This document shows positions 1-64,000 of a stretch of 64,000 bases of DNA, piece by piece. The stretch's first letter is position 1, and each line of letters starts with the position of its first letter. Source of the DNA: Kiritimatiellia bacterium. Lineage in GTDB: Bacteria; Verrucomicrobiota; Kiritimatiellia; JAAZAB01. Location: the NCBI GenBank assembly GCA_040767085.1, contig JAXGPF010000005.1, forward strand, positions 32,001 to 96,000. Direction: 5' to 3'. Made by a program: the position numbers and the translations under genes. The notes under the pieces were generated by a model that was not told the origin of the DNA, searched no databases, and saw only the letters and a list, made by a program, of their open reading frames with translations.

Positions 1-2
1 CC

Positions 3-1043
3 ACCATCAGCCTGAGCGTCCTGGTCGAGCGCTGGCTGCTTTTCCACTGGGAAATCCGCCTGGCCCGGCGCCGCCGGGCGGTCAACCGTGTGATCCTCCT
101 CGGCACCGACGCAATTGCCGCCCGGCTGCGCCAAGCCTTGCAGCGCGAGCCGCGCCTGCGCTCGGAAGTGGTGGCCTGCCTGAAAATCGGCGAAGCCCCA
201 ATCCATCCCGACATCCCTCCCGACCTGGTCAAAGGCACGCTCGAGGAAACGCGGGGCTTCCTGGAAAGCCACCTGGCCGACCAGGTGATTCTGACGGAAA
301 CCAGCATCGGCCATGACCAGATGCTGGAACTGCTGCTGTTGTGCGAACAGAATCTGGTGGTCTTCAATATCGTGCCTGACCTCTTCCGTATCATGACCAA
401 CAGCGTGGATTTGCGCATCATCGATGATATTCCCCTGCTGGGAGTCAGCCGCTGGCCGCTCGACCGTTTCTGGAACCGGCTTTTAAAGCGCTTGGAGGAT
501 GTGTTCGGCGCCACCCTGGGGCTGGCGGTAACCGCGCCGCTGATGCTGCTGATTGCCGCGGCCATCCGCCGCGATTCGCCCGGGCCCGTGCTTTTCCGCC
601 AGGAACGCTGCGGCGAACAGGGGCGGGTGTTCCAACTCTACAAGTTCCGCACCATGCGCCCGGATGCCGAGGCGGCGACCGGCCCGGTCTGGGCCGTGGC
701 CGATGATCCGCGGCGCACGCGCCTCGGCGCCTGGCTGCGGCGGAACAACCTGGATGAACTGCCGCAGTTATGGAACGTGCTCAAAGGGGAAATGAGCCTG
801 GTGGGTCCACGGCCCGAACGGCCGTGTTTCGTGGAGCAATTCAAGGAGGACATCAGCCGGTACATGTGGCGGCACGTCTCCAAGCCCGGCCTGACCGGCT
901 GGGCGCAGGTCAACGGCTTGCGGGGCAACACCGACATCCGCGAACGGGTCAAATACGACCTGTACTACCTGGAAAACTGGTCCCTGGCGTTCGATTTTAA
1001 AATCCTGATGAGAACCATCCACTGCCGCAAAAACGCCTACTGA
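3..1043 (+). CDS. Undecaprenyl-phosphate glucose phosphotransferase (WcaJ-like sugar transferase), 5'-truncated by window edge
   Basis: C-terminal Bac_transf motifs: [58 protein letters not shown]; frame open back to window start. Confidence 0.9.
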
Positions 1044-1069
1044 CCAGGTTGCTGGGAGCGTGAATCGAA

Positions 1070-1516
1070 ATGGAAAACCTCTGGCACAATCCAACCTTCT
1101 GGGCCGCATTATGCGGCTGGGTGGTGGCCCAACTCACCAAAATGATGTGTTTTTTCGCCGTCACCCGGCGCATCAAGCCCAGTTACCTGGTCAGCACCGG
1201 CGGCATGCCCAGCGCGCATTCCGCCATGGCAACGGCCCTGGCCACTTCCGTCGGCATTCGTTGCGGCATAGGCGCACCGCTGTTCGCCGTGACACTGGCG
1301 TTCGCCATCGTGGTAATGTTTGACGCGCAAAGCGTCCGCCGCGCCGCCGGCATTCAGGCGCGCATTATCAACCAGATGATTGACGAACTTTTCAAAAATC
1401 ACCGTCTTTCCGAAAAGCGGCTGGTGGAATTGCTGGGGCACACCCGACTGGAAGTTTTGACAGGGCTGCTGATGGGCATCCTGTCCGCCATGCTCGTCCA
1501 CGGGCTCATGGGCTGA
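1070..1516 (+). CDS. Divergent PAP2 family membrane protein (DUF212/YuiD-like)
   Basis: Motifs TGGMPSAHSA, VVMFDAQSVRRAAG and ELLGHTRLEV. Confidence 0.9.
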   Translation: MENLWHNPTFWAALCGWVVAQLTKMMCFFAVTRRIKPSYLVSTGGMPSAHSAMATALATSVGIRCGIGAPLFAVTLAFAIVVMFDAQSVRRAAGIQARIINQMIDELFKNHRLSEKRLVELLGHTRLEVLTGLLMGILSAMLVHGLMG

Positions 1517-2345
1517 GGCGCCCGATACGCCGGCGGTGCGCCAGCGCCGGCAGGCAACTCCGCGCCCGCTGCAAAGTCTCCGGCAGGAGCGTCGCGCTGA
1601 CGAATCCCTCCCGCGCGCCGCCATCCGCCAGCACGCGTCCCCAGGGATCCACCGCCAGGCTATGCCCGTAGGCGGCGACGCCGTCGGCCGGATTGGCGCC
1701 GCACTGGTTGGGCGCCAGCACATAAGCTTGATTTTCGATGGCGCGCGCGCGCAGCAAAACCTCCCAGTGCGCGCGCCCGGTGGCGCGCGTGAAGTTGGCC
1801 GGCACGCACAGCATATGCGCACCCGCTGCGGCGTAGCACCGGAACAATTCCGGGAAACGCAAGTCGTAGCAGACGGACATCCCGCACAGCCAGCCTTCAA
1901 TCCGCGCCAGCACGGGCCGCGCTCCAGGCGTGTACACGGAGCTTTCCCGCACGGCGCGCCCGCCGGGCAACTGCGCGTCAAAGAGATGAATTTTACGGTA
2001 GCGGGCCGCCAACCGGCCCCGGCGGTCGAACAGCAAACTGGTGTTGTAAACCCGCGCGTGTTCCTTCTCCGCCAGGCTGCCGGCCAGCACCCAGGCGCGC
2101 CGGCGGCGCGCCCATCCCGCCGCCCAGGCGCACCAGGCGCCGGGCACGGCTTCCGCGGCGGCGCGTTGGACGGCCGGCGCGGCGCGCAACGCGAAACATT
2201 CCGGCAGGAGCAGCAGGTCGGCCGGCGGGGCCGCGGCGAGCAATTCGTCCAAACGCCGTAAATTCGCCGCCGGATCGTCGCCGGCGGCATTCTGCACCAG
2301 GCTTACCCGCAGCGGGCGCCGCGGCTCTGGCAAAACATCACGCAT
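1506..2345 (-). CDS. Carbon-nitrogen hydrolase (Nit1-like amidase)
   Basis: Catalytic E-K-C motifs LLPECF, YRKIHLFD and VCYDLRFPE, plus RARAIENQ; start taken at MRDVLPE. Confidence 0.9.
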   Translation of the reverse strand: MRDVLPEPRRPLRVSLVQNAAGDDPAANLRRLDELLAAAPPADLLLLPECFALRAAPAVQRAAAEAVPGAWCAWAAGWARRRRAWVLAGSLAEKEHARVYNTSLLFDRRGRLAARYRKIHLFDAQLPGGRAVRESSVYTPGARPVLARIEGWLCGMSVCYDLRFPELFRCYAAAGAHMLCVPANFTRATGRAHWEVLLRARAIENQAYVLAPNQCGANPADGVAAYGHSLAVDPWGRVLADGGAREGFVSATLLPETLQRARSCLPALAHRRRIGRLSP

Positions 2346-2371
2346 GGCGGAACATGCCCAAAAACCGGGAG

Positions 2372-2407
2372 AAAAAAAGGGCCGCGCCCGTCGCCGGGGC
2401 GGCCCTT
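2372..2407 (-). terminator. Intrinsic terminator after HU gene
   Basis: Minus strand AAGGGCCGC...GCGGCCC followed by T7 just after the HU stop codon. Confidence 0.8.
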
Positions 2408-2431
2408 GTCCGATAAGGTTCGCTGCAATTT

Positions 2432-2716
2432 TCAACCAAGCACTGCATCCTTGGCCGCTTTGGCAATCCGGAATTTCAGCACGCGTTTAGCCTTGATCTT
2501 GATGGTCTCGCCCGTCGCCGGGTTGCGGCCCATGCGCGCCTTACGGTTGACGATCACCAGCTTGCCCAAGCCGGGAATGGTAAAACCGTTCTTGGCTTCC
2601 TTGCACGCCATGGTCACCAGCGTCTCCAGCATCATTGCCGCCTGCTTCTTGGTGATCTCCGTCTTCTCCGCCAATTCCGCGACGATCTGACTTTTGGTTT
2701 TCGCTTTGCCTGCCAT
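2432..2716 (-). CDS. hup: DNA-binding protein HU
   Basis: 94 aa basic protein with KSQIVAELAE, IPGLGKL and RMGRNPATGETIKI; SD AAGGAG upstream. Confidence 0.95.
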   Translation of the reverse strand: MAGKAKTKSQIVAELAEKTEITKKQAAMMLETLVTMACKEAKNGFTIPGLGKLVIVNRKARMGRNPATGETIKIKAKRVLKFRIAKAAKDAVLG

Positions 2717-2854
2717 GGAGCATCTCCTTTGGTTGGTTAAACAAACAAGGTCAAGGGCTGCCCAGCACCTTTACTTGGCATACATATATTGAGTTTTCTA
2801 GAAAAAAGCAAATAAATTCTTCACCTTTTTTGAAGACCGGGCCCGGCGCGCGTT

Positions 2855-3826
2855 TTAAAGAATTTTGAACTTCGGCAAATCCTGGATATCCACCAGGCCG
2901 ATCAACCGTCCATCCGCGTCCACCACCAGCAAATCGTCAATATTGTGCTCTTCGTACAATTTCAGCGCCGCCACCGCCAGGTCGTCCCCGCGCACGGTCA
3001 ACGGATGCGCGGTCATCACCTCGCATACCCGGCGCGACGGCAGGTCCGCCGCCTCGCCGATCAGCCGGCGCAAATCGCCGTCGGTGAAAATTCCCGCCGC
3101 CCGCCCCGCGTCATCCACCACGCCCACGGAACCCGAACGCGCGCGGGTCATGGCCAGGATGGCGTCCTTGAGTGTAGCCTGCAACGGGACGGCGGCCAGG
3201 CGTTCGCCCGCGCGCATGATGTCCGCCACGCGCAGCAGCAGCGCCCGTCCGATGGCGCCGCCGGGATGCAGCTTGGCGAAATCCTCGCGTTTAAAACCGC
3301 GCGCCTCCAGCAACACGATCGCCAGGGCGTCGCCCACGGCCAGCATCGCGGTCGTGCTGGCCGTCGGCGCCATGTTAAACGGACAAGCTTCGCGCGCTAC
3401 CCGCATAACGACAACCGCATCGCTCAGCCGCGCCAGCGCGCTTTCCGGCATGCCCGTCAGGGCCACGATCCCGGCCCCCTGCCGGCGCACCACGGGCAGC
3501 ATTTCCAGCAGTTCTCCGGACTCGCCGGAAAAGCTCAACCCCAGCAGCACGTCGTGCCGGTTGAGGATACCGATATCGCCATGCATGGCCTGCGCCGGAT
3601 GAATGGCCACACTGGGCGACCCCGTGCTGGCCAGCGTCGCCGCGATTTTCTGCCCCACCAGAAAACTCTTGCCGACGCCGGCCACCACGATTTTGCCGCC
3701 ATCCGCCAGACGCTGCAGCATCAACTCCGCCGCGCGGCTGAACCCGACATCCAGATTATCGCTGACCCGCTGCAGTTCCTCGATTTCGATCTGCAGGACA
3801 TTGCGGGCCCGTTCCAGGATTTTCAT
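2855..3826 (-). CDS. kdsD: Arabinose-5-phosphate isomerase KdsD (KpsF/GutQ; SIS + 2 CBS)
   Basis: GVGKS, LASTG, AMHGDIG, APTASTTA, LHPGGAIG and C-terminal CBS pair (FTDGDLRR). Confidence 0.92.
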   Translation of the reverse strand: MKILERARNVLQIEIEELQRVSDNLDVGFSRAAELMLQRLADGGKIVVAGVGKSFLVGQKIAATLASTGSPSVAIHPAQAMHGDIGILNRHDVLLGLSFSGESGELLEMLPVVRRQGAGIVALTGMPESALARLSDAVVVMRVAREACPFNMAPTASTTAMLAVGDALAIVLLEARGFKREDFAKLHPGGAIGRALLLRVADIMRAGERLAAVPLQATLKDAILAMTRARSGSVGVVDDAGRAAGIFTDGDLRRLIGEAADLPSRRVCEVMTAHPLTVRGDDLAVAALKLYEEHNIDDLLVVDADGRLIGLVDIQDLPKFKIL

Positions 3827-3890
3827 AGCTTGTATTTCCTCCGCGCGGCGGCCAGCCGCACGCCTGCCGCCGGCGCGCGCGGTTGGAAGC

Positions 3891-3919
3891 ATACTACGCC
3901 AAGCCGGCCGGCAAAGCAA
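3891..3919 (-). promoter_or_regulatory. Putative sigma70 promoter of kdsD
   Basis: TTGCTT-17 bp-TAGTAT on minus strand, 65 bp before the start codon. Confidence 0.55.
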
Positions 3920-3982
3920 GCTTTCGGAATTCCCGCGGCGGGCAGTTTAAATTTGACCGGCCGGACACATCCCCGAAAAACC

Positions 3983-5368
3983 TGTCGTAAACAAATGACT
4001 TGGCCGCATAATTAACAAATGATTTGTCCGCTTAAAGCTGTCAGGATGGTGCATTCAAAGGGGGGTTATATGGATGAATATCCGAAGGCAGCACTGGAGC
4101 GGGCAATGAAGGTACAGGAAGTGATCTTGCGTGCGATTGAAGGGCGGTTAATGTGGTGGGAGGCGGCGGAGATACTAGGTGTGAGCTACCGGACCATGCG
4201 GCGCTGGAAAGGGCGCTACGAGCGGTATGGTTACGACGGGCTGCTGGATCGTCGGCGGAAGATACCGGGGCCGCGGCGCGTGCCCCTTGCGACGGTGAAG
4301 CAGGTGCTGAGGTTGTACCGAGAAGAATACATGGATTTCAATGTGAGGCATTTTCACGAGAAGCTGCAGGCGGAGCATGGGATCGAGCTCAGTTATCAGT
4401 GGGTCAAGAGCGCCTTGCAGACGGCCGGGTTGGTGGCGAAGGCCCGGAAACGAGGGCCGCATCGGCAGCAGCGGGAACGGCGACCAATGGCGGGGATGAT
4501 GTTGATGGTGGATGGCAGCACCCATGCCTGGTTGCCCCTGCTGGCGGGCCAGAAGCAGGATCTGATCCTGGTGATGGACGATGCCACCAGCGAAGTCTAC
4601 ACGGCCTATCTTGTGCCCCAGGAAGGGACATTAACGGTGATGAAGGGGTTGAAAGAAGTCATTATTAAACATGGGGTTTTCTGCAGTCTGTACACGGATC
4701 GTGGCAGTCATTTCTTTTATACGCCCAAAGAAGGCGGGGCGGTGGACCGGCGTCAATTGACGCAAATTGGACGGGCGTTGCAACAGTTGGGGATCGAACA
4801 TATTCCGAGCTATAGCCCCCAGGGACGTGGGCGAATAGAGCGGATGTTTAAGACCTGGCAAGGGCGCCTGCCGCAGGAATTAAGGCAGGCGGGAATCCGG
4901 ACGATGGCCGAGGCCAACGTCTATATTCAACAACAGTTTCTGCCTTCCTTCAATCGCAACATGAAGGTGAAGGCGCGGGAAACAGGAACGTGTTTCGTGC
5001 CTTGCGGTGAGCAGGATTTGGACAGCATTTTCTGTGTGCAGCATGCGCGAGAGGTTCAAAATGACAATACCGTGGCTGTCGGGAGTCGCCGCTTGCAGAT
5101 TGGACCATCAAAATGGCGTTTCAGCTTCGCCAAGTGCCGGGTTAAAGTCTGCGAGCACCTCGATGGCACGGTGTCCATCCGTTATGGCCCGCATGTGGTT
5201 GGCCGCTACCAAGGACCGTTGAACATTTCGGCGTCGCTGGAGGACGTCGCATAAACTTTTTCCTCCCCCGCGGGGGAGGAAAATCCTCACCCCAGGAGCA
5301 ACAACACACAATAACAAATCGGACAGATCACTTGTTACAAAAAGCGGACACTTGACTTGTTACGAACA
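3983..5368 (+). mobile_element. IS1202-family-like insertion sequence, copy 1 (1386 bp)
   Basis: Ends TGTCGTAAAC.../...GTTACGAACA; 15-bp direct repeat CATCCCCGAAAAACC at 3968-3982 and 5369-5383; same element occurs three times in the window. Confidence 0.93.
4070..5254 (+). CDS. DDE transposase (HTH + integrase core; IS1202/ISNCY-like)
   Basis: N-terminal HTH (EAAEILGVSYRTMRRWK); DDE in MVDGS, YTDRGS and GRIERMF; start after GGGGG SD. Confidence 0.93.
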   Translation: MDEYPKAALERAMKVQEVILRAIEGRLMWWEAAEILGVSYRTMRRWKGRYERYGYDGLLDRRRKIPGPRRVPLATVKQVLRLYREEYMDFNVRHFHEKLQAEHGIELSYQWVKSALQTAGLVAKARKRGPHRQQRERRPMAGMMLMVDGSTHAWLPLLAGQKQDLILVMDDATSEVYTAYLVPQEGTLTVMKGLKEVIIKHGVFCSLYTDRGSHFFYTPKEGGAVDRRQLTQIGRALQQLGIEHIPSYSPQGRGRIERMFKTWQGRLPQELRQAGIRTMAEANVYIQQQFLPSFNRNMKVKARETGTCFVPCGEQDLDSIFCVQHAREVQNDNTVAVGSRRLQIGPSKWRFSFAKCRVKVCEHLDGTVSIRYGPHVVGRYQGPLNISASLEDVA

Positions 5369-5383
5369 CATCCCCGAAAAACC

Positions 5384-5412
5384 TTGCCAACTTCCCGGCA
5401 ATCCGGCATGAT
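5384..5412 (+). promoter_or_regulatory. Putative sigma70 promoter of ClpX-like gene, flush with IS target duplication
   Basis: TTGCCA-17 bp-CATGAT, 43 bp before ATG 5456. Confidence 0.55.
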
Positions 5413-5455
5413 TTAATTTCCATTTGGGAACCGAATAACCGCGCGAACCAGTCTG

Positions 5456-7069
5456 ATGAACTCCTCCGAAAAAAAAGATCCAGAGGCGCCGGCCGATCCG
5501 CTGGTAGACCTGCAGCGTCAATTCCAGGACGCCATGCGGCATTATAACCTCGACGGCATGTTTCCCGGGGCCGGGTCCGACCCGGCCCCGTCGGTCAAAC
5601 CGGCCGCGCCGCCGCCCGACCCGTTGCGCTGCATCCGGGAATTCAATCACAAGCCCCGCGAAATCAGGGACTATCTGGACCGTTTCGTCATTCAGCAGGC
5701 GGACGCCAAAAAAGTGCTCGCCGTGGCCATCTGCGACCATTACAATCATGCCCGGCAATGCATCGAAAATCCGGCCCTGCGCGAACGGGAATACGCCAAG
5801 CAAAATGTGATTCTCCTGGGCCCCACCGGCGTAGGCAAGACCTACCTCATCCGCTGCATCTCCCGGCTGATCGGCGTGCCGTTCGTCAAGTCCGACGCCA
5901 CCAAGTTTTCCGAAACCGGCTATGTGGGCCATGACGTCGAGGATCTGGTCCGCGACCTGGTCAAGGCCGCCGACGGCGACGTAGACCTGGCGCAATACGG
6001 CATCATTTACATTGACGAAATCGATAAAATCGCCGCCGCCGGCAATGCCGGGACGCGCGACGTCTCCGGGCGCGGCGTGCAGGTGAACCTGCTCAAGCTG
6101 ATGGAGGACACTGATGTCAGCCTCCAAAGCCAGACCGACCTCCTGGGCCAGATGGAAGCCATCATGCAACTGCAGCGCAGCGGCAAGCCGCCCAAACGCA
6201 CCATCAATACCCGCCACATCCTCTTCATCGTCAGCGGCGCTTTCGACGCGCTGGGCGAGCTGGTAAAAAAAAGACTGCAGGCCGGCGCAATCGGATTTGC
6301 CGCCGCCGGCCGCGCCACGCGGTCCGACAGCGAATGGCTGAAAAAGGCGGGCACCGCCGATTTCATCCAGGCCGGGTTCGAGCCGGAATTCGTCGGCCGC
6401 CTGCCGGTGCGCGTGGTCTGCGACGGCTTGACCGCCGCCGACCTGGAGCAGATCATGCTTACGGCGGAGGACAGCATCCTGACGCAATACCGCCGGGACT
6501 TCGCGGGGTACGGCATTGACTTCAGCCTGACCCGCGAAGCCATCGGCGCCATCGCCCAGCGGGCGGACGGCGAGCGCACCGGCGCGCGCGGGCTGATGAC
6601 GGTCATGGAGCGGATTTTCCGGAACTTCAAGTTCGAGTTGCCGTCCACCGCCGTCAAATCACTGGAAGCCTCGACCGACACCATCGCCGACCCGGACGCG
6701 GCCCTGGCCGCCCTGTTGCGCGCCAACCTGCACGCGCAGGCGGGGCTGCTGAAGAAGGAAGTCGCCGCCTTCGCCGAGCGCTTCCGCCACGAACACGGCC
6801 TGGAACTGGTTTTCGAAGAATCCGCCATCTGTGCGCTGGCCGACCTGAGCCTCCAGAAAGACCGGACGGTGCGCGCCATCTGCGAAGAAAAATTCCGCGA
6901 CTTCCAGCACGGCCTGAAGCTGATCGCCAACAACACCGGCCAGACCCGGTTCGTCATCAACGACGCCATGCTGGCTGCGCCCGACCGCGAACTATCCCAA
7001 TGGATCGTGGCGAGTTTCAAAGCCGTCCGGAACAAGCCGGCGCCCGCCGGCCCGCCGGAAGCGGTTTAA
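5456..7069 (+). CDS. ClpX-like AAA+ ATPase (no zinc-binding domain, extended C-terminus)
   Basis: Walker A GPTGVGKT, pore loop ETGYVG, Walker B IYIDEIDK, RDVSGRGVQ, IGF loop, PEFVGRLP, TGARGL. Confidence 0.88.
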   Translation: MNSSEKKDPEAPADPLVDLQRQFQDAMRHYNLDGMFPGAGSDPAPSVKPAAPPPDPLRCIREFNHKPREIRDYLDRFVIQQADAKKVLAVAICDHYNHARQCIENPALREREYAKQNVILLGPTGVGKTYLIRCISRLIGVPFVKSDATKFSETGYVGHDVEDLVRDLVKAADGDVDLAQYGIIYIDEIDKIAAAGNAGTRDVSGRGVQVNLLKLMEDTDVSLQSQTDLLGQMEAIMQLQRSGKPPKRTINTRHILFIVSGAFDALGELVKKRLQAGAIGFAAAGRATRSDSEWLKKAGTADFIQAGFEPEFVGRLPVRVVCDGLTAADLEQIMLTAEDSILTQYRRDFAGYGIDFSLTREAIGAIAQRADGERTGARGLMTVMERIFRNFKFELPSTAVKSLEASTDTIADPDAALAALLRANLHAQAGLLKKEVAAFAERFRHEHGLELVFEESAICALADLSLQKDRTVRAICEEKFRDFQHGLKLIANNTGQTRFVINDAMLAAPDRELSQWIVASFKAVRNKPAPAGPPEAV

Positions 7070-7103
7070 TCCGGCGGCGAATCCGGCGCGTCGAACCAGC
7101 CGT

Positions 7104-8531
7104 TCACCGCAGTTTGAACAATGCGCCCCGCGGAATAGTTTCATAGGCGCCCATATCCACAATACCGGAAAATCGGTCCCGGCGCACAAATCCCGCAAGA
7201 TCCACGGCGCCGGTCATCCAATCCATGTTGGTACCGGCGTTGACGCCCGGCGACTGCGCATCCAGCCGGAAAGATTCATCGCTGAATAACGGCGGACTGG
7301 TTATATTGCCTTCGCCAGAACCCATCTCAGACGCGGGATATGAACAGGAATACACCACACCGCCGGTCAGTGCGGCTCCGCTCAAGTTAAGATTAGACTG
7401 CAACCCCGCCGCATTATTGTAAATGACGCAATTGACGGCGTGGACGCCGCTGACCTCCGCCGTGGTCACGCCGATATACAATCCCCCCCCGCTGGTGGTT
7501 GCCGCGTTTGACACAATCGTGCAATTGGCCAGTGAATTGCCGTTGTCGCGGTTTTGCGCCGCACAGTAGATTCCGCCGCCATAGGGCGCCGAGTTATAAG
7601 CGAACACATTATTGCGCAACACGATGCGGCAGGCATCGCCGCGAATGTATAATCCGCCGCCGTAGTAATAACCGGCGCGGGTCACCAGATTGCTTATGAT
7701 CCGGCAATTTTCAATCACTGCCTCCCCGGACGCGGCGGCGCCATAATAACAGTACATCCCCCCTCCCTGATTGGTTGCCGCGTTACAGGCGATAGTAGAA
7801 TTAGCCACCACCCCCTCCATTTTCAAATGGATGCCGCCGCCATACAAGCCGGCATTAGCAAAGATCACGCAATTGGAGATGAAACCGTTTTGCTCCACAA
7901 ACACGCCGCCGCCATAATTGGGACACCGATTGGAAATGATGGAGCATTCGATTAACGCGCCGCTTTCCCGGATCAGCACTCCGCCGCCGCCATAGGAAGT
8001 ATCCCGTTCGGACAAATTATTAAAAATGCTGCACCTTTCCACCCGGGCCAACGGCCCGTTCAGGCAGACGCCCCCGCCATGCAGCCCGACATTTTCTTTT
8101 ACCCGGCAATCGCGAAGCATTCCGGCAGAAATATAAACGCCGCCGCCATAAACTGCAGAATTGGCCGAGCCATTGCTGATGGTAAAACCGGTGACTACGG
8201 CATTGGAATGGCTGATGTTCAGACAGCGCACCGAAGCCTTGCCGTCTATCGATGTCTGCTCGGTGCCAGCGGCGCCGACCAGCCTAACGCCTTTGCTGAC
8301 CGCCAATTCAGCTTCCAGAAAATATACGCCGTTGGATACCAGAATCATATCATCTGTCAGGGACTGATCCAGGGCATTGCTGATCGTACGCAAGGCCGTC
8401 GGCCAGTTCGTGCCGTCCGCCCCATCCTGTCCCAAAGTCGAAACATACCATGTAGTTGCACCGCGGCCGGGCAGCGGCATCCCCAACCCTATAATCCATG
8501 CTAATGTCAGACAGCGCTGTAGTGCTTGCAT
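7104..8531 (-). CDS. Secreted right-handed parallel beta-helix repeat protein
   Basis: Signal peptide; TWYVS..G.DGADG start; many (Y)GGGxY / NCxIxxN repeats; FRLDAQSP...VDMGAYE tail. Confidence 0.8.
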   Translation of the reverse strand: MQALQRCLTLAWIIGLGMPLPGRGATTWYVSTLGQDGADGTNWPTALRTISNALDQSLTDDMILVSNGVYFLEAELAVSKGVRLVGAAGTEQTSIDGKASVRCLNISHSNAVVTGFTISNGSANSAVYGGGVYISAGMLRDCRVKENVGLHGGGVCLNGPLARVERCSIFNNLSERDTSYGGGGVLIRESGALIECSIISNRCPNYGGGVFVEQNGFISNCVIFANAGLYGGGIHLKMEGVVANSTIACNAATNQGGGMYCYYGAAASGEAVIENCRIISNLVTRAGYYYGGGLYIRGDACRIVLRNNVFAYNSAPYGGGIYCAAQNRDNGNSLANCTIVSNAATTSGGGLYIGVTTAEVSGVHAVNCVIYNNAAGLQSNLNLSGAALTGGVVYSCSYPASEMGSGEGNITSPPLFSDESFRLDAQSPGVNAGTNMDWMTGAVDLAGFVRRDRFSGIVDMGAYETIPRGALFKLR

Positions 8532-8564
8532 CTCTATCCTTTCTCGTTGGCTACAACCTAAACC

Positions 8565-8580
8565 GCCAATGGCATGCCAG
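8565..8580 (-). promoter_or_regulatory. Possible sigma54 (-24/-12) promoter
   Basis: Minus strand CTGGCATG-CCAT-TGGC with correct GG-N10-GC spacing, 33 bp before the 8531 start. Confidence 0.4.
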
Positions 8581-8776
8581 AAACAGTTTGCTATTTAAGT
8601 TAATTTCAAAGTCCGCTGGTCTATAATGCCTCAAGCTGACACTAACTGACTTTTATACAAGTTAATCGCCACCTGATTTAAGAATTATAACAAACGAAAA
8701 CCAGGGACGGCAAATATTTCCCATGTTGTGAGCAAACAAATCGTCCAGTTTGAGACTCTTGCACGTGGCTCGCATT

Positions 8777-10438
8777 TCAATTAAACATTACAGCTTGGGA
8801 AAAAAGCATATCCACTATTGGAATCGGCGCAGGCTCGCGCTTGTCGGAATCGACCGTTCCGCTGTAACCGCCCCCGCGAAAATCGTGCAGGCGGCTGATC
8901 TCCAGCACGTTCATGGATGCCATGGTCTCCGCCGTGAGCGGTTGGCCCTGGCAATGTGTTGCGGGATAAGCAAAGGCTTCGATTCTCACATATTTTTCCA
9001 GGATGCGGCCGGCGGGATCGCGGGAGAGTGTGTAAGCCGCCTGCGGCTGGTTTTCAATGAGGGCCACACCTTGGTCGGTGATGAAACGCACCTGCACGCG
9101 CGGCCTTTTGGTCTGATCCGCACCCGCCACTGCGACGGTTACCGCGGTGGGATTCCCGGTTTTATCCTTTTCCAGGGCGATACGGGCGAATCGGAAACTA
9201 CTGTAATCGTATGGCGGGGTTTTACGTCCCTGGCCATCGGTCGCCAGCGCGCCCAGCAGACCGTAAAAAGTTCCATTGCGGTAAGCGCGCGCGGCGTTAT
9301 GCTCCCTGGCCTCCCGGGAAAGCTCCCCGGACTCCGGCACCAGCAGTATGTTGCGGCCCCGGGCGTAAACAAAATGATCGCGCACAAAAAAACCAAAACA
9401 TCTTTGCCCGGTTGACAGCACTTCATCCCAGTGGTTGTAAAAAGCCAAGGTGCCCTTGCGGCCGAAAGCCAGGTGCTGGTTCCAAACCTCTATGCCCAGG
9501 ACGCGCGGATCGAATGCCAGCTTTTCGAGCGTGGCTTCCAGCGGGCCGCCCGTGTGGTTGAGGGTGATACCGCCCCCGTCCCTGAAGCGGAGACCTTCTA
9601 TCGGATGGCCCTGGCCATCTTGCATTGTGCCGTCAAGCGCCGCCTTATACGCATCGCGCCATGGCCGATGCACGCCCTGCCGCAGGACAAAGCGCAAGTC
9701 GGTAATTTCCTCCGGATTAAAATCGAACCGGACTTGCATCCGGCCGGATTCCGCCCGGAGATAGATTCTTCGCGTATTGACGGGGATGCTCCTTTTTTGC
9801 AGGTCGCTGTCCGGAGTGAGTTCGTAAGTTGCCGGGTCAACCTCGCGCGCGCCGGCTACCGCCAAGGTCATAGCCGCATCGGCTTTCCCGCTGATAAACA
9901 TGTCCAGGCGGTAAATGCTCAGCCATGGCTTTTTATCGTCATAGGGGTTCAGATTTTCGAACGCGTATGCCACGGGGGAAGTCCGGTTATTGCGGTATGA
10001 CGTTTTTGCGCTTTCGCCATGCCCGGTGGCGTAATAGCTGTCCAGCGTATTGAAATGGCCGGGACCGTGAGCGCTATGATGCTCGGCGTTGGGCGCCCAG
10101 AGGGCGTCCGGGTGCTGCGCCCGGAACTTCTCGGGCAAGGGTTGCGGTTTGGAAGGATAGTAGTTGGAAAAAGGGAAATGGCGAAATCCCATTTCCCAGA
10201 ATAGTTCGGGATTGACATCATAATCCGGCACGCGCCCGCCATGCTGATGGGAAAAGGAATGCAGATGTTCGACGCTGCTCCAGTCAACGTTTTCGTATGG
10301 GTTCATAATTCTGTTCGGGGCGGCGGATGCATGTTCCTGTCCCGCGGTTGGCCGGGTGAAGACAAGCCCGGAGTAAACAAACAGCGTCACCAATATGGCG
10401 CTATTTCTGCGAACCTGCCTTGGACGCATCATAATCAC
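8777..10438 (-). CDS. Secreted hypothetical protein, PHP-like metallo-hydrolase
   Basis: Signal-like N-terminus; dispersed metal-ligand motifs HLHSFSHQH, NAEHHS, LNHT, GIEVWN, VRDH. Confidence 0.6.
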   Translation of the reverse strand: MIMMRPRQVRRNSAILVTLFVYSGLVFTRPTAGQEHASAAPNRIMNPYENVDWSSVEHLHSFSHQHGGRVPDYDVNPELFWEMGFRHFPFSNYYPSKPQPLPEKFRAQHPDALWAPNAEHHSAHGPGHFNTLDSYYATGHGESAKTSYRNNRTSPVAYAFENLNPYDDKKPWLSIYRLDMFISGKADAAMTLAVAGAREVDPATYELTPDSDLQKRSIPVNTRRIYLRAESGRMQVRFDFNPEEITDLRFVLRQGVHRPWRDAYKAALDGTMQDGQGHPIEGLRFRDGGGITLNHTGGPLEATLEKLAFDPRVLGIEVWNQHLAFGRKGTLAFYNHWDEVLSTGQRCFGFFVRDHFVYARGRNILLVPESGELSREAREHNAARAYRNGTFYGLLGALATDGQGRKTPPYDYSSFRFARIALEKDKTGNPTAVTVAVAGADQTKRPRVQVRFITDQGVALIENQPQAAYTLSRDPAGRILEKYVRIEAFAYPATHCQGQPLTAETMASMNVLEISRLHDFRGGGYSGTVDSDKREPAPIPIVDMLFSQAVMFN

Positions 10439-10517
10439 TGTAATCCATCTCCCATGGAAATATTATGCCGGCAATATACGAGTTGTTTACAAAAGCCTGG
10501 CGCAATATGGATTTTTA

Positions 10518-10546
10518 GTTTTACGTTGAAAATCCAATCGTGTCAA
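10518..10546 (-). promoter_or_regulatory. Putative sigma70 promoter of PHP-like gene
   Basis: TTGACA-17 bp-TAAAAC on minus strand; the -35 overlaps the ISL3 target duplication. Confidence 0.45.
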
Positions 10547-10552
10547 ATTTAA

Positions 10553-12086
10553 GGCTCCTAACCAGAATTTGTGGGTAAAAAACAGGTTTTAAAGTTTAAG
10601 AAGTTCTCCAAGCAATGGCGCCAAAAGATGGTGGAGTTATTAACAGCCTGCCGCTTTGGGCGTTTGGCGGCCCCGCAGCAGCCTGATTAATAACTCCTGA
10701 TTGGCGCGATGGCGGAACGGAGATAAAGCGGCGGCAAAAAAATAGGCTGGCCTTTCCGTAATCCATTGCGTATGCAATGGGTGAACACAAAAAAAGGAGG
10801 ACCAGCCCAAGGTGAAACTTAAAACAATTTTGAATCGTTTGCAACCTTTGAAACGTTTTATTTATCAGGAAACTTGTATGGTTTTGGATCGTCGCGGCCA
10901 ATGGAAAGTGGATATAAGCATTCGTCCGCATCGCCAACGCGCGGCATGCTGCTCGCGTTGCGGGCGACCGCTGGCGACATACGACACTCTGCCTGAACGG
11001 ATATGGGCGTTTGTGCCCATTTTGAATGTGCCGGCTTTTTTGCATTATAGTCCGCGCCGGGTAAATTGCCCCGAACATGGCGTGGTGGTGGAAGCGCTGC
11101 CTTGGAGCGATGGCAAACGACCCTACAGCAAGGCGCTGATGCTTTTTTTGGGGAACTGGGCGCGGAGGTTGTCCTGGAAAGAGACGGCGCTGATTTTCAA
11201 AGTCAGTTGGCAGGCGGTTTATCGGTCGGTCGAGTGGATGGTGGAATGGGGCTTGGCGCACCGGGAATTGGCCAATATAACGGCGATTGGTGTTGATGAA
11301 CTCCACGTAGGCAACGGTAAAAAGAGCAAGAACTATCTGACCTTGATCTATCAGATTGATGCGCAATGCCGCCGATTGCTCTGGGTCGGCCAAACCCGCC
11401 GGGCGGCCGCGCTGCGTAAAGGGTTGCAATCTTTGGGAAAACCCGTGCTGGCCGGCATTCGACATATATGTAGCGATATGTGGCGACCTTATCTGAAAGT
11501 CATTGCTGCGAGCCTCAGCCACGGTTGCCACATGATTGACCGCTTCCATGTCGTGCAAACCTTGAATGCCGCCGTGGACGAGGTCCGGCGCCGGGATATG
11601 GCGGCGATGACAGCGCGTCCGGCGGCCAAGCAAAAACTCAAGAAAATGCGCTGGACCTTGCTGCGCCGCAAAACCCGCGTGCGCGGCAAAGCTCGCGAAA
11701 TGCTTGATCGGATATTGGGCACAAGACTGCAAACCGGCCGCGCCTATTTGTTCAAGGAAAGCTTTCAGCATTTTTGGAGCTATCACAGCCCAACCTGGGC
11801 GCGTAATTATCTCCAGGCATGGGTCAAGCGCGCCTGTCGTAGCCGCATTGCGCCAATCATTAAGGCGGCTAAAACCATTGCTAAACACGAGGAGCTGCTT
11901 TTGAACTGGATCAGAGCCAGAAACGAGGTTTTTACTGGCGCAACCGAGGGCTTGAACAATAAAGCTCGAGTGGTTACCAAACGATCTTATGGCTTCAGAA
12001 CTTTTCATGGCGCGGAAATGGCGCTATATCATACCCTTGGGCAATTGCCCGAACCGGTAATCACCCACAAATTCTGGTGAGGAAAC
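10553..12086 (+). mobile_element. ISL3-family insertion sequence
   Basis: 24-bp terminal IRs GGCTCCTAACCAGAATTTGTGGGT / GTTTCCTCACCAGAATTTGTGGGT (21/24); 8-bp direct repeat AAATTTAA at 10545-10552 and 12087-12094. Confidence 0.93.
10812..12080 (+). CDS. ISL3-family transposase
   Basis: Zn-finger CSRCG...CPEHG, IGVDE, CSDMW, DRFHVV, TEGLNNK, RSYGFR. Confidence 0.95.
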   Translation: MKLKTILNRLQPLKRFIYQETCMVLDRRGQWKVDISIRPHRQRAACCSRCGRPLATYDTLPERIWAFVPILNVPAFLHYSPRRVNCPEHGVVVEALPWSDGKRPYSKALMLFLGNWARRLSWKETALIFKVSWQAVYRSVEWMVEWGLAHRELANITAIGVDELHVGNGKKSKNYLTLIYQIDAQCRRLLWVGQTRRAAALRKGLQSLGKPVLAGIRHICSDMWRPYLKVIAASLSHGCHMIDRFHVVQTLNAAVDEVRRRDMAAMTARPAAKQKLKKMRWTLLRRKTRVRGKAREMLDRILGTRLQTGRAYLFKESFQHFWSYHSPTWARNYLQAWVKRACRSRIAPIIKAAKTIAKHEELLLNWIRARNEVFTGATEGLNNKARVVTKRSYGFRTFHGAEMALYHTLGQLPEPVITHKFW

Positions 12087-12285
12087 AAATTTAATAACTC
12101 TACGAATTTTGCTGAATTTTCACGTTTTTACTGTATTTGGACGGACGCGCCTGTTTACGGCCTTTACGCGCTATACGTTAATCTGCCTGGAGTGACAACA
12201 AGCGAAAACGGGATAAAACCAATGTTTGCCCAAATTTCAGCAAAACAAAGCATCCATTTTTAGACTTTTGAAACCAGATTAATGA

Positions 12286-13539
12286 TTATCTTGTTATTAA
12301 TCTGATCGCAATATTTTCACAACCGGCCGGCGGCGCATAATTTTCCAACCGGCTGATCGTTCGCCCGTTCGATTCCGCTATGATGTCATAATGGAAAAAG
12401 GTCGTCACGGGCACGCCATCCGCATCCGCCGCGATTATGCTGTGGGTTAAAATAATAGCGCGGGCATCGCCGGCGCCCGGCGTGCATCCATCCGTTCCGG
12501 TGATGGCGTAATTATTGGCGACCAGGTCTTCCCCCGTCTCGCGGGGTACGGCGCGCACGCGCGCCCGTGCGACAGGGTCACCGGCATCATTTTCCACACG
12601 GACTGCCACTTGCCGACGGAAAACGGCCCGGCTGCTTTGGCCAGGTTGCGCCGCGTAAACATCCGGCTGTGCGCCGGGAGCAACCTGGCAATCCGTCAAT
12701 TCAATCCGGCCGCCGCTGGTCAATTGCCAATTGCGCGCATTGCGTTCGAATCGGCAGCCATGCAAAAGGATGGTATTGCCCTGGATACCGGCAATAACCG
12801 TGGTGTTTTCCCGGAAACAGCAGCCTTCCGCCGCTTGATCCGGCGCGCTGAAAACAGATGCATTATTTTCGAAAATCGAATCGCGGATTGACGCGCGCTG
12901 CCGGGCGGCGCCAAATAAAGCGGCAGCGTTGAATCCGGCAACCAACGCGCGGTCCAGGGTGACCAGCCCTGACCAATAAGGGCGGGCTATTTCCCGCCGC
13001 CCGCTCGCCGATGCAAGCACACCATGATAAATATGCAACTCGCCGCCATAGCCGTTTTGCCACCCCCCACGTCCATCGGGCAACTTGCCGGAAACAATCG
13101 TGTGGTCTTTCCCGCCGATCTTAAGCGCCGCCCGGATGGCGGAGTTTGTGCGGTTGCCCAAGGTCAAGCGGTTGACGCACGCGGGAGCGTATCGGTCGTT
13201 CACGCCGACCACCAGATAAGGCGCAAGAATCAAAGTTCCGTTCAGGATCAAAGTTTCGTTGGCCAACAGTGGACATCCGATTTGCATCCACGTTTCAGAA
13301 CCGTCATTCCGGCCAACCTGCAGGTTGGCGTCAACGGTATATGTTTGCGCGCCGGCATCCTTCCGTACCAGGTTCCAACCATTGGCGCGGTCAGCGCGCA
13401 ACAGTGACTCCAGTCGCGCCGGCGCTGACTCGGCAAAGTCAGCCACAATCATCGTGCGCGTACCGGACTCAAAAACGACTGTCGCCGGCAAGGGGAGGCT
13501 GATCAACAGGCATGCCAGACAGGCAATAATTTTACCCAT
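12286..13539 (-). CDS. Secreted hypothetical protein with short beta-helix repeats
   Basis: Signal peptide MGKIIACLACLLISLPLPA; S/CxFxxN repeats; C-terminal Ig-like segment (VRVENDAGDPVARARV). Confidence 0.65.
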   Translation of the reverse strand: MGKIIACLACLLISLPLPATVVFESGTRTMIVADFAESAPARLESLLRADRANGWNLVRKDAGAQTYTVDANLQVGRNDGSETWMQIGCPLLANETLILNGTLILAPYLVVGVNDRYAPACVNRLTLGNRTNSAIRAALKIGGKDHTIVSGKLPDGRGGWQNGYGGELHIYHGVLASASGRREIARPYWSGLVTLDRALVAGFNAAALFGAARQRASIRDSIFENNASVFSAPDQAAEGCCFRENTTVIAGIQGNTILLHGCRFERNARNWQLTSGGRIELTDCQVAPGAQPDVYAAQPGQSSRAVFRRQVAVRVENDAGDPVARARVRAVPRETGEDLVANNYAITGTDGCTPGAGDARAIILTHSIIAADADGVPVTTFFHYDIIAESNGRTISRLENYAPPAGCENIAIRLITR

Positions 13540-13545
13540 ATTACC

Positions 13546-13858
13546 ACCTGAATCCGTTATGAGGTCGGGATGCCGCATCCCGCTGGAAGTGCGACAAGAA
13601 TACGCGGCGCGAAGGATGAAGCTGGATCAACATATCCCGCGATAGCGGGACAAGCTGCAAGTTTATCCCGCGAGCGGGATTTATCCCGCACAGCGGGATT
13701 CTTCGCAATAGAGCAGATGCGGCATAATGGCCTCACCCGCAGGGCGGTCTTTCCCGTCAAACCGAGCCGTGCTTTTTTGGTGATATTGTAAAACGCCATA
13801 AATTGTTGTTTATTCAGGCATTATCTTAACAATATAAAATCCCGCCACGGATTCAGGT
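13546..13858. repeat. MITE-like or structured intergenic element with 12-bp terminal inverted repeats
   Basis: ACCTGAATCCGT (13546-13557) and its exact reverse complement (13847-13858) enclose several (A)TCCCGC-n-GCGGGA(T) hairpins. Confidence 0.55.
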
Positions 13859-13872
13859 TGCATTGCCGCGGG

Positions 13873-16800
13873 TTATGGCTCGAATTCCGTCGCCGCAGCG
13901 CCGCGTTCTATCTGCAACCCATCCACCCAGACAGTGCTGCTGGCATCGGACACAAAATGCACTCCCAGCATGCTGGCGCCCGACCCGGCTTCGAAAGCCA
14001 CACTGCAGCGTTGCCATTGGCGTTGCAGTTGGAAAGAAGTGTCGCCTTTTCCGCCGGCGCGCAGCTTGGCGGTCACGCCCTCTCGATCCGCGCGCAGCCA
14101 GGCGGAAAATACATATTTTTCCGGCGTCATATGGCTGGTATGCAAATTGATATAAATAAACCGCCAGCTACCGCCATCCGCAATCATTTCCAGACATTTA
14201 GCGCCATGGTACGGAGCATTGGTGGTCAACCCCCACACTTGATTGGAACCGCCAATGCGTTCCCAGGGCTTCAGCGGCGTTCCTGTCTGGCGCCAGTAAT
14301 CGGGACGGCCGGGAATGGATTCCTCTTCCAAACTCGGATTCGGCGCCAGGTTTTTCATATCAACCCGCCCCGCCCGCCCGTAAGTCGGCGTCCGCGGCGG
14401 CGGCATGCCCCGCGGCTGCATGGCGACCCCGATGGCAAGCGCCCCGTCTAGCACGGAATCATGGCCGGCTTTTTGTATATGATAGGCGCGCACTCCCAGC
14501 GGTTCCAGTTGATCATCAAAGGCGCCGGCGGTAACGGGATAAGCAGCCGCCAGGAAAAGTTCTTGAATGGCTTCGGCGCGCTCAAACAGGGGGGAATCGT
14601 ATCGCACCGCAACCGGGTAATCGGCGACATTGGCGGCCAGCAAGATAAAGCCCCCGTCCGGGTCGCGCTTCAGCGCAACATGTACATCCGGCATGCGCCG
14701 GGCGTCAAAATCATACGGCCCGCCGGAATAATTCACGGTTTGGGGCAGATCCGGTTCCAGGCATGCGGGACTTAACCGCCGCAGGCGCCGTGCCAATTCG
14801 CGCAGCGTATCCCAGTTAGCCTGAGCGCGCTCCGGGTAGCAGAAATATCCGATGCCTTTGACGCCGTGGATCAAAGCCAGGTAGGTTTGGCACACCTGCT
14901 CGGCGGGCAGCAAGGCGCGCTTGACGATCCCGCTGTATTCGGCGCCCTGCATGACGACCAGGGGCACCACGCGCATCCGCCGCGCTTTCAGCCGCAAGTG
15001 ATGCGCCATCCAAGCGACATAATCAATAGTGCCGTTGACGCCTGCATGTTCCGGCGTCCAGTATGGATCAATCCCCAACATATCCGCCCAATCAAACCAG
15101 TCATCCGAACATTGGTACACGCCCGGATTACAATTGAGAAAAACCGGATGGTAGCCGTCCAGTTTTTTTATCCGGCGATAGAATTCCCGGCCGACGGGAA
15201 TCTGGCCGTAATTGATATTCAACAACGGCTCGTCGAAAATGAAACAAGCGGCCAGCGCCGGATGCCGCATTCCCGCCTGCAATACCGCCGCAAGATAAGG
15301 CATCTGATTGTCAAGATACTCCAGCAATACTGCGGTTTTAACTTGCGCAGCGCGTCCGGGAATGGCGGAGAGAATGACATCTTTGCTGCGGATGCCCAAC
15401 GAGCAGGTGGCATGTTGCAAGGCGCGGTTGACCGCATGCAGTTCCTCCGGATTCAGTAGTTGATCCCGGTTTTTGACCTTGGTGCGGGCGTTGAACGGCG
15501 TATAATTCATATCCACAGCCGCAATGACTTTCAGACCATGCCGCGCCGCGGCATCCAGGTATGCCTGCATATCTTTAACTTGATCGCCCTCAGGATCGCT
15601 GCGGTCGCCCGCCGGCTGATATGACCATTGGTACATGGTGTTAAAACCGGCGTCCGCTATTTCGGCGAAAGCATAATCATCCGCCGGCGTAATGCCGGCC
15701 ATGATCATCCCGCACGGAAAAAACGGCTTGCCGTTGTCAAGCAGCCGTTGATTGGCCCGATCCACTTTCCACTCGCAACCCGGGCGCGGAGCGCGCTTAA
15801 TCAGCGGCAGTGCCAGCACCGACCCGGCGCCGCCATCCGCCAGCACGAGTTCCAAGTGCAATTGGTGTTCCCCCGCCGGCACCCGATCGAGCGGCACGGC
15901 AAAATCCAACCGGGGGGGTGGCGCGTCCAGACTAGCCAGCACCTGCGCTCCCAGCCGCGCCTGGAGATGGAGATCGCGCAAGGTTTCCGCCGGCATTCCG
16001 ATACGGCAAGCGGCATACGCCGCCGATTCCGTCGTGTAATAATCGCGGTCTAACTCTGCCGCGAACAGGTTCAGTACGCCAGCATCTGCGATAGCCAGCT
16101 TTTGCCAGGTCTCGCGTGTCGTACCGTCCACCAAACACACCGTGACGGCGCGTTCCGTCATGGCCGCGACCGGAACCGGCACACGCGCCGACAGCATGAC
16201 AGCGCTGCCATCCGCGAAAACAACCTTTTCAGCCAGAGTGCTTTCGCCATGGCGGGGTTCGTCCTTCACGGCAATGAGCACGGTCCCGGTGGCAGAACTG
16301 AACAACTGCAAGTCGGCCTGAATGTCATAAAAAGCCGTCCCATTGGTGACATAATACTGACTGACTTCCGCCGATTTAATATAGGGCAGCAAAGGCGCAA
16401 CCAGGCTATTTATTTCCAAATCGAGCAGGCGCCCGAAACGCGCCGCCTCCGTCCAGGCGTTGGCGGGTGAACTGCCTGAAAGCGCCGCCCAACTGAGGCA
16501 TTCGCGCTCTGCACCAATTTTCACCCGGCAAGCGTCGCGGTAAACGCGGAAACAATCAATGATAAAATTCATCCGAGCTTGCTCGGGGTGACCTACCTCG
16601 GTCAGAAGCGCAAGCGGCAGCGCAATTTCAACTTGCCAGCCCCGGGGATCGGTTGTCACCGCCGATTTCCATGGAATATTCCATTCCTCGCGTTCGCGGC
16701 CCTTATCCGTAGTCACCCGGAAATCGGCCCGGGTGTTGGCTTTATTGACTAGAAACTGATAAAACATTTGGCCGCCCGTGCCGGGATCGAAGGAAACCTG

Positions 16801-17133
16801 CACATTATCTTCGCGTTGCACAGGCTGGTCGTGTGATAAATAAAGCGGCGGATCGCGCTGATCTTCCGGTTGGTCAACCGTGAAAGCCGCGTAAAGCCAG
16901 CGGCTGTCACGCAAAACGCGCACATAATGCCTGCGGACGGCGCCGGAGTCTCCTCCAACCTGACGAAATTCATCCACCAGCGCGGCTGCCGACCAGCAAG
17001 CATCCGTTATAATCCCGTCAATGAGCGGCGCTTCCATGGCGCATGGAACCCGGATTTCGGGGATACCGCCGGCGCCGGCGCGCATGGCCAGAGCAAACAG
17101 ACCGATTTTCACATATTGGCTCAAATCACGCAT
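13873..17133 (-). CDS. Large secreted carbohydrate-active-like protein (CBM9-like N-domain, putative glycosidase barrel, CBM4/9-like C-domain)
   Basis: APLIDGIITDACW...WLYAAF...EDNVQVSFDP...WQVEIALP; AGFNT, FIFDEP, LIHGVKGIGYF; NLAPNPSLE...VWVDGLQIERG. Confidence 0.7.
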   Translation of the reverse strand: MRDLSQYVKIGLFALAMRAGAGGIPEIRVPCAMEAPLIDGIITDACWSAAALVDEFRQVGGDSGAVRRHYVRVLRDSRWLYAAFTVDQPEDQRDPPLYLSHDQPVQREDNVQVSFDPGTGGQMFYQFLVNKANTRADFRVTTDKGREREEWNIPWKSAVTTDPRGWQVEIALPLALLTEVGHPEQARMNFIIDCFRVYRDACRVKIGAERECLSWAALSGSSPANAWTEAARFGRLLDLEINSLVAPLLPYIKSAEVSQYYVTNGTAFYDIQADLQLFSSATGTVLIAVKDEPRHGESTLAEKVVFADGSAVMLSARVPVPVAAMTERAVTVCLVDGTTRETWQKLAIADAGVLNLFAAELDRDYYTTESAAYAACRIGMPAETLRDLHLQARLGAQVLASLDAPPPRLDFAVPLDRVPAGEHQLHLELVLADGGAGSVLALPLIKRAPRPGCEWKVDRANQRLLDNGKPFFPCGMIMAGITPADDYAFAEIADAGFNTMYQWSYQPAGDRSDPEGDQVKDMQAYLDAAARHGLKVIAAVDMNYTPFNARTKVKNRDQLLNPEELHAVNRALQHATCSLGIRSKDVILSAIPGRAAQVKTAVLLEYLDNQMPYLAAVLQAGMRHPALAACFIFDEPLLNINYGQIPVGREFYRRIKKLDGYHPVFLNCNPGVYQCSDDWFDWADMLGIDPYWTPEHAGVNGTIDYVAWMAHHLRLKARRMRVVPLVVMQGAEYSGIVKRALLPAEQVCQTYLALIHGVKGIGYFCYPERAQANWDTLRELARRLRRLSPACLEPDLPQTVNYSGGPYDFDARRMPDVHVALKRDPDGGFILLAANVADYPVAVRYDSPLFERAEAIQELFLAAAYPVTAGAFDDQLEPLGVRAYHIQKAGHDSVLDGALAIGVAMQPRGMPPPRTPTYGRAGRVDMKNLAPNPSLEEESIPGRPDYWRQTGTPLKPWERIGGSNQVWGLTTNAPYHGAKCLEMIADGGSWRFIYINLHTSHMTPEKYVFSAWLRADREGVTAKLRAGGKGDTSFQLQRQWQRCSVAFEAGSGASMLGVHFVSDASSTVWVDGLQIERGAAATEFEP

Positions 17134-17340
17134 GCATATCCCGTTTGATGTCAGACGGCACTCCGCCGCGGTATGCTGGCAGTCTTTGGACAGCCGTTGC
17201 GATTGAAGGTATTCCTGCCGGCAATTTTCCGCAACTGGAAAAACTTGCTTTTTTGTGGAAAATATTGCTGCCCCGGTCAGACCGCTGCCTGGTCAGTGCG
17301 CCAAGGGGTGACGGGCATGCAGTTCCGCGGCCGGGCGCCG

Positions 17341-18252
17341 TCATTTCCGCCGGCCCGGGGTGGTCATCAGCCAGACGCCCAGCAACACTCCGGCAAAGGC
17401 AATCCCAAATGTGAGCGTCAGCCGTTCCTTCACCAGCAGCATGGCCAGGGCGGCGGTGATCATGGTGGAAATATAGCCAAACGCCCCCAGTTCGCCGGCC
17501 TTGAGATATTTTAAAGCGCTGAACCAGGCCACGTAGGCCAATCCGGAAGCGCCCACCCCCAGGTAAGCCATGCCCCACCAGACCGGCGCCGGCAGGGCCG
17601 GCAACACCGGGCGGCCGGTAGCCAGCAGAAACGCCAGGGTAAGCGCGGTGCCTGCCAGCATGGCGGCGGAGGCGCTGATCAAGCCGCCATATTGCCGGGT
17701 CACGCCGTTGCCGCCGACCGTATAAGCCGACCAACAGACCGCCGACATCAGCGCCAGCAGATCGCCAACGTAACTGCTGCGATCCATGAACTGGTCGCTG
17801 CCGGCCTGGCCGCCCATGCCCAGGATCATCGCCAGCAGGCCCACGGCCATCCCGGCGGCCATGCGCCGGGTGATGGGCTCTTTCAGCAGCATGGCGGCAA
17901 TCAGCACCGTCAAAATCGGCGAAGCGTTGGCGAACAAACAACTGCGCGCCGCCGTCGTGTATTGCAGGGAATAAAACTGCAGGGCGCCTTCCCCGAAAAC
18001 CCCGGTCAGGCCCAGGAAGGCGAAAGTCCAGCCATGCCGGCCCAGGGCGCGGAACAATTCCCGGCCGCGTCCCAATGCCGCCGCCAGCCCCACAAAAAAC
18101 ACGCTGGCCATCAGAAACCTGAGAAATGTCAGGGTTAACGGATCAACCGTGAAATTGCCGAAAAGCAGGCGGGTCACCACATACAAACTCGCCCAGAATA
18201 TCGTCGCCAGCAATCCCAACCCCAACCCCGCCAGCCGTGCGCGCGCGATCAT
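17341..18252 (-). CDS. EamA/DMT family transporter
   Basis: About 10 hydrophobic segments in two EamA repeats (FLRFLMA, LLKEPIT, GDLLAL, LVKERLT). Confidence 0.9.
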   Translation of the reverse strand: MIARARLAGLGLGLLATIFWASLYVVTRLLFGNFTVDPLTLTFLRFLMASVFFVGLAAALGRGRELFRALGRHGWTFAFLGLTGVFGEGALQFYSLQYTTAARSCLFANASPILTVLIAAMLLKEPITRRMAAGMAVGLLAMILGMGGQAGSDQFMDRSSYVGDLLALMSAVCWSAYTVGGNGVTRQYGGLISASAAMLAGTALTLAFLLATGRPVLPALPAPVWWGMAYLGVGASGLAYVAWFSALKYLKAGELGAFGYISTMITAALAMLLVKERLTLTFGIAFAGVLLGVWLMTTPGRRK

Positions 18253-18389
18253 GTCAGCTCCGTTCACTATGAAAATTGTCCGACTTCGTTTACCGCCGGC
18301 GCCGTCCCGTCGCATCCTGGCGGCCAGAAACCGGCAGGCGCAAAATGCAGGGCAGATCAGCCTTATAATGCGGCGCGGGAGCGGCGTCT

Positions 18390-19592
18390 TCAGGGGGCCG
18401 CGGCAGCGCCGGCGGCCATGCACCAGTTCTTCAGCCAGGAATAAAGCGAATCGGCCATCTGGTGGTAGCCTTCCCGGGAGGGATGGACGCCATTATTCAG
18501 GCGGGTGGCTTCCACCGCGGCGCGCGCATTGGCCGGCGCGGTGATCTTGGGATAGTTATTCACGGTATCCAGGTTGACGTAAGCCGGGATCAATTCGATG
18601 CCTTCCTGCTCGCGGCCGGCGTATGCGGCCAGCATGCGCTCGACCACCCGGTGCTGGTTGCGCCGGTACTGCCAGCGGGTTTGGGTGCATTTGTAATTCG
18701 AGCCGAAGGCATCCTGCGTCGCCGCCGGCGGCGGGATCAGAAACAGCCCGATCACAGTGTCCGACCGGGCGGCCCGGAAAGCGGCAATCATCTGATTCAG
18801 GTGCAACAGCATTCCGTCAATGCTGGCTTCAATGGTCTCATCCGTTGCCCGGAAATTGTCATTGATGCCCAGGCAGATGGTGATCACGTCCGGCCCCCGC
18901 TCCAGGCCGCATGCGCGGAGATACCGGTTGAAATCAAACTCCGGCACGCCGGCGGCGCCGGGAAACACGAATGGGCTGCACCCGCGCCGGCCGGACGGCA
19001 GCGTGCCTTCCTCAGAGTAAAACGTGGCGAACCGGGCGGCGGTCCAGCCGCCGTAACCTTCATGGCGGATATCGGGCAAGGCGGCGTTGGTATGGCTGCC
19101 GATCAAAGTCAGCGCGGGATTACCCGGCGCGCGGCACAATTCGAACAGTTCGGCGGGATAGGCGCTATTGGCGGTCAAGCTGTCGCCGATGATCAGGCAG
19201 GCCAGCGGCCGGCCGGCGCCGGCATCGGCTGCGGCCACCCTGACGCAAGTGGTGGCGGCGGCAATTTCAGTGTTGACCGCGTTGAAAACCGCGAGGCGCA
19301 GGGGATAGTCGCCGGCATGATTGGTGGCGGGCAGAAACGTCCAGCGTTCCGACTGTTGGATGCCCAACTCGCAATCCACGTCGAACACGTATCCGCTCAA
19401 GTCCGGCGCCAGCACGATGTTGTCGAAATAAATATTGATTTCCCGGCCGGGCGCCGCATGCACGATCGGCGGCAGCGCCAGGCGCAGCGGGTCGGCCGGC
19501 GGGATCGCGTTGGTTTCTTCCGCCCGGACTGAGGCGGCCCCACAAACACAAACAACCGTCAATGCGGCGATTTTTTTCAATATTTTCTGCAT
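18390..19592 (-). CDS. Secreted SGNH/GDSL hydrolase
   Basis: IIGDSLT, HEGYGGW, LGIND, NGVHP blocks; signal peptide. Confidence 0.88.
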   Translation of the reverse strand: MQKILKKIAALTVVCVCGAASVRAEETNAIPPADPLRLALPPIVHAAPGREINIYFDNIVLAPDLSGYVFDVDCELGIQQSERWTFLPATNHAGDYPLRLAVFNAVNTEIAAATTCVRVAAADAGAGRPLACLIIGDSLTANSAYPAELFELCRAPGNPALTLIGSHTNAALPDIRHEGYGGWTAARFATFYSEEGTLPSGRRGCSPFVFPGAAGVPEFDFNRYLRACGLERGPDVITICLGINDNFRATDETIEASIDGMLLHLNQMIAAFRAARSDTVIGLFLIPPPAATQDAFGSNYKCTQTRWQYRRNQHRVVERMLAAYAGREQEGIELIPAYVNLDTVNNYPKITAPANARAAVEATRLNNGVHPSREGYHQMADSLYSWLKNWCMAAGAAAAP

Positions 19593-19649
19593 CTGCTCCT
19601 CCCGTTGATTACCATGTCCCAGCCTGTAGTCGAAACAAAAGGATCGTTC

Positions 19650-20369
19650 TTATGTCACGGAAATGACGTTCGTCATGTCACTGCCGGCGGCCGGCGCATA
19701 TTCCAGCGGATCCGCCGCGCCGGCGGCGCGGAAGGCGGCCAGGCGCTCGACGCAGGACGGGCAGACACCGCAGGCCTGCGTTCCCCCGCGATAACAGGTC
19801 CAGGTATGGGCGTAATCCACGCCCAATTGCATACCGATGCGCAATACCGCGGCCTTGTTCAGCGCGGCGAACGGCGCGCGAACCTGCACCGGCGCGCGCC
19901 GATTAAGCGCCAGCAGATTGTTCAACCGCCGTAAAAATTCTTCCGTGCAATCCCAGTAGCCGTAACAATCCTGATGCTGGGCGGCGTAAAACACTTCCGC
20001 GATGCCGTGCGCCTCGGCATAAGCGGCAGCCAGGGTCAGGAGGAGGAGATTGCGGTGGGGCACATAGGTTGGCGGCTGATCGAGTTGCGCGGGCGCAAGG
20101 TCCGCCAGGGCCGGCACCGGCGCGCCGCCAATCAGCGCCGTGGCGGCGCCGGCTAATTGCCGCAGAACATCCAGGTCTAAAATTTCATGCGCGGCGGCGC
20201 CGGCCGCGGCCGCCTGCCACGCCGCGCATTCCAGTTCGCGCGCGTGACGCTGGCCGTAACGAAATGTCAGGGCGTGGATATCGGTCCCGGGGCGGTTGCG
20301 CCGCAGGTGGTGCAGCAGCGTGGCAGAATCCAGCCCGCCGCTTAAGAGAATGGCCCGCGCGGAATGCAT
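19650..20369 (-). CDS. queC: 7-cyano-7-deazaguanine synthase
   Basis: LSGGLDS, YGQRH, TYVPHRN, YWDC, TWTCY, CGVCPSCVER. Confidence 0.95.
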   Translation of the reverse strand: MHSARAILLSGGLDSATLLHHLRRNRPGTDIHALTFRYGQRHARELECAAWQAAAAGAAAHEILDLDVLRQLAGAATALIGGAPVPALADLAPAQLDQPPTYVPHRNLLLLTLAAAYAEAHGIAEVFYAAQHQDCYGYWDCTEEFLRRLNNLLALNRRAPVQVRAPFAALNKAAVLRIGMQLGVDYAHTWTCYRGGTQACGVCPSCVERLAAFRAAGAADPLEYAPAAGSDMTNVISVT

Positions 20370-20568
20370 AGCTATGATCTGAGGCCGACACCGCGCCGGG
20401 CGCCGGGCTTGTTCAGCCAGCATGCTACCATTCCGCGCCGGGTTGTCAATGTTTTCCCCGGCCGGACGCCGGCCAAGCACCAACCAGGAGTGGCGCGGGC
20501 TTGGCGGAATGGCCGGCGCTGCATTTACAGCCTTGACTTGCCGGAAACTTTGGGTAACTTATGTTTTC

Positions 20569-21621
20569 ATGCATTCTGCGGGAAAAATCAGCCTGCTCTT
20601 TCTAGCGGTTCTGCTGGCCGCCGCGCCGTTGTCCGCTCAATTTTCCGGGACGGAGCCGGCCGGCGCCGGCATGCCGGCCGTGCCGGCCGCCGCCAAGTCC
20701 CGCCGCAGCCTGCACTGGTGGGAACGCCGGCAGCCGGCCGCCGATAATCCAACCGCGCAGTTGCAGCTGGCCGACCAGTTGCGCGCCGAGGGACGGCTGC
20801 GGAGTGCCGCCCGGCATTACCGCATCCTCACCTTTGCCTGGCCCAACGCTCCGGAAGCGCCCATGGCCCAATTCCGCTATGCCGGCATTCTCCAGCAACG
20901 CGCCCAATACAAACGGGCCTTCGAGGAATATCAATACCTCCTGGATACCTATGCGGGGTTTTTCCCTTACGAAGAAGTGCTGGAGCAGCAATACGCCATT
21001 GCCGATCATATTGCCACACGCCGCAAAAGGCTGCTGTTCGTCGCTTACCAGGACGAAGCCGAGGCCATCCCGATGTTCGAACAATTGGTCGCCAATGCCC
21101 CGTCCTGGAAACGCGCCGCGGAATTACAGTTCCGCGTCGCCCGCATTTATGAAAAGGATAAGGAATACGAACTGGCCGTGGATGCCTACAGCGCTTTTCA
21201 ACAGCGTTTTCCGCTGGCGCCCCAGGCGGAAGCGGCGTTTTACAGCCACGCCCGCTGCTGGAAGCACCTCGCCGACCGCCATCCCAACGACGCCAGCCTG
21301 CGCGAGCAGGCGGCCGCCGCGCAACAACTGTTCCTGAACACCTACCCCCGCAGCCCGCTGGCGGAAACCGCGCGCATGTATCTGCAGGAATTGCAACTGG
21401 AGCAGGCAGGAGATTTTTACCGCCAGGCGCGCCTGTATGATTCCATGGCGCGCCATCCCCGCGATTACGGGGCCCAGCCGGAACAGTTGCTGAGCGCCGC
21501 CAAAATCTGCTACCAGCGGTTGGAGCGGGAATTCCCGGACTCGCGCTGGCATGCCTCCGCCGCCGCCCGCCTTGCTGAAATCGACCGCCGCCTGCAGGCG
21601 GCCGCCCAGGAGAACCAATGA
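20569..21621 (+). CDS. TPR protein, outer-membrane assembly factor BamD-like
   Basis: Signal peptide and repeated TPRs ending in xxYP/FPxSxxA; directly upstream of lptE. Confidence 0.7.
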   Translation: MHSAGKISLLFLAVLLAAAPLSAQFSGTEPAGAGMPAVPAAAKSRRSLHWWERRQPAADNPTAQLQLADQLRAEGRLRSAARHYRILTFAWPNAPEAPMAQFRYAGILQQRAQYKRAFEEYQYLLDTYAGFFPYEEVLEQQYAIADHIATRRKRLLFVAYQDEAEAIPMFEQLVANAPSWKRAAELQFRVARIYEKDKEYELAVDAYSAFQQRFPLAPQAEAAFYSHARCWKHLADRHPNDASLREQAAAAQQLFLNTYPRSPLAETARMYLQELQLEQAGDFYRQARLYDSMARHPRDYGAQPEQLLSAAKICYQRLEREFPDSRWHASAAARLAEIDRRLQAAAQENQ

Positions 21622-22148
21622 TGCGTCCGATTGTTTTGCCGCCGCCGCGCTGCCGGCTGGCGCTGATGATGGTTATGCTGCTGGCATTGCAAGCCGGCTG
21701 CGCCGGCTATCGCCTGGGCAGCACCCTTGCGCCTGAAATCAAGTCTATTTTCATTCCCACCTTCGGCAACCGTTCCGGCGAGCCGCTGGCGGAACACGAG
21801 CTGACCAAGGCCGCCATCGAAGAATTTCAAAAGGATGGCACACTGAAAATCGCCCGCATGGACCAGGCCGACCTGGTGCTCCAATGCTCGCTGGTCAAGG
21901 TGGACCTGGACCCGTTGCGTTATGACCGCGCGGACCGCTCCAAGCCTAATGAATACCGGTTGCGTGTAACGGTGTTATACAGTCTCAAACGCGGCGGCTC
22001 GATGGAAACCATTGACGAGGGGGATGCGGAGGGCGAGGCGACCTTTGTCTTTGCCGGCAACCTGACGCTGGCCAAGAAGAACGCCCTGCCCGACGCCGCC
22101 AAGGACCTGGCCAAGCGGCTGGTGGAAACCGTGGTTGAAACCTGGTAA
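21618..22148 (+). CDS. lptE: LPS assembly lipoprotein LptE family
   Basis: Lipobox QAGC-AGYRLG, IFIPTFGNRS, C-terminal LAKRLVETVVETW. Confidence 0.82.
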   Translation: MMRPIVLPPPRCRLALMMVMLLALQAGCAGYRLGSTLAPEIKSIFIPTFGNRSGEPLAEHELTKAAIEEFQKDGTLKIARMDQADLVLQCSLVKVDLDPLRYDRADRSKPNEYRLRVTVLYSLKRGGSMETIDEGDAEGEATFVFAGNLTLAKKNALPDAAKDLAKRLVETVVETW

Positions 22149-22159
22149 AGGCGCAGGGC

Positions 22160-22441
22160 TCAGGCTTGCGGCGCGGCGGCCGCGGCGGCCACCAACTGGG
22201 CAGCGGCGCGGCGTTTGCGCCGGATCGCGGTGTTTTTCTTGATGATCCCGCGCTTGGCCGCCTTATCCAACACCGAGCAGTAAGCGCGGAAAGACTGGTT
22301 GGCTTTTTCAACGTTGCGCTGTGAGCATTCGGTCAAAACATCGCGGCGGGCGGTTGCCACGCGCGATTTCACTGCCCGGTTGCGCCCGCGCGCGGTTTCA
22401 GACGTCCGCACACGCTTCATTGCACTTTTGATGTTTGGCAT
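22160..22441 (-). CDS. rpsT: 30S ribosomal protein S20
   Basis: MPNIKSAMKRVR...LDKAAKRGIIKKNTAIRRK. Confidence 0.97.
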   Translation of the reverse strand: MPNIKSAMKRVRTSETARGRNRAVKSRVATARRDVLTECSQRNVEKANQSFRAYCSVLDKAAKRGIIKKNTAIRRKRRAAAQLVAAAAAAPQA

Positions 22442-22503
22442 AACCTGATCATCCCCCGGATTTTTTCGTTTGGTCGGCCGTTACCGTCAGCCCAGATTGA
22501 AAA

Positions 22504-22578
22504 TGGCACGCCCAAGGAGAGTCGAACTCCTCTTCCCAGGATGAAAACCTGGTGTCCTGACCGATAGACGATGGGCGC
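22504..22578 (-). tRNA. tRNA-Glu (TTC)
   Basis: GCGCCCA acceptor stem, anticodon arm CCAGG-TTTTCAT-CCTGG, GTTCGA T-loop, encoded CCA. Confidence 0.96.
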
Positions 22579-22591
22579 AATAAAGTGTTGA

Positions 22592-22620
22592 TTTATACGC
22601 CAGGAATCAGGCAAATGCAA
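22592..22620 (-). promoter_or_regulatory. Putative sigma70 promoter for tRNA-Glu/rpsT
   Basis: TTGCAT-17 bp-TATAAA, 13 bp before the tRNA 5' end. Confidence 0.6.
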
Positions 22621-23398
22621 GCCTAAAATAATTCCGCGCGATTCGGCCGGCCGCCGCCCATATCCCGGCGCGCCGGCCCGCCGGCCGGAATGCTCCGGGC
22701 GGCTGCGCCAGCAAGGCGCGCAAGGCAGAGACCGGATGTTCCGGATCGTCATCGCCTGCTCCCACAAATCCGTATGAACCCAGGCGCCGTTCCTCGCCCG
22801 GCCAGGGCAGCGGATCGGAGCCGGGCAACCAGGGCATGCCCGCTGTTGCCCCGCGGCGCAACAATTCGGGCAAGGGCCAGATGCCCGGGCGCAAGGCCGT
22901 GTCGCCCAGCCACAAGCCGCCGGGCCGGTTTTCGCAGATCAATTCCGCCACCTGCCGGCCGCGTTTGAAAAACCATTTGCCCGGCGACCAGGGCAACACC
23001 GGCAAACCGCCGGCCTGCCGGATATGCCGGATGATTTTCCGCGCCGGCAAACCGTCCCAGGCCCCCGCTGCCGGGAGCGCCAAGCCCAGGACTTCCAGCC
23101 GTTCCGCCGCGGCATACTGCCGGCCCAGCACCAGGAACAAGACCGTTGTCCCCTCCCGCTGCACCGTCAGCGAGGCCGGCTCCGGGCCGGGCTGGATTTC
23201 AAATGGCCCGGCGCGCATGGGGAAATCGCTCCCATAGAACACCTGCGCCCCCGCGCGTTCCGCCAGGCAGGCCAGCACCAGCGGCGGCCGATCGCCCGGC
23301 GGCGCCAGATTCCGCAAGTTGGCCAACAGGCAATGCAAAGCCAAACCCAAGTCGAAACACGGATAAATATGCGCATGGCCGTCGCAGATTAACATCAA
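22607..23398 (-). CDS. Hypothetical protein, degenerate PHP-like fold
   Basis: N-terminal DGHAHIY, GGLPVLPW, LPGSDPLP. Confidence 0.65.
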   Translation of the reverse strand: MMLICDGHAHIYPCFDLGLALHCLLANLRNLAPPGDRPPLVLACLAERAGAQVFYGSDFPMRAGPFEIQPGPEPASLTVQREGTTVLFLVLGRQYAAAERLEVLGLALPAAGAWDGLPARKIIRHIRQAGGLPVLPWSPGKWFFKRGRQVAELICENRPGGLWLGDTALRPGIWPLPELLRRGATAGMPWLPGSDPLPWPGEERRLGSYGFVGAGDDDPEHPVSALRALLAQPPGAFRPAGRRAGIWAAAGRIARNYFRLAFA

Positions 23399-26300
23399 CC
23401 TACCCTCCCCGGGACGCGCTGATCCGCCGGAAACGCGCCGATGTCGGCCCCGTTTTCGCCCGCGCCCACAGCCGGGCTGTCCGGCCGCAGATGAAAATTG
23501 GCGTTCGTTTCACCATGGCCGACCGGCATCAACTCAAACAACGGATCCGCCGCCAGGCTATGCCGGTCATGACCGGTCAAGTTTCGCCATTCGTCCAAAT
23601 CCCGCGCCAGCAAGGTGGTGACGCGCGCATTATTCTGGAACTGGCCGATGGCGAGCTGGTGCGCATGCGGGGAGAAGAACAGGTTGTAATCGCTGGAAAA
23701 GTTTTTAACTTCGCCGCGCAGGTAATAACGCGGGTTGTTTTTCTTGGGGCTGCAGGGCAGGTAAAAAATATTGTTCACGAAACGCGCACCGTCGGTGCCG
23801 GCGGTAATGACCGCATGGTAGATATTAACTCGCGCGAAAGTATTGTTGCGCACCAGCACATTCCGGCAGCGGCCGTCCAGGCGCAAGTGATAGGCGCCGC
23901 CCCAGAACAGGTTGCCCTCCAACCGCAAATCCCGGCAGTCGCTGACCGCGGCCAGGATGCCGACATCGCGGGTCATGGCCTCCATACGGCAATTTAACAG
24001 TTCCACACCTTGGCAATCATCAAACCTGAACAAGCCCGAGCGGTCGCCGGACGGCGCGTGGATGAAGGTGAACCCGTCAATGGTGACATGGTCGCAACCC
24101 GCAAGAAGCACCAGCGGCGCCGCGTAAAACTCGCCGTCCACGACCACCGCGCCGGCGCCCTGGCGCCGGAAAACCAAACGCTGATCCGCCGTGCCGCCGA
24201 GCAACGGCCGGATAACATCCCGGTAAGTCCCCGCCGCCACCAGCACCTTGTCGCCCGGCCCGGCGGTGGCGCAAGCCTTGCGTAAAGTGCGCCAGGCTTT
24301 GTCGGGCGCCTGGCCATAGGCGGCGTCATCGCCGTCGGGCGCCACGTAATATGTCTGCGCGGGCGGCGCATCCGCCGCCGCCGGCGTTGTGAAGCCCAGC
24401 AATTCCCCGATGCGCTCGCCGCCGCGGCGCCCAACGGCCACGATGCGGCAGACATATTCCGCCGCCGGTTGCAGGCTGGAAAGTCCCGCCCCATGCACCG
24501 TCCCCTGGGCGGTGGCGCGGGAGGTCTGCCATGCGCCGCCGGCCGCCGGCCGGAACTCCACCCGGCAGACCGTATCGTCGAACGGCGTGGTCCAATGCAA
24601 CAGGGCGGCCGTGGGCCATGTCCGGACTACCTGCGCATCGGCTATCTGCGGCGCGCGCGGCACGCCGCCGGCGGCGCCGGGCGGCTGCCCGTCAGGAGCG
24701 ATAAAAGCCGTCGGACTGTCCCAGCGCAGGCGAAAATCATCCGCCGCGGGGTTTTCAAACACGGGCGGCGCGGCCAGGCTGCCGCATTCCTCCGCCTCCG
24801 GCCGGTGCAGGCCGGGACCGAAATAGCAATTCTGGCCGGCGGCATAACCGGCGCGGGAATCCCCGTCAACCTCCGTCTGGGCCAGGCGGTTGCCGGCAAT
24901 GACGCATTCGCGCACTTCCGCACACGTGGACGATTCGGCCAGGACCAGTCCCCGGTCGCATTCGATGATGGTTAAACGATACAAGGCCAGGTATGGAGCC
25001 TGGCGCGCATGCACCCCGGCCGCGGCCCGTCGCACCAGGCACTCGCGCAGCGCGACCCGCGGCGCCAATACCGCCACGGCGCTGGACGGCGCCACGGCAG
25101 CGCGCGGCAGCCGGCTGCCGTCAATTGCAAACCCGGCTAATTCCACGTGCGGCGCGCGGATTTCCGCCGCCGGCAGGACGGCCGGCCCCCTCCCGTAAGC
25201 GCGGACCGCCACCGGGGCGCCCTCCGTGCCGCCGCGGTCCACAACCAGCTGCTCCGTATAATGTCCCGGCAGAACATAGAGCGCATCGCCAGGATGCAAT
25301 GCCGCCACGGCGCGCTGAAAAGTCCTGAACGCCAGGCGTTCCGAGGTGCCGGCGGCGGCATCGTTGCCGCCGGGCCCGATGTAATAGACGCTGGTGGTTT
25401 GCCGTGGAACCGGTCCGCGGTTGTAGCCGTTCAAGCCGGCGCCGCGCAAGGGGCTGTCGGATTGCAGCCGGTAATCATGCCAGGCGGGATCGGCAAACCG
25501 GGCGGCCTGCATGGCGGCGGCGTCGCCCAGCCCGCCGGCGTTGTTGATAAACGCACGGTCAGGCGCAGCCCAGTCGCCGCCAACGCCGCCCGGGCCGAGC
25601 GGCGCTCCTTCCCAGGCGATATTCGGGCCAATCAGGTTGTTCCTCAGCACCACGCGGGAGTCAGGCGCCAGGCCGCGCGTGCCGGAACAATACAATCCAG
25701 CAAAAACATTGCCCTGGACAATCGCGCCCGGCGATACGGGTTTCCATTCCAGCAATGAATGGCCTGCCACCACGTTATCCGCCCAGTGATTGCTCGCGGC
25801 GTTCAGGGTGCCGCCGTAATTGGCCAGCACGCTGCCGCTGGCCCAGGTCCGTACACGGGAGGAAGGCGGACGGACATGCACCAGGTTGCGCCGGATCAAA
25901 TTATTGCGGGCATTCTGAGTGAAGCAGGCGCCGCGGAAGCCGCCGCTGAGAAACACGTTGTTCCGCACCAGGCAGCGTTCGGCGCCGACGGTGAGCAGCA
26001 CCCCGGCATTTTCGTTGGCGAAAAAGACACAATCTTCTATCGTGTTATGCTGGCCGCCCAACGGGCGGTCCAATCCCGGCACGGGCGCGCCGGTGCGGAA
26101 ACTGGCATTGGCGCCGACCACCACGGACTCCATGTGATGCTTGAACCAGAGTCCTTGCACCAGCACATAGTCGCCGTGGATGCGCAGTCCGTGGCGCACG
26201 TCGCGCGGACCGCCCAGGGCGCCGGCGCCCTCGAGGTAAGCCTCCGGGAAGGCATATTGTTGCGCCGCCGCAGTCACGGGCATGAGGCGCACCCCGCGGT

Positions 26301-26943
26301 TGGCGGCCGCGTCCCGGCTGTCTGAGAAATGAACATACAGCCGGTTGCCAGCCGGGTCATGCCAGTAAGCGCCGGGCAATTCATCCGCCAAGGCGGCCGA
26401 AGGCACGCGCTGCAATTCTATATTCCGCAGGTTTTCCCACACTGTGGCCAGGACCGGATAAGGGCTGGGCGCCGACCATAAATAACGCCACTTCGGCGCG
26501 CGCTGAAAATCATCCAGGACCGGCGCGCCGCTGATGATCACCCGGCTGCGCGGCGCGGCCATGATCCGGATCGGCCGGCCGGGCGCGCCGGTTTGCGGCC
26601 GGCGCACATTGATTTCCAGTTGCGGCTCAAGGTATTCGCCTTCGCCGATGAGCAGCGTGTCGCCCGCCTGCAGTTCCGGCAGGCCGCGCCGGATGGTGCG
26701 CCAGGCGGAGGCGGGCGACAGCCCGTCGGCGGCGTCATCGCCGGCGTTCGCCACGTAAAAAGTCCGGCCCGGGGCCAGCAGCGGGCCGCAGCCGTAATCC
26801 TCCTCACGCCAGGCGGCCGGCTCAGCCAACTGCCGCAGCGTCTCCGATTCCTGGTTGGTTTCCATCACTTCCGCTTCCATGACCGCCCCCGGAGCGGCGG
26901 CGCCCAGGCACGTTCCAATCAAAATCAATCCGCCGAGACGCAT
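23395..26943 (-). CDS. Secreted triple beta-helix (DUF1565/pectin-lyase-like) protein with FN3-like domain
   Basis: Three modules starting FYVANAGDD / YYIGPGGND / YYVAPDGDD and ending xxLxxDSP; FN3-like segment (LHWTT...LQPAAEYVCRIVA); start codon uncertain. Confidence 0.8.
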   Translation of the reverse strand: MRLGGLILIGTCLGAAAPGAVMEAEVMETNQESETLRQLAEPAAWREEDYGCGPLLAPGRTFYVANAGDDAADGLSPASAWRTIRRGLPELQAGDTLLIGEGEYLEPQLEINVRRPQTGAPGRPIRIMAAPRSRVIISGAPVLDDFQRAPKWRYLWSAPSPYPVLATVWENLRNIELQRVPSAALADELPGAYWHDPAGNRLYVHFSDSRDAAANRGVRLMPVTAAAQQYAFPEAYLEGAGALGGPRDVRHGLRIHGDYVLVQGLWFKHHMESVVVGANASFRTGAPVPGLDRPLGGQHNTIEDCVFFANENAGVLLTVGAERCLVRNNVFLSGGFRGACFTQNARNNLIRRNLVHVRPPSSRVRTWASGSVLANYGGTLNAASNHWADNVVAGHSLLEWKPVSPGAIVQGNVFAGLYCSGTRGLAPDSRVVLRNNLIGPNIAWEGAPLGPGGVGGDWAAPDRAFINNAGGLGDAAAMQAARFADPAWHDYRLQSDSPLRGAGLNGYNRGPVPRQTTSVYYIGPGGNDAAAGTSERLAFRTFQRAVAALHPGDALYVLPGHYTEQLVVDRGGTEGAPVAVRAYGRGPAVLPAAEIRAPHVELAGFAIDGSRLPRAAVAPSSAVAVLAPRVALRECLVRRAAAGVHARQAPYLALYRLTIIECDRGLVLAESSTCAEVRECVIAGNRLAQTEVDGDSRAGYAAGQNCYFGPGLHRPEAEECGSLAAPPVFENPAADDFRLRWDSPTAFIAPDGQPPGAAGGVPRAPQIADAQVVRTWPTAALLHWTTPFDDTVCRVEFRPAAGGAWQTSRATAQGTVHGAGLSSLQPAAEYVCRIVAVGRRGGERIGELLGFTTPAAADAPPAQTYYVAPDGDDAAYGQAPDKAWRTLRKACATAGPGDKVLVAAGTYRDVIRPLLGGTADQRLVFRRQGAGAVVVDGEFYAAPLVLLAGCDHVTIDGFTFIHAPSGDRSGLFRFDDCQGVELLNCRMEAMTRDVGILAAVSDCRDLRLEGNLFWGGAYHLRLDGRCRNVLVRNNTFARVNIYHAVITAGTDGARFVNNIFYLPCSPKKNNPRYYLRGEVKNFSSDYNLFFSPHAHQLAIGQFQNNARVTTLLARDLDEWRNLTGHDRHSLAADPLFELMPVGHGETNANFHLRPDSPAVGAGENGADIGAFPADQRVPGRVG

Positions 26944-27040
26944 TGTGAATTTCTCCGCGCGCATGCCATCTATCTTGAAAACCCGGAAAAGTCTGCCATC
27001 GTCCGCCGTGAATGGCAAGCGCAAACGCGGTGGATAGGGA

Positions 27041-27070
27041 TTGACAGACAGCGCCCTCCATGCATATTAT
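27041..27070 (+). promoter_or_regulatory. Putative sigma70 promoter
   Basis: TTGACA-18 bp-TATTAT upstream of 27118. Confidence 0.6.
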
Positions 27071-27117
27071 GCGCCCGTTAATCCACGCAGGCTGCTGCGT
27101 CACGGAAAGGAACCACG

Positions 27118-28017
27118 ATGTATTTCACCGGATTCGCGGACGAGGCCGGCAAGGAACTGGGGACTCAAATCAAGGTCACCCGGGAACTGGGCTGGCAAAA
27201 CATCGAAGCCCGCGGCATCCAGGTGGACGGCTTCCCCGCCGGCAATCTGCATGACATCCCGGACGCCGCTTTCGAGCGGGCGGCGGAACAGCTTGCGGCC
27301 GCCGGCGTGCAAATCAACTGCTTCGGCTCGGCCATCGGCAATTGGGGCAAGAAAATTGACGAACCCTTCGATTCCTCGCTCGCGGAAATCCGCCGCGCCA
27401 TCCCCCGCATGCAGCGCCTGGGCACGAAGCTGGTGCGCATCATGAGTTTTGCCGTGCGCGACGGCGATGATCAGATGGAAAACGAGCGCTTCCGGCGCGT
27501 GCGCGAAATCCAGCGTATGTTTTCCGATGCCGGGCTGACTCCGGTGCATGAAAACTGCATGAATTACGGCGGTATGGGCTGGCCTTTCACCCTGAAATTG
27601 CTGGAAAACGTGCCGGGGCTGCAACTGGTGTTCGACACCGGCAACCCCATATTCAGCGATGACCGCAGCCGGCCGCCGCCCTACCCCAAACAATCCTCCT
27701 GGGAATTTTACCGCCATGTGCGCGACCGGGTGGTTTACATCCACATCAAGGACGGCCGGGTAGATCCGGCGACCGGCCAAAGGACCTATACCTATCCCGG
27801 CGAAGGCGAAGGCGACGTGCGGCGCATCATACAGGACCTGCTGGAACGCGGCTACGACGGCGGCATTTCCATTGAACCGCACATGGGCGCGGTTTACCAC
27901 GATCCCGCCTCCCGGCATGCTTTGAATGCGCCTGATATTTACGTGGAATACGGGCGGCGCATGATGCGCATGGTGCGGGAACTTCAGGGCGAAGCCCCGC
28001 GGGCCGGCCGCGCTTGA
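27118..28017 (+). CDS. Sugar phosphate isomerase/epimerase (xylose-isomerase-like TIM barrel)
   Basis: FADE, HEN, FDTGN, HIKD, SIEPH metal motifs. Confidence 0.88.
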   Translation: MYFTGFADEAGKELGTQIKVTRELGWQNIEARGIQVDGFPAGNLHDIPDAAFERAAEQLAAAGVQINCFGSAIGNWGKKIDEPFDSSLAEIRRAIPRMQRLGTKLVRIMSFAVRDGDDQMENERFRRVREIQRMFSDAGLTPVHENCMNYGGMGWPFTLKLLENVPGLQLVFDTGNPIFSDDRSRPPPYPKQSSWEFYRHVRDRVVYIHIKDGRVDPATGQRTYTYPGEGEGDVRRIIQDLLERGYDGGISIEPHMGAVYHDPASRHALNAPDIYVEYGRRMMRMVRELQGEAPRAGRA

Positions 28018-28119
28018 ACGGAACGGCAGCAGCCAATCTTACAGGAACAGGAACGGCGGAAGCGCAGGCCGGCCGCGCCCCGCCAATCCCAGCGACTTGT
28101 GAAAGCAACCGGCGCGACA

Positions 28120-28908
28120 ATGAATATCCTGGGCCGGATCGGGGCGCGCGCCATCGCCCGGCTGGCGGGGATCAATTACCTGGCGGCCGCCGCCGGAACG
28201 CTGCTCTGGCTGGCCTGGCAGCCCCGGCACTGGCCGCGCACCACCCGTAATGTTTTCGCCCGCCAGCTTTTATTCACCGGCTTCGAGGCCTTGAACTTTG
28301 TGGCGCTGGCGGCGCTGATGGCCGGCATCTCGGTGGTGGTGCAAGCCCAATTATGGCTGGGCAAGGCCGGCCAGACCGAGCTGCTTGGCAAAATCCTGGT
28401 CATGGTCATCATCCGGGAACTGGGTCCGCTGCTGGTGAATTTCATCATCATCGGCCGCAGCGGCAATGCCATCGCCACGGAACTGGCCGGCATGAAAATC
28501 AATGGCGAAATCCAGGTGCTCGAGTCGCAGGGAATCGACACTTTGCTGTATCTGGCCATGCCCCGCGCCCTGGCCATGGCGCTGGCGGTGCTGTGCCTGA
28601 CCGTCTGGTTCATTGTCATTTCGTTCGCCGGCGGTTATATTTGCGGCATCCTGGCGGGCGTCGGCGCCGGCGATCCGCTGATTTTTCTGGACAGCGTGCT
28701 GAAGGGACTGCGGCCGGCGGATGTCTTCAACCTGCTCTTCAAGACCCTGGCCCCCGGCATGGCGACGGGCATGATTTGCGTGATGGAAGGCTTAAGCGTC
28801 AAAACCGCCTTGACGGAAGTGCCGCAAGCCGCGACGCGCGCCGTCGTCGCTTCAATCGGAGCGCTCTTCGTCATTTCCGCCATGATTTCCGTGATCACTT
28901 ATTTGTAA
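28120..28908 (+). CDS. MlaE-family ABC permease
   Basis: IRELGPLL, GRSGNAIATELAGMKINGEIQVLESQG, VPQAATRAVV. Confidence 0.9.
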   Translation: MNILGRIGARAIARLAGINYLAAAAGTLLWLAWQPRHWPRTTRNVFARQLLFTGFEALNFVALAALMAGISVVVQAQLWLGKAGQTELLGKILVMVIIRELGPLLVNFIIIGRSGNAIATELAGMKINGEIQVLESQGIDTLLYLAMPRALAMALAVLCLTVWFIVISFAGGYICGILAGVGAGDPLIFLDSVLKGLRPADVFNLLFKTLAPGMATGMICVMEGLSVKTALTEVPQAATRAVVASIGALFVISAMISVITYL

Positions 28909-28946
28909 GGAATTAGGCTGAACGCGCCGGCGCCAAAGGAAACGGC

Positions 28947-29642
28947 ATGCCAGAATCTGAAGTCATTTTAGATTTCGACCGGGCGCTGCCAGCGCCCCTG
29001 CCGGGGCAGACCCCGATGGAGGAGTTTACCCTGCAACTGCGCGCCGGCGAAATCCTCCTGGTGCGGGTGGAGCCAGGCAACGAACAATTGCCCCTGGCCG
29101 ATGCCGCCCTGGGACTGGCGCCTCCGGCGCGAGGCCGGGTGCTGTTCCTGGGGACCGACTGGCAAGCTGCCGCGCCGGATGCAGCTTTAAGGATGCGCGC
29201 GCGCATCGGACGGGTTTTCGACCGCAGCGGCTGGATCAGCAACCTGGACGTCATCGAAAACATCACCCTGGCCCAGCGCCACCATACCCGGCGGCCCATC
29301 GCCGAGATCGAGGAGGAAGCGCAGCAACTGGCGCGGCAGTTCGGTCTGGCGGGCGTGCCCCCGGGCCGTCCGGCCGGCGTGCCGCACCGGGACTTGCGCC
29401 GGGCGGAATGGGCGCGGGCATGGATGGGCCGGCCGGACCTGGTCTGCCTGGAGCGGCCGGGCCAGGGCGTAGCCAATGAACACATCGCCGGCCTGGCGGC
29501 CGCCGTCCGTCAATTATGCGCGCGCGGTGGAGCGGCGCTCTGGATCGCCGGCGACGCCCGGGAAATCGAGGCGGTCGGCGCGGGAGCAAATATTCGGCGC
29601 CGGGCCATGCGCGGCCCGGCGCTGTCGGAGGAAAACTTATGA
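28947..29642 (+). CDS. MlaF-like ABC nucleotide-binding-fold protein with degenerate motifs
   Basis: NBD scaffold recognisable (LRAGEI, GRVLFLG, RIGRVF, NLDVIENITL, ARAWMGRPDLV) but Walker A/B, signature and H-loop lost; sits between mlaE and mlaD. Confidence 0.75.
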   Translation: MPESEVILDFDRALPAPLPGQTPMEEFTLQLRAGEILLVRVEPGNEQLPLADAALGLAPPARGRVLFLGTDWQAAAPDAALRMRARIGRVFDRSGWISNLDVIENITLAQRHHTRRPIAEIEEEAQQLARQFGLAGVPPGRPAGVPHRDLRRAEWARAWMGRPDLVCLERPGQGVANEHIAGLAAAVRQLCARGGAALWIAGDAREIEAVGAGANIRRRAMRGPALSEENL

Positions 29643-30436
29643 ATACAGCCTTTAAATTCCGGTTTGTCAACGAAATCACCGGCGCCTTCGTCCTGTTGGC
29701 CGTGGCGGCCCTGGCGGCGGGCATTTTTTTCGCCGGCCGGGCGCAAGGCCTGTTTGAGCCGAAATTTCACCTGCACGCGCGGTTTACCACTGACGAAGGC
29801 AGTTTCGGCTTGAAGCGCGGCGCCGAAGTCCGCATCCGCGATACCGCCGCCGGCAGCGTTATCCGGCTGGCGCCGGACGCTGAAGGCAACATCCAGGCCA
29901 CCTTCGAAATCAAGGAGAGTTTCCATGGATTTGTGCGCACCAGTTCCCGCGCCGTGGTCCGCAAGACCCTGGTGGTGGCCGGCGACGCCTACGTGGAAAT
30001 CCTGGTCGGCAGCCGCCAGGATCCGCTGCTGCCGCACAACGCTTTGATCGAATGCGTCAAAGACACGGAAATCATCGGGCAGGCGATGAAACTGCTGGAC
30101 GACCTGCGCGCGCAAACCATCCCGGCGCTGGAAAAACTGAGGGAGTTCCTCGACCAACTCCCCGCCGTTGCCGCGCAAACCACCGGCACGCTCGCCGCCG
30201 CCGAGACGCTTCTGCGCGTGGAAGCGCCGGCTTTAACCAGGCAAACCCGCGCCACGCTCGGCGCCGCCGAAGAACTCCTGCGTCGGGAAGCCCCCGACCT
30301 GGCCCGGCAAACCCAGGACACGCTCCGGGAAACCCAAAAAATTCTCGATGGGTTGCAACGCCACTGGCTCCTGCGCAAGTACATGCCCCCGCCGGAGCAT
30401 GACCTGCTGCTGGCGCCGGAGGGCATCGGCCCATGA
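29639..30436 (+). CDS. MlaD/MCE-domain protein
   Basis: N-terminal TM (GAFVLLAV), GLKRGAEVRIRDTAAGSV MCE motif, helical tail ending HWLLR. Confidence 0.88.
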   Translation: MNTAFKFRFVNEITGAFVLLAVAALAAGIFFAGRAQGLFEPKFHLHARFTTDEGSFGLKRGAEVRIRDTAAGSVIRLAPDAEGNIQATFEIKESFHGFVRTSSRAVVRKTLVVAGDAYVEILVGSRQDPLLPHNALIECVKDTEIIGQAMKLLDDLRAQTIPALEKLREFLDQLPAVAAQTTGTLAAAETLLRVEAPALTRQTRATLGAAEELLRREAPDLARQTQDTLRETQKILDGLQRHWLLRKYMPPPEHDLLLAPEGIGP

Positions 30437-30506
30437 CTGCCGGCGCCGCGGCCGAACCGCGGTTTGAACATTCCGCATTCAGAACAAATCAAACAGCGAG
30501 CCAACT

Positions 30507-31439
30507 ATGAAAAATATCCTCCATAGCATCAGGCTATGCCTGTGCTTGTGCGCCGGCGTCTTGGCCCTGGCCGGTTGCCGTACCCCGCCGCCCCAGCGGC
30601 TGGACCCGGCCATCGAGCGGGAAGCCGCCGCCGGACGCAGCGCCTATGCCGCCGGATCGCTCGACCGCGCCGCCGTCTCTTTCGAGCGCGCCCTGCAGCG
30701 CGCCCGCCTGGTGGATGACAGCGCCGAAATCGCCCGCAACGCTTACAACCTGGCGGCTTGCCTGTCCGCGCTCCAGCGCTGGGATGATGCCGCCCTCCGC
30801 CTGGATGAAGCCGCGGCTGCCGCCGGCCCGCCGGCGCCGGCGGAATTCGTCATGCTGCGGATCAAGATTTTACGCGGCGCCGGCCGGACCAACGACGCCA
30901 TTGCGCACGCTCGCGGCTGGCTGGATGACAGCCGCCGGTCTCCCCGTGCCGCTGAACGCCGGCCGGCCATGCAGGTTTTGCTCGCCGACATGCTGTGCGA
31001 TGCCGGCGACCAGGCGGGCGCCGCGTCGGCGCTGGCGCAGGTTTCGGAACAATCGGCCGCCACCGCCGATCGCCTGACCCATGCCGATTGGCTGCGCACC
31101 CGGGCCCGGATCGCCGCCGCCAAGGGCGACCAAACCGCCGCCGGTCATTTATTCGACCAGGCCGCGGAAACTTGCCGGCAAGCCGCCCGTTATGCGGTCA
31201 TGGCCGCCTGCCTGGCCGACGCCGGCCGCGCTTATGCCGCGCAGGGTGAACGCGCCGCCGCCGCCGACCGCCTGTACCGCGCCGCCCGCAGCCTGCACGA
31301 GCAAGGCGCGCCGGCCCCGGCCCGGGCCCTGTTGGACCAGGCACGTCCTCTGGCCAGCGGCACCGCGCGCCAACTCATTGAAAATCTGGCCGCTGAAATT
31401 GACCAAGCCGATCAGGATGTCCAGAACGTCCAGCCTTAA
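30507..31439 (+). CDS. TPR-like lipoprotein
   Basis: Lipobox LAGC; Ala-rich helical repeats. Confidence 0.72.
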   Translation: MKNILHSIRLCLCLCAGVLALAGCRTPPPQRLDPAIEREAAAGRSAYAAGSLDRAAVSFERALQRARLVDDSAEIARNAYNLAACLSALQRWDDAALRLDEAAAAAGPPAPAEFVMLRIKILRGAGRTNDAIAHARGWLDDSRRSPRAAERRPAMQVLLADMLCDAGDQAGAASALAQVSEQSAATADRLTHADWLRTRARIAAAKGDQTAAGHLFDQAAETCRQAARYAVMAACLADAGRAYAAQGERAAAADRLYRAARSLHEQGAPAPARALLDQARPLASGTARQLIENLAAEIDQADQDVQNVQP

Positions 31440-31477
31440 ATGGCGGGCAGTCCCGGCAAATTCGACCCAGGCCGAGC

Positions 31478-32494
31478 ATGGAAACCATTACCCCGCCAAC
31501 TTCGCCGGCCGTCCCGGCATCCTGCGCCGGCATTCCGGCGGCCGCCGCCTGCCTGAGGGCCGGCGGCCTGGCGGTCTTTCCCACCGAGACGGTTTACGGA
31601 CTGGGCGCCATTTATAACAATCTGCCGGCGCTGGCCCGTATTTTTGAAATCAAAAACCGGCCGCGTTTTGATCCGCTGATCGTGCATATCGCCGACCTGG
31701 CACAGATGGCTGGCCTGGCCGCCGCGATTCCGCCGGCCGCCCTGGCCCTGGCGGAAAAATTCTGGCCCGGCCCCCTGACCCTGGTGCTGCCAAAACGCGA
31801 CTGCGTCCCCGACCTGGCCACCGCCGGCATGCCCAGTGTAGCCCTGCGCATGCCCCGGCATCCGCTGGCGCTGGAACTGATCGAAAGCGCCGGTGCGCCG
31901 CTCGCGGCGCCCAGCGCCAACCGGTTCGGCGGCATCAGCCCGACTACCGCCGCGGCGGCGCGCGCGGAACTGGGGGCGGCCGTGGAGATTTACCTGGACG
32001 GCGGCCCATGCGTTGTGGGATTGGAATCCACCGTGCTTTCCCTGCTGGAACCGGCGCCGGTGCTGCTGCGGCCTGGCGGCATCACCCTGGAAGCCATCGC
32101 CCGTGTGGCCGGCGGGGTGCGCCTGCCCGCCGGCGATGCCGAACGCCGGCGCCTCAGTCCCGGCGGACTTCCGCGCCATTACGCCCCGGCCACCCCGTTG
32201 CGCCTGTGGCAGCCTCCCGACCCGCCGCCGGATGCCGGCCGCGCGGCCTTGCTAACGCCATTGCCAGTGCCGGGAACCGAAGCTTTCGCCCAAGCGGAAA
32301 TCCTGGCGCCGGACGGCGATCTGGCCGCGGCCGCGGCCGATTTATTTGCCGCGCTGCGTCGGCTGGATGCGGCGGGCTGGCCCTGCCTTTACGCGGTCCT
32401 GGCGCCGGAAGAAGGTCTGGGCCGGGCTATCAATGACCGCCTGCGCCGCGCCGCCGCTCCCGGCCGCTCTGCGCCGGCGGATGCGCGCGGCTGA
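31478..32494 (+). CDS. sua5: Threonylcarbamoyl-AMP synthase (Sua5 type)
   Basis: FPTETVYGLG, KNRPRFDPLIVH, WPGPLT, APSAN, GLESTV, HYAP, AINDRLRRAA. Confidence 0.94.
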   Translation: METITPPTSPAVPASCAGIPAAAACLRAGGLAVFPTETVYGLGAIYNNLPALARIFEIKNRPRFDPLIVHIADLAQMAGLAAAIPPAALALAEKFWPGPLTLVLPKRDCVPDLATAGMPSVALRMPRHPLALELIESAGAPLAAPSANRFGGISPTTAAAARAELGAAVEIYLDGGPCVVGLESTVLSLLEPAPVLLRPGGITLEAIARVAGGVRLPAGDAERRRLSPGGLPRHYAPATPLRLWQPPDPPPDAGRAALLTPLPVPGTEAFAQAEILAPDGDLAAAAADLFAALRRLDAAGWPCLYAVLAPEEGLGRAINDRLRRAAAPGRSAPADARG

Positions 32495-32523
32495 TCCGCC
32501 TCCTGGAATCCGCCTCCTGGAAC

Positions 32524-32552
32524 TTGACAACCGGCAGAGGCCGGGTTATGGT
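32524..32552 (+). promoter_or_regulatory. Putative sigma70 promoter (likely leaderless transcript)
   Basis: TTGACA-17 bp-TATGGT ending 8 bp before ATG 32561. Confidence 0.65.
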
Positions 32553-32560
32553 GCCTATAC

Positions 32561-33202
32561 ATGCAAGCAATCGCGGCAGCGCATATCGGCAAATTTGTCC
32601 AGGCCTGCCGGGAGGCAGGCCGCCGCGGCCTGGTGCGCGCCAGCAGCGGCAACCTGTCCCTGCGGATTCCCGGCGGCCGCATGCTGGTCACGGCATCGCG
32701 CAGTTGGCTGGGACGTTTGACCGCAATGGACGTCTCCGTCTGCCGCATCAGCGACGGTGCGCCGCTGGCGGGGTGCCCGCCTTCGGTTGAGTCGGCCTTC
32801 CACGCGGGCATTTTCCAAGCGCGGCCGGATATACATGTTGTGCTGCATTTCCAGACGCCCTGCGCCACCGCGCTGGCCTGCCGGGCGGCGCCGCCGCGAA
32901 ACTACTTTGTCATTCCGGAAATTCCGTTTTACATCGGCCCGGTGGCCGCCGTGCCCTACCTGCCGCCCGGGTCGCCGGCATTAGCTCGTGCGGTCATCGC
33001 GGCCATGCGCGGACACAACCTGGCTATGCTGGCCAATCATGGCCAGGTCACAGCGGCCTGCGATCTGGATCACGCGCTGCAGAATGCCGAGTTTTTCGAG
33101 CTGGCCTGCGAGATCATACTCCGCGGCGGCAAACAAGTCAGGCCGCTGCCCAAAAAGGCGGCGCAGGCGCTGCAAGCGGCCGCCCGCCCGGCCGTCTGCT
33201 AG
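32561..33202 (+). CDS. Class II aldolase/adducin family protein
   Basis: SGNLSLR, PSVESAFH, VLHFQ, LANHG. Confidence 0.88.
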   Translation: MQAIAAAHIGKFVQACREAGRRGLVRASSGNLSLRIPGGRMLVTASRSWLGRLTAMDVSVCRISDGAPLAGCPPSVESAFHAGIFQARPDIHVVLHFQTPCATALACRAAPPRNYFVIPEIPFYIGPVAAVPYLPPGSPALARAVIAAMRGHNLAMLANHGQVTAACDLDHALQNAEFFELACEIILRGGKQVRPLPKKAAQALQAAARPAVC

Positions 33203-33303
33203 AACTAGGGGAAGATTCTCTCACGAAGCCGCAAAGACATCAAGACGGATGAAAACCAAATTTTCACGGGACGCCCCGCAGGCGCCGGCGGTCCGGCCGC
33301 GCT

Positions 33304-36300
33304 TTACTTGCGGCGCCGCCGGCTGGCAACGTCTGGTACAATGACAAAATGTGCGCTGGCATGAGGCGCCAGTTCCAGGCTGAGCCGCAGATATGCGGCG
33401 TTTTTTTCCACTAAATGCCAGGGGCAATCGCACCGGATGCGCGCCGGGGCCAGCCGGGGCAGGCGGATGGTCAGCACCGGCCGGATGGTTTGCGCCGGCG
33501 CGGGGTGGTTGTCTTCCATGACGACGATATTCGCCTGTCCGCGGCGGTCGTAAAAGGCGATCAACTTGCCCGCGGTGGATTCGACTGCCGGCCGGCCCGC
33601 CCAGCGCAGCGCCAGGGCCATGGCCCGGTTCATCAACACGCTCCGGCTTTCCTTGCCGTAGGACACCAGGTTTTTCAAATCCAGCCGCTGAACCATGGTC
33701 GGAGGTATGGTGAAAAAAACCGTCCGGCCCCATCGGGTTTGCCGGCATACCAGGGCGGCCGCCAGTTTCCGGCCGCGTGCATCCAGTCCCGCGATCAGCG
33801 TTGCGGCCGATGCGGCATCGTAGGCCGCCCGGCAATGCGGCGTAGCGCATTCCTCCGCCGCGGCCGGCAAGTCCCGCCAAATGCCGGCGCGGCCGGCGGC
33901 CGCCTGCAGAGCGCGCAGTGGGAGCGGCCGCTCCAGGCGGCGGATGCCGAACAAGTCGGCCAGGCTGCCGGCTTCCTCGAACCCGACCAGGGCCACACCC
34001 CGCGCATGCAGGCGGCGGATCGCCTGCTGGATTGCCATGGAAACGCCGGTCAGCGGCGGCAGCACCAGGGAATGCGCGTCTGCCGGATCGAGTTGCTCGA
34101 TCGCCGCCAAGTCCGCCAGGAACCCGGCCTGCTGGCCATCCAAACGCGCCTGCTCATAGGCGAAGGCCGGCGCTTCCTCGGCCGTATTGACGACATCGTG
34201 GTAGTCCAGGCGCAACTCGAAATCAGGATTGGTGCGGGTGGGCGTAAATGTATCCGGATGCGCCAGGCAGGCGCCGCGGCTGACGGCAAAGGCGGTTGTC
34301 CGCAACGGCCGCGCCGGCGGATGCTTGCGGATCGTTCCCCAGGCGCGGAGCATTTCGCGGTAATGCGCCTGGTTCCAGGCCATGGCCTGAAACCCGTTGT
34401 CCCGCCAAAAATGCCAGCCGGCGGCGTCGAACCAGGCGGCCGCAAAGGCATACTCGAAAAAAGTTTTCCGGAAGAACGGCGGCGGGGTATGCGAGTGGCC
34501 GTAAGGCGGCCTGCCGTACACCGGGCGCAAATCGCTGGCGCAGCCGTTAATGCCATAGACTTCGGGGTAGATTTTCAGGCCCGGCCCTTCCATTTTCAGG
34601 GCGGCAAGCATGAAGACCGCGCGTTGCAGCGGATAGCCGCACATGTAGGGATAATCCTCCAGCAGCATCGGGCCGTCATAAAACCGCTCCAGGCGGCGGC
34701 GCAAGTCGCGGCCGGTGTACCGCGCGAAATACGCGCCCTTGTAAGCGGAACCATAAGGCGGGTAAATGCCGTAAGTCACCCATTCCGCGCCGGCATTGAC
34801 CGCGCGCAAGCGCCGGTGCATGGCCGGCAAATGTTCCTGCAGCATGTACTGGTTGAAAAATTCCACCCACTCCTTCCAATGCCGGGTCAGCAGTTCGCAA
34901 TACATTTCAAAGCTCAATTTCCGGCTGCTCGCGATCGCCGCCGCGTCCAGGCTGGCGGCTGCCTGGTTCCGGCTCCGGCGGTCCGCCGGCGCCGGGCCGG
35001 CCGGCGGATGCCGCCGGAGGAATTTCAGCAATGCGTCCAGCACCACCTGGTCGTAACCGCCGTGCCACAGATCGTGCCGCTGATTCCAGTAAATCCGGTC
35101 GGCATGCGGCAACACGTCCGCATTTTTTTCCGGGTCTTTCTCCGGCGTCATGCGGCGGTGCAGTTCCACTACCCATTTGCGCCGGTAAAGATGGACTACA
35201 TTCCAGATCCGATCGCGCCGCGCCGGCAAAATCTGATGGCAGCAATTGGCCAGGTAATGCGCGGCGTCCACCCCGCGTCCCACCCAGGGATCGAAGGCGC
35301 CGGTTTCCGTGGCGTAGTCCGGGATATTCGGAATCAGGTCCGGCAGCCCGGAAGCCTGCGGAGGCGACGGCGCCGCCGGGTCGGCGGACATCACTTCAAA
35401 CGCGCTGCGGGTTGCAAGGATCCGTTCCTCGCCGCGCCGTAATTCCGCGCGGAGATGATATACCCCGATCCGCAGTCCCGTAAAAATCACCGGCGCGGAG
35501 ATGAAGGTGGCGGCGCCCAGGCGCGCGGCCAGTTGCGCCGATAAATCGTCGCCCGCCGCGGTCAGTTTCACCGGCCGGGCCCGCTGTTTGGGCGCTTGAT
35601 AAGCATCCTCCAAAGTCACCTGGAGCGACAAGTCCGCGGCGCGCCAATCCGGTCGGCGATGGCGCACCCGGCAGGTCAGCCGTACGCGCTCGGAAGTCAG
35701 GAAAAAGTGGTTGTTTTGCGCGAAGGCCAGCGCCGCCGCGCGGCGTTTTTCGGTCCGGGGTATCATGGCGGCGATTTGCTTGTCGGGCGGCGATAGAATT
35801 TCCAGCACGGCCGCGCCGGGATCGAGCGCCGGACCGTTGTAAACCACTTTCCCGGTTTGCGGACACACCAGCATTTCGGCGGGGCCGCCCGCCAGCGCCA
35901 GGCGGTCTTCCGCCTCGTAATATTCATAGCCCAGCGCCAGCCAGGTCCGGTCCGGCAACCCCCGGAACAGCAACTCCCGGCACGCCGGCCCTTCCGCGTC
36001 GCAGGGCCAATCGCCGGACGAGCGCGGATTCCAATGTTCCTTCAAACCCAGGGATCCGGTATGCAGGTAATATTTTTGCGGCGCGTCTTCGCCGCTTTCC
36101 ACCCGCACGTAAGGCCGCGTCAAGCGCGAATTCCCGCGCAACCCGCGGAAGTCGCACACCGACGGCGGACGCTGAGCAGGACCGCCTTCCAGCGCGGCCG
36201 CCAGCTTTGTCCGCCGCGGACTGCGCCAGCCGGCGATGCGGAACCGCCAGGGATCGGTCATCCCGTTCCAATCGGCGGGCAATTCGAAGCAGCGTTCGGG

Positions 36301-36945
36301 CCAGAGCCGCCGCCATGTTTCGCGTTCGCGCGATTGAATCCGCACCTGCCGGATATCCAGCACATAAAACTGAGCTGCATAAGCGCGGTCCAGGCCGATC
36401 AAGCCCGGCCCATCGCATGTGCGCGCCGGGTCGGCAAACCGGGCCGCGCAAATATCCTGGTGGTAAAACGCAAACGAGCAGGCGCCGATTTTCAGTCGCA
36501 GCCGGCAATCCGACGTCGGCGGCGTCGCGGGCGCGCCGGACAGCCGCGGCGCGCGCGCCAGGGTGTCAATATTCCCGTCGCGATAGATGCCAAAGACGGT
36601 TTCCAGCCCCTGGTCGCCGCCCCAGGCGTGTTGAATGCAATAGCCTGCGCGCCGCCGGGGATCATACCGGAAATAAATGCGCAAGGCGCACCGCGCGCTG
36701 TAAACGTCGCTGCGCGCCGTGAACGTCACCTGGGCCGTCCGCGCCGGGGGGGCCGGCGGGAAATGCAGGTTGCCGGCGAACAGGAAGCGCAGGGCGCCGC
36801 CGCGTATTTCCGCCAGGTCATGGAACAGGTCGGCATGCCGTTCCACCGCCCATCCCTGCGGCGCCGTCCCATCCAACTGGGACTGGAAATCATCCTGGTA
36901 AATCAAGTTGTCAGACACCTTTGATTTGCAGAATGGTGTTTGCAT
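33304..36945 (-). CDS. Large hypothetical protein (1213 aa)
   Basis: Long uninterrupted ORF with protein-like composition; no family recognised with confidence. Confidence 0.75.
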   Translation of the reverse strand: MQTPFCKSKVSDNLIYQDDFQSQLDGTAPQGWAVERHADLFHDLAEIRGGALRFLFAGNLHFPPAPPARTAQVTFTARSDVYSARCALRIYFRYDPRRRAGYCIQHAWGGDQGLETVFGIYRDGNIDTLARAPRLSGAPATPPTSDCRLRLKIGACSFAFYHQDICAARFADPARTCDGPGLIGLDRAYAAQFYVLDIRQVRIQSRERETWRRLWPERCFELPADWNGMTDPWRFRIAGWRSPRRTKLAAALEGGPAQRPPSVCDFRGLRGNSRLTRPYVRVESGEDAPQKYYLHTGSLGLKEHWNPRSSGDWPCDAEGPACRELLFRGLPDRTWLALGYEYYEAEDRLALAGGPAEMLVCPQTGKVVYNGPALDPGAAVLEILSPPDKQIAAMIPRTEKRRAAALAFAQNNHFFLTSERVRLTCRVRHRRPDWRAADLSLQVTLEDAYQAPKQRARPVKLTAAGDDLSAQLAARLGAATFISAPVIFTGLRIGVYHLRAELRRGEERILATRSAFEVMSADPAAPSPPQASGLPDLIPNIPDYATETGAFDPWVGRGVDAAHYLANCCHQILPARRDRIWNVVHLYRRKWVVELHRRMTPEKDPEKNADVLPHADRIYWNQRHDLWHGGYDQVVLDALLKFLRRHPPAGPAPADRRSRNQAAASLDAAAIASSRKLSFEMYCELLTRHWKEWVEFFNQYMLQEHLPAMHRRLRAVNAGAEWVTYGIYPPYGSAYKGAYFARYTGRDLRRRLERFYDGPMLLEDYPYMCGYPLQRAVFMLAALKMEGPGLKIYPEVYGINGCASDLRPVYGRPPYGHSHTPPPFFRKTFFEYAFAAAWFDAAGWHFWRDNGFQAMAWNQAHYREMLRAWGTIRKHPPARPLRTTAFAVSRGACLAHPDTFTPTRTNPDFELRLDYHDVVNTAEEAPAFAYEQARLDGQQAGFLADLAAIEQLDPADAHSLVLPPLTGVSMAIQQAIRRLHARGVALVGFEEAGSLADLFGIRRLERPLPLRALQAAAGRAGIWRDLPAAAEECATPHCRAAYDAASAATLIAGLDARGRKLAAALVCRQTRWGRTVFFTIPPTMVQRLDLKNLVSYGKESRSVLMNRAMALALRWAGRPAVESTAGKLIAFYDRRGQANIVVMEDNHPAPAQTIRPVLTIRLPRLAPARIRCDCPWHLVEKNAAYLRLSLELAPHASAHFVIVPDVASRRRRK

Positions 36946-36986
36946 GAGTAATTCTTTGGAGCCTTAAACTACGGCAACTGCCAAAA

Positions 36987-37010
36987 AAGACAAGCAAATT
37001 TGCTTGTCTT
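36987..37010. promoter_or_regulatory. Perfect 24-bp palindrome containing back-to-back -35 boxes
   Basis: AAGACAAGCAAA|TTTGCTTGTCTT between divergent genes. Confidence 0.6.
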
Positions 37011-37118
37011 CCTTAACGGCGCGCAGTTAATATGCAGCTTATAAATTTTTTCGAGATCGGATCCGGCCGTCAGATTGACGCCGGCGCCGGCTCCCGGATC
37101 GTTTTTTTTACATAATAT

Positions 37119-40100
37119 ATGTCAAACGTAAAAGACCGACTGCCCGGCTGGATGTTGATATCGTTCGCGGCCGCCATGCTGGCCCTGTCTGCCGCCACGG
37201 GTTGGTACTACCAGCATGGACGGCGGATGATCGAAGCAAGAGCCGCGGACCATTTAACCGCCATCGGCCGTTTGAAAACCGGCCAGATCGCCGCGTGGCG
37301 CAGAGAGCGGCTGGCCGACGCCGCCGTCCTGGCCCAGGGCGTCGCCTTTTCCGCTAAAGTCGCCCGGTTTCTGGCGGGTCAGGACAGGGAAGACACGCAA
37401 GAATTGCGGGCGTGGTTGCGCCGTTACCAGGAGCATTATCATTATGCGGATATCCTGCTGATTGACCGCCAGGGCTCCTGCCGGCTCAACCTCTCGGGCA
37501 AGCAGATGGCGGCGGAAAAATTCCAGCCGGCGCTGGCGCCCGCCTTTGAAATGCGGCGGCCTTATTTGACCGACCTGCACTCCGATCAGGATATTCCCGC
37601 CGCGCATGTCGGCGCAATCGCGCCCATCTTCGCCGGGAACGATCCGGCGACCGAACCCCTGGGCGCGATCATCCTGATTACCTACGCCGACCAGTACCTC
37701 TTTCCGCTGTTGCAAACCTGGCCCGCGCCCAGTTAAACCGCGGAAACCATCCTTTCCCGCCGGGATGGCGCGGACATTTTATTGATAACACCACTGCGGC
37801 ATCAGCCGGATGCCGACCAGCCCCGGCGTATGCCCTTAACCCAGACGAATGTGCCGGCCGTTCAGGCGGCCCTGGGACACGCGGGGGTCGCGGCGGGCGT
37901 GGATTACCGCGGCGCCAGGGTTCTGGCCTACGCCGCTGCCATCGCCAACACACCCTGGTTCCTGGTGGCCAAGCAGGACGAGGCGGAAATCTTCGCCGAT
38001 TGGCGGTATCGCAGCCGGATGATCCTGGGCGCCTTCCTGGCCTGGGCCGCCGGCATCATCGGCATCGGGGCCGCTGCCTGGCAGCGCAACAACAAGGCGC
38101 ATTACTGCGCCTTGTATCAAGCCGAAGCCCGGCAGCGCGCCGCGGCGGAAGAGGAAGCGATGATCCTGTGCTCCATCGGCGACGCCGTCATTGCCGCCGA
38201 CTCGGCCGGCCGGGTGAAAGTAATGAACGGCGTGGCCGAGGAACTTACCGGCTGGACCGAGCAAGAAGCCATCGGCAAACCGCTGGCCGAGGTCTTCAAC
38301 ATCATCAACGAAGAAACCCGGCAGCCGGCGGAAAATCCGGTGGCGAAAGTCCTGCGGGAAGGCGTCGTGGGCGGCCTCGCCAACCACACCCTGCTGATCT
38401 CCCGGGACGGCCGCGAGCGGCCCATCGCCGATTCCGCCGCGCCGATTTACGACGAGGCCGGCGGCATCGTCGGGGTGGTTTTGATCTTCCGCGACAAGAC
38501 CGCCGAATGGAACTACCGGACGCTCTTCGAAAAAATGCTTGACGGCTTCGCCGTGCACGAATTGATCTGCGACGAGCAGGGCCGGCCGGCGGACTACCGC
38601 TTCCTGGAAGTCAATCCCGCCGCCGAAAGCATGCTGGGCAAGCCCGCCGGGGAGATCATCGGCAAGACGATCAGCCAGTTGCTGCCCAAAACCGAGCGTA
38701 ACTGGATTGAAATCTACGGCCGCGTGGTGCAAACCGGCCGTCCCGCCCGCTTTGCGGCTTACGCCCAGGCGTTGAACAAGCATTTCGAGGTATCGGCCTT
38801 CCGCACGCATGCCCATCAATTCGCCGCTATCTTCCAGGATGTCACCGCGCGCCACCAGACCGAGCAGGCGCTGCAGGAGAGCGAACGCCGGCACCGTTCG
38901 CTCACCGACGATGTGCTGGACAACACGGAAGTCGGCATAATCATCCTGGACGCCCAGTTCAACGTGGTTTTGATCAACCATGCCATCGAGCGTTTCTTCG
39001 GATTGCAGCGGGAACAGGCTGTTGGCCAAAACAAGCGGCGCCTGATACAGGAGCAGATTGCCGGCATCTTCGAGGATCCGGTGGAATTCCAAGCCCGGCT
39101 CTTCGCCACGTATGCCAACAACTCCTATGTCGAAAAATTTGAATGCCGGGTGATGCCCGACGGGCCGCGGGAAGGGCGCTGGCTCCAGCATTGGAGCAAG
39201 CCGATCGGCGCCGGCCTGTATGCCGGCGGCCGGATCGAGTATTATTACGACATCACCGAACTCAAACAGGCGGAAGAAGAGCAGCGGCGGCTGTTCTCGG
39301 CGATCGAACAAAGCGGCGATATTGTCATCATCACCGATCCGGAAGCGAATATCCAGTACGTCAACCGGACCTTCGAGCAAATCACCGGCTACATCCGCGC
39401 GGAAGTCCTGGGCAAGAATCCGCGCCTCCTGAAAAGCGGCAAACAGGGCGAAGGCTTTTACCGCGAGATGTGGGATCACCTGGCGGAAGGCAAGGTTTTT
39501 CGCGCGTGCATGATTAACAAGTGCAAAGACGGCTCGTTATACACTGAGGACGCCACCATCTCGCCGGTCTTCGACAAAGCCGGCAAAATCGTCAATTACG
39601 TTGGCGTCAAGCGCGATATGACCGAGCGCCTGTCCATGGAAGCCCAACTGCAGCAGGCGCAGAAAATGGAACTGGTCGGCCGGCTGGCGGGCGGCGTGGC
39701 TCACGATTTCAATAACATGCTCAGCGCCATCCTGGGCAATGCGGAATTAGTATTGGAGCAAACGCCGGCGGAATCTCCGACTTACCCGGAAATCCAGGAA
39801 ATCATCGCCGCCGCCAAGCGTTCCGCGGGCATCACGCAGCAGTTGCTGGCGTTTGCCCGCAGGCAAATCATTTCTCCCAAAATGCTGGATTTGAATGATA
39901 GCATATCCAGCATGCTCAAGATGCTGCAACGCCTGATCGGGGAGAATATTGACCTGGCCTGGCTGCCTTCCAAAACCGCCTGCATCGTGAACATAGATCC
40001 TTCGCAACTGAGCCAGGTGCTGGTCAACCTTTGCGTCAATGCCCGGGATGCCATCCATAATATCGGCAAAATCACGATTGAAACCAGCAAGATCAAGCTG

Positions 40101-40787
40101 GATGAACAGTATCGCGCCATCCATCCGGAAGCCGCACCCGGCCCGTATGTCATTTTAAAAGTCAGCGATAACGGCAGCGGCATGGATGCGGAAACGATGA
40201 GCCATCTTTTCGAACCGTTTTTCACGACCAAAGAAGTCGGCCGCGGCACCGGCCTGGGCCTGGCCACGGTGCATGGCATCGTGACGCAAAATCACGGATT
40301 CATCCAGGTGGAAAGCCAGCCCGGCCAGGGCGCCTATTTCCAGATTTTTCTGCCTTGCCAGGCGCACGCGCCGGTGGAACCGCCGGCGCCGCCGCCGGCG
40401 GACCTGCCCCGGGGCAATGGCGAGATCATCCTGGTGGTGGAAGATGAAATCGCCGTCCTGCGTTACGCCCAGACGATCCTGAACCGGCTGGGTTACCAGG
40501 TGCTGACGGCCGCCGACCCGCAAATCGCGCTGCAACTGGCGCGGGAACATGCCGGCGCGATTAAGCTGCTCATCACGGATGTCGTCATGCCCGAAATGAA
40601 CGGCCGCGACCTGGCCGCCAGGATTACCGAGCAATCACCCGGACTCAAGTGCGTGTTCATGTCCGGCTATACCGCCAACGCCATTGCCCACCATGGCGTG
40701 CTCGATCAGAATGTTTTTTTCATGCAAAAGCCGTTTTCCCGCCAGGAACTGGCCGCCATCGTCCAGAAGGCGCTCTCGGCAACCTAG
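37119..40787 (+). pseudogene. Membrane multi-PAS hybrid histidine kinase interrupted by an in-frame TAA
   Basis: ORFs 37119-37736 and 37782-40787 are in the same frame, separated only by TAA 37734-37736; PAS domains, H-box GGVAHDFNN, HATPase [13 protein letters not shown], receiver (VEDE, TDVVMP, QKPF). Confidence 0.85.
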
Positions 40788-40928
40788 CTTGGCCGTTGGC
40801 AATGGCGCGGCCAGACCCATCAGCCGCTTATCCCGGTACGGCGCTCCCATCCATTAATCTTCTGAGATGGCCGTCTGGCCGGCGCATGACGCCGCCCTGA
40901 TAATTCGTTCCGGCGGCGCATATTTGAT

Positions 40929-42314
40929 TGTTCGTAACAAGTCAAGTGTCCGCTTTTTGTAACAAGTGATCTGTCCGATTTGTTATTGTGTGTTGTTGCT
41001 CCTGGGGTGAGGATTTTCCTCCCCCGCGGGGGAGGAAAAAGTTTATGCGACGTCCTCCAGCGACGCCGAAATGTTCAACGGTCCTTGGTAGCGGCCAACC
41101 ACATGCGGGCCATAACGGATGGACACCGTGCCATCGAGGTGCTCGCAGACTTTAACCCGGCACTTGGCGAAGCTGAAACGCCATTTTGATGGTCCAATCT
41201 GCAAGCGGCGACTCCCGACAGCCACGGTATTGTCATTTTGAACCTCTCGCGCATGCTGCACACAGAAAATGCTGTCCAAATCCTGCTCACCGCAAGGCAC
41301 GAAACACGTTCCTGTTTCCCGCGCCTTCACCTTCATGTTGCGATTGAAGGAAGGCAGAAACTGTTGTTGAATATAGACGTTGGCCTCGGCCATCGTCCGG
41401 ATTCCCGCCTGCCTTAATTCCTGCGGCAGGCGCCCTTGCCAGGTCTTAAACATCCGCTCTATTCGCCCACGTCCCTGGGGGCTATAGCTCGGAATATGTT
41501 CGATCCCCAACTGTTGCAACGCCCGTCCAATTTGCGTCAATTGACGCCGGTCCACCGCCCCGCCTTCTTTGGGCGTATAAAAGAAATGACTGCCACGATC
41601 CGTGTACAGACTGCAGAAAACCCCATGTTTAATAATGACTTCTTTCAACCCCTTCATCACCGTTAATGTCCCTTCCTGGGGCACAAGATAGGCCGTGTAG
41701 ACTTCGCTGGTGGCATCGTCCATCACCAGGATCAGATCCTGCTTCTGGCCCGCCAGCAGGGGCAACCAGGCATGGGTGCTGCCATCCACCATCAACATCA
41801 TCCCCGCCATTGGTCGCCGTTCCCGCTGCTGCCGATGCGGCCCTCGTTTCCGGGCCTTCGCCACCAACCCGGCCGTCTGCAAGGCGCTCTTGACCCACTG
41901 ATAACTGAGCTCGATCCCATGCTCCGCCTGCAGCTTCTCGTGAAAATGCCTCACATTGAAATCCATGTATTCTTCTCGGTACAACCTCAGCACCTGCTTC
42001 ACCGTCGCAAGGGGCACGCGCCGCGGCCCCGGTATCTTCCGCCGACGATCCAGCAGCCCGTCGTAACCATACCGCTCGTAGCGCCCTTTCCAGCGCCGCA
42101 TGGTCCGGTAGCTCACACCTAGTATCTCCGCCGCCTCCCACCACATTAACCGCCCTTCAATCGCACGCAAGATCACTTCCTGTACCTTCATTGCCCGCTC
42201 CAGTGCTGCCTTCGGATATTCATCCATATAACCCCCCTTTGAATGCACCATCCTGACAGCTTTAAGCGGACAAATCATTTGTTAATTATGCGGCCAAGTC
42301 ATTTGTTTACGACA
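40929..42314 (-). mobile_element. IS1202-family-like insertion sequence, copy 2 (1386 bp)
   Basis: Reverse complement of copy 1; direct repeat CGGCGCATATTTGAT at 40914-40928 and 42316-42330, with an unmatched A at 42315. Confidence 0.93.
41043..42227 (-). CDS. DDE transposase (same translation as copy 1)
   Basis: Translation matches 4070-5254. Confidence 0.93.
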   Translation of the reverse strand: MDEYPKAALERAMKVQEVILRAIEGRLMWWEAAEILGVSYRTMRRWKGRYERYGYDGLLDRRRKIPGPRRVPLATVKQVLRLYREEYMDFNVRHFHEKLQAEHGIELSYQWVKSALQTAGLVAKARKRGPHRQQRERRPMAGMMLMVDGSTHAWLPLLAGQKQDLILVMDDATSEVYTAYLVPQEGTLTVMKGLKEVIIKHGVFCSLYTDRGSHFFYTPKEGGAVDRRQLTQIGRALQQLGIEHIPSYSPQGRGRIERMFKTWQGRLPQELRQAGIRTMAEANVYIQQQFLPSFNRNMKVKARETGTCFVPCGEQDLDSIFCVQHAREVQNDNTVAVGSRRLQIGPSKWRFSFAKCRVKVCEHLDGTVSIRYGPHVVGRYQGPLNISASLEDVA

Positions 42315-42330
42315 ACGGCGCATATTTGAT

Positions 42331-42359
42331 TTGCGCGGGTATCGGGATTTTGTTAACGT
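42331..42359 (+). promoter_or_regulatory. Putative sigma70 promoter of purL operon, flush with IS target duplication
   Basis: TTGCGC-17 bp-TAACGT with extended TGn, 37 bp before ATG 42397. Confidence 0.55.
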
Positions 42360-42396
42360 GCGAGGCTGTTTTGATGAACCTTCAAACAGCCCGACC

Positions 42397-45393
42397 ATGG
42401 CATATCGTTTAGAAATCGGCCCGCGGCCCGGCGCGGCGGACACGCGCGGCGCTCTGGTGGAACGCCAGGCGCGGACAGCCCTCGGATTGCGCCTGGCTGC
42501 CGTCCATACCCGCACAGCGTACATCATCGACGCCGACCTGACAGCAACGGAGCGGGCAACCATCCGCCGGGAGTTTACCGACCCCATCGTGGAAATTTCG
42601 GCCGCGGGGCGGCTGCCGCCGCCGCGCCGGTTCGACTGGCTGATCGAAGTCGGATTTAAACCCGGCGTGACGGACAATGTCGGCAATACGGCGCGGACCG
42701 CGCTGCGGGATGTCCTGGACCGCCGCCTGCCTGACAGCGTCCGCGTTGACACCGCCACACAATATTTTATCGCTTTCCCGGCCGGCGCCGGCCGGCCGCG
42801 CCAGGTCCGGCAACTGGCGGAAAAATTGCTGGCCAATCCCCTGATCCATACCATCGCCATCCATGCGGCCGCCGCCTGGCGGCGACAAACGCCGGACGCT
42901 GAGGGCCCGGCCCCGCACGAACAGCAACCGCTGGAGGTCAAAACTTACGACTTGCGCGGTTCGGACGCAGATTTGCTGAAGTTCAGCCGCGACCATGTCC
43001 TTTCCTGCAGCCTGGCGGAAATGCGGGCGATCCGCGCCTACTTCCGCCGGCCGGCGGTCCGCCGGGCGCGGCAGGAGCTGGGCCTGCCGCCAACGCCGAC
43101 GGATGTCGAAGTGGAATGCCTCGCCCAGACCTGGTCGGAACATTGCAGCCACAAGATTTTCGCCGCGCAGATTGACTACCGCGATGAGCGCGGACGGCGG
43201 CAAACGATCAAATCGTTATATCGGACATTTATCAAGCATGCCACGCGCCAGGTCGCCCGCCGGCGCAACTGGCTGGTCTCGGTGTTCACCGACAATGCCG
43301 GCGTCATCCGTTTTACGCCCCGGCACCACCTGGTTTACAAGGTCGAGACCCACAACAGTCCTTCCGCGCTTGATCCCTACGGCGGGGCCATGACCGGCAT
43401 CGTCGGCGTCAACCGCGATCCGATGGGCACCGGCATGGGCGCGTCCCTGCTGTGCAACGTCTGGGGCTATTGCCTCGGTTCACCCTTTTACCGCGGGCAT
43501 TTGCCGGCCGGTTTAATGCATCCGCGGCGTATCCGCGACGGCGTACACCAGGGCGTGATTGAAGGCGGCAACCAGAGCGGCATCCCCTGGATGCGGGGGT
43601 GGGAATTTTTTGATGACCGTTTCATCGGCAAGCCCCTGGTGTTCTGCGGCACAGTCGGCCTGCTGCCGGTGCAGGTCAACGGCCGGCCCTCGGAACGGAA
43701 GGAGGTCCGGCCGGGCGATCTCCTGGTGGCGATGGGCGGCCGCATTGGCAAGGACGGCATTCACGGCGCGACTTTTTCCTCCGAGGAATTGCGGGAGGAT
43801 TCACCGACCCAGGCGGTGCAGATCGGCGACCCCATCACCCAGCGCAAGATGTATGAATGCCTCCTGGAAGCCCGTGACCGGGGTTTGTACCGCTGCATCA
43901 CGGATAACGGCGCGGGCGGCTTAAGCTGCGCGGCCGGGGAAATGGGGCGGATTGCCGGCGGGGTCGAATTGGACCTGGCGCGTGCGCCGCTGAAATACCA
44001 GGGCTTGCAGCCGTGGGAAATCCTGCTTTCCGAGGCCCAGGAACGGATGACCCTGGCGGTGCCGCCCAACCGCGTCCGGGCGCTGCTGCGCCTGGCGCAC
44101 CGACGCGATGTCGAGGCCGCGGTGCTGGGGCGTTTTACCGATACCGGCGTTTTCCTGATCCGCCACGGCGCTCAAACCGTCGGACGCCTGGAACTGCGGT
44201 TTCTCTACGGCGGCTGCCCGACCTTGCGCCTGCAAGCGCGCTGGCGTCCGCCCCGCAAGGCCCCGCCGCGCCTGCCGGCGCCCGGGCGGCGCGACCGGGT
44301 GCTGACGCAACTGCTGCAATCGCCGAATCTCTGTTCCCGCGAATTTAAAAGCCGGCAATACGACGCCGAAGTCAAGGGCTTGAGCGTGGTCAAACCCTTT
44401 GTCGGCGTCCATGGCGACATGCCCGCGGACGCCACCGTCATGCGCGCGGATTATCGCAGCCCGGAGGGGATCGTCCTGGCCGAAGGCATCAATCCGTTTT
44501 ATTCCGATCTCGATACCGGCGCGATGGCGGCCGCGGTTGTGGATGAGGCCGTGCGCCGGGCCATCAGCGCCGGCGCCGACCCCGAGCATCTGGCGGGCCT
44601 GGATAATTTCTGCTGGCCGGATCCGGTGCAATCCCCGAAGATTCCCGATGGGGCTTACAAACTGGCGCAGTTGGTGCGCGCCTGCCAGGCGCTGCATGAC
44701 ACCACGGTCGCCTTCGGCGTGCCCTGCATCTCAGGCAAGGATAGCTGCAAAAACGACTCGACGCGGGGGGGCCGCCTGATCTCCATCCCCCCCATCCTGC
44801 TGTTTTCCACGATCGGTAAAATCGCCGATGTGCGCCGGGCCGTCACCATGGAAGTCAAGCAGCCGGGCGACCTGGTGTTCCTGGTGGGCCTGACCGCCCC
44901 CGAATTGGGCGCCTCCGCCTTTTACCGGCTGCTGGCGGCGCAGCAAAAGCAGCCCGCCCATATCGGCGGACGCCTGCCGGACCTGAATCCCGACCGGGCC
45001 CGGCGCACCTACCGCGCCATGCATCAGGCCATCCAGGCCGGCCTGTTGCGCTCTTCCCATACCCCTGCTCGCGGCGGCCTGGCCGTGGCCCTGGCCTTGG
45101 CCGCCCTGGGCGGCGATCTCGGCCTGGAAATCGATCTGGATCAATTGCCCGCTGCCAGCCGCCTGTCGCCGGATGAAAAACTGTTTTCCGAATCCAACAG
45201 CCGGTTTATCGTCACCGCCGCTCCCGCCCATGCCGAACGCCTGGCTGAAATTTTCCAGGGACTGCCCTGCGCCCTGATCGGCCGGGTCGCGCGCCGGAAG
45301 CTTCTGAGCGTGCGCGACGGCGGCCGGCTGGTATTGCAGGCCGGACTGGCCGAATTGCGCCGGGCATATAAGCGAACGTTGCAAGACCTATGA
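42397..45393 (+). CDS. purL: Phosphoribosylformylglycinamidine synthase subunit PurL (with PurS-like N-terminal extension)
   Basis: QTWSEHCSHK, KVETHNSPS, DGIHGATFSS, DNGAGG, SEAQERM, DNFCWP, ISGKDS, LFSESNSR. Confidence 0.95.
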   Translation: MAYRLEIGPRPGAADTRGALVERQARTALGLRLAAVHTRTAYIIDADLTATERATIRREFTDPIVEISAAGRLPPPRRFDWLIEVGFKPGVTDNVGNTARTALRDVLDRRLPDSVRVDTATQYFIAFPAGAGRPRQVRQLAEKLLANPLIHTIAIHAAAAWRRQTPDAEGPAPHEQQPLEVKTYDLRGSDADLLKFSRDHVLSCSLAEMRAIRAYFRRPAVRRARQELGLPPTPTDVEVECLAQTWSEHCSHKIFAAQIDYRDERGRRQTIKSLYRTFIKHATRQVARRRNWLVSVFTDNAGVIRFTPRHHLVYKVETHNSPSALDPYGGAMTGIVGVNRDPMGTGMGASLLCNVWGYCLGSPFYRGHLPAGLMHPRRIRDGVHQGVIEGGNQSGIPWMRGWEFFDDRFIGKPLVFCGTVGLLPVQVNGRPSERKEVRPGDLLVAMGGRIGKDGIHGATFSSEELREDSPTQAVQIGDPITQRKMYECLLEARDRGLYRCITDNGAGGLSCAAGEMGRIAGGVELDLARAPLKYQGLQPWEILLSEAQERMTLAVPPNRVRALLRLAHRRDVEAAVLGRFTDTGVFLIRHGAQTVGRLELRFLYGGCPTLRLQARWRPPRKAPPRLPAPGRRDRVLTQLLQSPNLCSREFKSRQYDAEVKGLSVVKPFVGVHGDMPADATVMRADYRSPEGIVLAEGINPFYSDLDTGAMAAAVVDEAVRRAISAGADPEHLAGLDNFCWPDPVQSPKIPDGAYKLAQLVRACQALHDTTVAFGVPCISGKDSCKNDSTRGGRLISIPPILLFSTIGKIADVRRAVTMEVKQPGDLVFLVGLTAPELGASAFYRLLAAQQKQPAHIGGRLPDLNPDRARRTYRAMHQAIQAGLLRSSHTPARGGLAVALALAALGGDLGLEIDLDQLPAASRLSPDEKLFSESNSRFIVTAAPAHAERLAEIFQGLPCALIGRVARRKLLSVRDGGRLVLQAGLAELRRAYKRTLQDL

Positions 45394-46229
45394 AACACCG
45401 CCGACCCAGAGTCCTGATCGTTACCGGTTACGGCGTGAACTGCGAAGCCGAATCGGCTTACGCCTGGGAATTGGCCGGCGCCCGCCCGGTCAAAATGCAC
45501 CTGAACGATTTGCTGGCGGCGCCCCGGCAACTCGACCGTTACCAGGCATTGATGTTCATCGGCGGATTTTCGTTCGGCGATCACATGGGATCGGGGCACG
45601 TGTTGGCATTACGCTGGCGGCATTGCCTGCGCGATGCATTATGCCGTTTTCTCGCGCGCGGACGGCTGGCGCTGGGCATCTGCAACGGCTTCCAGGTCAT
45701 GGTCAAACTGGGCCTGCTGCCCGGCCTGGACAACGGGAATCATCCTGCCGTAAAACCGGGAGCGCACACCTGCCGCCTGGAGCAGCAAGCGGCGCTGACC
45801 CACAATCGTTGCGGCGTTTTCCAGAATTTCTGGGTGACCATCCGGTTCGATCCCCGCAGCCCATGCGTCTTTACCCGGGGGCTGGATCGGATGGAAATAC
45901 CCATCCGGCACGGCGAAGGACGGCTTTACGCGCCGGCGCCCGGCTTGCTGGATGAATTGGAGCGCCGCGGGTGTATCCCCTGCCGTTACATCCATCCGCG
46001 CACCGGGCGGCCGACGATGCGCTTTCCTCATAATCCCAACGGCTCGCAGCGGGCCATCGCCGGACTCTGCAGTCCGGACGGCCGGGTGTTCGGAATGATG
46101 CCCCATCCGGAAGCCTATTTATTCCCTGAAAACCATCCGCAATGGCCGCGCCAGAAACTGGCCGGCACGCTGCCGCGGCATGGCGCCGGCCTGGCTGTTT
46201 TCAAAAACGCCGTGGAATACCTGCAATGA
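45390..46229 (+). CDS. purQ: FGAM synthase glutaminase subunit PurQ
   Basis: GVNCE, GGFSFGD, GICNGFQ, HGEG, NPNGS, MMPHPE. Confidence 0.95.
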   Translation: MKHRRPRVLIVTGYGVNCEAESAYAWELAGARPVKMHLNDLLAAPRQLDRYQALMFIGGFSFGDHMGSGHVLALRWRHCLRDALCRFLARGRLALGICNGFQVMVKLGLLPGLDNGNHPAVKPGAHTCRLEQQAALTHNRCGVFQNFWVTIRFDPRSPCVFTRGLDRMEIPIRHGEGRLYAPAPGLLDELERRGCIPCRYIHPRTGRPTMRFPHNPNGSQRAIAGLCSPDGRVFGMMPHPEAYLFPENHPQWPRQKLAGTLPRHGAGLAVFKNAVEYLQ

Positions 46230-46852
46230 TCGCCATCGTTGATTATCGCGCGGGCAATCTCACCAGCGTGCGCCTGGCTTTCGAAGCCTTGCAGGCGCCC
46301 GCCATCGTCACTCGCGCGCCGGACGCCATCGCCGGCGCCGCGCGGGTAGTGTTTCCCGGCGTCGGCGCCGCCGGCGCCGCCATGGCTAACCTGAAAGCCC
46401 TGGGCCTGGCGGAGCCGCTGCGGGAGGCCGCGCGCCGCGGCACGCCCTTCCTCGGCATTTGCCTGGGCGCGCAGGCGCTTTTCGATTTTCTGGAGGAGGA
46501 TGGCGGAGTGCCGGGCCTGGGCCTCCTGCCCGGCACGGTCAGGAAATTCGCGCCGGCCGACCGGCGCGACAAGGTTCCCCAAATCGGCTGGAATGCCGTC
46601 CGCTGGCAAAGGCCCCACTCGCTTTGCGCCGGGATCGAGAGCGGCAGCGAATTTTACTTTGTCCATAGTTATTACATCGTCCCCGCCCGGCCGGAAGACA
46701 CCCTGGGCGCAACCGATTATGCCGGCGTAAGTTTCACCGCCATGGCGGCGCGGGGCAACCTGGCTGCCGCCCAGTTTCATCCGGAAAAATCCGGGCGCAT
46801 CGGCCTGCAATTGCTGAAAAATTTTATCCGTTGGACACCCCATGCTGACTAA
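46226..46852 (+). CDS. hisH: Imidazole glycerol phosphate synthase subunit HisH
   Basis: DYRAGNL, PGVG, GICLG, FYFVHSY, QFHPEKS. Confidence 0.96.
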   Translation: MIAIVDYRAGNLTSVRLAFEALQAPAIVTRAPDAIAGAARVVFPGVGAAGAAMANLKALGLAEPLREAARRGTPFLGICLGAQALFDFLEEDGGVPGLGLLPGTVRKFAPADRRDKVPQIGWNAVRWQRPHSLCAGIESGSEFYFVHSYYIVPARPEDTLGATDYAGVSFTAMAARGNLAAAQFHPEKSGRIGLQLLKNFIRWTPHAD

Positions 46853-47621
46853 ACGCATCATCCCCTGCCTGGACGTCCGGAACGGCCGGGTGACCAAGGG
46901 CGTTAAATTCCAGGACAACATCGCCCTGGGCGATCCGGTGGAAATGGCGGCCGCTTACAGCGCCAACGGATGCGATGAACTGGTGTTTTACGACATCGCC
47001 GCCTCCGCCGAAAGCCGGCCGATCGACCTGGCCATGGTCCAGTCAGTCGCGCGCGCCATCCGGATTCCGTTTGCCGTCGGCGGCGGCGTCGGCGGCCTAG
47101 CCGATATGGAAGCCGTGCTGCAAGCCGGCGCGGAAAAAATTTCCGTCAACTCGCTGGCGGTGCGCTGCCCCCGGATCATCGCCGAAGGCGCGCGCGCCTT
47201 CGGCGCGCAATGCATCGTGCTGGGCATGGACCCCGTCAGCGCGCCTGGCGACCCGCGGTTTCCCAGCGGCTATGAAATCACCATCCGCGGCTGCCGCGAG
47301 CGCACGGGGCTGGATGCCTTGGAATGGGCTAAACGCGCGGCCGGCCTGGGCGCGGGCGAGATTGTCGTCAATTCCGTGGATGCCGACGGCACGCGCGCCG
47401 GGTATGAATTACGCCTGACCCGCATGATCGCCGATGCGGTGGACGTGCCGGTGGTGGCCTCCGGCGGCGCCGGCCGGCCGGAACATCTAGCGGCCGCGTT
47501 CCGCGAGGGTGGCGCAGACGCGGCCATCATTGCCGGCATCCTGCATACGGGCGCATACACCATTGCCAGCATCAAGCAGGCATTGGCGGCCGACGGCATC
47601 CCCGTCCGTCAAAAATGGTGA
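46842..47621 (+). CDS. hisF: Imidazole glycerol phosphate synthase subunit HisF
   Basis: MLTKRIIPCLDV, DELVFYDI, DADGT, VASGGAG. Confidence 0.96.
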   Translation: MLTKRIIPCLDVRNGRVTKGVKFQDNIALGDPVEMAAAYSANGCDELVFYDIAASAESRPIDLAMVQSVARAIRIPFAVGGGVGGLADMEAVLQAGAEKISVNSLAVRCPRIIAEGARAFGAQCIVLGMDPVSAPGDPRFPSGYEITIRGCRERTGLDALEWAKRAAGLGAGEIVVNSVDADGTRAGYELRLTRMIADAVDVPVVASGGAGRPEHLAAAFREGGADAAIIAGILHTGAYTIASIKQALAADGIPVRQKW

Positions 47622-47745
47622 ATCCAGAACTATTAACAGGGTTCGGTTCCTGAGTAGCGCCGCGCCATGGCGCTATGACAGCAGACACCAATGCCCGATT
47701 GTTGATGTACTCGCCTTCACAGCCCGCCGCCCCAACAGATTGTGA

Positions 47746-47774
47746 TTGCATAAGATGCAGCTACTTGATATGGT
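47746..47774 (+). promoter_or_regulatory. Putative sigma70 promoter of smc
   Basis: TTGCAT-17 bp-TATGGT. Confidence 0.55.
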
Positions 47775-47846
47775 ATGTTTCAGGTTAAGCCGGAACCCGC
47801 TGTCAGGCGGGCGCGGTGTTTAAAATTTCTACCGGAGCATGGCGCA

Positions 47847-50800
47847 GTGTACCTAAAAGCTTTGGAATTGGTTGGGTTTAAAAGTTTTGCAAATCGGACC
47901 CGTCTGGACTTCAATCCTGGTATGACGGCGATTGTCGGGCCGAATGGCTGCGGCAAAAGCAATGTTTCCGACGCGGTCCGCTGGGTGTTGGGTGAGCAGA
48001 GCGCCAAGCTGCTGCGCGGCGCGAAGATGGAAGACTGCATCTTCAACGGCACGGATAACCGCAAACCGCTGGGCATGGCGGAAGTCAGCCTGGTCCTGGC
48101 GGACTGCGAGCAGACGCTGGGCACGGAGTTCAACGAGGTCACCGTCACCCGCCGCGTCTTCCGTTCCGGCGAGGGCCAGTATTTCATTAATAAAACACCC
48201 TGCCGCCTGCGGGATATCCAACGCCTGTTCATGGACACGGGCATCGGGACCAGTTCCTACTCGCTCATGGAACAGGGCCGCATTGACCTGATCCTGAGTT
48301 CCCGGCCGGAAGACCGGCGCGAGGTTTTCGAGGAAGCCAGCGGCATCACCAAGTTCAAGTCCGACAAACGCGAAGCCCTGCGCAAGCTGGAGCAGACGGA
48401 AGCCAACCTGCTGCGCCTGGCCGATATCATCAAGGAGGTGCGCCGGCAAATCATCTCCTTGCAGCGCCAGGCCGGCAAGGCGGCGCGTTACAAGAAGCAC
48501 CAGGAGGAATTGCGCCGGCTGGATATTTTCGTCGCGCGTGAAAAGCTGAAAAGCATGGACGTCGAACGCACCGAAAACGAACGGCGGCTGGAATCCATCC
48601 GGCGGGAACTGGCCCAACGCCAGGAATCCATCCGGCAGCATGAGAGCCTGGGCGCCTCCCTGCGCGAACGCTTGGAAGCGGCCGAAGATGAAGCCGGCGG
48701 CGCCCAGCAGGCGTTGCTGGAATTGACCCGGCAGCGCGACCGCGCGCGCCAGGTGATTGAGCACAGCGAACGCCGCATCCAGGAACTCGAAGCGCAATGC
48801 GCGCGCGATGCCGCCGACACCGCCGGCGCCGGCGGGGAGCTGGATCAAACCCGGAAGGAACTGGAAGAATCCCAGCAGCGGCTGGCGGCGGCGGAAGGCG
48901 AATTTGCGGCCGCCCAAGCCGAATTGCAGGCGCAAGCCCAGAAACTGGCCGGCCACGAAAAACTGATCGCCGCCGCCAAGCAGGCCGTCACGCGCCTGCT
49001 GTCCGAATCCATGGAATTGGAAAACCGCCTGGCCCAGATTCAGAACGAGCTGCACAAACTTGAAAACGAAGACCGCAACATCGCCAGCCGCCGCGAACGC
49101 TGCGCCGCCGAGCAGGAAAACCTTAAATTGCTGCTCAGCGGACACCAGAAACGCGTCGCGGAATTGAAGCAAATCCGCGCCGAATCGCAAGCCGTCCAGG
49201 CCCAGGCCGCCCAAGCCCTGGCGGCCAAGCAGACGGAAATCACCGCCAGCCAGAACCGGCTCCGCCAGTCGGAACAGGCGCTCGCTGAATTGCGCGCCGA
49301 GCGCGCCGCCGCGGCGGCGCGCCTGGAAATACTGGACCGCAATCTCAAGACCAAAAGCGGATTTTCACAAAGCGCCCGGCGGCTGCTGGATGCCAAAATT
49401 GCGGACGACCTGCAGCCGAAAGTGCTGGGCGCCCTGGCCAGCCAGATTGAAGCCGCCCCGGAATACCGGCTGGCCCTGGAGACGGCGTTGCGCGCCTGGC
49501 TGGACGCCGTCGTCGTACAAGATATGCCGGCCGCCCTGGCGTGCCTCCGCGAAGTCGAGCCGGAAACCAAGGATGCCCTCCGCTTGCTGGCGGCGGCGGC
49601 CCCGGCACCGGCGGCGGCAGCACCGGAAGTTTTGCCGGCGGGCGCCGTCATGCTGCGCCCGCAGGTGCAAGCCCCGGCGGCCTTGGCCCCGCTGCTGGAC
49701 CGCTTATTGGCCGGGGTGGTGGTGGTGGACGACCTGGCCGCGCTGCCTCCGGACATCCCCCCCGCCGCCATCTACGTCACCCGGCAGGGCGTCTTGGTGC
49801 GCGGCGACGGCCGCCTGGAAATTCACCGCGGCGGCGCCCAGCAATCCAGCCCGCTGGCCAACAAACACCTCCTGGCCAAGCAGCGCGAACTGTTGGCCGG
49901 CGCGGACGCCCAACTGGCCGCGCGCCAGCAGGAGCGGGACGCCGGCGCCGCGCGTTGCCAGGCCTTGGAAAAGGAAGTGCAGGAACTGCGCGCCGCGCTC
50001 GCGGAAAAACAGCAGATCCAGGCCCGCCAGGAAGGCGAATTCCAACTGGTGGAGAAACAGGCGGATCAGGTCCGGCAGAACCTGGAAACCGTGGCCTGGG
50101 AGACGCGCGAACTGGAAAAACAGAGCAGTTCCGCCGATGCCAAAAGCGCCTTGATCGAGGAAACCGACCGCATCCGCGAACGCCGGCAGGAAATCCGCCG
50201 GCAGATCGAAGCCAACCAGCAGGAACAGGAGCGGCTCGAGCAGGCCCACCGCCAGCTTGCCGCCGCGGTTACCGCCGCCCAGGTGCGCTTCGCCAAGCAG
50301 GAAGAAGCCCGCGCTTTCATCCGCGCCCGGCGCCAGCCCTTGGCCGAACGGGCGCAGCAGCTGCAGAAAACCATTGACGAACGCCAGGCGCGCCAGACGG
50401 CCTGCCGCGGCGAAATCGCCGGCGTACGCCAGGCCATGCTCCAGGCGCAGACGGAATTGCCGCGGCTGGAGGAAGACATCCGGCAGCGCACCGCGCGCTT
50501 GGAGGATATTCAAAACCAGCGCGAACAGATGCATGCCGCCGCCAGGACCGCCGATGGGCAACTGCAGCAACTGCGCGCGGAGGCGGACACTCTCAGCCGG
50601 CAGGAAAGCGAGACTAACGGCAAATGCGTGGAACAACGCATGCAGCGCCAGTACCTGCTCGAACGCGTCACCGGCGAATACCGCATCTCCGCCGACGCCA
50701 TCCAGGTCGAGCCGGAGCCGGAATGGCCGGACCAGCAGCGCCCGGAGATGGAAAGCCTGGAACTCGCCATCGCCGAACTGCGCGCCAAGCTGGAAAGCAT

Positions 50801-51488
50801 GGGGCCGGTGAACACCGACGCCATCGCCGAATACAAGGAGCAGGAAGAACGCTACCAGTTCCTCAACAGCCAGCAGGATGATTTGCTCAAATCCAAGCAA
50901 CAACTGCTGGAAATGATCAAGACCATCAATCAGACCACCACCGAAATGTTTGCCAAGACCTTTGCCACGGTCAACGACAATTTCCAGGCAATGTTCAAGC
51001 AATTATTCGGCGGCGGCTCGGCCAAACTGATGTTGACCGACGACGAGGACATTCTCGAGTGCGGCATTGAAATCATCGCCCGGCCGCCCGGCAAGAAACT
51101 TCAAAGCGTCTCCCTGCTGTCCGGCGGCGAGCGCACCATGACCGCGGTTGCATTGTTGTTCGCGATTTTCATGGTCAAGCCCAGCCCATTCTGCGTGCTC
51201 GACGAACTGGATGCGGCGCTGGATGAATCCAATATCCACCGCTTCATCAAGGTGCTGCAAGGATTTGTCGCCCAATCGCAGTTCATCGTCATCACCCACA
51301 ACCGCGCCACCATCAGCGCCGCCAACGTGCTCTACGGCGTCACCATGGCCGAAACGGGCATCTCGAAAATCGTCTCCATGCGTTTTGTGGACCACTCCGG
51401 CAAGCTGGAGCCGGCGGAAACACCGGAGGGCCGGAACGGCGAGCCGGCCGCCGCCCAAGCGGAGCCAGCCGGGGCCGGCGGCCAGTAA
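47847..51488 (+). CDS. smc: Chromosome partition protein Smc
   Basis: GFKSFA, GPNGCGKSN, coiled coils, hinge, LSGGE, LDELDAALD, ITHN; GTG start inferred. Confidence 0.96.
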   Translation: MYLKALELVGFKSFANRTRLDFNPGMTAIVGPNGCGKSNVSDAVRWVLGEQSAKLLRGAKMEDCIFNGTDNRKPLGMAEVSLVLADCEQTLGTEFNEVTVTRRVFRSGEGQYFINKTPCRLRDIQRLFMDTGIGTSSYSLMEQGRIDLILSSRPEDRREVFEEASGITKFKSDKREALRKLEQTEANLLRLADIIKEVRRQIISLQRQAGKAARYKKHQEELRRLDIFVAREKLKSMDVERTENERRLESIRRELAQRQESIRQHESLGASLRERLEAAEDEAGGAQQALLELTRQRDRARQVIEHSERRIQELEAQCARDAADTAGAGGELDQTRKELEESQQRLAAAEGEFAAAQAELQAQAQKLAGHEKLIAAAKQAVTRLLSESMELENRLAQIQNELHKLENEDRNIASRRERCAAEQENLKLLLSGHQKRVAELKQIRAESQAVQAQAAQALAAKQTEITASQNRLRQSEQALAELRAERAAAAARLEILDRNLKTKSGFSQSARRLLDAKIADDLQPKVLGALASQIEAAPEYRLALETALRAWLDAVVVQDMPAALACLREVEPETKDALRLLAAAAPAPAAAAPEVLPAGAVMLRPQVQAPAALAPLLDRLLAGVVVVDDLAALPPDIPPAAIYVTRQGVLVRGDGRLEIHRGGAQQSSPLANKHLLAKQRELLAGADAQLAARQQERDAGAARCQALEKEVQELRAALAEKQQIQARQEGEFQLVEKQADQVRQNLETVAWETRELEKQSSSADAKSALIEETDRIRERRQEIRRQIEANQQEQERLEQAHRQLAAAVTAAQVRFAKQEEARAFIRARRQPLAERAQQLQKTIDERQARQTACRGEIAGVRQAMLQAQTELPRLEEDIRQRTARLEDIQNQREQMHAAARTADGQLQQLRAEADTLSRQESETNGKCVEQRMQRQYLLERVTGEYRISADAIQVEPEPEWPDQQRPEMESLELAIAELRAKLESMGPVNTDAIAEYKEQEERYQFLNSQQDDLLKSKQQLLEMIKTINQTTTEMFAKTFATVNDNFQAMFKQLFGGGSAKLMLTDDEDILECGIEIIARPPGKKLQSVSLLSGGERTMTAVALLFAIFMVKPSPFCVLDELDAALDESNIHRFIKVLQGFVAQSQFIVITHNRATISAANVLYGVTMAETGISKIVSMRFVDHSGKLEPAETPEGRNGEPAAAQAEPAGAGGQ

Positions 51489-51533
51489 GATCGGGGGGGG
51501 GACCGGCGGCGGCGGCCGCGCATGCGGCAGGTT

Positions 51534-52640
51534 TCAGGCGCCCTGTTGGCGCAGGACTTTTTCCAGGGCCCGGAGGCATTTTTCATTCTCCGGACGGGTG
51601 CCCAGGCTGATCCGCACGTGCCGGGGCAACTGGTACCCGTTTAACGGGCGGACGATGACATGCTCCTGCTGCATGGCCTGGAAGACCGCGCGGGCGTCGC
51701 CCACGTCCACCATGATAAAATTGGCGACCGGCGGCACATAGCGCAATCCCAGGCGGTCCAAGCCCGCCGTCATGAACGGCAGTTCCGAGCGCACCAGTTC
51801 CTGGAATCGCCGCACATGTTCGTCGTCGTCCAAGGCGGCCAACGCCGCCTCCAGGGCCAGTCCATTGACGTTAAACGGCTGGCGGATTTGATGCATCAGA
51901 CGGATGCCCTGCTCCGCCGAGACGCCGTAGCCGACGCGCAGCCCCGCCAGGCCATGGCTCTTGGCGAACGTGCGCAGCAGGATCACCCGGCGGCCATCGC
52001 GGATGTAGCGCAGGGCATCCGGCCGGCGCTCCGGCGGGATCAAATCAATGTAAGCTTCATCCAGGCAAGCTACTACGTGCGGCGGCAGGCGGTCCATGAA
52101 TCGGTCCAAATCCGCGCCCGCCACCATGGTGCCCGTCGGATTATTGGGATTGGAAATGAAGATCACCTTGGTGCGCGGCGTGACCGCCCGCAGCATGGCG
52201 TCCAGGTCATGCGTGTAATCGGCCATCGGCACGGCCGTCACCCGGGCCTGGAACATCCCGGCGATCAGGCGATAGATGGCAAATGCGCGGTCCGCCACCA
52301 CCACCTCGTCGCCCGGCTCCAGGTAAACATGGCCGATGAATTCCAGGATTTCGTTGCTGCCGTTGGCGACGATCAATTGCTCCGGGCTTATCCCCAGTTT
52401 ACGCGCCAGCGCCCGGCGCAGATAAAACGCGCTGCCATCCGGGTAATAATGCATGCGGGCGGCCGCCGCCCGCACCGCCGCCATCGCCTTGGGAGAAGGG
52501 CCGAGCGGATTTTCATTCGAGGCCAGCTTGACGATGGAGGAGGCATCGGGCAAGCCCAGTTCCCGCGCCAGCTCCTCCACCGGCCGGCCCGGCTCGTAAA
52601 CACCCAGTTGCTGCAACCATTGTTTGGCGATCTTTTGCAT
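51534..52640 (-). CDS. hisC: Histidinol-phosphate aminotransferase
   Basis: KLASNENPLG, NPNNPTG, DEAY, RTFAKSHGLAGLRVGY. Confidence 0.94.
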   Translation of the reverse strand: MQKIAKQWLQQLGVYEPGRPVEELARELGLPDASSIVKLASNENPLGPSPKAMAAVRAAAARMHYYPDGSAFYLRRALARKLGISPEQLIVANGSNEILEFIGHVYLEPGDEVVVADRAFAIYRLIAGMFQARVTAVPMADYTHDLDAMLRAVTPRTKVIFISNPNNPTGTMVAGADLDRFMDRLPPHVVACLDEAYIDLIPPERRPDALRYIRDGRRVILLRTFAKSHGLAGLRVGYGVSAEQGIRLMHQIRQPFNVNGLALEAALAALDDDEHVRRFQELVRSELPFMTAGLDRLGLRYVPPVANFIMVDVGDARAVFQAMQQEHVIVRPLNGYQLPRHVRISLGTRPENEKCLRALEKVLRQQGA

Positions 52641-52818
52641 GCGCGCTGCTTTCCCTTGGATTATGCATGTAATTCCAAAACTCGCGTTTTGGAGGTTTAA
52701 AGATTTCACCCCGGCTCGGCCGGGGGACATCCCCGCAAAAAAGGAACGGATAAACTACACCATTGGACGCGAAATCACAATTATATTTGTCCGCGCCGGG
52801 GCAAGCCTGGCGGCCATT

Positions 52819-54093
52819 TTATTCCCGCACCTGGCCGGCGCCGGCCACCACGTATTTGTACGTGGTCAATTCCTCCAGCCCCATCGGGCCGCGGGCATGC
52901 AGCTTGTCCGTGCTGATGCCGATTTCCGCGCCCATGCCGAACTCCCCGCCATCGGTGAACCGGGTGGAGGCGTTGACATAGACGGCGGCGGAATCCACCT
53001 CGCGGGTGAACAGGGCGGCCGCGCGGCGGCTGCGCGTGACAATGGCGTCGGAATGCCGCGAGCCGTATTGGTTGATGTGGTCAATCGCCTCCCGCGCGGA
53101 CGCCACCACGCGCACCGCCAGCACCAGGTCCAGGTATTCGGCATACCAGTCGGTTTCGTCCGCCGGCGCGATGTCCGGCGCCAGCCGGCGCGCGGCGTCA
53201 TCCCCGCGCAGTTCCACGCCGCGCTCTCTCAGCCGCGCGGCGGCGCGGGGAACGAAGGCTGCCGCGATGTCCTGGTGCACCAGCAGGGTTTCCATGGCGT
53301 TGCAGACGCCCGGGCGCTGGCACTTGGCATTTTCGACGATTTGCAGCGCCATGTCCGGGTCGGCGGACGCATCCACGAAGACATGGCAGACGCCCTTGTA
53401 ATGCTTGATCACCGGCACGCGCGCCAGCTCGGTGACCGCGCGGATCAGCGCCTCGCCGCCGCGGGGTATCACCACGTCCACCAGGCCTTCGAGCTGGACC
53501 AGTTCGCGCACCGCGGCGCGGTCGGAAGTATCCACCAGTTGGATGGCATGTTCGGGCAACCCCAGCGGCCGGCCGCCGTCCAGCATGGCCTTGACCAGCG
53601 CGGCGCTGGAACGCAGCGATTCATGGCCGCCGCGGAGGATCACGGCATTGCCGGTCTTGAAACACAAGGCGGCCGCGTCGGCAGTGACATTGGGACGCGA
53701 TTCGTAAATGATGGCGATCACGCCGATCGGCACGCGGATTTTCGATATTTTCAAGCCGTTGGGCCGGGTCCAGCGCCGGATGGATTTGCCCAGCGGATTC
53801 GGCAGCGCCGCCACCGTCCGGATGCCCTCGCTGATGCCCTGGAGCCGCTTTTCATCCAGGCGCAGCCGGTCCAGCATGGCGGCGGAAAGCCCGTTGCGCC
53901 GGCCGGCATCCATGTCGGCGGCATTGGCGGACAGGATGTCCGCACGGCTGTCAGCGATGCCGCCGGCCATGGCGGAGAGGATGGCATCCTGCCGCCGCGG
54001 CGTCAGCCGCGCCAGTGCGCGCGAAGCTGCCAGCGCGTTGCGGCCCATGGCGGTGATGATGGTCTTGATATCCTGTACAGTGTCGGTGTTCAT
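52819..54093 (-). CDS. proA: Gamma-glutamyl phosphate reductase
   Basis: IYESRPNVT, IPRGG, GVCNAMETLL, NASTRFTDG, STDKLHARGPMG. Confidence 0.97.
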   Translation of the reverse strand: MNTDTVQDIKTIITAMGRNALAASRALARLTPRRQDAILSAMAGGIADSRADILSANAADMDAGRRNGLSAAMLDRLRLDEKRLQGISEGIRTVAALPNPLGKSIRRWTRPNGLKISKIRVPIGVIAIIYESRPNVTADAAALCFKTGNAVILRGGHESLRSSAALVKAMLDGGRPLGLPEHAIQLVDTSDRAAVRELVQLEGLVDVVIPRGGEALIRAVTELARVPVIKHYKGVCHVFVDASADPDMALQIVENAKCQRPGVCNAMETLLVHQDIAAAFVPRAAARLRERGVELRGDDAARRLAPDIAPADETDWYAEYLDLVLAVRVVASAREAIDHINQYGSRHSDAIVTRSRRAAALFTREVDSAAVYVNASTRFTDGGEFGMGAEIGISTDKLHARGPMGLEELTTYKYVVAGAGQVRE

Positions 54094-54105
54094 GGCTAAA
54101 CCTCG

Positions 54106-55356
54106 TTATGCATATTCCGCCGCCGTCTCCGCGGCCACCCGGGCCCACTCCCAAAGCCGCTGCGGCTGGTGGCCGACCGTGCTGATATCCTTGAGGATTA
54201 TTTCTACGGGGCACTCGCGCACGCGGTCGAGCACGCGGCGCAGATCGGCGCGCACGGCATCCGGGTTCCAATCCGGCGCGGCTACCAGGGCCGGATTGGC
54301 CTTATGGGAAAACACAAAATCCCGGCCGATATTATCCGCCGCCCGGTCGAGATCGATCCACGGACTCATGGAAATTGTGCGGAGCCTGGGAATCTTGCGC
54401 AGAATGTGCACCTTGTCGTGCAGCGGCTCGCAGCAGCCGTAATACACCAGGCCGAACCGTTTGAGGAATTTCAACTCGTATTGCAGCGCGAATTCATCGT
54501 GCATTTCCGGGGAAACGCTGGAAAATATCTGCGACATGGTGCGGCCCCACATGTCGCAGGGGCGCACGCGGCCGGGGACGTAACCCGGCGCGGGCAATTC
54601 GTCGCAGTAGCCGTAGCCGCCGCCGAGGTAGGTGTTGTCGTTGTTCAAGTCGAGCAGATTCAGCGCTTCGTACTGGTTGAACATGGCCAGGAAAGCGTCG
54701 GTCATGCGCCCGATCAGCCGGTGGACGTAGTCCGGACGCTCGTACATGTCTACCAGGATTTCCTCGACGCCGGTCAGGCGCACCAGGTAATCCCAGGGGG
54801 CGATGGAGGTTCCCTTGATGCCGGTCCGGCGCACCGGAATGACGCCTTCAAAAATTTCCGCCAGCAGGCGGAAGCGGGCGGCGGTGGTTTCCGGGTCATA
54901 CGTAATGACCGGATCCTTGATCTTGTCAATGTCGCGCTCGTCCCTGATCTGGATGTTGAAAGTGCGCGAGACAACGTCGCTGGCCGGATCGGTGCGTTCG
55001 ATGGAAACATCCTCTTTGATGCCGAATCCGGTGTTGCGGATCACCGGCGGGCAGGCAATGTAATCCTCCACCACCATGTCGCCCGGCATGTGCCGCCACT
55101 GGTAGATGGTGCGCCGCAGTCTGGTTTCCAGCCCCTGGAGGAACTTGTCGCCGGCGATCGTCGCGGCCAGTTCGCCATTGTATTCCATTTCATGCCATGG
55201 AATTTCAAAGATGAACACCGGCGGCCGCCCTCGCCGCAGCGCGTTGTTCCGACGCCACAAATCGCGCCGGATATTGTTGACCGGATCGTTGGCGATCTCG
55301 TGAAGCTGCCGCCCTAATTCACGGAGTGTTTGCCGGGCCTGGTCGTTCTGCTGCAT
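54106..55356 (-). CDS. Hypothetical protein, uroporphyrinogen-decarboxylase-like barrel
   Basis: ILVDMYERPDYVH, VSPEMHDEFAL, YYGCCEPLH, ISMSPW. Confidence 0.7.
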   Translation of the reverse strand: MQQNDQARQTLRELGRQLHEIANDPVNNIRRDLWRRNNALRRGRPPVFIFEIPWHEMEYNGELAATIAGDKFLQGLETRLRRTIYQWRHMPGDMVVEDYIACPPVIRNTGFGIKEDVSIERTDPASDVVSRTFNIQIRDERDIDKIKDPVITYDPETTAARFRLLAEIFEGVIPVRRTGIKGTSIAPWDYLVRLTGVEEILVDMYERPDYVHRLIGRMTDAFLAMFNQYEALNLLDLNNDNTYLGGGYGYCDELPAPGYVPGRVRPCDMWGRTMSQIFSSVSPEMHDEFALQYELKFLKRFGLVYYGCCEPLHDKVHILRKIPRLRTISMSPWIDLDRAADNIGRDFVFSHKANPALVAAPDWNPDAVRADLRRVLDRVRECPVEIILKDISTVGHQPQRLWEWARVAAETAAEYA

Positions 55357-55567
55357 ACGCCGCGCCGGCCCCGCGCAGTTGCCGCGGCAGCCGGCCCTCC
55401 TTTTTGATTTTCCAGTAATTCCGCGGAATCTCGTGCCCAAAACCATATCAAAAAAGATTCCAAAAGCGAGCCATGTTTTACGGCGGGAGCGTTTTAACAT
55501 GCCGCTTCACCCAGCCATTCATCCAGCCAGCGCGCTTTTTCACAGTCCATGGCTTCGCGGCGGCTTC

Positions 55568-56410
55568 TTACCATTCAACCTTGACGACAAAATCCTTCTC
55601 CGCCGACGCGCCCAGTCCTGGTGCTGACAATATGCCTTTACCAGCATCATACTTCCATCCCGTCATGGGCTGTCCGTTAACCATCACCGATTCTGGTTTG
55701 GCACAATGCACCAGCAATTGCCAACACCGGCGTTCCGACATACCGTCGTGGCCCTGGCGCGGCGCGACCGTCAGCGTCAGCACTTCTTTGCGTGGCGATT
55801 CCGAGCCGCGGCCAGCGCCCGCCTGCATGTCATTTTCAGACAGACCCGCGGATGCAGGCGATAAAGCCTGATGGATGTTTGTGGTCGCTATGGCCCCATT
55901 GCGCCAGGCTTCCGTCTCGCCATCATCCTCGTATAACACAAACGGCCCGGCGCGATTGCCGGGAAAGATTTCCAGTTCCAGCGTTTCCCGGGATTTATGT
56001 CCAAAATATTCCATGGCCGGCGCCCGGGGAATAATTGCTCCGGCGCGCGCGAACAGCACGCCGCCCCGGCCTTCCGGGGATTTTGCGGGGATATCCGCCG
56101 GGCCGTGCAGGCTTTCGCCGGTCCAGTAATCGAACCAGGCGCCGGCCGTTCCGGCAAATGCTTCGGCAATCAATTGCATTGCGCAAAGATCGAGCCGATC
56201 CGTCACGCCGGGCAAATGGCTGGCCGGGGCCAATTGCTCGACCTGCTTTAACAGGATTTCCATCAAGGGGGAAACGACGATCGTGCGGCACACCGGCTCG
56301 TCCATGACGGGGAAGGCGCGCCGGAACGCCGGCAGGAGCGCGCGGTCATAGGCGAAATAGAAGCCCTCGGCCATCCCGGTCGTGCCGGCGTCGTAAACTT
56401 TCCCGGGCAC
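55568..56410 (-). pseudogene. Chimeric remnant: AraC-like N-terminal fragment fused to GH31-type C-terminal beta domains
   Basis: First ~85 aa resemble an AraC sensor/dimerisation region; remainder WFDYWTG...LFARAGAIIP...LYEDDGET is the typical GH31 tail, without a catalytic domain. Confidence 0.6.
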
Positions 56411-56611
56411 ATTTACCGTTCAGATACGGAACGCGCACCCGGTATCCAAGCGGACATGCAAACATATTCCGGCCCCCCCCGCCGGCCATGCGCAATAAAA
56501 CACACAAAAAAGCAAAATATTCCCATTGCAATCCATGGTTGAAAATCTAACATGACGGCTAATCGAATTTCTCTGCGGATCATGCTTCCTGATGAAAGCC
56601 GGCGTCCCGCC

Positions 56612-57913
56612 ATGAATCCAAAACCAGGTCGGCCAAGCATGCAACTCCAGGACATTGCCGGTAGACTGAGTGAATCCGTGAATCCCGCGGCTCTGGCGCC
56701 GCACTGGGCTGACACGCTGGCCGTTGACGGCAGCCGGCCGCCGGACTTCCTGCGGGCGGCGACGATCGTGGCACTCCGCCAGGCGTCCGGTCTGCCTCCG
56801 GCGGCTGATGCGCCGCTGCTGGCAACCGCCCGGCGCATCGCCGGGAATCCGGACTTGCGCCTGCTGGCGCGGCATTGTCACCGCCTGCTTTACGAGCATG
56901 CGGATTACAACCGGTTCAGCGCCTGGCCCTCGTTCCAAACCGCGCTGGGGGAAAATGCCGGCGTTTTTTACCTGCTGATCCTCCTGGCGGCGGCCCCGCT
57001 GATCCGGACGCAACACCGCCGGCGGAACATCCCGGAGGAAATTACCCGCGCTACCTGCGACAGGCGGGATGCGGTCGAACGTTACCGCGCCACCCATCAG
57101 GGCCGATGGGGCGCCGATCGCCGCAGTCTGTATTGGACCAGGTTTTACACTAACGGCGACTTGTACCGCCTGGGCCGCATGGAATACATGCTGCGCCGAT
57201 TCAAAGGGCTGGTCGAAGTTTACCGCCACGCGCGGACCGGCGCAACCGTCGCATTCGCGCCCGACGGCGCGCTGTATGATGCACAGGGACTGGCGGTGAA
57301 ACCCGCGGACGGCGCCGCCCCTCCGCCCGGAACCTGGACCGCCAGGCTGACGATTGCCGGCGGTCACATACAAGGGCACCCGATCCTGCCGGAAGGCGCC
57401 GCCATGCCGCGTCAAATCCGCCTGCCGGCCGAAGCCTGGCGGCGCGCCCTGGGCAAGGACGACTGGACCATGGACATGCACATTCCGCCCGGCGGCGGCA
57501 TGATCCTGGAAATTTGCAGGGCCTCCATGCGCCAGGCGGCGGATTTTTTCCCGCGCTATTTTCCCGACCGGCCGGCGGCATCCATCACCTGCGCCTCCTG
57601 GATTTTCAATACGCAATTGGACGGCATCTTCGCCCCGGAAGCCAATTTAGTGCGCTTCCAACGCGAACTGTACCTGTACCCCGTTCCCTCCACCGGCCGG
57701 GATGGGCTGGTGTTCATCTTCGGCCAGGACGATCCCCGGCCGGATACCGCGCCGCGCGAAACGCGCCTGCAGCGGGCCATCCTGGACTTCCTGGCGCAGG
57801 GCAACCGGTGGCGCAATGGCGGCATGTTTTTTTTGGCGGCGGATTTGCCCCATTTCGGGCAAAGCTGGTACCGCGGCCCGGGGCGCGCCGCGGAATTGCA
57901 GGGATTGCTTTAA
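56612..57913 (+). CDS. Acyltransferase-domain protein (GNAT-like C-terminal domain)
   Basis: YRLGRMEY, MDMHIPPGG, CRASMRQAADFFPRYFP, CASWIF, TRLQRA; start codon uncertain (56552/56612/56639). Confidence 0.72.
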   Translation: MNPKPGRPSMQLQDIAGRLSESVNPAALAPHWADTLAVDGSRPPDFLRAATIVALRQASGLPPAADAPLLATARRIAGNPDLRLLARHCHRLLYEHADYNRFSAWPSFQTALGENAGVFYLLILLAAAPLIRTQHRRRNIPEEITRATCDRRDAVERYRATHQGRWGADRRSLYWTRFYTNGDLYRLGRMEYMLRRFKGLVEVYRHARTGATVAFAPDGALYDAQGLAVKPADGAAPPPGTWTARLTIAGGHIQGHPILPEGAAMPRQIRLPAEAWRRALGKDDWTMDMHIPPGGGMILEICRASMRQAADFFPRYFPDRPAASITCASWIFNTQLDGIFAPEANLVRFQRELYLYPVPSTGRDGLVFIFGQDDPRPDTAPRETRLQRAILDFLAQGNRWRNGGMFFLAADLPHFGQSWYRGPGRAAELQGLL

Positions 57914-57952
57914 GTCCAGGCCTGAGCCGGCGGCTGCGCGCCGGCGGCGCGG

Positions 57953-58807
57953 CTACACGCGGAGCATGCCGGGCGGATACCCGAAATGCTTGCGGAAAAC
58001 TTTGACGAAATAACGGCTGTCATGGTATCCCGCCGCGCGCGCGGCCTCCTCCACGTTGACCGCGCCGTGGCTCAGCATGGTTTTTGCCTGCGTCATGCGC
58101 ACTTTGGTCAGGAACGACATCAGGGAACAACGCATTTCGGCGCGGAAGATATGCGATAGATAATAACCGCTGACGCCCAGCGCCCGCGCCACATGGCTCA
58201 GTGTCAGGGGGTCGCGGTAATGCGTGCTGATATAAACCCGCGCGCGCTGCACCAGGATGCGTTTCCGCAAGCTTTCGCCGCGCGCCTCGGGTTTGGCGCC
58301 GCTGCCCCAATCCAGGCTGTCCCGGGCCATGACCTGCAGCAGGGTCAGGAGCCGGGACTGCGCCACCCGCAGGTCGGGGGGGCGGCCCCATGCCAGGTCG
58401 CCCTGCATGGATTCGATCAGGGCCGCCGCTTCGCACCGACCGCGCGCGGAGCGGATTTTACAGGGAACCGGCGCCAGGGCCGCCAGGAAGGATTTGCCGA
58501 CCGGCCAGGCGAAACCGATTTCAAAGACTTCCAGCCCCTTGACGCAGTCAAACTGGTCGCGATGCGCCAGTGAGCCGGGGATCAGGATCGTATCGCCGGG
58601 CTTGAGGCGCGTGCGGCTCCGCCGGGTGATCACGCAATTCTCGCCGTGAAACACATGCAGCAGTTCGTAGTTGTCGGCGCTGGCCCCGCCATGCATGGCG
58701 CGCGCGGAAATCGGCCCAAAACGCATCCGGCACATCATCCGGATTTCCGGCAGACCATCCACCTGCTGCCAGGCGGCCGTCAATGCTTGGCGTTTTGAAA
58801 TATTCAC
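57953..58807 (-). CDS. AraC-family transcriptional regulator
   Basis: Cupin-like N-domain; HTHs LTLSHVARALGVSGYYLSHIF and GYHDSRYFVKVFRKHFGYPP. Confidence 0.92.
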   Translation of the reverse strand: MNISKRQALTAAWQQVDGLPEIRMMCRMRFGPISARAMHGGASADNYELLHVFHGENCVITRRSRTRLKPGDTILIPGSLAHRDQFDCVKGLEVFEIGFAWPVGKSFLAALAPVPCKIRSARGRCEAAALIESMQGDLAWGRPPDLRVAQSRLLTLLQVMARDSLDWGSGAKPEARGESLRKRILVQRARVYISTHYRDPLTLSHVARALGVSGYYLSHIFRAEMRCSLMSFLTKVRMTQAKTMLSHGAVNVEEAARAAGYHDSRYFVKVFRKHFGYPPGMLRV

Positions 58808-58858
58808 CCATCCCCTATGCTAAATTCCGCGCTAAAGATCAAGTTATTTCTGACCGCC

Positions 58859-60244
58859 TGTCGTAAACAAATGACTTGGCCGCATAATTAACAAATGATT
58901 TGTCCGCTTAAAGCTGTCAGGATGGTGCATTCAAAGGGGGGTTATATGGATGAATATCCGAAGGCAGCACTGGAGCGGGCAATGAAGGTACAGGAAGTGA
59001 TCTTGCGTGCGATTGAAGGGCGGTTAATGTGGTGGGAGGCGGCGGAGATACTAGGTGTGAGCTACCGGACCATGCGGCGCTGGAAAGGGCGCTACGAGCG
59101 GTATGGTTACGACGGGCTGCTGGATCGTCGGCGGAAGATACCGGGGCCGCGGCGCGTGCCCCTTGCGACGGTGAAGCAGGTGCTGAGGTTGTACCGAGAA
59201 GAATACATGGATTTCAATGTGAGGCATTTTCACGAGAAGCTGCAGGCGGAGCATGGGATCGAGCTCAGTTATCAGTGGGTCAAGAGCGCCTTGCAGACGG
59301 CCGGGTTGGTGGCGAAGGCCCGGAAACGAGGGCCGCATCGGCAGCAGCGGGAACGGCGACCAATGGCGGGGATGATGTTGATGGTGGATGGCAGCACCCA
59401 TGCCTGGTTGCCCCTGCTGGCGGGCCAGAAGCAGGATCTGATCCTGGTGATGGACGATGCCACCAGCGAAGTCTACACGGCCTATCTTGTGCCCCAGGAA
59501 GGGACATTAACGGTGATGAAGGGGTTGAAAGAAGTCATTATTAAACATGGGGTTTTCTGCAGTCTGTACACGGATCGTGGCAGTCATTTCTTTTATACGC
59601 CCAAAGAAGGCGGGGCGGTGGACCGGCGTCAATTGACGCAAATTGGACGGGCGTTGCAACAGTTGGGGATCGAACATATTCCGAGCTATAGCCCCCAGGG
59701 ACGTGGGCGAATAGAGCGGATGTTTAAGACCTGGCAAGGGCGCCTGCCGCAGGAATTAAGGCAGGCGGGAATCCGGACGATGGCCGAGGCCAACGTCTAT
59801 ATTCAACAACAGTTTCTGCCTTCCTTCAATCGCAACATGAAGGTGAAGGCGCGGGAAACAGGAACGTGTTTCGTGCCTTGCGGTGAGCAGGATTTGGACA
59901 GCATTTTCTGTGTGCAGCATGCGCGAGAGGTTCAAAATGACAATACCGTGGCTGTCGGGAGTCGCCGCTTGCAGATTGGACCATCAAAATGGCGTTTCAG
60001 CTTCGCCAAGTGCCGGGTTAAAGTCTGCGAGCACCTCGATGGCACGGTGTCCATCCGTTATGGCCCGCATGTGGTTGGCCGCTACCAAGGACCGTTGAAC
60101 ATTTCGGCGTCGCTGGAGGACGTCGCATAAACTTTTTCCTCCCCCGCGGGGGAGGAAAATCCTCACCCCAGGAGCAACAACACACAATAACAAATCGGAC
60201 AGATCACTTGTTACAAAAAGCGGACACTTGACTTGTTACGAACA
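58859..60244 (+). mobile_element. IS1202-family-like insertion sequence, copy 3 (1386 bp)
   Basis: Same element as copy 1; 16-bp direct repeat GTTATTTCTGACCGCC at 58843-58858 and 60245-60260. Confidence 0.93.
58946..60130 (+). CDS. DDE transposase (same translation as copy 1)
   Basis: Translation matches 4070-5254. Confidence 0.93.
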   Translation: MDEYPKAALERAMKVQEVILRAIEGRLMWWEAAEILGVSYRTMRRWKGRYERYGYDGLLDRRRKIPGPRRVPLATVKQVLRLYREEYMDFNVRHFHEKLQAEHGIELSYQWVKSALQTAGLVAKARKRGPHRQQRERRPMAGMMLMVDGSTHAWLPLLAGQKQDLILVMDDATSEVYTAYLVPQEGTLTVMKGLKEVIIKHGVFCSLYTDRGSHFFYTPKEGGAVDRRQLTQIGRALQQLGIEHIPSYSPQGRGRIERMFKTWQGRLPQELRQAGIRTMAEANVYIQQQFLPSFNRNMKVKARETGTCFVPCGEQDLDSIFCVQHAREVQNDNTVAVGSRRLQIGPSKWRFSFAKCRVKVCEHLDGTVSIRYGPHVVGRYQGPLNISASLEDVA

Positions 60245-60271
60245 GTTATTTCTGACCGCCTCGCAAAACCC

Positions 60272-60300
60272 TTGCCCGCTCCCGATCGGTTTGTTATAAG
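60272..60300 (+). promoter_or_regulatory. Putative sigma70 promoter of 60345 gene
   Basis: TTGCCC-17 bp-TATAAG with extended TGn. Confidence 0.5.
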
Positions 60301-60344
60301 CTCGGGTCAAAATCAAAACAAGACAATCCCGCGGAAATTAACAA

Positions 60345-61931
60345 ATGACCCATCCGACCATCCTGCAATTACTGGCCGCCCTGGCGATCGTGGGCGCGCT
60401 GGCCAAGGGAGAAGAACCCGCCATGACAGACACCGATCACGTCTTGCACGTGAAAAAATCCGGCCCATCCCTGGTGCTGCGCAGCCGGTTTGCGCCCGGC
60501 CGCGACCTGGCGCTGACCGTTGGCTTGGGGTCCAACCGCCAGATAAATTTCCAGCAGGCGTTCTGGCTGGATGCCGGCATGGCGCTGGACCTGACCGAGG
60601 TCCGGCACGGCACGCTGCTGCACGGGTGCGGCGATGACAGCACGCCCTGGAACATCAACGGCACCTATATCGGCGCCAACCACGGCTGTTCCGACATCCG
60701 CGAGGTGGCGCAGCCCCGGCATGGACTGACGGATGCGGCGTTGGGCGGCGCCTGGCGCGACAGCGCCGGCAATGCATTTTTCCTGATCCATATTCCCACC
60801 CCCGATACGCTCTGGTTCTTGAGCGACAATGCCGGTTCCAAAACCATCTGGAAATTCAACACCAAACTGGCCGGCCCGATCCTGACCAATGCCGCATCCG
60901 GCGCTACGCTGGCTTTCCAGGAATGCCGCATGGCGCAACTCCGTCCTGCCTGCCGCATCCGCCGCCAGGCCTATCTGCTCAACGGCCAGATCCCGTTGCC
61001 GGAAAATCAATGGACCGCCGGCGCTTTTCTCGAAATTGCCGAGGAATACGACATTATCAATCCCGGATCATTACTGGAGGATATCCGCGCCCATCCCGGC
61101 CAGGCGCGCGACTGGACCGCGCCGCATCTGGAAGGCGTCATCGCCAATCGGATCGTTTACCGGTTTTACCCCGGCGGCGCAACCGTGGTCCGGCACGTCA
61201 GCCGCGCCCTGCAGGAATTTCAAATGGGGTACATGGGATTCGTGCAATCGGCCAAATTACATCAGGGCCAGTTCGAGACGCATGAGTATTACATTCCCAA
61301 GACCCGCCCTTTCACCCTGGCCGGCATCGCCTATGACTTCCAAGCCATCCAGGACTATTCCCAAAAACTGCCCCAATCCCTGCATTTCGGCGCCGCCTAC
61401 GGCAACCTGGCGGACACGAACGATCCGCCCGGCCGGTTTATCCAGCTCCTGGGTGCTCGCGCCGGCGGCGGCACGATCCGCAAGTTCGGTTATGCCCTGG
61501 GCTATTCGCCGGTCAACGGCCTGACCCGGCGCGGCGAACGCGCGCGCCATGCGGAAACGGCGATAAATTTGTACACCACGAGCAAATCCTATCCGCACGC
61601 CGTGGACCGCCAATTCGGCCTGGTCGTTCCCGCCGGCACGGAATTCGACTGCACCGCTTACCGTCAGTATTTCGATCCGGCGGCTTTCCCTGGCGCCACT
61701 TGCGTTTATTGGCATCCGGATGGCGGCGCAATCATGCTTTACATTGATTACCACCGGGCGGCGGAACGGGACGTGCTGCGGCTGCCGGACTCCTTGACCG
61801 GCAAGCGGCTGGAAATCATTGAAAAAACGCCGTCCTTGACCCTGCATACCGGCGGGACCGTTCCCGCGGACGGCCTGGCGGTTTCCGTGTCGGAGGCCGG
61901 CGGCAGCCTGGCCGTCCGCCTGTCCGATTGA
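60345..61931 (+). CDS. Secreted hypothetical protein
   Basis: Signal peptide (ILQLLAALAIVGALA); 528-aa beta-rich ORF with motif NGTYIGANHG. Confidence 0.75.
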   Translation: MTHPTILQLLAALAIVGALAKGEEPAMTDTDHVLHVKKSGPSLVLRSRFAPGRDLALTVGLGSNRQINFQQAFWLDAGMALDLTEVRHGTLLHGCGDDSTPWNINGTYIGANHGCSDIREVAQPRHGLTDAALGGAWRDSAGNAFFLIHIPTPDTLWFLSDNAGSKTIWKFNTKLAGPILTNAASGATLAFQECRMAQLRPACRIRRQAYLLNGQIPLPENQWTAGAFLEIAEEYDIINPGSLLEDIRAHPGQARDWTAPHLEGVIANRIVYRFYPGGATVVRHVSRALQEFQMGYMGFVQSAKLHQGQFETHEYYIPKTRPFTLAGIAYDFQAIQDYSQKLPQSLHFGAAYGNLADTNDPPGRFIQLLGARAGGGTIRKFGYALGYSPVNGLTRRGERARHAETAINLYTTSKSYPHAVDRQFGLVVPAGTEFDCTAYRQYFDPAAFPGATCVYWHPDGGAIMLYIDYHRAAERDVLRLPDSLTGKRLEIIEKTPSLTLHTGGTVPADGLAVSVSEAGGSLAVRLSD

Positions 61932-62012
61932 ACCAGCGTCTGCCGGCCGGCGCCGTCCTGGCTGAGGGGATCCGGCCGGTTCGCGCCCCGGCGCGCCATT
62001 GATTTGACCATC

Positions 62013-63011
62013 ATGATTCCCGAACAACTGACATTACGCGGCATAACCTTCCCATCGGCGTTGTTCTGCGCGCCGATGGTCGGCATCACGCATTCCGCCT
62101 TCCGCCGCCTGCTGTCGGAATTCGGCGGGTACGGCGCCCTCTTCACTGAAATGCTGTCCGCCCCGGCCTTGCTCCACGAAAGCCCGACTTATTCCACTTT
62201 CATCCGCAAGCGGCCGGCGGAAGGGCCGGTCATTTATCAATTACTGCTGAATGGCAGCGAGGATTTACCGGCAGTGCTCGACAAGGCCGCCGCCTGCGGG
62301 CCGGCCGGCATTGACCTTAATTGCGGCTGCGGCGCGCCGGATGCCCGGCGCATCGGCGGCGGCACGGCCCTGTTTGACGATCCGCCGCGCCTGCGCGCCA
62401 TCCTCGCCGGCCTGCGCCGGCATCATGCCGGGCTGCTGACGGTTAAAATCCGGCTGGGCCAGACGCGGCTGGACTGGCGGGAGCGCTTCCGCCATGCGCT
62501 GAAACTTTTCGAAGACGCCGGCGTGGACGCGGTGATCCTGCACCCGCGCTTTTCCGACGAGAAATTAAAACGCTCCGCCCGGCACGAGTTGTTTCCCTGG
62601 GCCGCCGGGCAGACCCGCCTGCCCCTGATTGCCAACGGCGATATCACCGGCCCCGACACCATTGCCCGGCATCCCGAATACTTCGCCGGCGCCGCCGGCA
62701 TCATGCTCGGCCGCATGGCGGCGGCGCGGCCGTGGATTTTTCACGCCTGGCGCAACCCGGGCTACGCGCCGGATTATACCGCGGTCTGGTCGCGATTATA
62801 CGACTACATCATGGAGGATTTTCTGCCAGGCCGCGCCTTATCGCGCCTGAAAATTTTCACGGCCTATTATGCCCGGAATTTTCTTTTCGGCCACACGCTC
62901 TTCACCGCCGCGCGCAGCGCCCGGACCGAAACCGAATTGCGCGAACGCGCCCTGCTGTTCCTGGCCAACCGCCCGACGGTCGTCAACCAGCCGACCCTGT
63001 CCGGCATCTGA
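62013..63011 (+). CDS. tRNA-dihydrouridine synthase family protein
   Basis: APMVGIT, FTEM, IDLNCGC, TVKIRLG, LHPR, ANGDI, IMLGR. Confidence 0.92.
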   Translation: MIPEQLTLRGITFPSALFCAPMVGITHSAFRRLLSEFGGYGALFTEMLSAPALLHESPTYSTFIRKRPAEGPVIYQLLLNGSEDLPAVLDKAAACGPAGIDLNCGCGAPDARRIGGGTALFDDPPRLRAILAGLRRHHAGLLTVKIRLGQTRLDWRERFRHALKLFEDAGVDAVILHPRFSDEKLKRSARHELFPWAAGQTRLPLIANGDITGPDTIARHPEYFAGAAGIMLGRMAAARPWIFHAWRNPGYAPDYTAVWSRLYDYIMEDFLPGRALSRLKIFTAYYARNFLFGHTLFTAARSARTETELRERALLFLANRPTVVNQPTLSGI

Positions 63012-63051
63012 ACGCGGCCTGGAAGCCTCCATCGCTTCCGCGCGGATTCAT

Positions 63052-63999
63052 TCATTCCAGGCGTTCCGTTGCGGGAATTTTCAGGTACACAACGGCGCAA
63101 TGCCCGAGAAATCCCGCATCGAGTTCCGGCGCCGGCTGCCGGAAGGCGCCATTCCAGACCATGAACAGCCCCTCCCCGGCTGCGTCCATGGCCACCGAGC
63201 AGGAACCGGCGGGAATGTATCCGTACCGGGCATGATAATACGGATAAAGGAACGCCAGCACCTTGCGCGCGCCGGTGCGGGTATCGTATTGGACCACCGG
63301 CGCGCCTTCCTGGAATGACATGGCGTTGTAATACAAGTAGCGCCCGCGGGGACTGCGGACCATGGCGGCCGCGAAGCCACGCCCGCCGGCGCCGCCGCGC
63401 CAATGCCATCCGCGCGGCATAATTTCACGGCGCGCGGGATCAAACGAAAACATTGTCCCGGACTCGGTGACGCCCCAGAACAGGCCGTCCGGACCCCGTG
63501 CGCGGGTATGGCCCGCCAGGCGATCGCATGTCCCGGCCGCCGGGTTGGACGGCATATGGCAATCGAGCAGGGAAAATTTTTTCGCGGCGTTATCGTAACA
63601 AATCATGCGCCGCCGCGGGTCGCCTGGATCTTCATTGGAAGTGAACACGCAGCCGGAATCCTGATCCACCAGCATAGCGCGATGATTCCAGCGCATGCCG
63701 GCAGGCAGGCAGCCCGCCCACTCCGCGCGCTGGCGGCGGATGTTCCAGGCCAGGAATTCGCCGCGGTCACCGGCGGCGTACAGCATGCCCCGCCCGGCAT
63801 CCAAGCCGTTGACCGCCCAGGCGGCGCGCGGCAGCGGCACGCCATACTCCACCAGCAGGTTGTCCGCCGGATCGTAGCTGGCAATGCGGCCGCCCTCCCA
63901 GCCACCATCAAAACCGGGGGCAGATGGCACGGAACTTTCAGGCCGGCCAGTGCAGAACCAGATATGCGGGCGCGGCCAATCCGGGCTGCGATACCAGTT
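63052..63999 (-). CDS. Hypothetical beta-propeller-like protein, 5'-truncated by window edge
   Basis: Repeated xYDP/FDP/YDT blade-like motifs; frame open to the window end. Confidence 0.6.
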   Translation of the reverse strand, partial: NWYRSPDWPRPHIWFCTGRPESSVPSAPGFDGGWEGGRIASYDPADNLLVEYGVPLPRAAWAVNGLDAGRGMLYAAGDRGEFLAWNIRRQRAEWAGCLPAGMRWNHRAMLVDQDSGCVFTSNEDPGDPRRRMICYDNAAKKFSLLDCHMPSNPAAGTCDRLAGHTRARGPDGLFWGVTESGTMFSFDPARREIMPRGWHWRGGAGGRGFAAAMVRSPRGRYLYYNAMSFQEGAPVVQYDTRTGARKVLAFLYPYYHARYGYIPAGSCSVAMDAAGEGLFMVWNGAFRQPAPELDAGFLGHCAVVYLKIPATERLE

Positions 64000-64000
64000 T

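Follow-up and report, generated by a model that had tools for sequence, protein, structure and literature searches.

Insertion of an IS1202-family element at the upstream edge of sigma70-type promoter sequences, with RNA polymerase as a candidate guide

In this Kiritimatiellia genome, nearly every copy of one insertion sequence (IS) appears to sit in the same orientation at the upstream edge of a promoter predicted to fire away from the element, a conclusion strongly supported by the flanking sequences. From three copies in the window, the whole stretch of 64,000 nucleotides analysed here, a sequence-only reading had proposed that the element inserts at the upstream edge of a sigma70-type -35 box, leaving the core promoter intact and duplicating the UP-element zone. 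Both claims are now strongly supported, with evidence from this genome, from empty sites in sister species and from other phyla.

The element and its copies in the window

The element is an active IS of the IS1202 family and, judging by its 15-17 bp duplications, of the ISTde1 subgroup, with one DDE transposase gene. It measures 1386 bp and is present in the window in three identical copies (Table 1). A blastn search of the whole genome yields 31 full-length copies, of which 28 are 100% identical and the other three match at 99.6, 98.6 and 95.3%; in addition, 58 bp of the element remain where a contig ends. Perfect target duplications flank 22 copies (16 bp in 14, 15 bp in six, 17 bp in two); those of relatives span 15-18 bp. 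Both ends terminate in TGT, IRL (the left end) starting with TGTCGTAAAC and holding the inner motif TTGGCCGC, IRR (the right end) starting with TGTTCGTAAC and holding GTGTCCGC. A terminal TGT and, near position 20, another conserved block make up the pattern expected of the IS1202 family, and this pattern recurs in the relatives.

The transposase scores 352.7 bits (cut-off 250) against the NCBIfam model NF033594 (transpos_ISNCY_2), which, together with the TGT termini and the 15-17 bp duplications, bears out the family assignment made from the window. The next-best family model, IS481, scores 113.6, under its own cut-off. Pfam domains HTH_28, HTH_32 and LZ_Tnp_IS481 are found in the protein, tblastn matches it at 30-33% identity to genes on plasmids that bear the annotation IS1202-like, ISNCY or ISKpn21, and homologues number at least 7,999 at E <= 1e-20. 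Across a 17-sequence alignment, D148, D170-D171, D210, E257 and Q264 are invariant. They include two features typical of the family, an extra DD that separates the first catalytic D from the second and a Q seven residues past the catalytic E; the catalytic role is predicted from this pattern. An AF2 model (mean pLDDT 76.7) comprises two successive helix-turn-helix domains, an RNase H-like domain and a beta domain, with the invariant residues placed compatibly with an RNase H-like fold. Foldseek on this model returns IstA first (E 5e-13), then TnsB and MuA; retroviral integrases are also similar.

Table 1. Copies of the element in the window, with their target duplications and adjoining promoter-like sequences
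Feature	Position	Strand	Remark
IS copy 1	3983..5368	+	1386 bp; IRL 3983-4007, IRR 5344-5368
Copy 1 transposase gene	4070..5254	+	394 aa from ATG 4070; open frame from 4019
Copy 1 target duplication, IRL side	3968..3982	.	15 bp
Copy 1 target duplication, IRR side	5369..5383	.	15 bp
Promoter-like TTGCCA-17-CATGAT by copy 1	5384..5412	+	abuts duplication; upstream of AAA_2 (Clp-like) ATPase gene
IS copy 2	40929..42314	-	IRL at 42314
Copy 2 target duplication, IRR side	40913..40928	.	16 bp, 15 identical
Copy 2 target duplication, IRL side	42315..42330	.	first base unlike other repeat and sister species
purL promoter-like TTGCGC-17-TAACGT, TG ahead	42331..42359	+	conserved, uninterrupted in two same-genus genomes
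IS copy 3	58859..60244	+	IRL at 58859
Copy 3 target duplication, IRL side	58843..58858	.	16 bp
Copy 3 target duplication, IRR side	60245..60260	.	16 bp
Promoter-like TTGATC-17-CATAGG by copy 3	58814..58842	-	abuts duplication; upstream of AraC-family gene

At all three window copies, the duplications and the TTG hexamers abutting them are as originally described. The duplication of copy 2 is perfect over 15 bp, or spans 16 bp with one mismatch at the tip-adjacent base, and a second promoter-like sequence, TTGCCC-17-TATAAG, lies 11 bp past the other repeat of copy 3. A strict consensus promoter scan called neither the purL nor the araC site and returned 3 sites in 19.9 kb, with 5.7 expected by chance.

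Position, orientation and signature of the insertion sites

In a strict count, a TTG starting 15-17 nt from the IS tip is present in 27 of 31 independent flanks on the IRL side and in 2 of 31 on the IRR side (Fisher 7e-11); relative to the genome's TTG frequency, the enrichment on the IRL side has a binomial probability of 5e-32. IRL adjoins the promoter, from which the transposase gene reads away. Of the four misses on the IRL side, one is window copy 1, the genome's only copy with its IRR side toward the promoter, where the TTG is found instead. Another (C27) has TTGACA 16 nt past a 15-nt partial IRL duplication, the decayed 95% copy has TTGACA at 21 nt, and the 98.6% copy has no TTG. The suggestion that either IS end can face the promoter, made from a window that happens to hold the sole exception, does not survive as a rule.

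Downstream of the TTG, the sites resemble promoters. Among 29 sites aligned on it, position 4 is A or C in 27, and T21, G22, T24, A25 and W26 are found in 16, 17, 19, 23 and 26, respectively. TGnTA at a spacer of 16-18 accompanies 16/29 occupied sites, as against 1.3% of 22,836 intergenic TTG. Comparison with unoccupied intergenic positions (the sequence-only reading had called for shuffled ones) reveals enrichment of the -35/-10 pattern at a fixed offset: among sites of the form TTG(A/C)C(A/T), TA lies at most 1 nt from the right place in 14/15 occupied ones and in 22% of 1,525 unoccupied intergenic ones (P 8e-9). An extended -10 TG goes with weak -35 hexamers (9/24 vs 2/30; P 0.007, post hoc) and is found at 11/18 occupied TTG-N20-TA sites vs 11%. 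The duplicated segment is mildly enriched in A/T from -9 to -4, counted from the TTG, and otherwise holds almost no information. The target pattern in this genome is a -35, a spacer and TGnTA(A/T), whereas other genomes show the full canonical logo. Only 3/18 occupied sites here have the -7 T of the -10 hexamer; among unoccupied TTG-N20-TA sites that precede genes, 297/610 have it (P 0.008). This scarcity of the -7 T would be odd if the targets were ordinary active promoters.

Judged by our own crude gene caller, none of the 31 copies lies inside a called gene, which extends to the whole genome the claim that insertions are intergenic. The neighbour on the IRL side reads away from the element in 28/31 cases, and does so within 300 nt in 25/31, vs 35% of those intergenic TTGMCW sites that carry no copy (P 3e-7); the IRR-side neighbour likewise reads away in 18/31, many sites being located between divergent genes. 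Of 20 downstream genes scanned among the 31, 19 have Pfam domains, with unrelated functions (PEPCK, transketolase, GDH, purL, NAD synthase, regulators). Reconstruction of empty sites, likewise proposed from the window, found all four tested to be uninterrupted in IS-less genomes of the same genus, each with a single copy of the duplicated segment adjoining a -35/-10 block that is conserved in the sister species.

The same geometry is seen in relatives with 56-66% identity in other phyla, where TTG stands at the duplication edge on the IRL side in 43/55 sites, as against 2/55 for the IRR side. With the duplication edge as its sole anchor, their logo reads T1 in 50, T2 in 46, G3 in 52, A25 in 38 and T29 in 40 of the 55. 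This count leaves out 24 loci that have no detectable duplication; 20 of them have a readable IRL flank, with TTG at 15-18 nt in 13/20. A whole-chromosome census in a second genome (Acidobacteriaceae; 25 copies, 24 analysed) finds TTG in 13/24 and A25 with T29 in 16/24 on the IRL side vs 1/24 on the IRR side; a crude test for gene asymmetry was negative there, an outward ORF with a Pfam match being present on the IRL side in 7/24 and on the IRR side in 8/24. Of 75 unique sites pooled from other genomes, 22 are without TTG, and 12 of these keep A25 and T29 (IRR side 2/75; P 7e-8). Likewise, where only 2-3 positions match TTGACA, the -10 is present in 17/22 pooled sites. Because the -10 stays in phase even where TTG is missing, the whole promoter appears to be read, not TTG alone. 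In all these counts, copies that share a genome and loci of related MAGs sample the transposase's preference with less than full independence.

A second, distant element in the Kiritimatiellia genome, with a transposase 24% identical to the first (156.7 bits on NF033594), carries 16-bp duplications abutting TTG and a -10 in 3/3 informative copies. Three of its relatives in other genomes have TTG and a -10 located 16 bp past the IRR tip, their duplications being unconfirmed. In this element and all three relatives it is the IRR side that is turned toward the promoter, opposite to the main element.

What might guide the transposase

What can be discerned from these patterns about the choice of target? 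At these sites, one strand transfer falls precisely where the -35 hexamer begins on its upstream side and the other 15-17 bp further upstream, so that the gene keeps its core promoter together with one copy of the segment from -36 to -51. In the mechanism that we favour, the transposase would dock on the promoter-bound RNA polymerase holoenzyme, most likely beside sigma region 4 on the -35, or alternatively on a DNA distortion made by the holoenzyme; the -35/-10 pair, in the form recognised by the polymerase, would then determine the insertion position. The promoter would then serve as a safe harbour, with the insertion intergenic, the gene still expressed and the same promoter open to repeat insertions. 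Guidance by RNA polymerase and sigma is the likeliest mechanism on present sequence evidence, and it fits the presence of a phased -10 where the -35 is unrecognisable. Toward the explanation as a whole, from promoter-edge integration through holoenzyme docking to safe harbour, we lean slightly. The enzymes most similar in fold, IstA, TnsB, MuA and retroviral integrases, choose their targets via partner or host proteins.

TTG is conserved in 84-95% at target sites, more than in promoters in general, which would allow the transposase to read the -35 directly to some extent. That the transposase recognises the two promoter elements, -35 hexamer and -10 region, in duplex form, by its DNA-binding domains or through several protomers and without RNA polymerase, we consider unlikely. 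Its two N-terminal helix-turn-helix domains, the very high conservation of TTG and the duplex-readable TGnTA(A/T) of this genome, where the -7 T is not conserved, would suit such a reading. However, the logo in other hosts is that of canonical sigma70, with A-11 and T-7 strongest in the -10, and these are the bases that sigma reads flipped out and single-stranded. Three further points tell against such a reading: an extended -10 compensates for a weak -35, as in polymerase binding; the -10 logo varies between hosts though the transposases are 57-66% identical; and the bipartite target recurs, with the orientation reversed, for a transposase only 24% identical.

A structural property of promoters (intrinsic bend, easy melting or an A/T-rich UP zone) acting as guide without bound protein or base reading is very unlikely: many transposases favour bent targets and the duplicated segment is mildly A/T-enriched, yet that segment is otherwise nearly free of information, and base-pair precision at the TTG edge with a phased A25/T29 is unlike a diffuse property. 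Still harder to credit is recognition of the -35-like hexamer only, the link to -10 and genes arising from selective loss elsewhere or from most intergenic TTGACA being promoters. While TTG is indeed the strongest signal and all copies are intergenic, the 1,525 unoccupied intergenic sites with a matching hexamer have the TA and the gene start far less often than occupied ones, and the phased -10 persists at 12 of the 22 sites elsewhere that are without TTG; moreover, 28 copies are identical, leaving little time for selection. Least probable of all is mimicry of the element's own end, in which the domain binding the inner repeat motif (about 18-25 nt from the tip; TTGGCCGC and GTGTCCGC here, ATGTCCGG in Acidobacteriota relatives) would also bind a similar target motif at the same distance from the cut: the inner motif, like the target TTG, is found about 16-18 nt from the tip, and the two have T-G-n-C in common, but target position 1 is T in 50/55 where those elements' repeats have A, position 4 is A or C in 46/55 where the repeats have T or G, and the phased -10 is left unexplained.

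Comparison with known systems

Duplications in the IS1202 family measure 5-6, 15-17 or 27-28 bp (bioRxiv 10.1101/2022.12.17.520857; PMC10132070), lengths that differ by about one helical turn. The ISTde1 subgroup has spread widely outside Proteobacteria, and its copies without duplications have been put down to recombination between copies (bioRxiv 10.1101/2022.12.17.520857; PMC10132070). Our element agrees with this subgroup, as far as the portions of that description used here go, in having one DDE transposase, some 394-450 aa long, ends in TGT, a conserved block near position 20 and 15-17 bp duplications. Those portions give no target rule for it, only the 5-6 bp subgroup being called targeted (bioRxiv 10.1101/2022.12.17.520857; PMC10132070), whereas here the rule is precise, with the duplication abutting the promoter -35 in fixed orientation. 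In this the element resembles the targeted ISAba32/ISAjo2 subgroup, the "dif-site hunters", which by the same account also keep a constant short spacing from a site occupied by host proteins, always with IRL adjoining that site; there, whether protein or DNA is read is left open (bioRxiv 10.1101/2022.12.17.520857; PMC10132070). It differs in that those elements use the XerC arm of dif/pdif with a 5-6 bp duplication, while here it is the promoter -35, with 15-17 bp and hundreds of potential sites per genome. RNA polymerase holoenzyme at the promoter, with sigma region 4 on the -35, might be the target selector of a large, widespread IS1202-family branch, at least two lineages docking in opposite orientations, and the three duplication lengths may share one anchoring edge of a protein-bound site; on this extension of polymerase guidance our judgement is evenly balanced.

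Tn7 at attTn7 (TnsD), IS21, Mu and CAST have a related catalytic fold and likewise insert at a set distance from a protein-DNA complex that is recognised. Unlike our element, they encode their own selectors (TnsD, IstB, MuB or TnsC); since this element encodes the transposase only, the host would have to supply any protein that selects the target.

Bacterial IS are usually thought to land near-randomly or at short motifs, with few guided to dif, REP or attTn7. Insertion with base-pair accuracy just upstream of promoters, in several phyla, would constitute a new mode of target choice, and would explain how an abundant IS group multiplies without gene destruction, to about 30 copies here and 25 in the Acidobacteriaceae chromosome. 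The insertions sever promoters from upstream regulatory sites and so may rewire regulation, and the copies mark promoters in uncultured bacteria without transcript data. If the polymerase is the guide, this would be a natural protein-guided integration system, testable by simple plasmid assays.

Our literature search found no report of this promoter-edge rule, nor of a bacterial counterpart using sigma70 promoters to the systems in which transcription machinery or factors bound at promoters tether the integrase, namely Ty3 and Ty1 in yeast, Tf1 in fission yeast and MLV integrase with BET proteins. As in these, insertions are found just upstream of genes and coding sequence is spared, though they are eukaryotic retroelements that use Pol III factors, Sap1 or BET proteins. 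An IS guided by RNA polymerase would, if confirmed, represent the bacterial counterpart of Ty3 targeting to Pol III.

The element and its copies

The 1386-bp IS1202-like element of the window has imperfect terminal inverted repeats (IRL and IRR) that start with TGT in each of the three copies, and the sole open frame of each copy encodes a 394-aa protein that scores 352.7 bits against the NCBIfam profile NF033594 (ISNCY family transposase, IS1202 group; cut-off 250). Helix-turn-helix domains are found at its N terminus, and residues D148, D170-D171, D210, E257 and Q264, invariant in an alignment of 17 sequences, match the D..DD..D..E..Q(+7) pattern described for the IS1202 family by Siguier et al. 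(bioRxiv 10.1101/2022.12.17.520857). An AF2 model of the transposase (mean pLDDT 76.7) comprises two helical DNA-binding domains, an RNase H-like core and a C-terminal beta domain, with IstA of IS21, TnsB, MuA and retroviral integrases as its closest structural matches. Together with target duplications of 15-17 bp, the profile match, residue pattern and predicted fold place the element, as a probable member, in the ISTde1 subgroup of the family.

Copies of the first (1386-bp) and second IS1202-like elements, in window coordinates for copies 1-3 and contig coordinates otherwise
Feature	Location	Strand	Description
IS copy 1	3983-5368	+	1386 bp, identical to the other two window copies
IS copy 2	40929-42314	-	1386 bp, identical to the other two window copies
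IS copy 3	58859-60244	+	1386 bp, identical to the other two window copies
Second-element copy	C2:~84800-86260
Second-element copy	C22:~592600-594050
Second-element copy	C24:289995-291447
Second-element copy	C25:265202-266654

The whole assembly (4.08 Mb in 28 contigs) holds 31 full-length copies of the first element, 28 of them at 100% identity, and one fragment at a contig end. The two flanks do not match in five of the 31 copies (C1 10278, C2 142526, C2 198441, C22 477351 and C25 263800); the C1 copy has the same IRL flank as C28 105706, and its IRR flank is the partner of the IRL flank with which contig C12 starts. Such flanks would be accounted for either by recombination among identical copies or by alternative paths in the assembly. 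At C27:143650 the IRL tip is duplicated in tandem over 15 nt, and metagenome run X6 shows the same at window position 42299 (copy 2). Across four metagenome runs from four studies, read depth over copy 2 is about 10-25 times that of its flanks, and contigs cross its IS/flank junctions; no contig of these runs bypasses the IS, so no empty allele was seen, and loose ends at the tips of copy 2 lead to other insertion sites already present in the assembly. No RNA run was found to contain window 42250-43250. A plasmid collection searched by tblastn with the transposase gave 4,862 matching records; none reached 60% identity, almost every one was at about 30% (ISKpn21/ISEsa1 type), and a single record was at 46%.

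Insertion sites in the Kiritimatiellia genome

The sequence-only reading had described three window junctions at which the target duplication directly abuts a TTG hexamer, and re-inspection bore these out. With all copies placed so that the transposase gene runs from left to right, and counting outward from each end, 27 of the 31 independent IRL flanks have a TTG that begins 15-17 nt from the tip (16 nt in 18, 15 nt in 6 and 17 nt in 3), compared with 2/31 on the IRR side (Fisher 7e-11). The four exceptions are copy 1 of the window, the sole copy whose IRR side faces a TTG; a copy in which IRL is partly duplicated over 15 nt, with TTGACA 16 nt beyond; a copy decayed to 95% identity; and a 98.6% copy lacking any TTG match. 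Orientation relative to the promoter is almost fixed across the 31 copies, and the earlier impression that either IS end can face a promoter was therefore an accident of the three window copies.

The flanks carry whole promoters rather than a TTG alone. Aligned on the TTG, 29 sites read TTG-(A/C)-C-(A/T), about 14 nt, then T21 G22 n T24 A25 (A/T)26, counted from the TTG, with A25 in 23 of the 29. TGnTA at a spacer of 16-18 is present in 16/29 occupied sites, as against 1.3% of 22,836 intergenic TTGs. A sharper control, in which a good hexamer is already required, is provided by 1,525 unoccupied intergenic TTG(A/C)C(A/T) sites: TA lies within one base of the right place in 14 of 15 occupied sites versus 22% of these, and a gene starts within 300 nt downstream in 25/31 versus 35% (P 3e-7). 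These excesses strongly support the proposal that the target is the promoter at its -35 edge. The insertions are also intergenic, as had been claimed, none of the 31 lying inside a gene called by our own crude caller. The IRL-side neighbour gene reads away in 28 of 31 copies, within 300 nt in 25; divergent gene pairs are common around the sites, the IRR-side neighbour reading away too in 18/31. Of the 31 downstream genes, 20 were scanned and 19 have Pfam domains without a common theme; among the downstream genes are those for PEPCK, transketolase, glutamate dehydrogenase, purL, NAD synthase, an aminotransferase, IclR and AraC regulators, a sigma54 activator and a pseudopilin. As these functions are unrelated, we rejected the idea that the occupied promoters form one regulon.

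The first element is absent from four genomes of the same genus, which allowed empty sites to be reconstructed. All four occupied sites tested (purL, PEPCK, transketolase and GDH) are uninterrupted in one to three of these genomes, and at each empty site the duplicated segment occurs once, immediately next to the same -35 and -10 blocks. Conservation between the genomes fades within or just upstream of the duplicated segment, so the element landed just where, on the upstream side, a conserved promoter block begins.

A second IS1202-like element, some 1453 bp long and present in four copies outside the window, follows the same promoter rule with the opposite orientation. Its 393-aa transposase is 24% identical to that of the first element and has NF033594 as its best family match, at 156.7 bits and under the cut-off. 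All four copies have 16-bp duplications, and in the three informative ones it is the IRR-side, not the IRL-side, duplication that abuts a TTG with a -10 (TTGACT-16-TATGCT, TTGTGA-17-TAGGCT and TTGACT-16-TAGTAT). A TTG with a -10 also lies 16 bp past the IRR tip in three relatives (41-54% identity) from other genomes of the class, whose duplications were not confirmed. At C25:263800-266670 the fourth copy and a copy of the first element face each other with their IRR ends, tail to tail, across exactly 16 bp. This pair may represent two different elements at one promoter, a double hit probably scrambled by later recombination, since the repeats flanking the first element itself differ.

Relatives in other genomes and metagenomes

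Homologous proteins number at least 7,999 at E <= 1e-20. Among species-representative genomes, 552 encoded relatives were confirmed by a scan that kept 79 loci at 56-66% identity; Acidobacteriota MAGs supplied most of these, and single loci came from Verrucomicrobiota, Kiritimatiellae and others. In 55 of the 79, a script blind to promoters could locate the element ends and the duplications, and these loci were aligned on the duplication edge only. The IRL-side logo of these 55 is the textbook sigma70 logo anticipated for related elements by the sequence-only reading: T 50, T 46, G 52, then A/C, C, A, and T 26, A 38 ... T 40 at +24 to +29. TTG stands at the duplication edge in 43/55 on the IRL side versus 2/55 on the IRR side. 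Among the 24 dropped loci the IRL flank is readable in 20, with TTG at 15-18 nt in 13 and a phased -10 in several of the remainder.

One complete Acidobacteriaceae chromosome (G338) carries 25 copies of a 1453-bp relative, 24 of which were analysed; 23 have duplications of 16-17 bp. TTG lies at the edge in 13/24 on the IRL side and in none on the IRR side, and A25 with T29 in 16/24 versus one. Two close relatives of the window's element, found on metagenome contigs (93% and 87% identity), have TTGACA at 16 nt and TTGATC at 15 nt. Within this metagenome scan of only 10 loci, the script found duplications in two (L166 with TTGACA; L172 without TTG and with weak repeats), and visual inspection showed TTG at 15 nt in the IRL flank of L167 and at 18 nt in that of L169.

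At two loci from Acidobacteriota MAGs a duplication is followed directly by the tip of another copy, the IRL-side duplication by an IRR tip in L035 and the IRR-side duplication by an IRL tip in L082, the neighbouring copies being head to tail and one duplication length apart. This arrangement is consistent with one promoter having been hit twice.

Recognition of the target and the IS1202 family

What is read at these sites? Among 75 unique sites pooled from other genomes, TTG is missing in 22, and 12 of these 22 nevertheless have A25 and T29 at the exact position for a 17-bp spacer, versus 2/75 in the IRR-side control (P 7e-8). Likewise, a -10 is present in 17/22 sites with only 2-3 matches to TTGACA, and an extended -10 TG accompanies weak -35 hexamers in 9/24 versus 2/30 (P 0.007, with a grouping chosen post hoc). 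Because a phased -10 occurs without TTG and a weak -35 is paired with an extended -10, it is the promoter with both its parts that fixes the insertion point, and the trade-offs between them are those shown by RNA polymerase. The anchor point would be where sigma region 4 would sit.

On balance, we consider it probable that the transposase docks on promoter-bound RNA polymerase holoenzyme, or on the distortion that the holoenzyme makes, and that this sets the insertion point. It is unlikely that the transposase instead directly reads both the -35 and the -10 as promoter DNA; such a reader would need to copy sigma's preferences, including two promoter bases that sigma reads in single-stranded form. 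Very improbable is the recognition of a -35-like hexamer alone, with selection then shaping the survivors, as this cannot give a phased -10 at sites without TTG. Docking on the holoenzyme is favoured for these two reasons. A complex prediction of the transposase with sigma region 4 (residues 38-120; score 0.00, mark 0.32) speaks neither for nor against binding.

Three results do not fit the picture of promoter targeting. First, T at -7 is found in only 3/18 occupied promoters of the Kiritimatiellia genome versus 297/610 (49%) unoccupied TTG-N20-TA sites upstream of genes, or 118/192 when these are restricted to TTG(A/C)C, and TG at -15/-14 (extended -10) in 11/18 versus 11%. These biases, noticed post hoc, include window sites 42331-42359 (+) and 58814-58842 (-), and are absent from the relatives' sites in other genomes. 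Possibly, only extended -10 promoters tolerate the loss of upstream DNA, or closed complexes are the preferred target, or the shortage is due to chance. Second, a strict consensus promoter scan of window 40500-60400 did not call the IS-adjacent sites. Third, a crude test of the 24 sites in G338 found no asymmetry of gene context, with outward ORFs at 13 IRL and 14 IRR sides, 7 and 8 of them with a Pfam match.

The ends of the element carry an outward TTGACT 11 bp from the IRR tip (window 5344-5368) and an inward TAAACA at positions 6-11 of the IRL (window 3983-4007). Abutted in a circle junction, they would thus form a predicted promoter, TTGACT-16-TAAACA, which, judged from sequence, would agree with the copy-out-paste-in scheme that the subgroup papers (Siguier et al.; PMC10132070) consider for the family.

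A search of the full-text literature outside subscription journals found no report of promoter targeting by the IS1202 family or any bacterial IS, and the two subgroup papers, supplements aside, mention targeting in no subgroup other than the 5-6 bp one. The family and targeted transposition as such are known; the target class is new, as is its likely guide. The same papers give three duplication lengths for the family, 5-6, 15-17 and 27-28 bp, which would differ by about one helical turn. In the dif-targeting subgroup, as described there, IRL always faces the XerC arm; from this likeness, orientation-specific docking beside a protein-bound site may be a trait of the IS1202 family.
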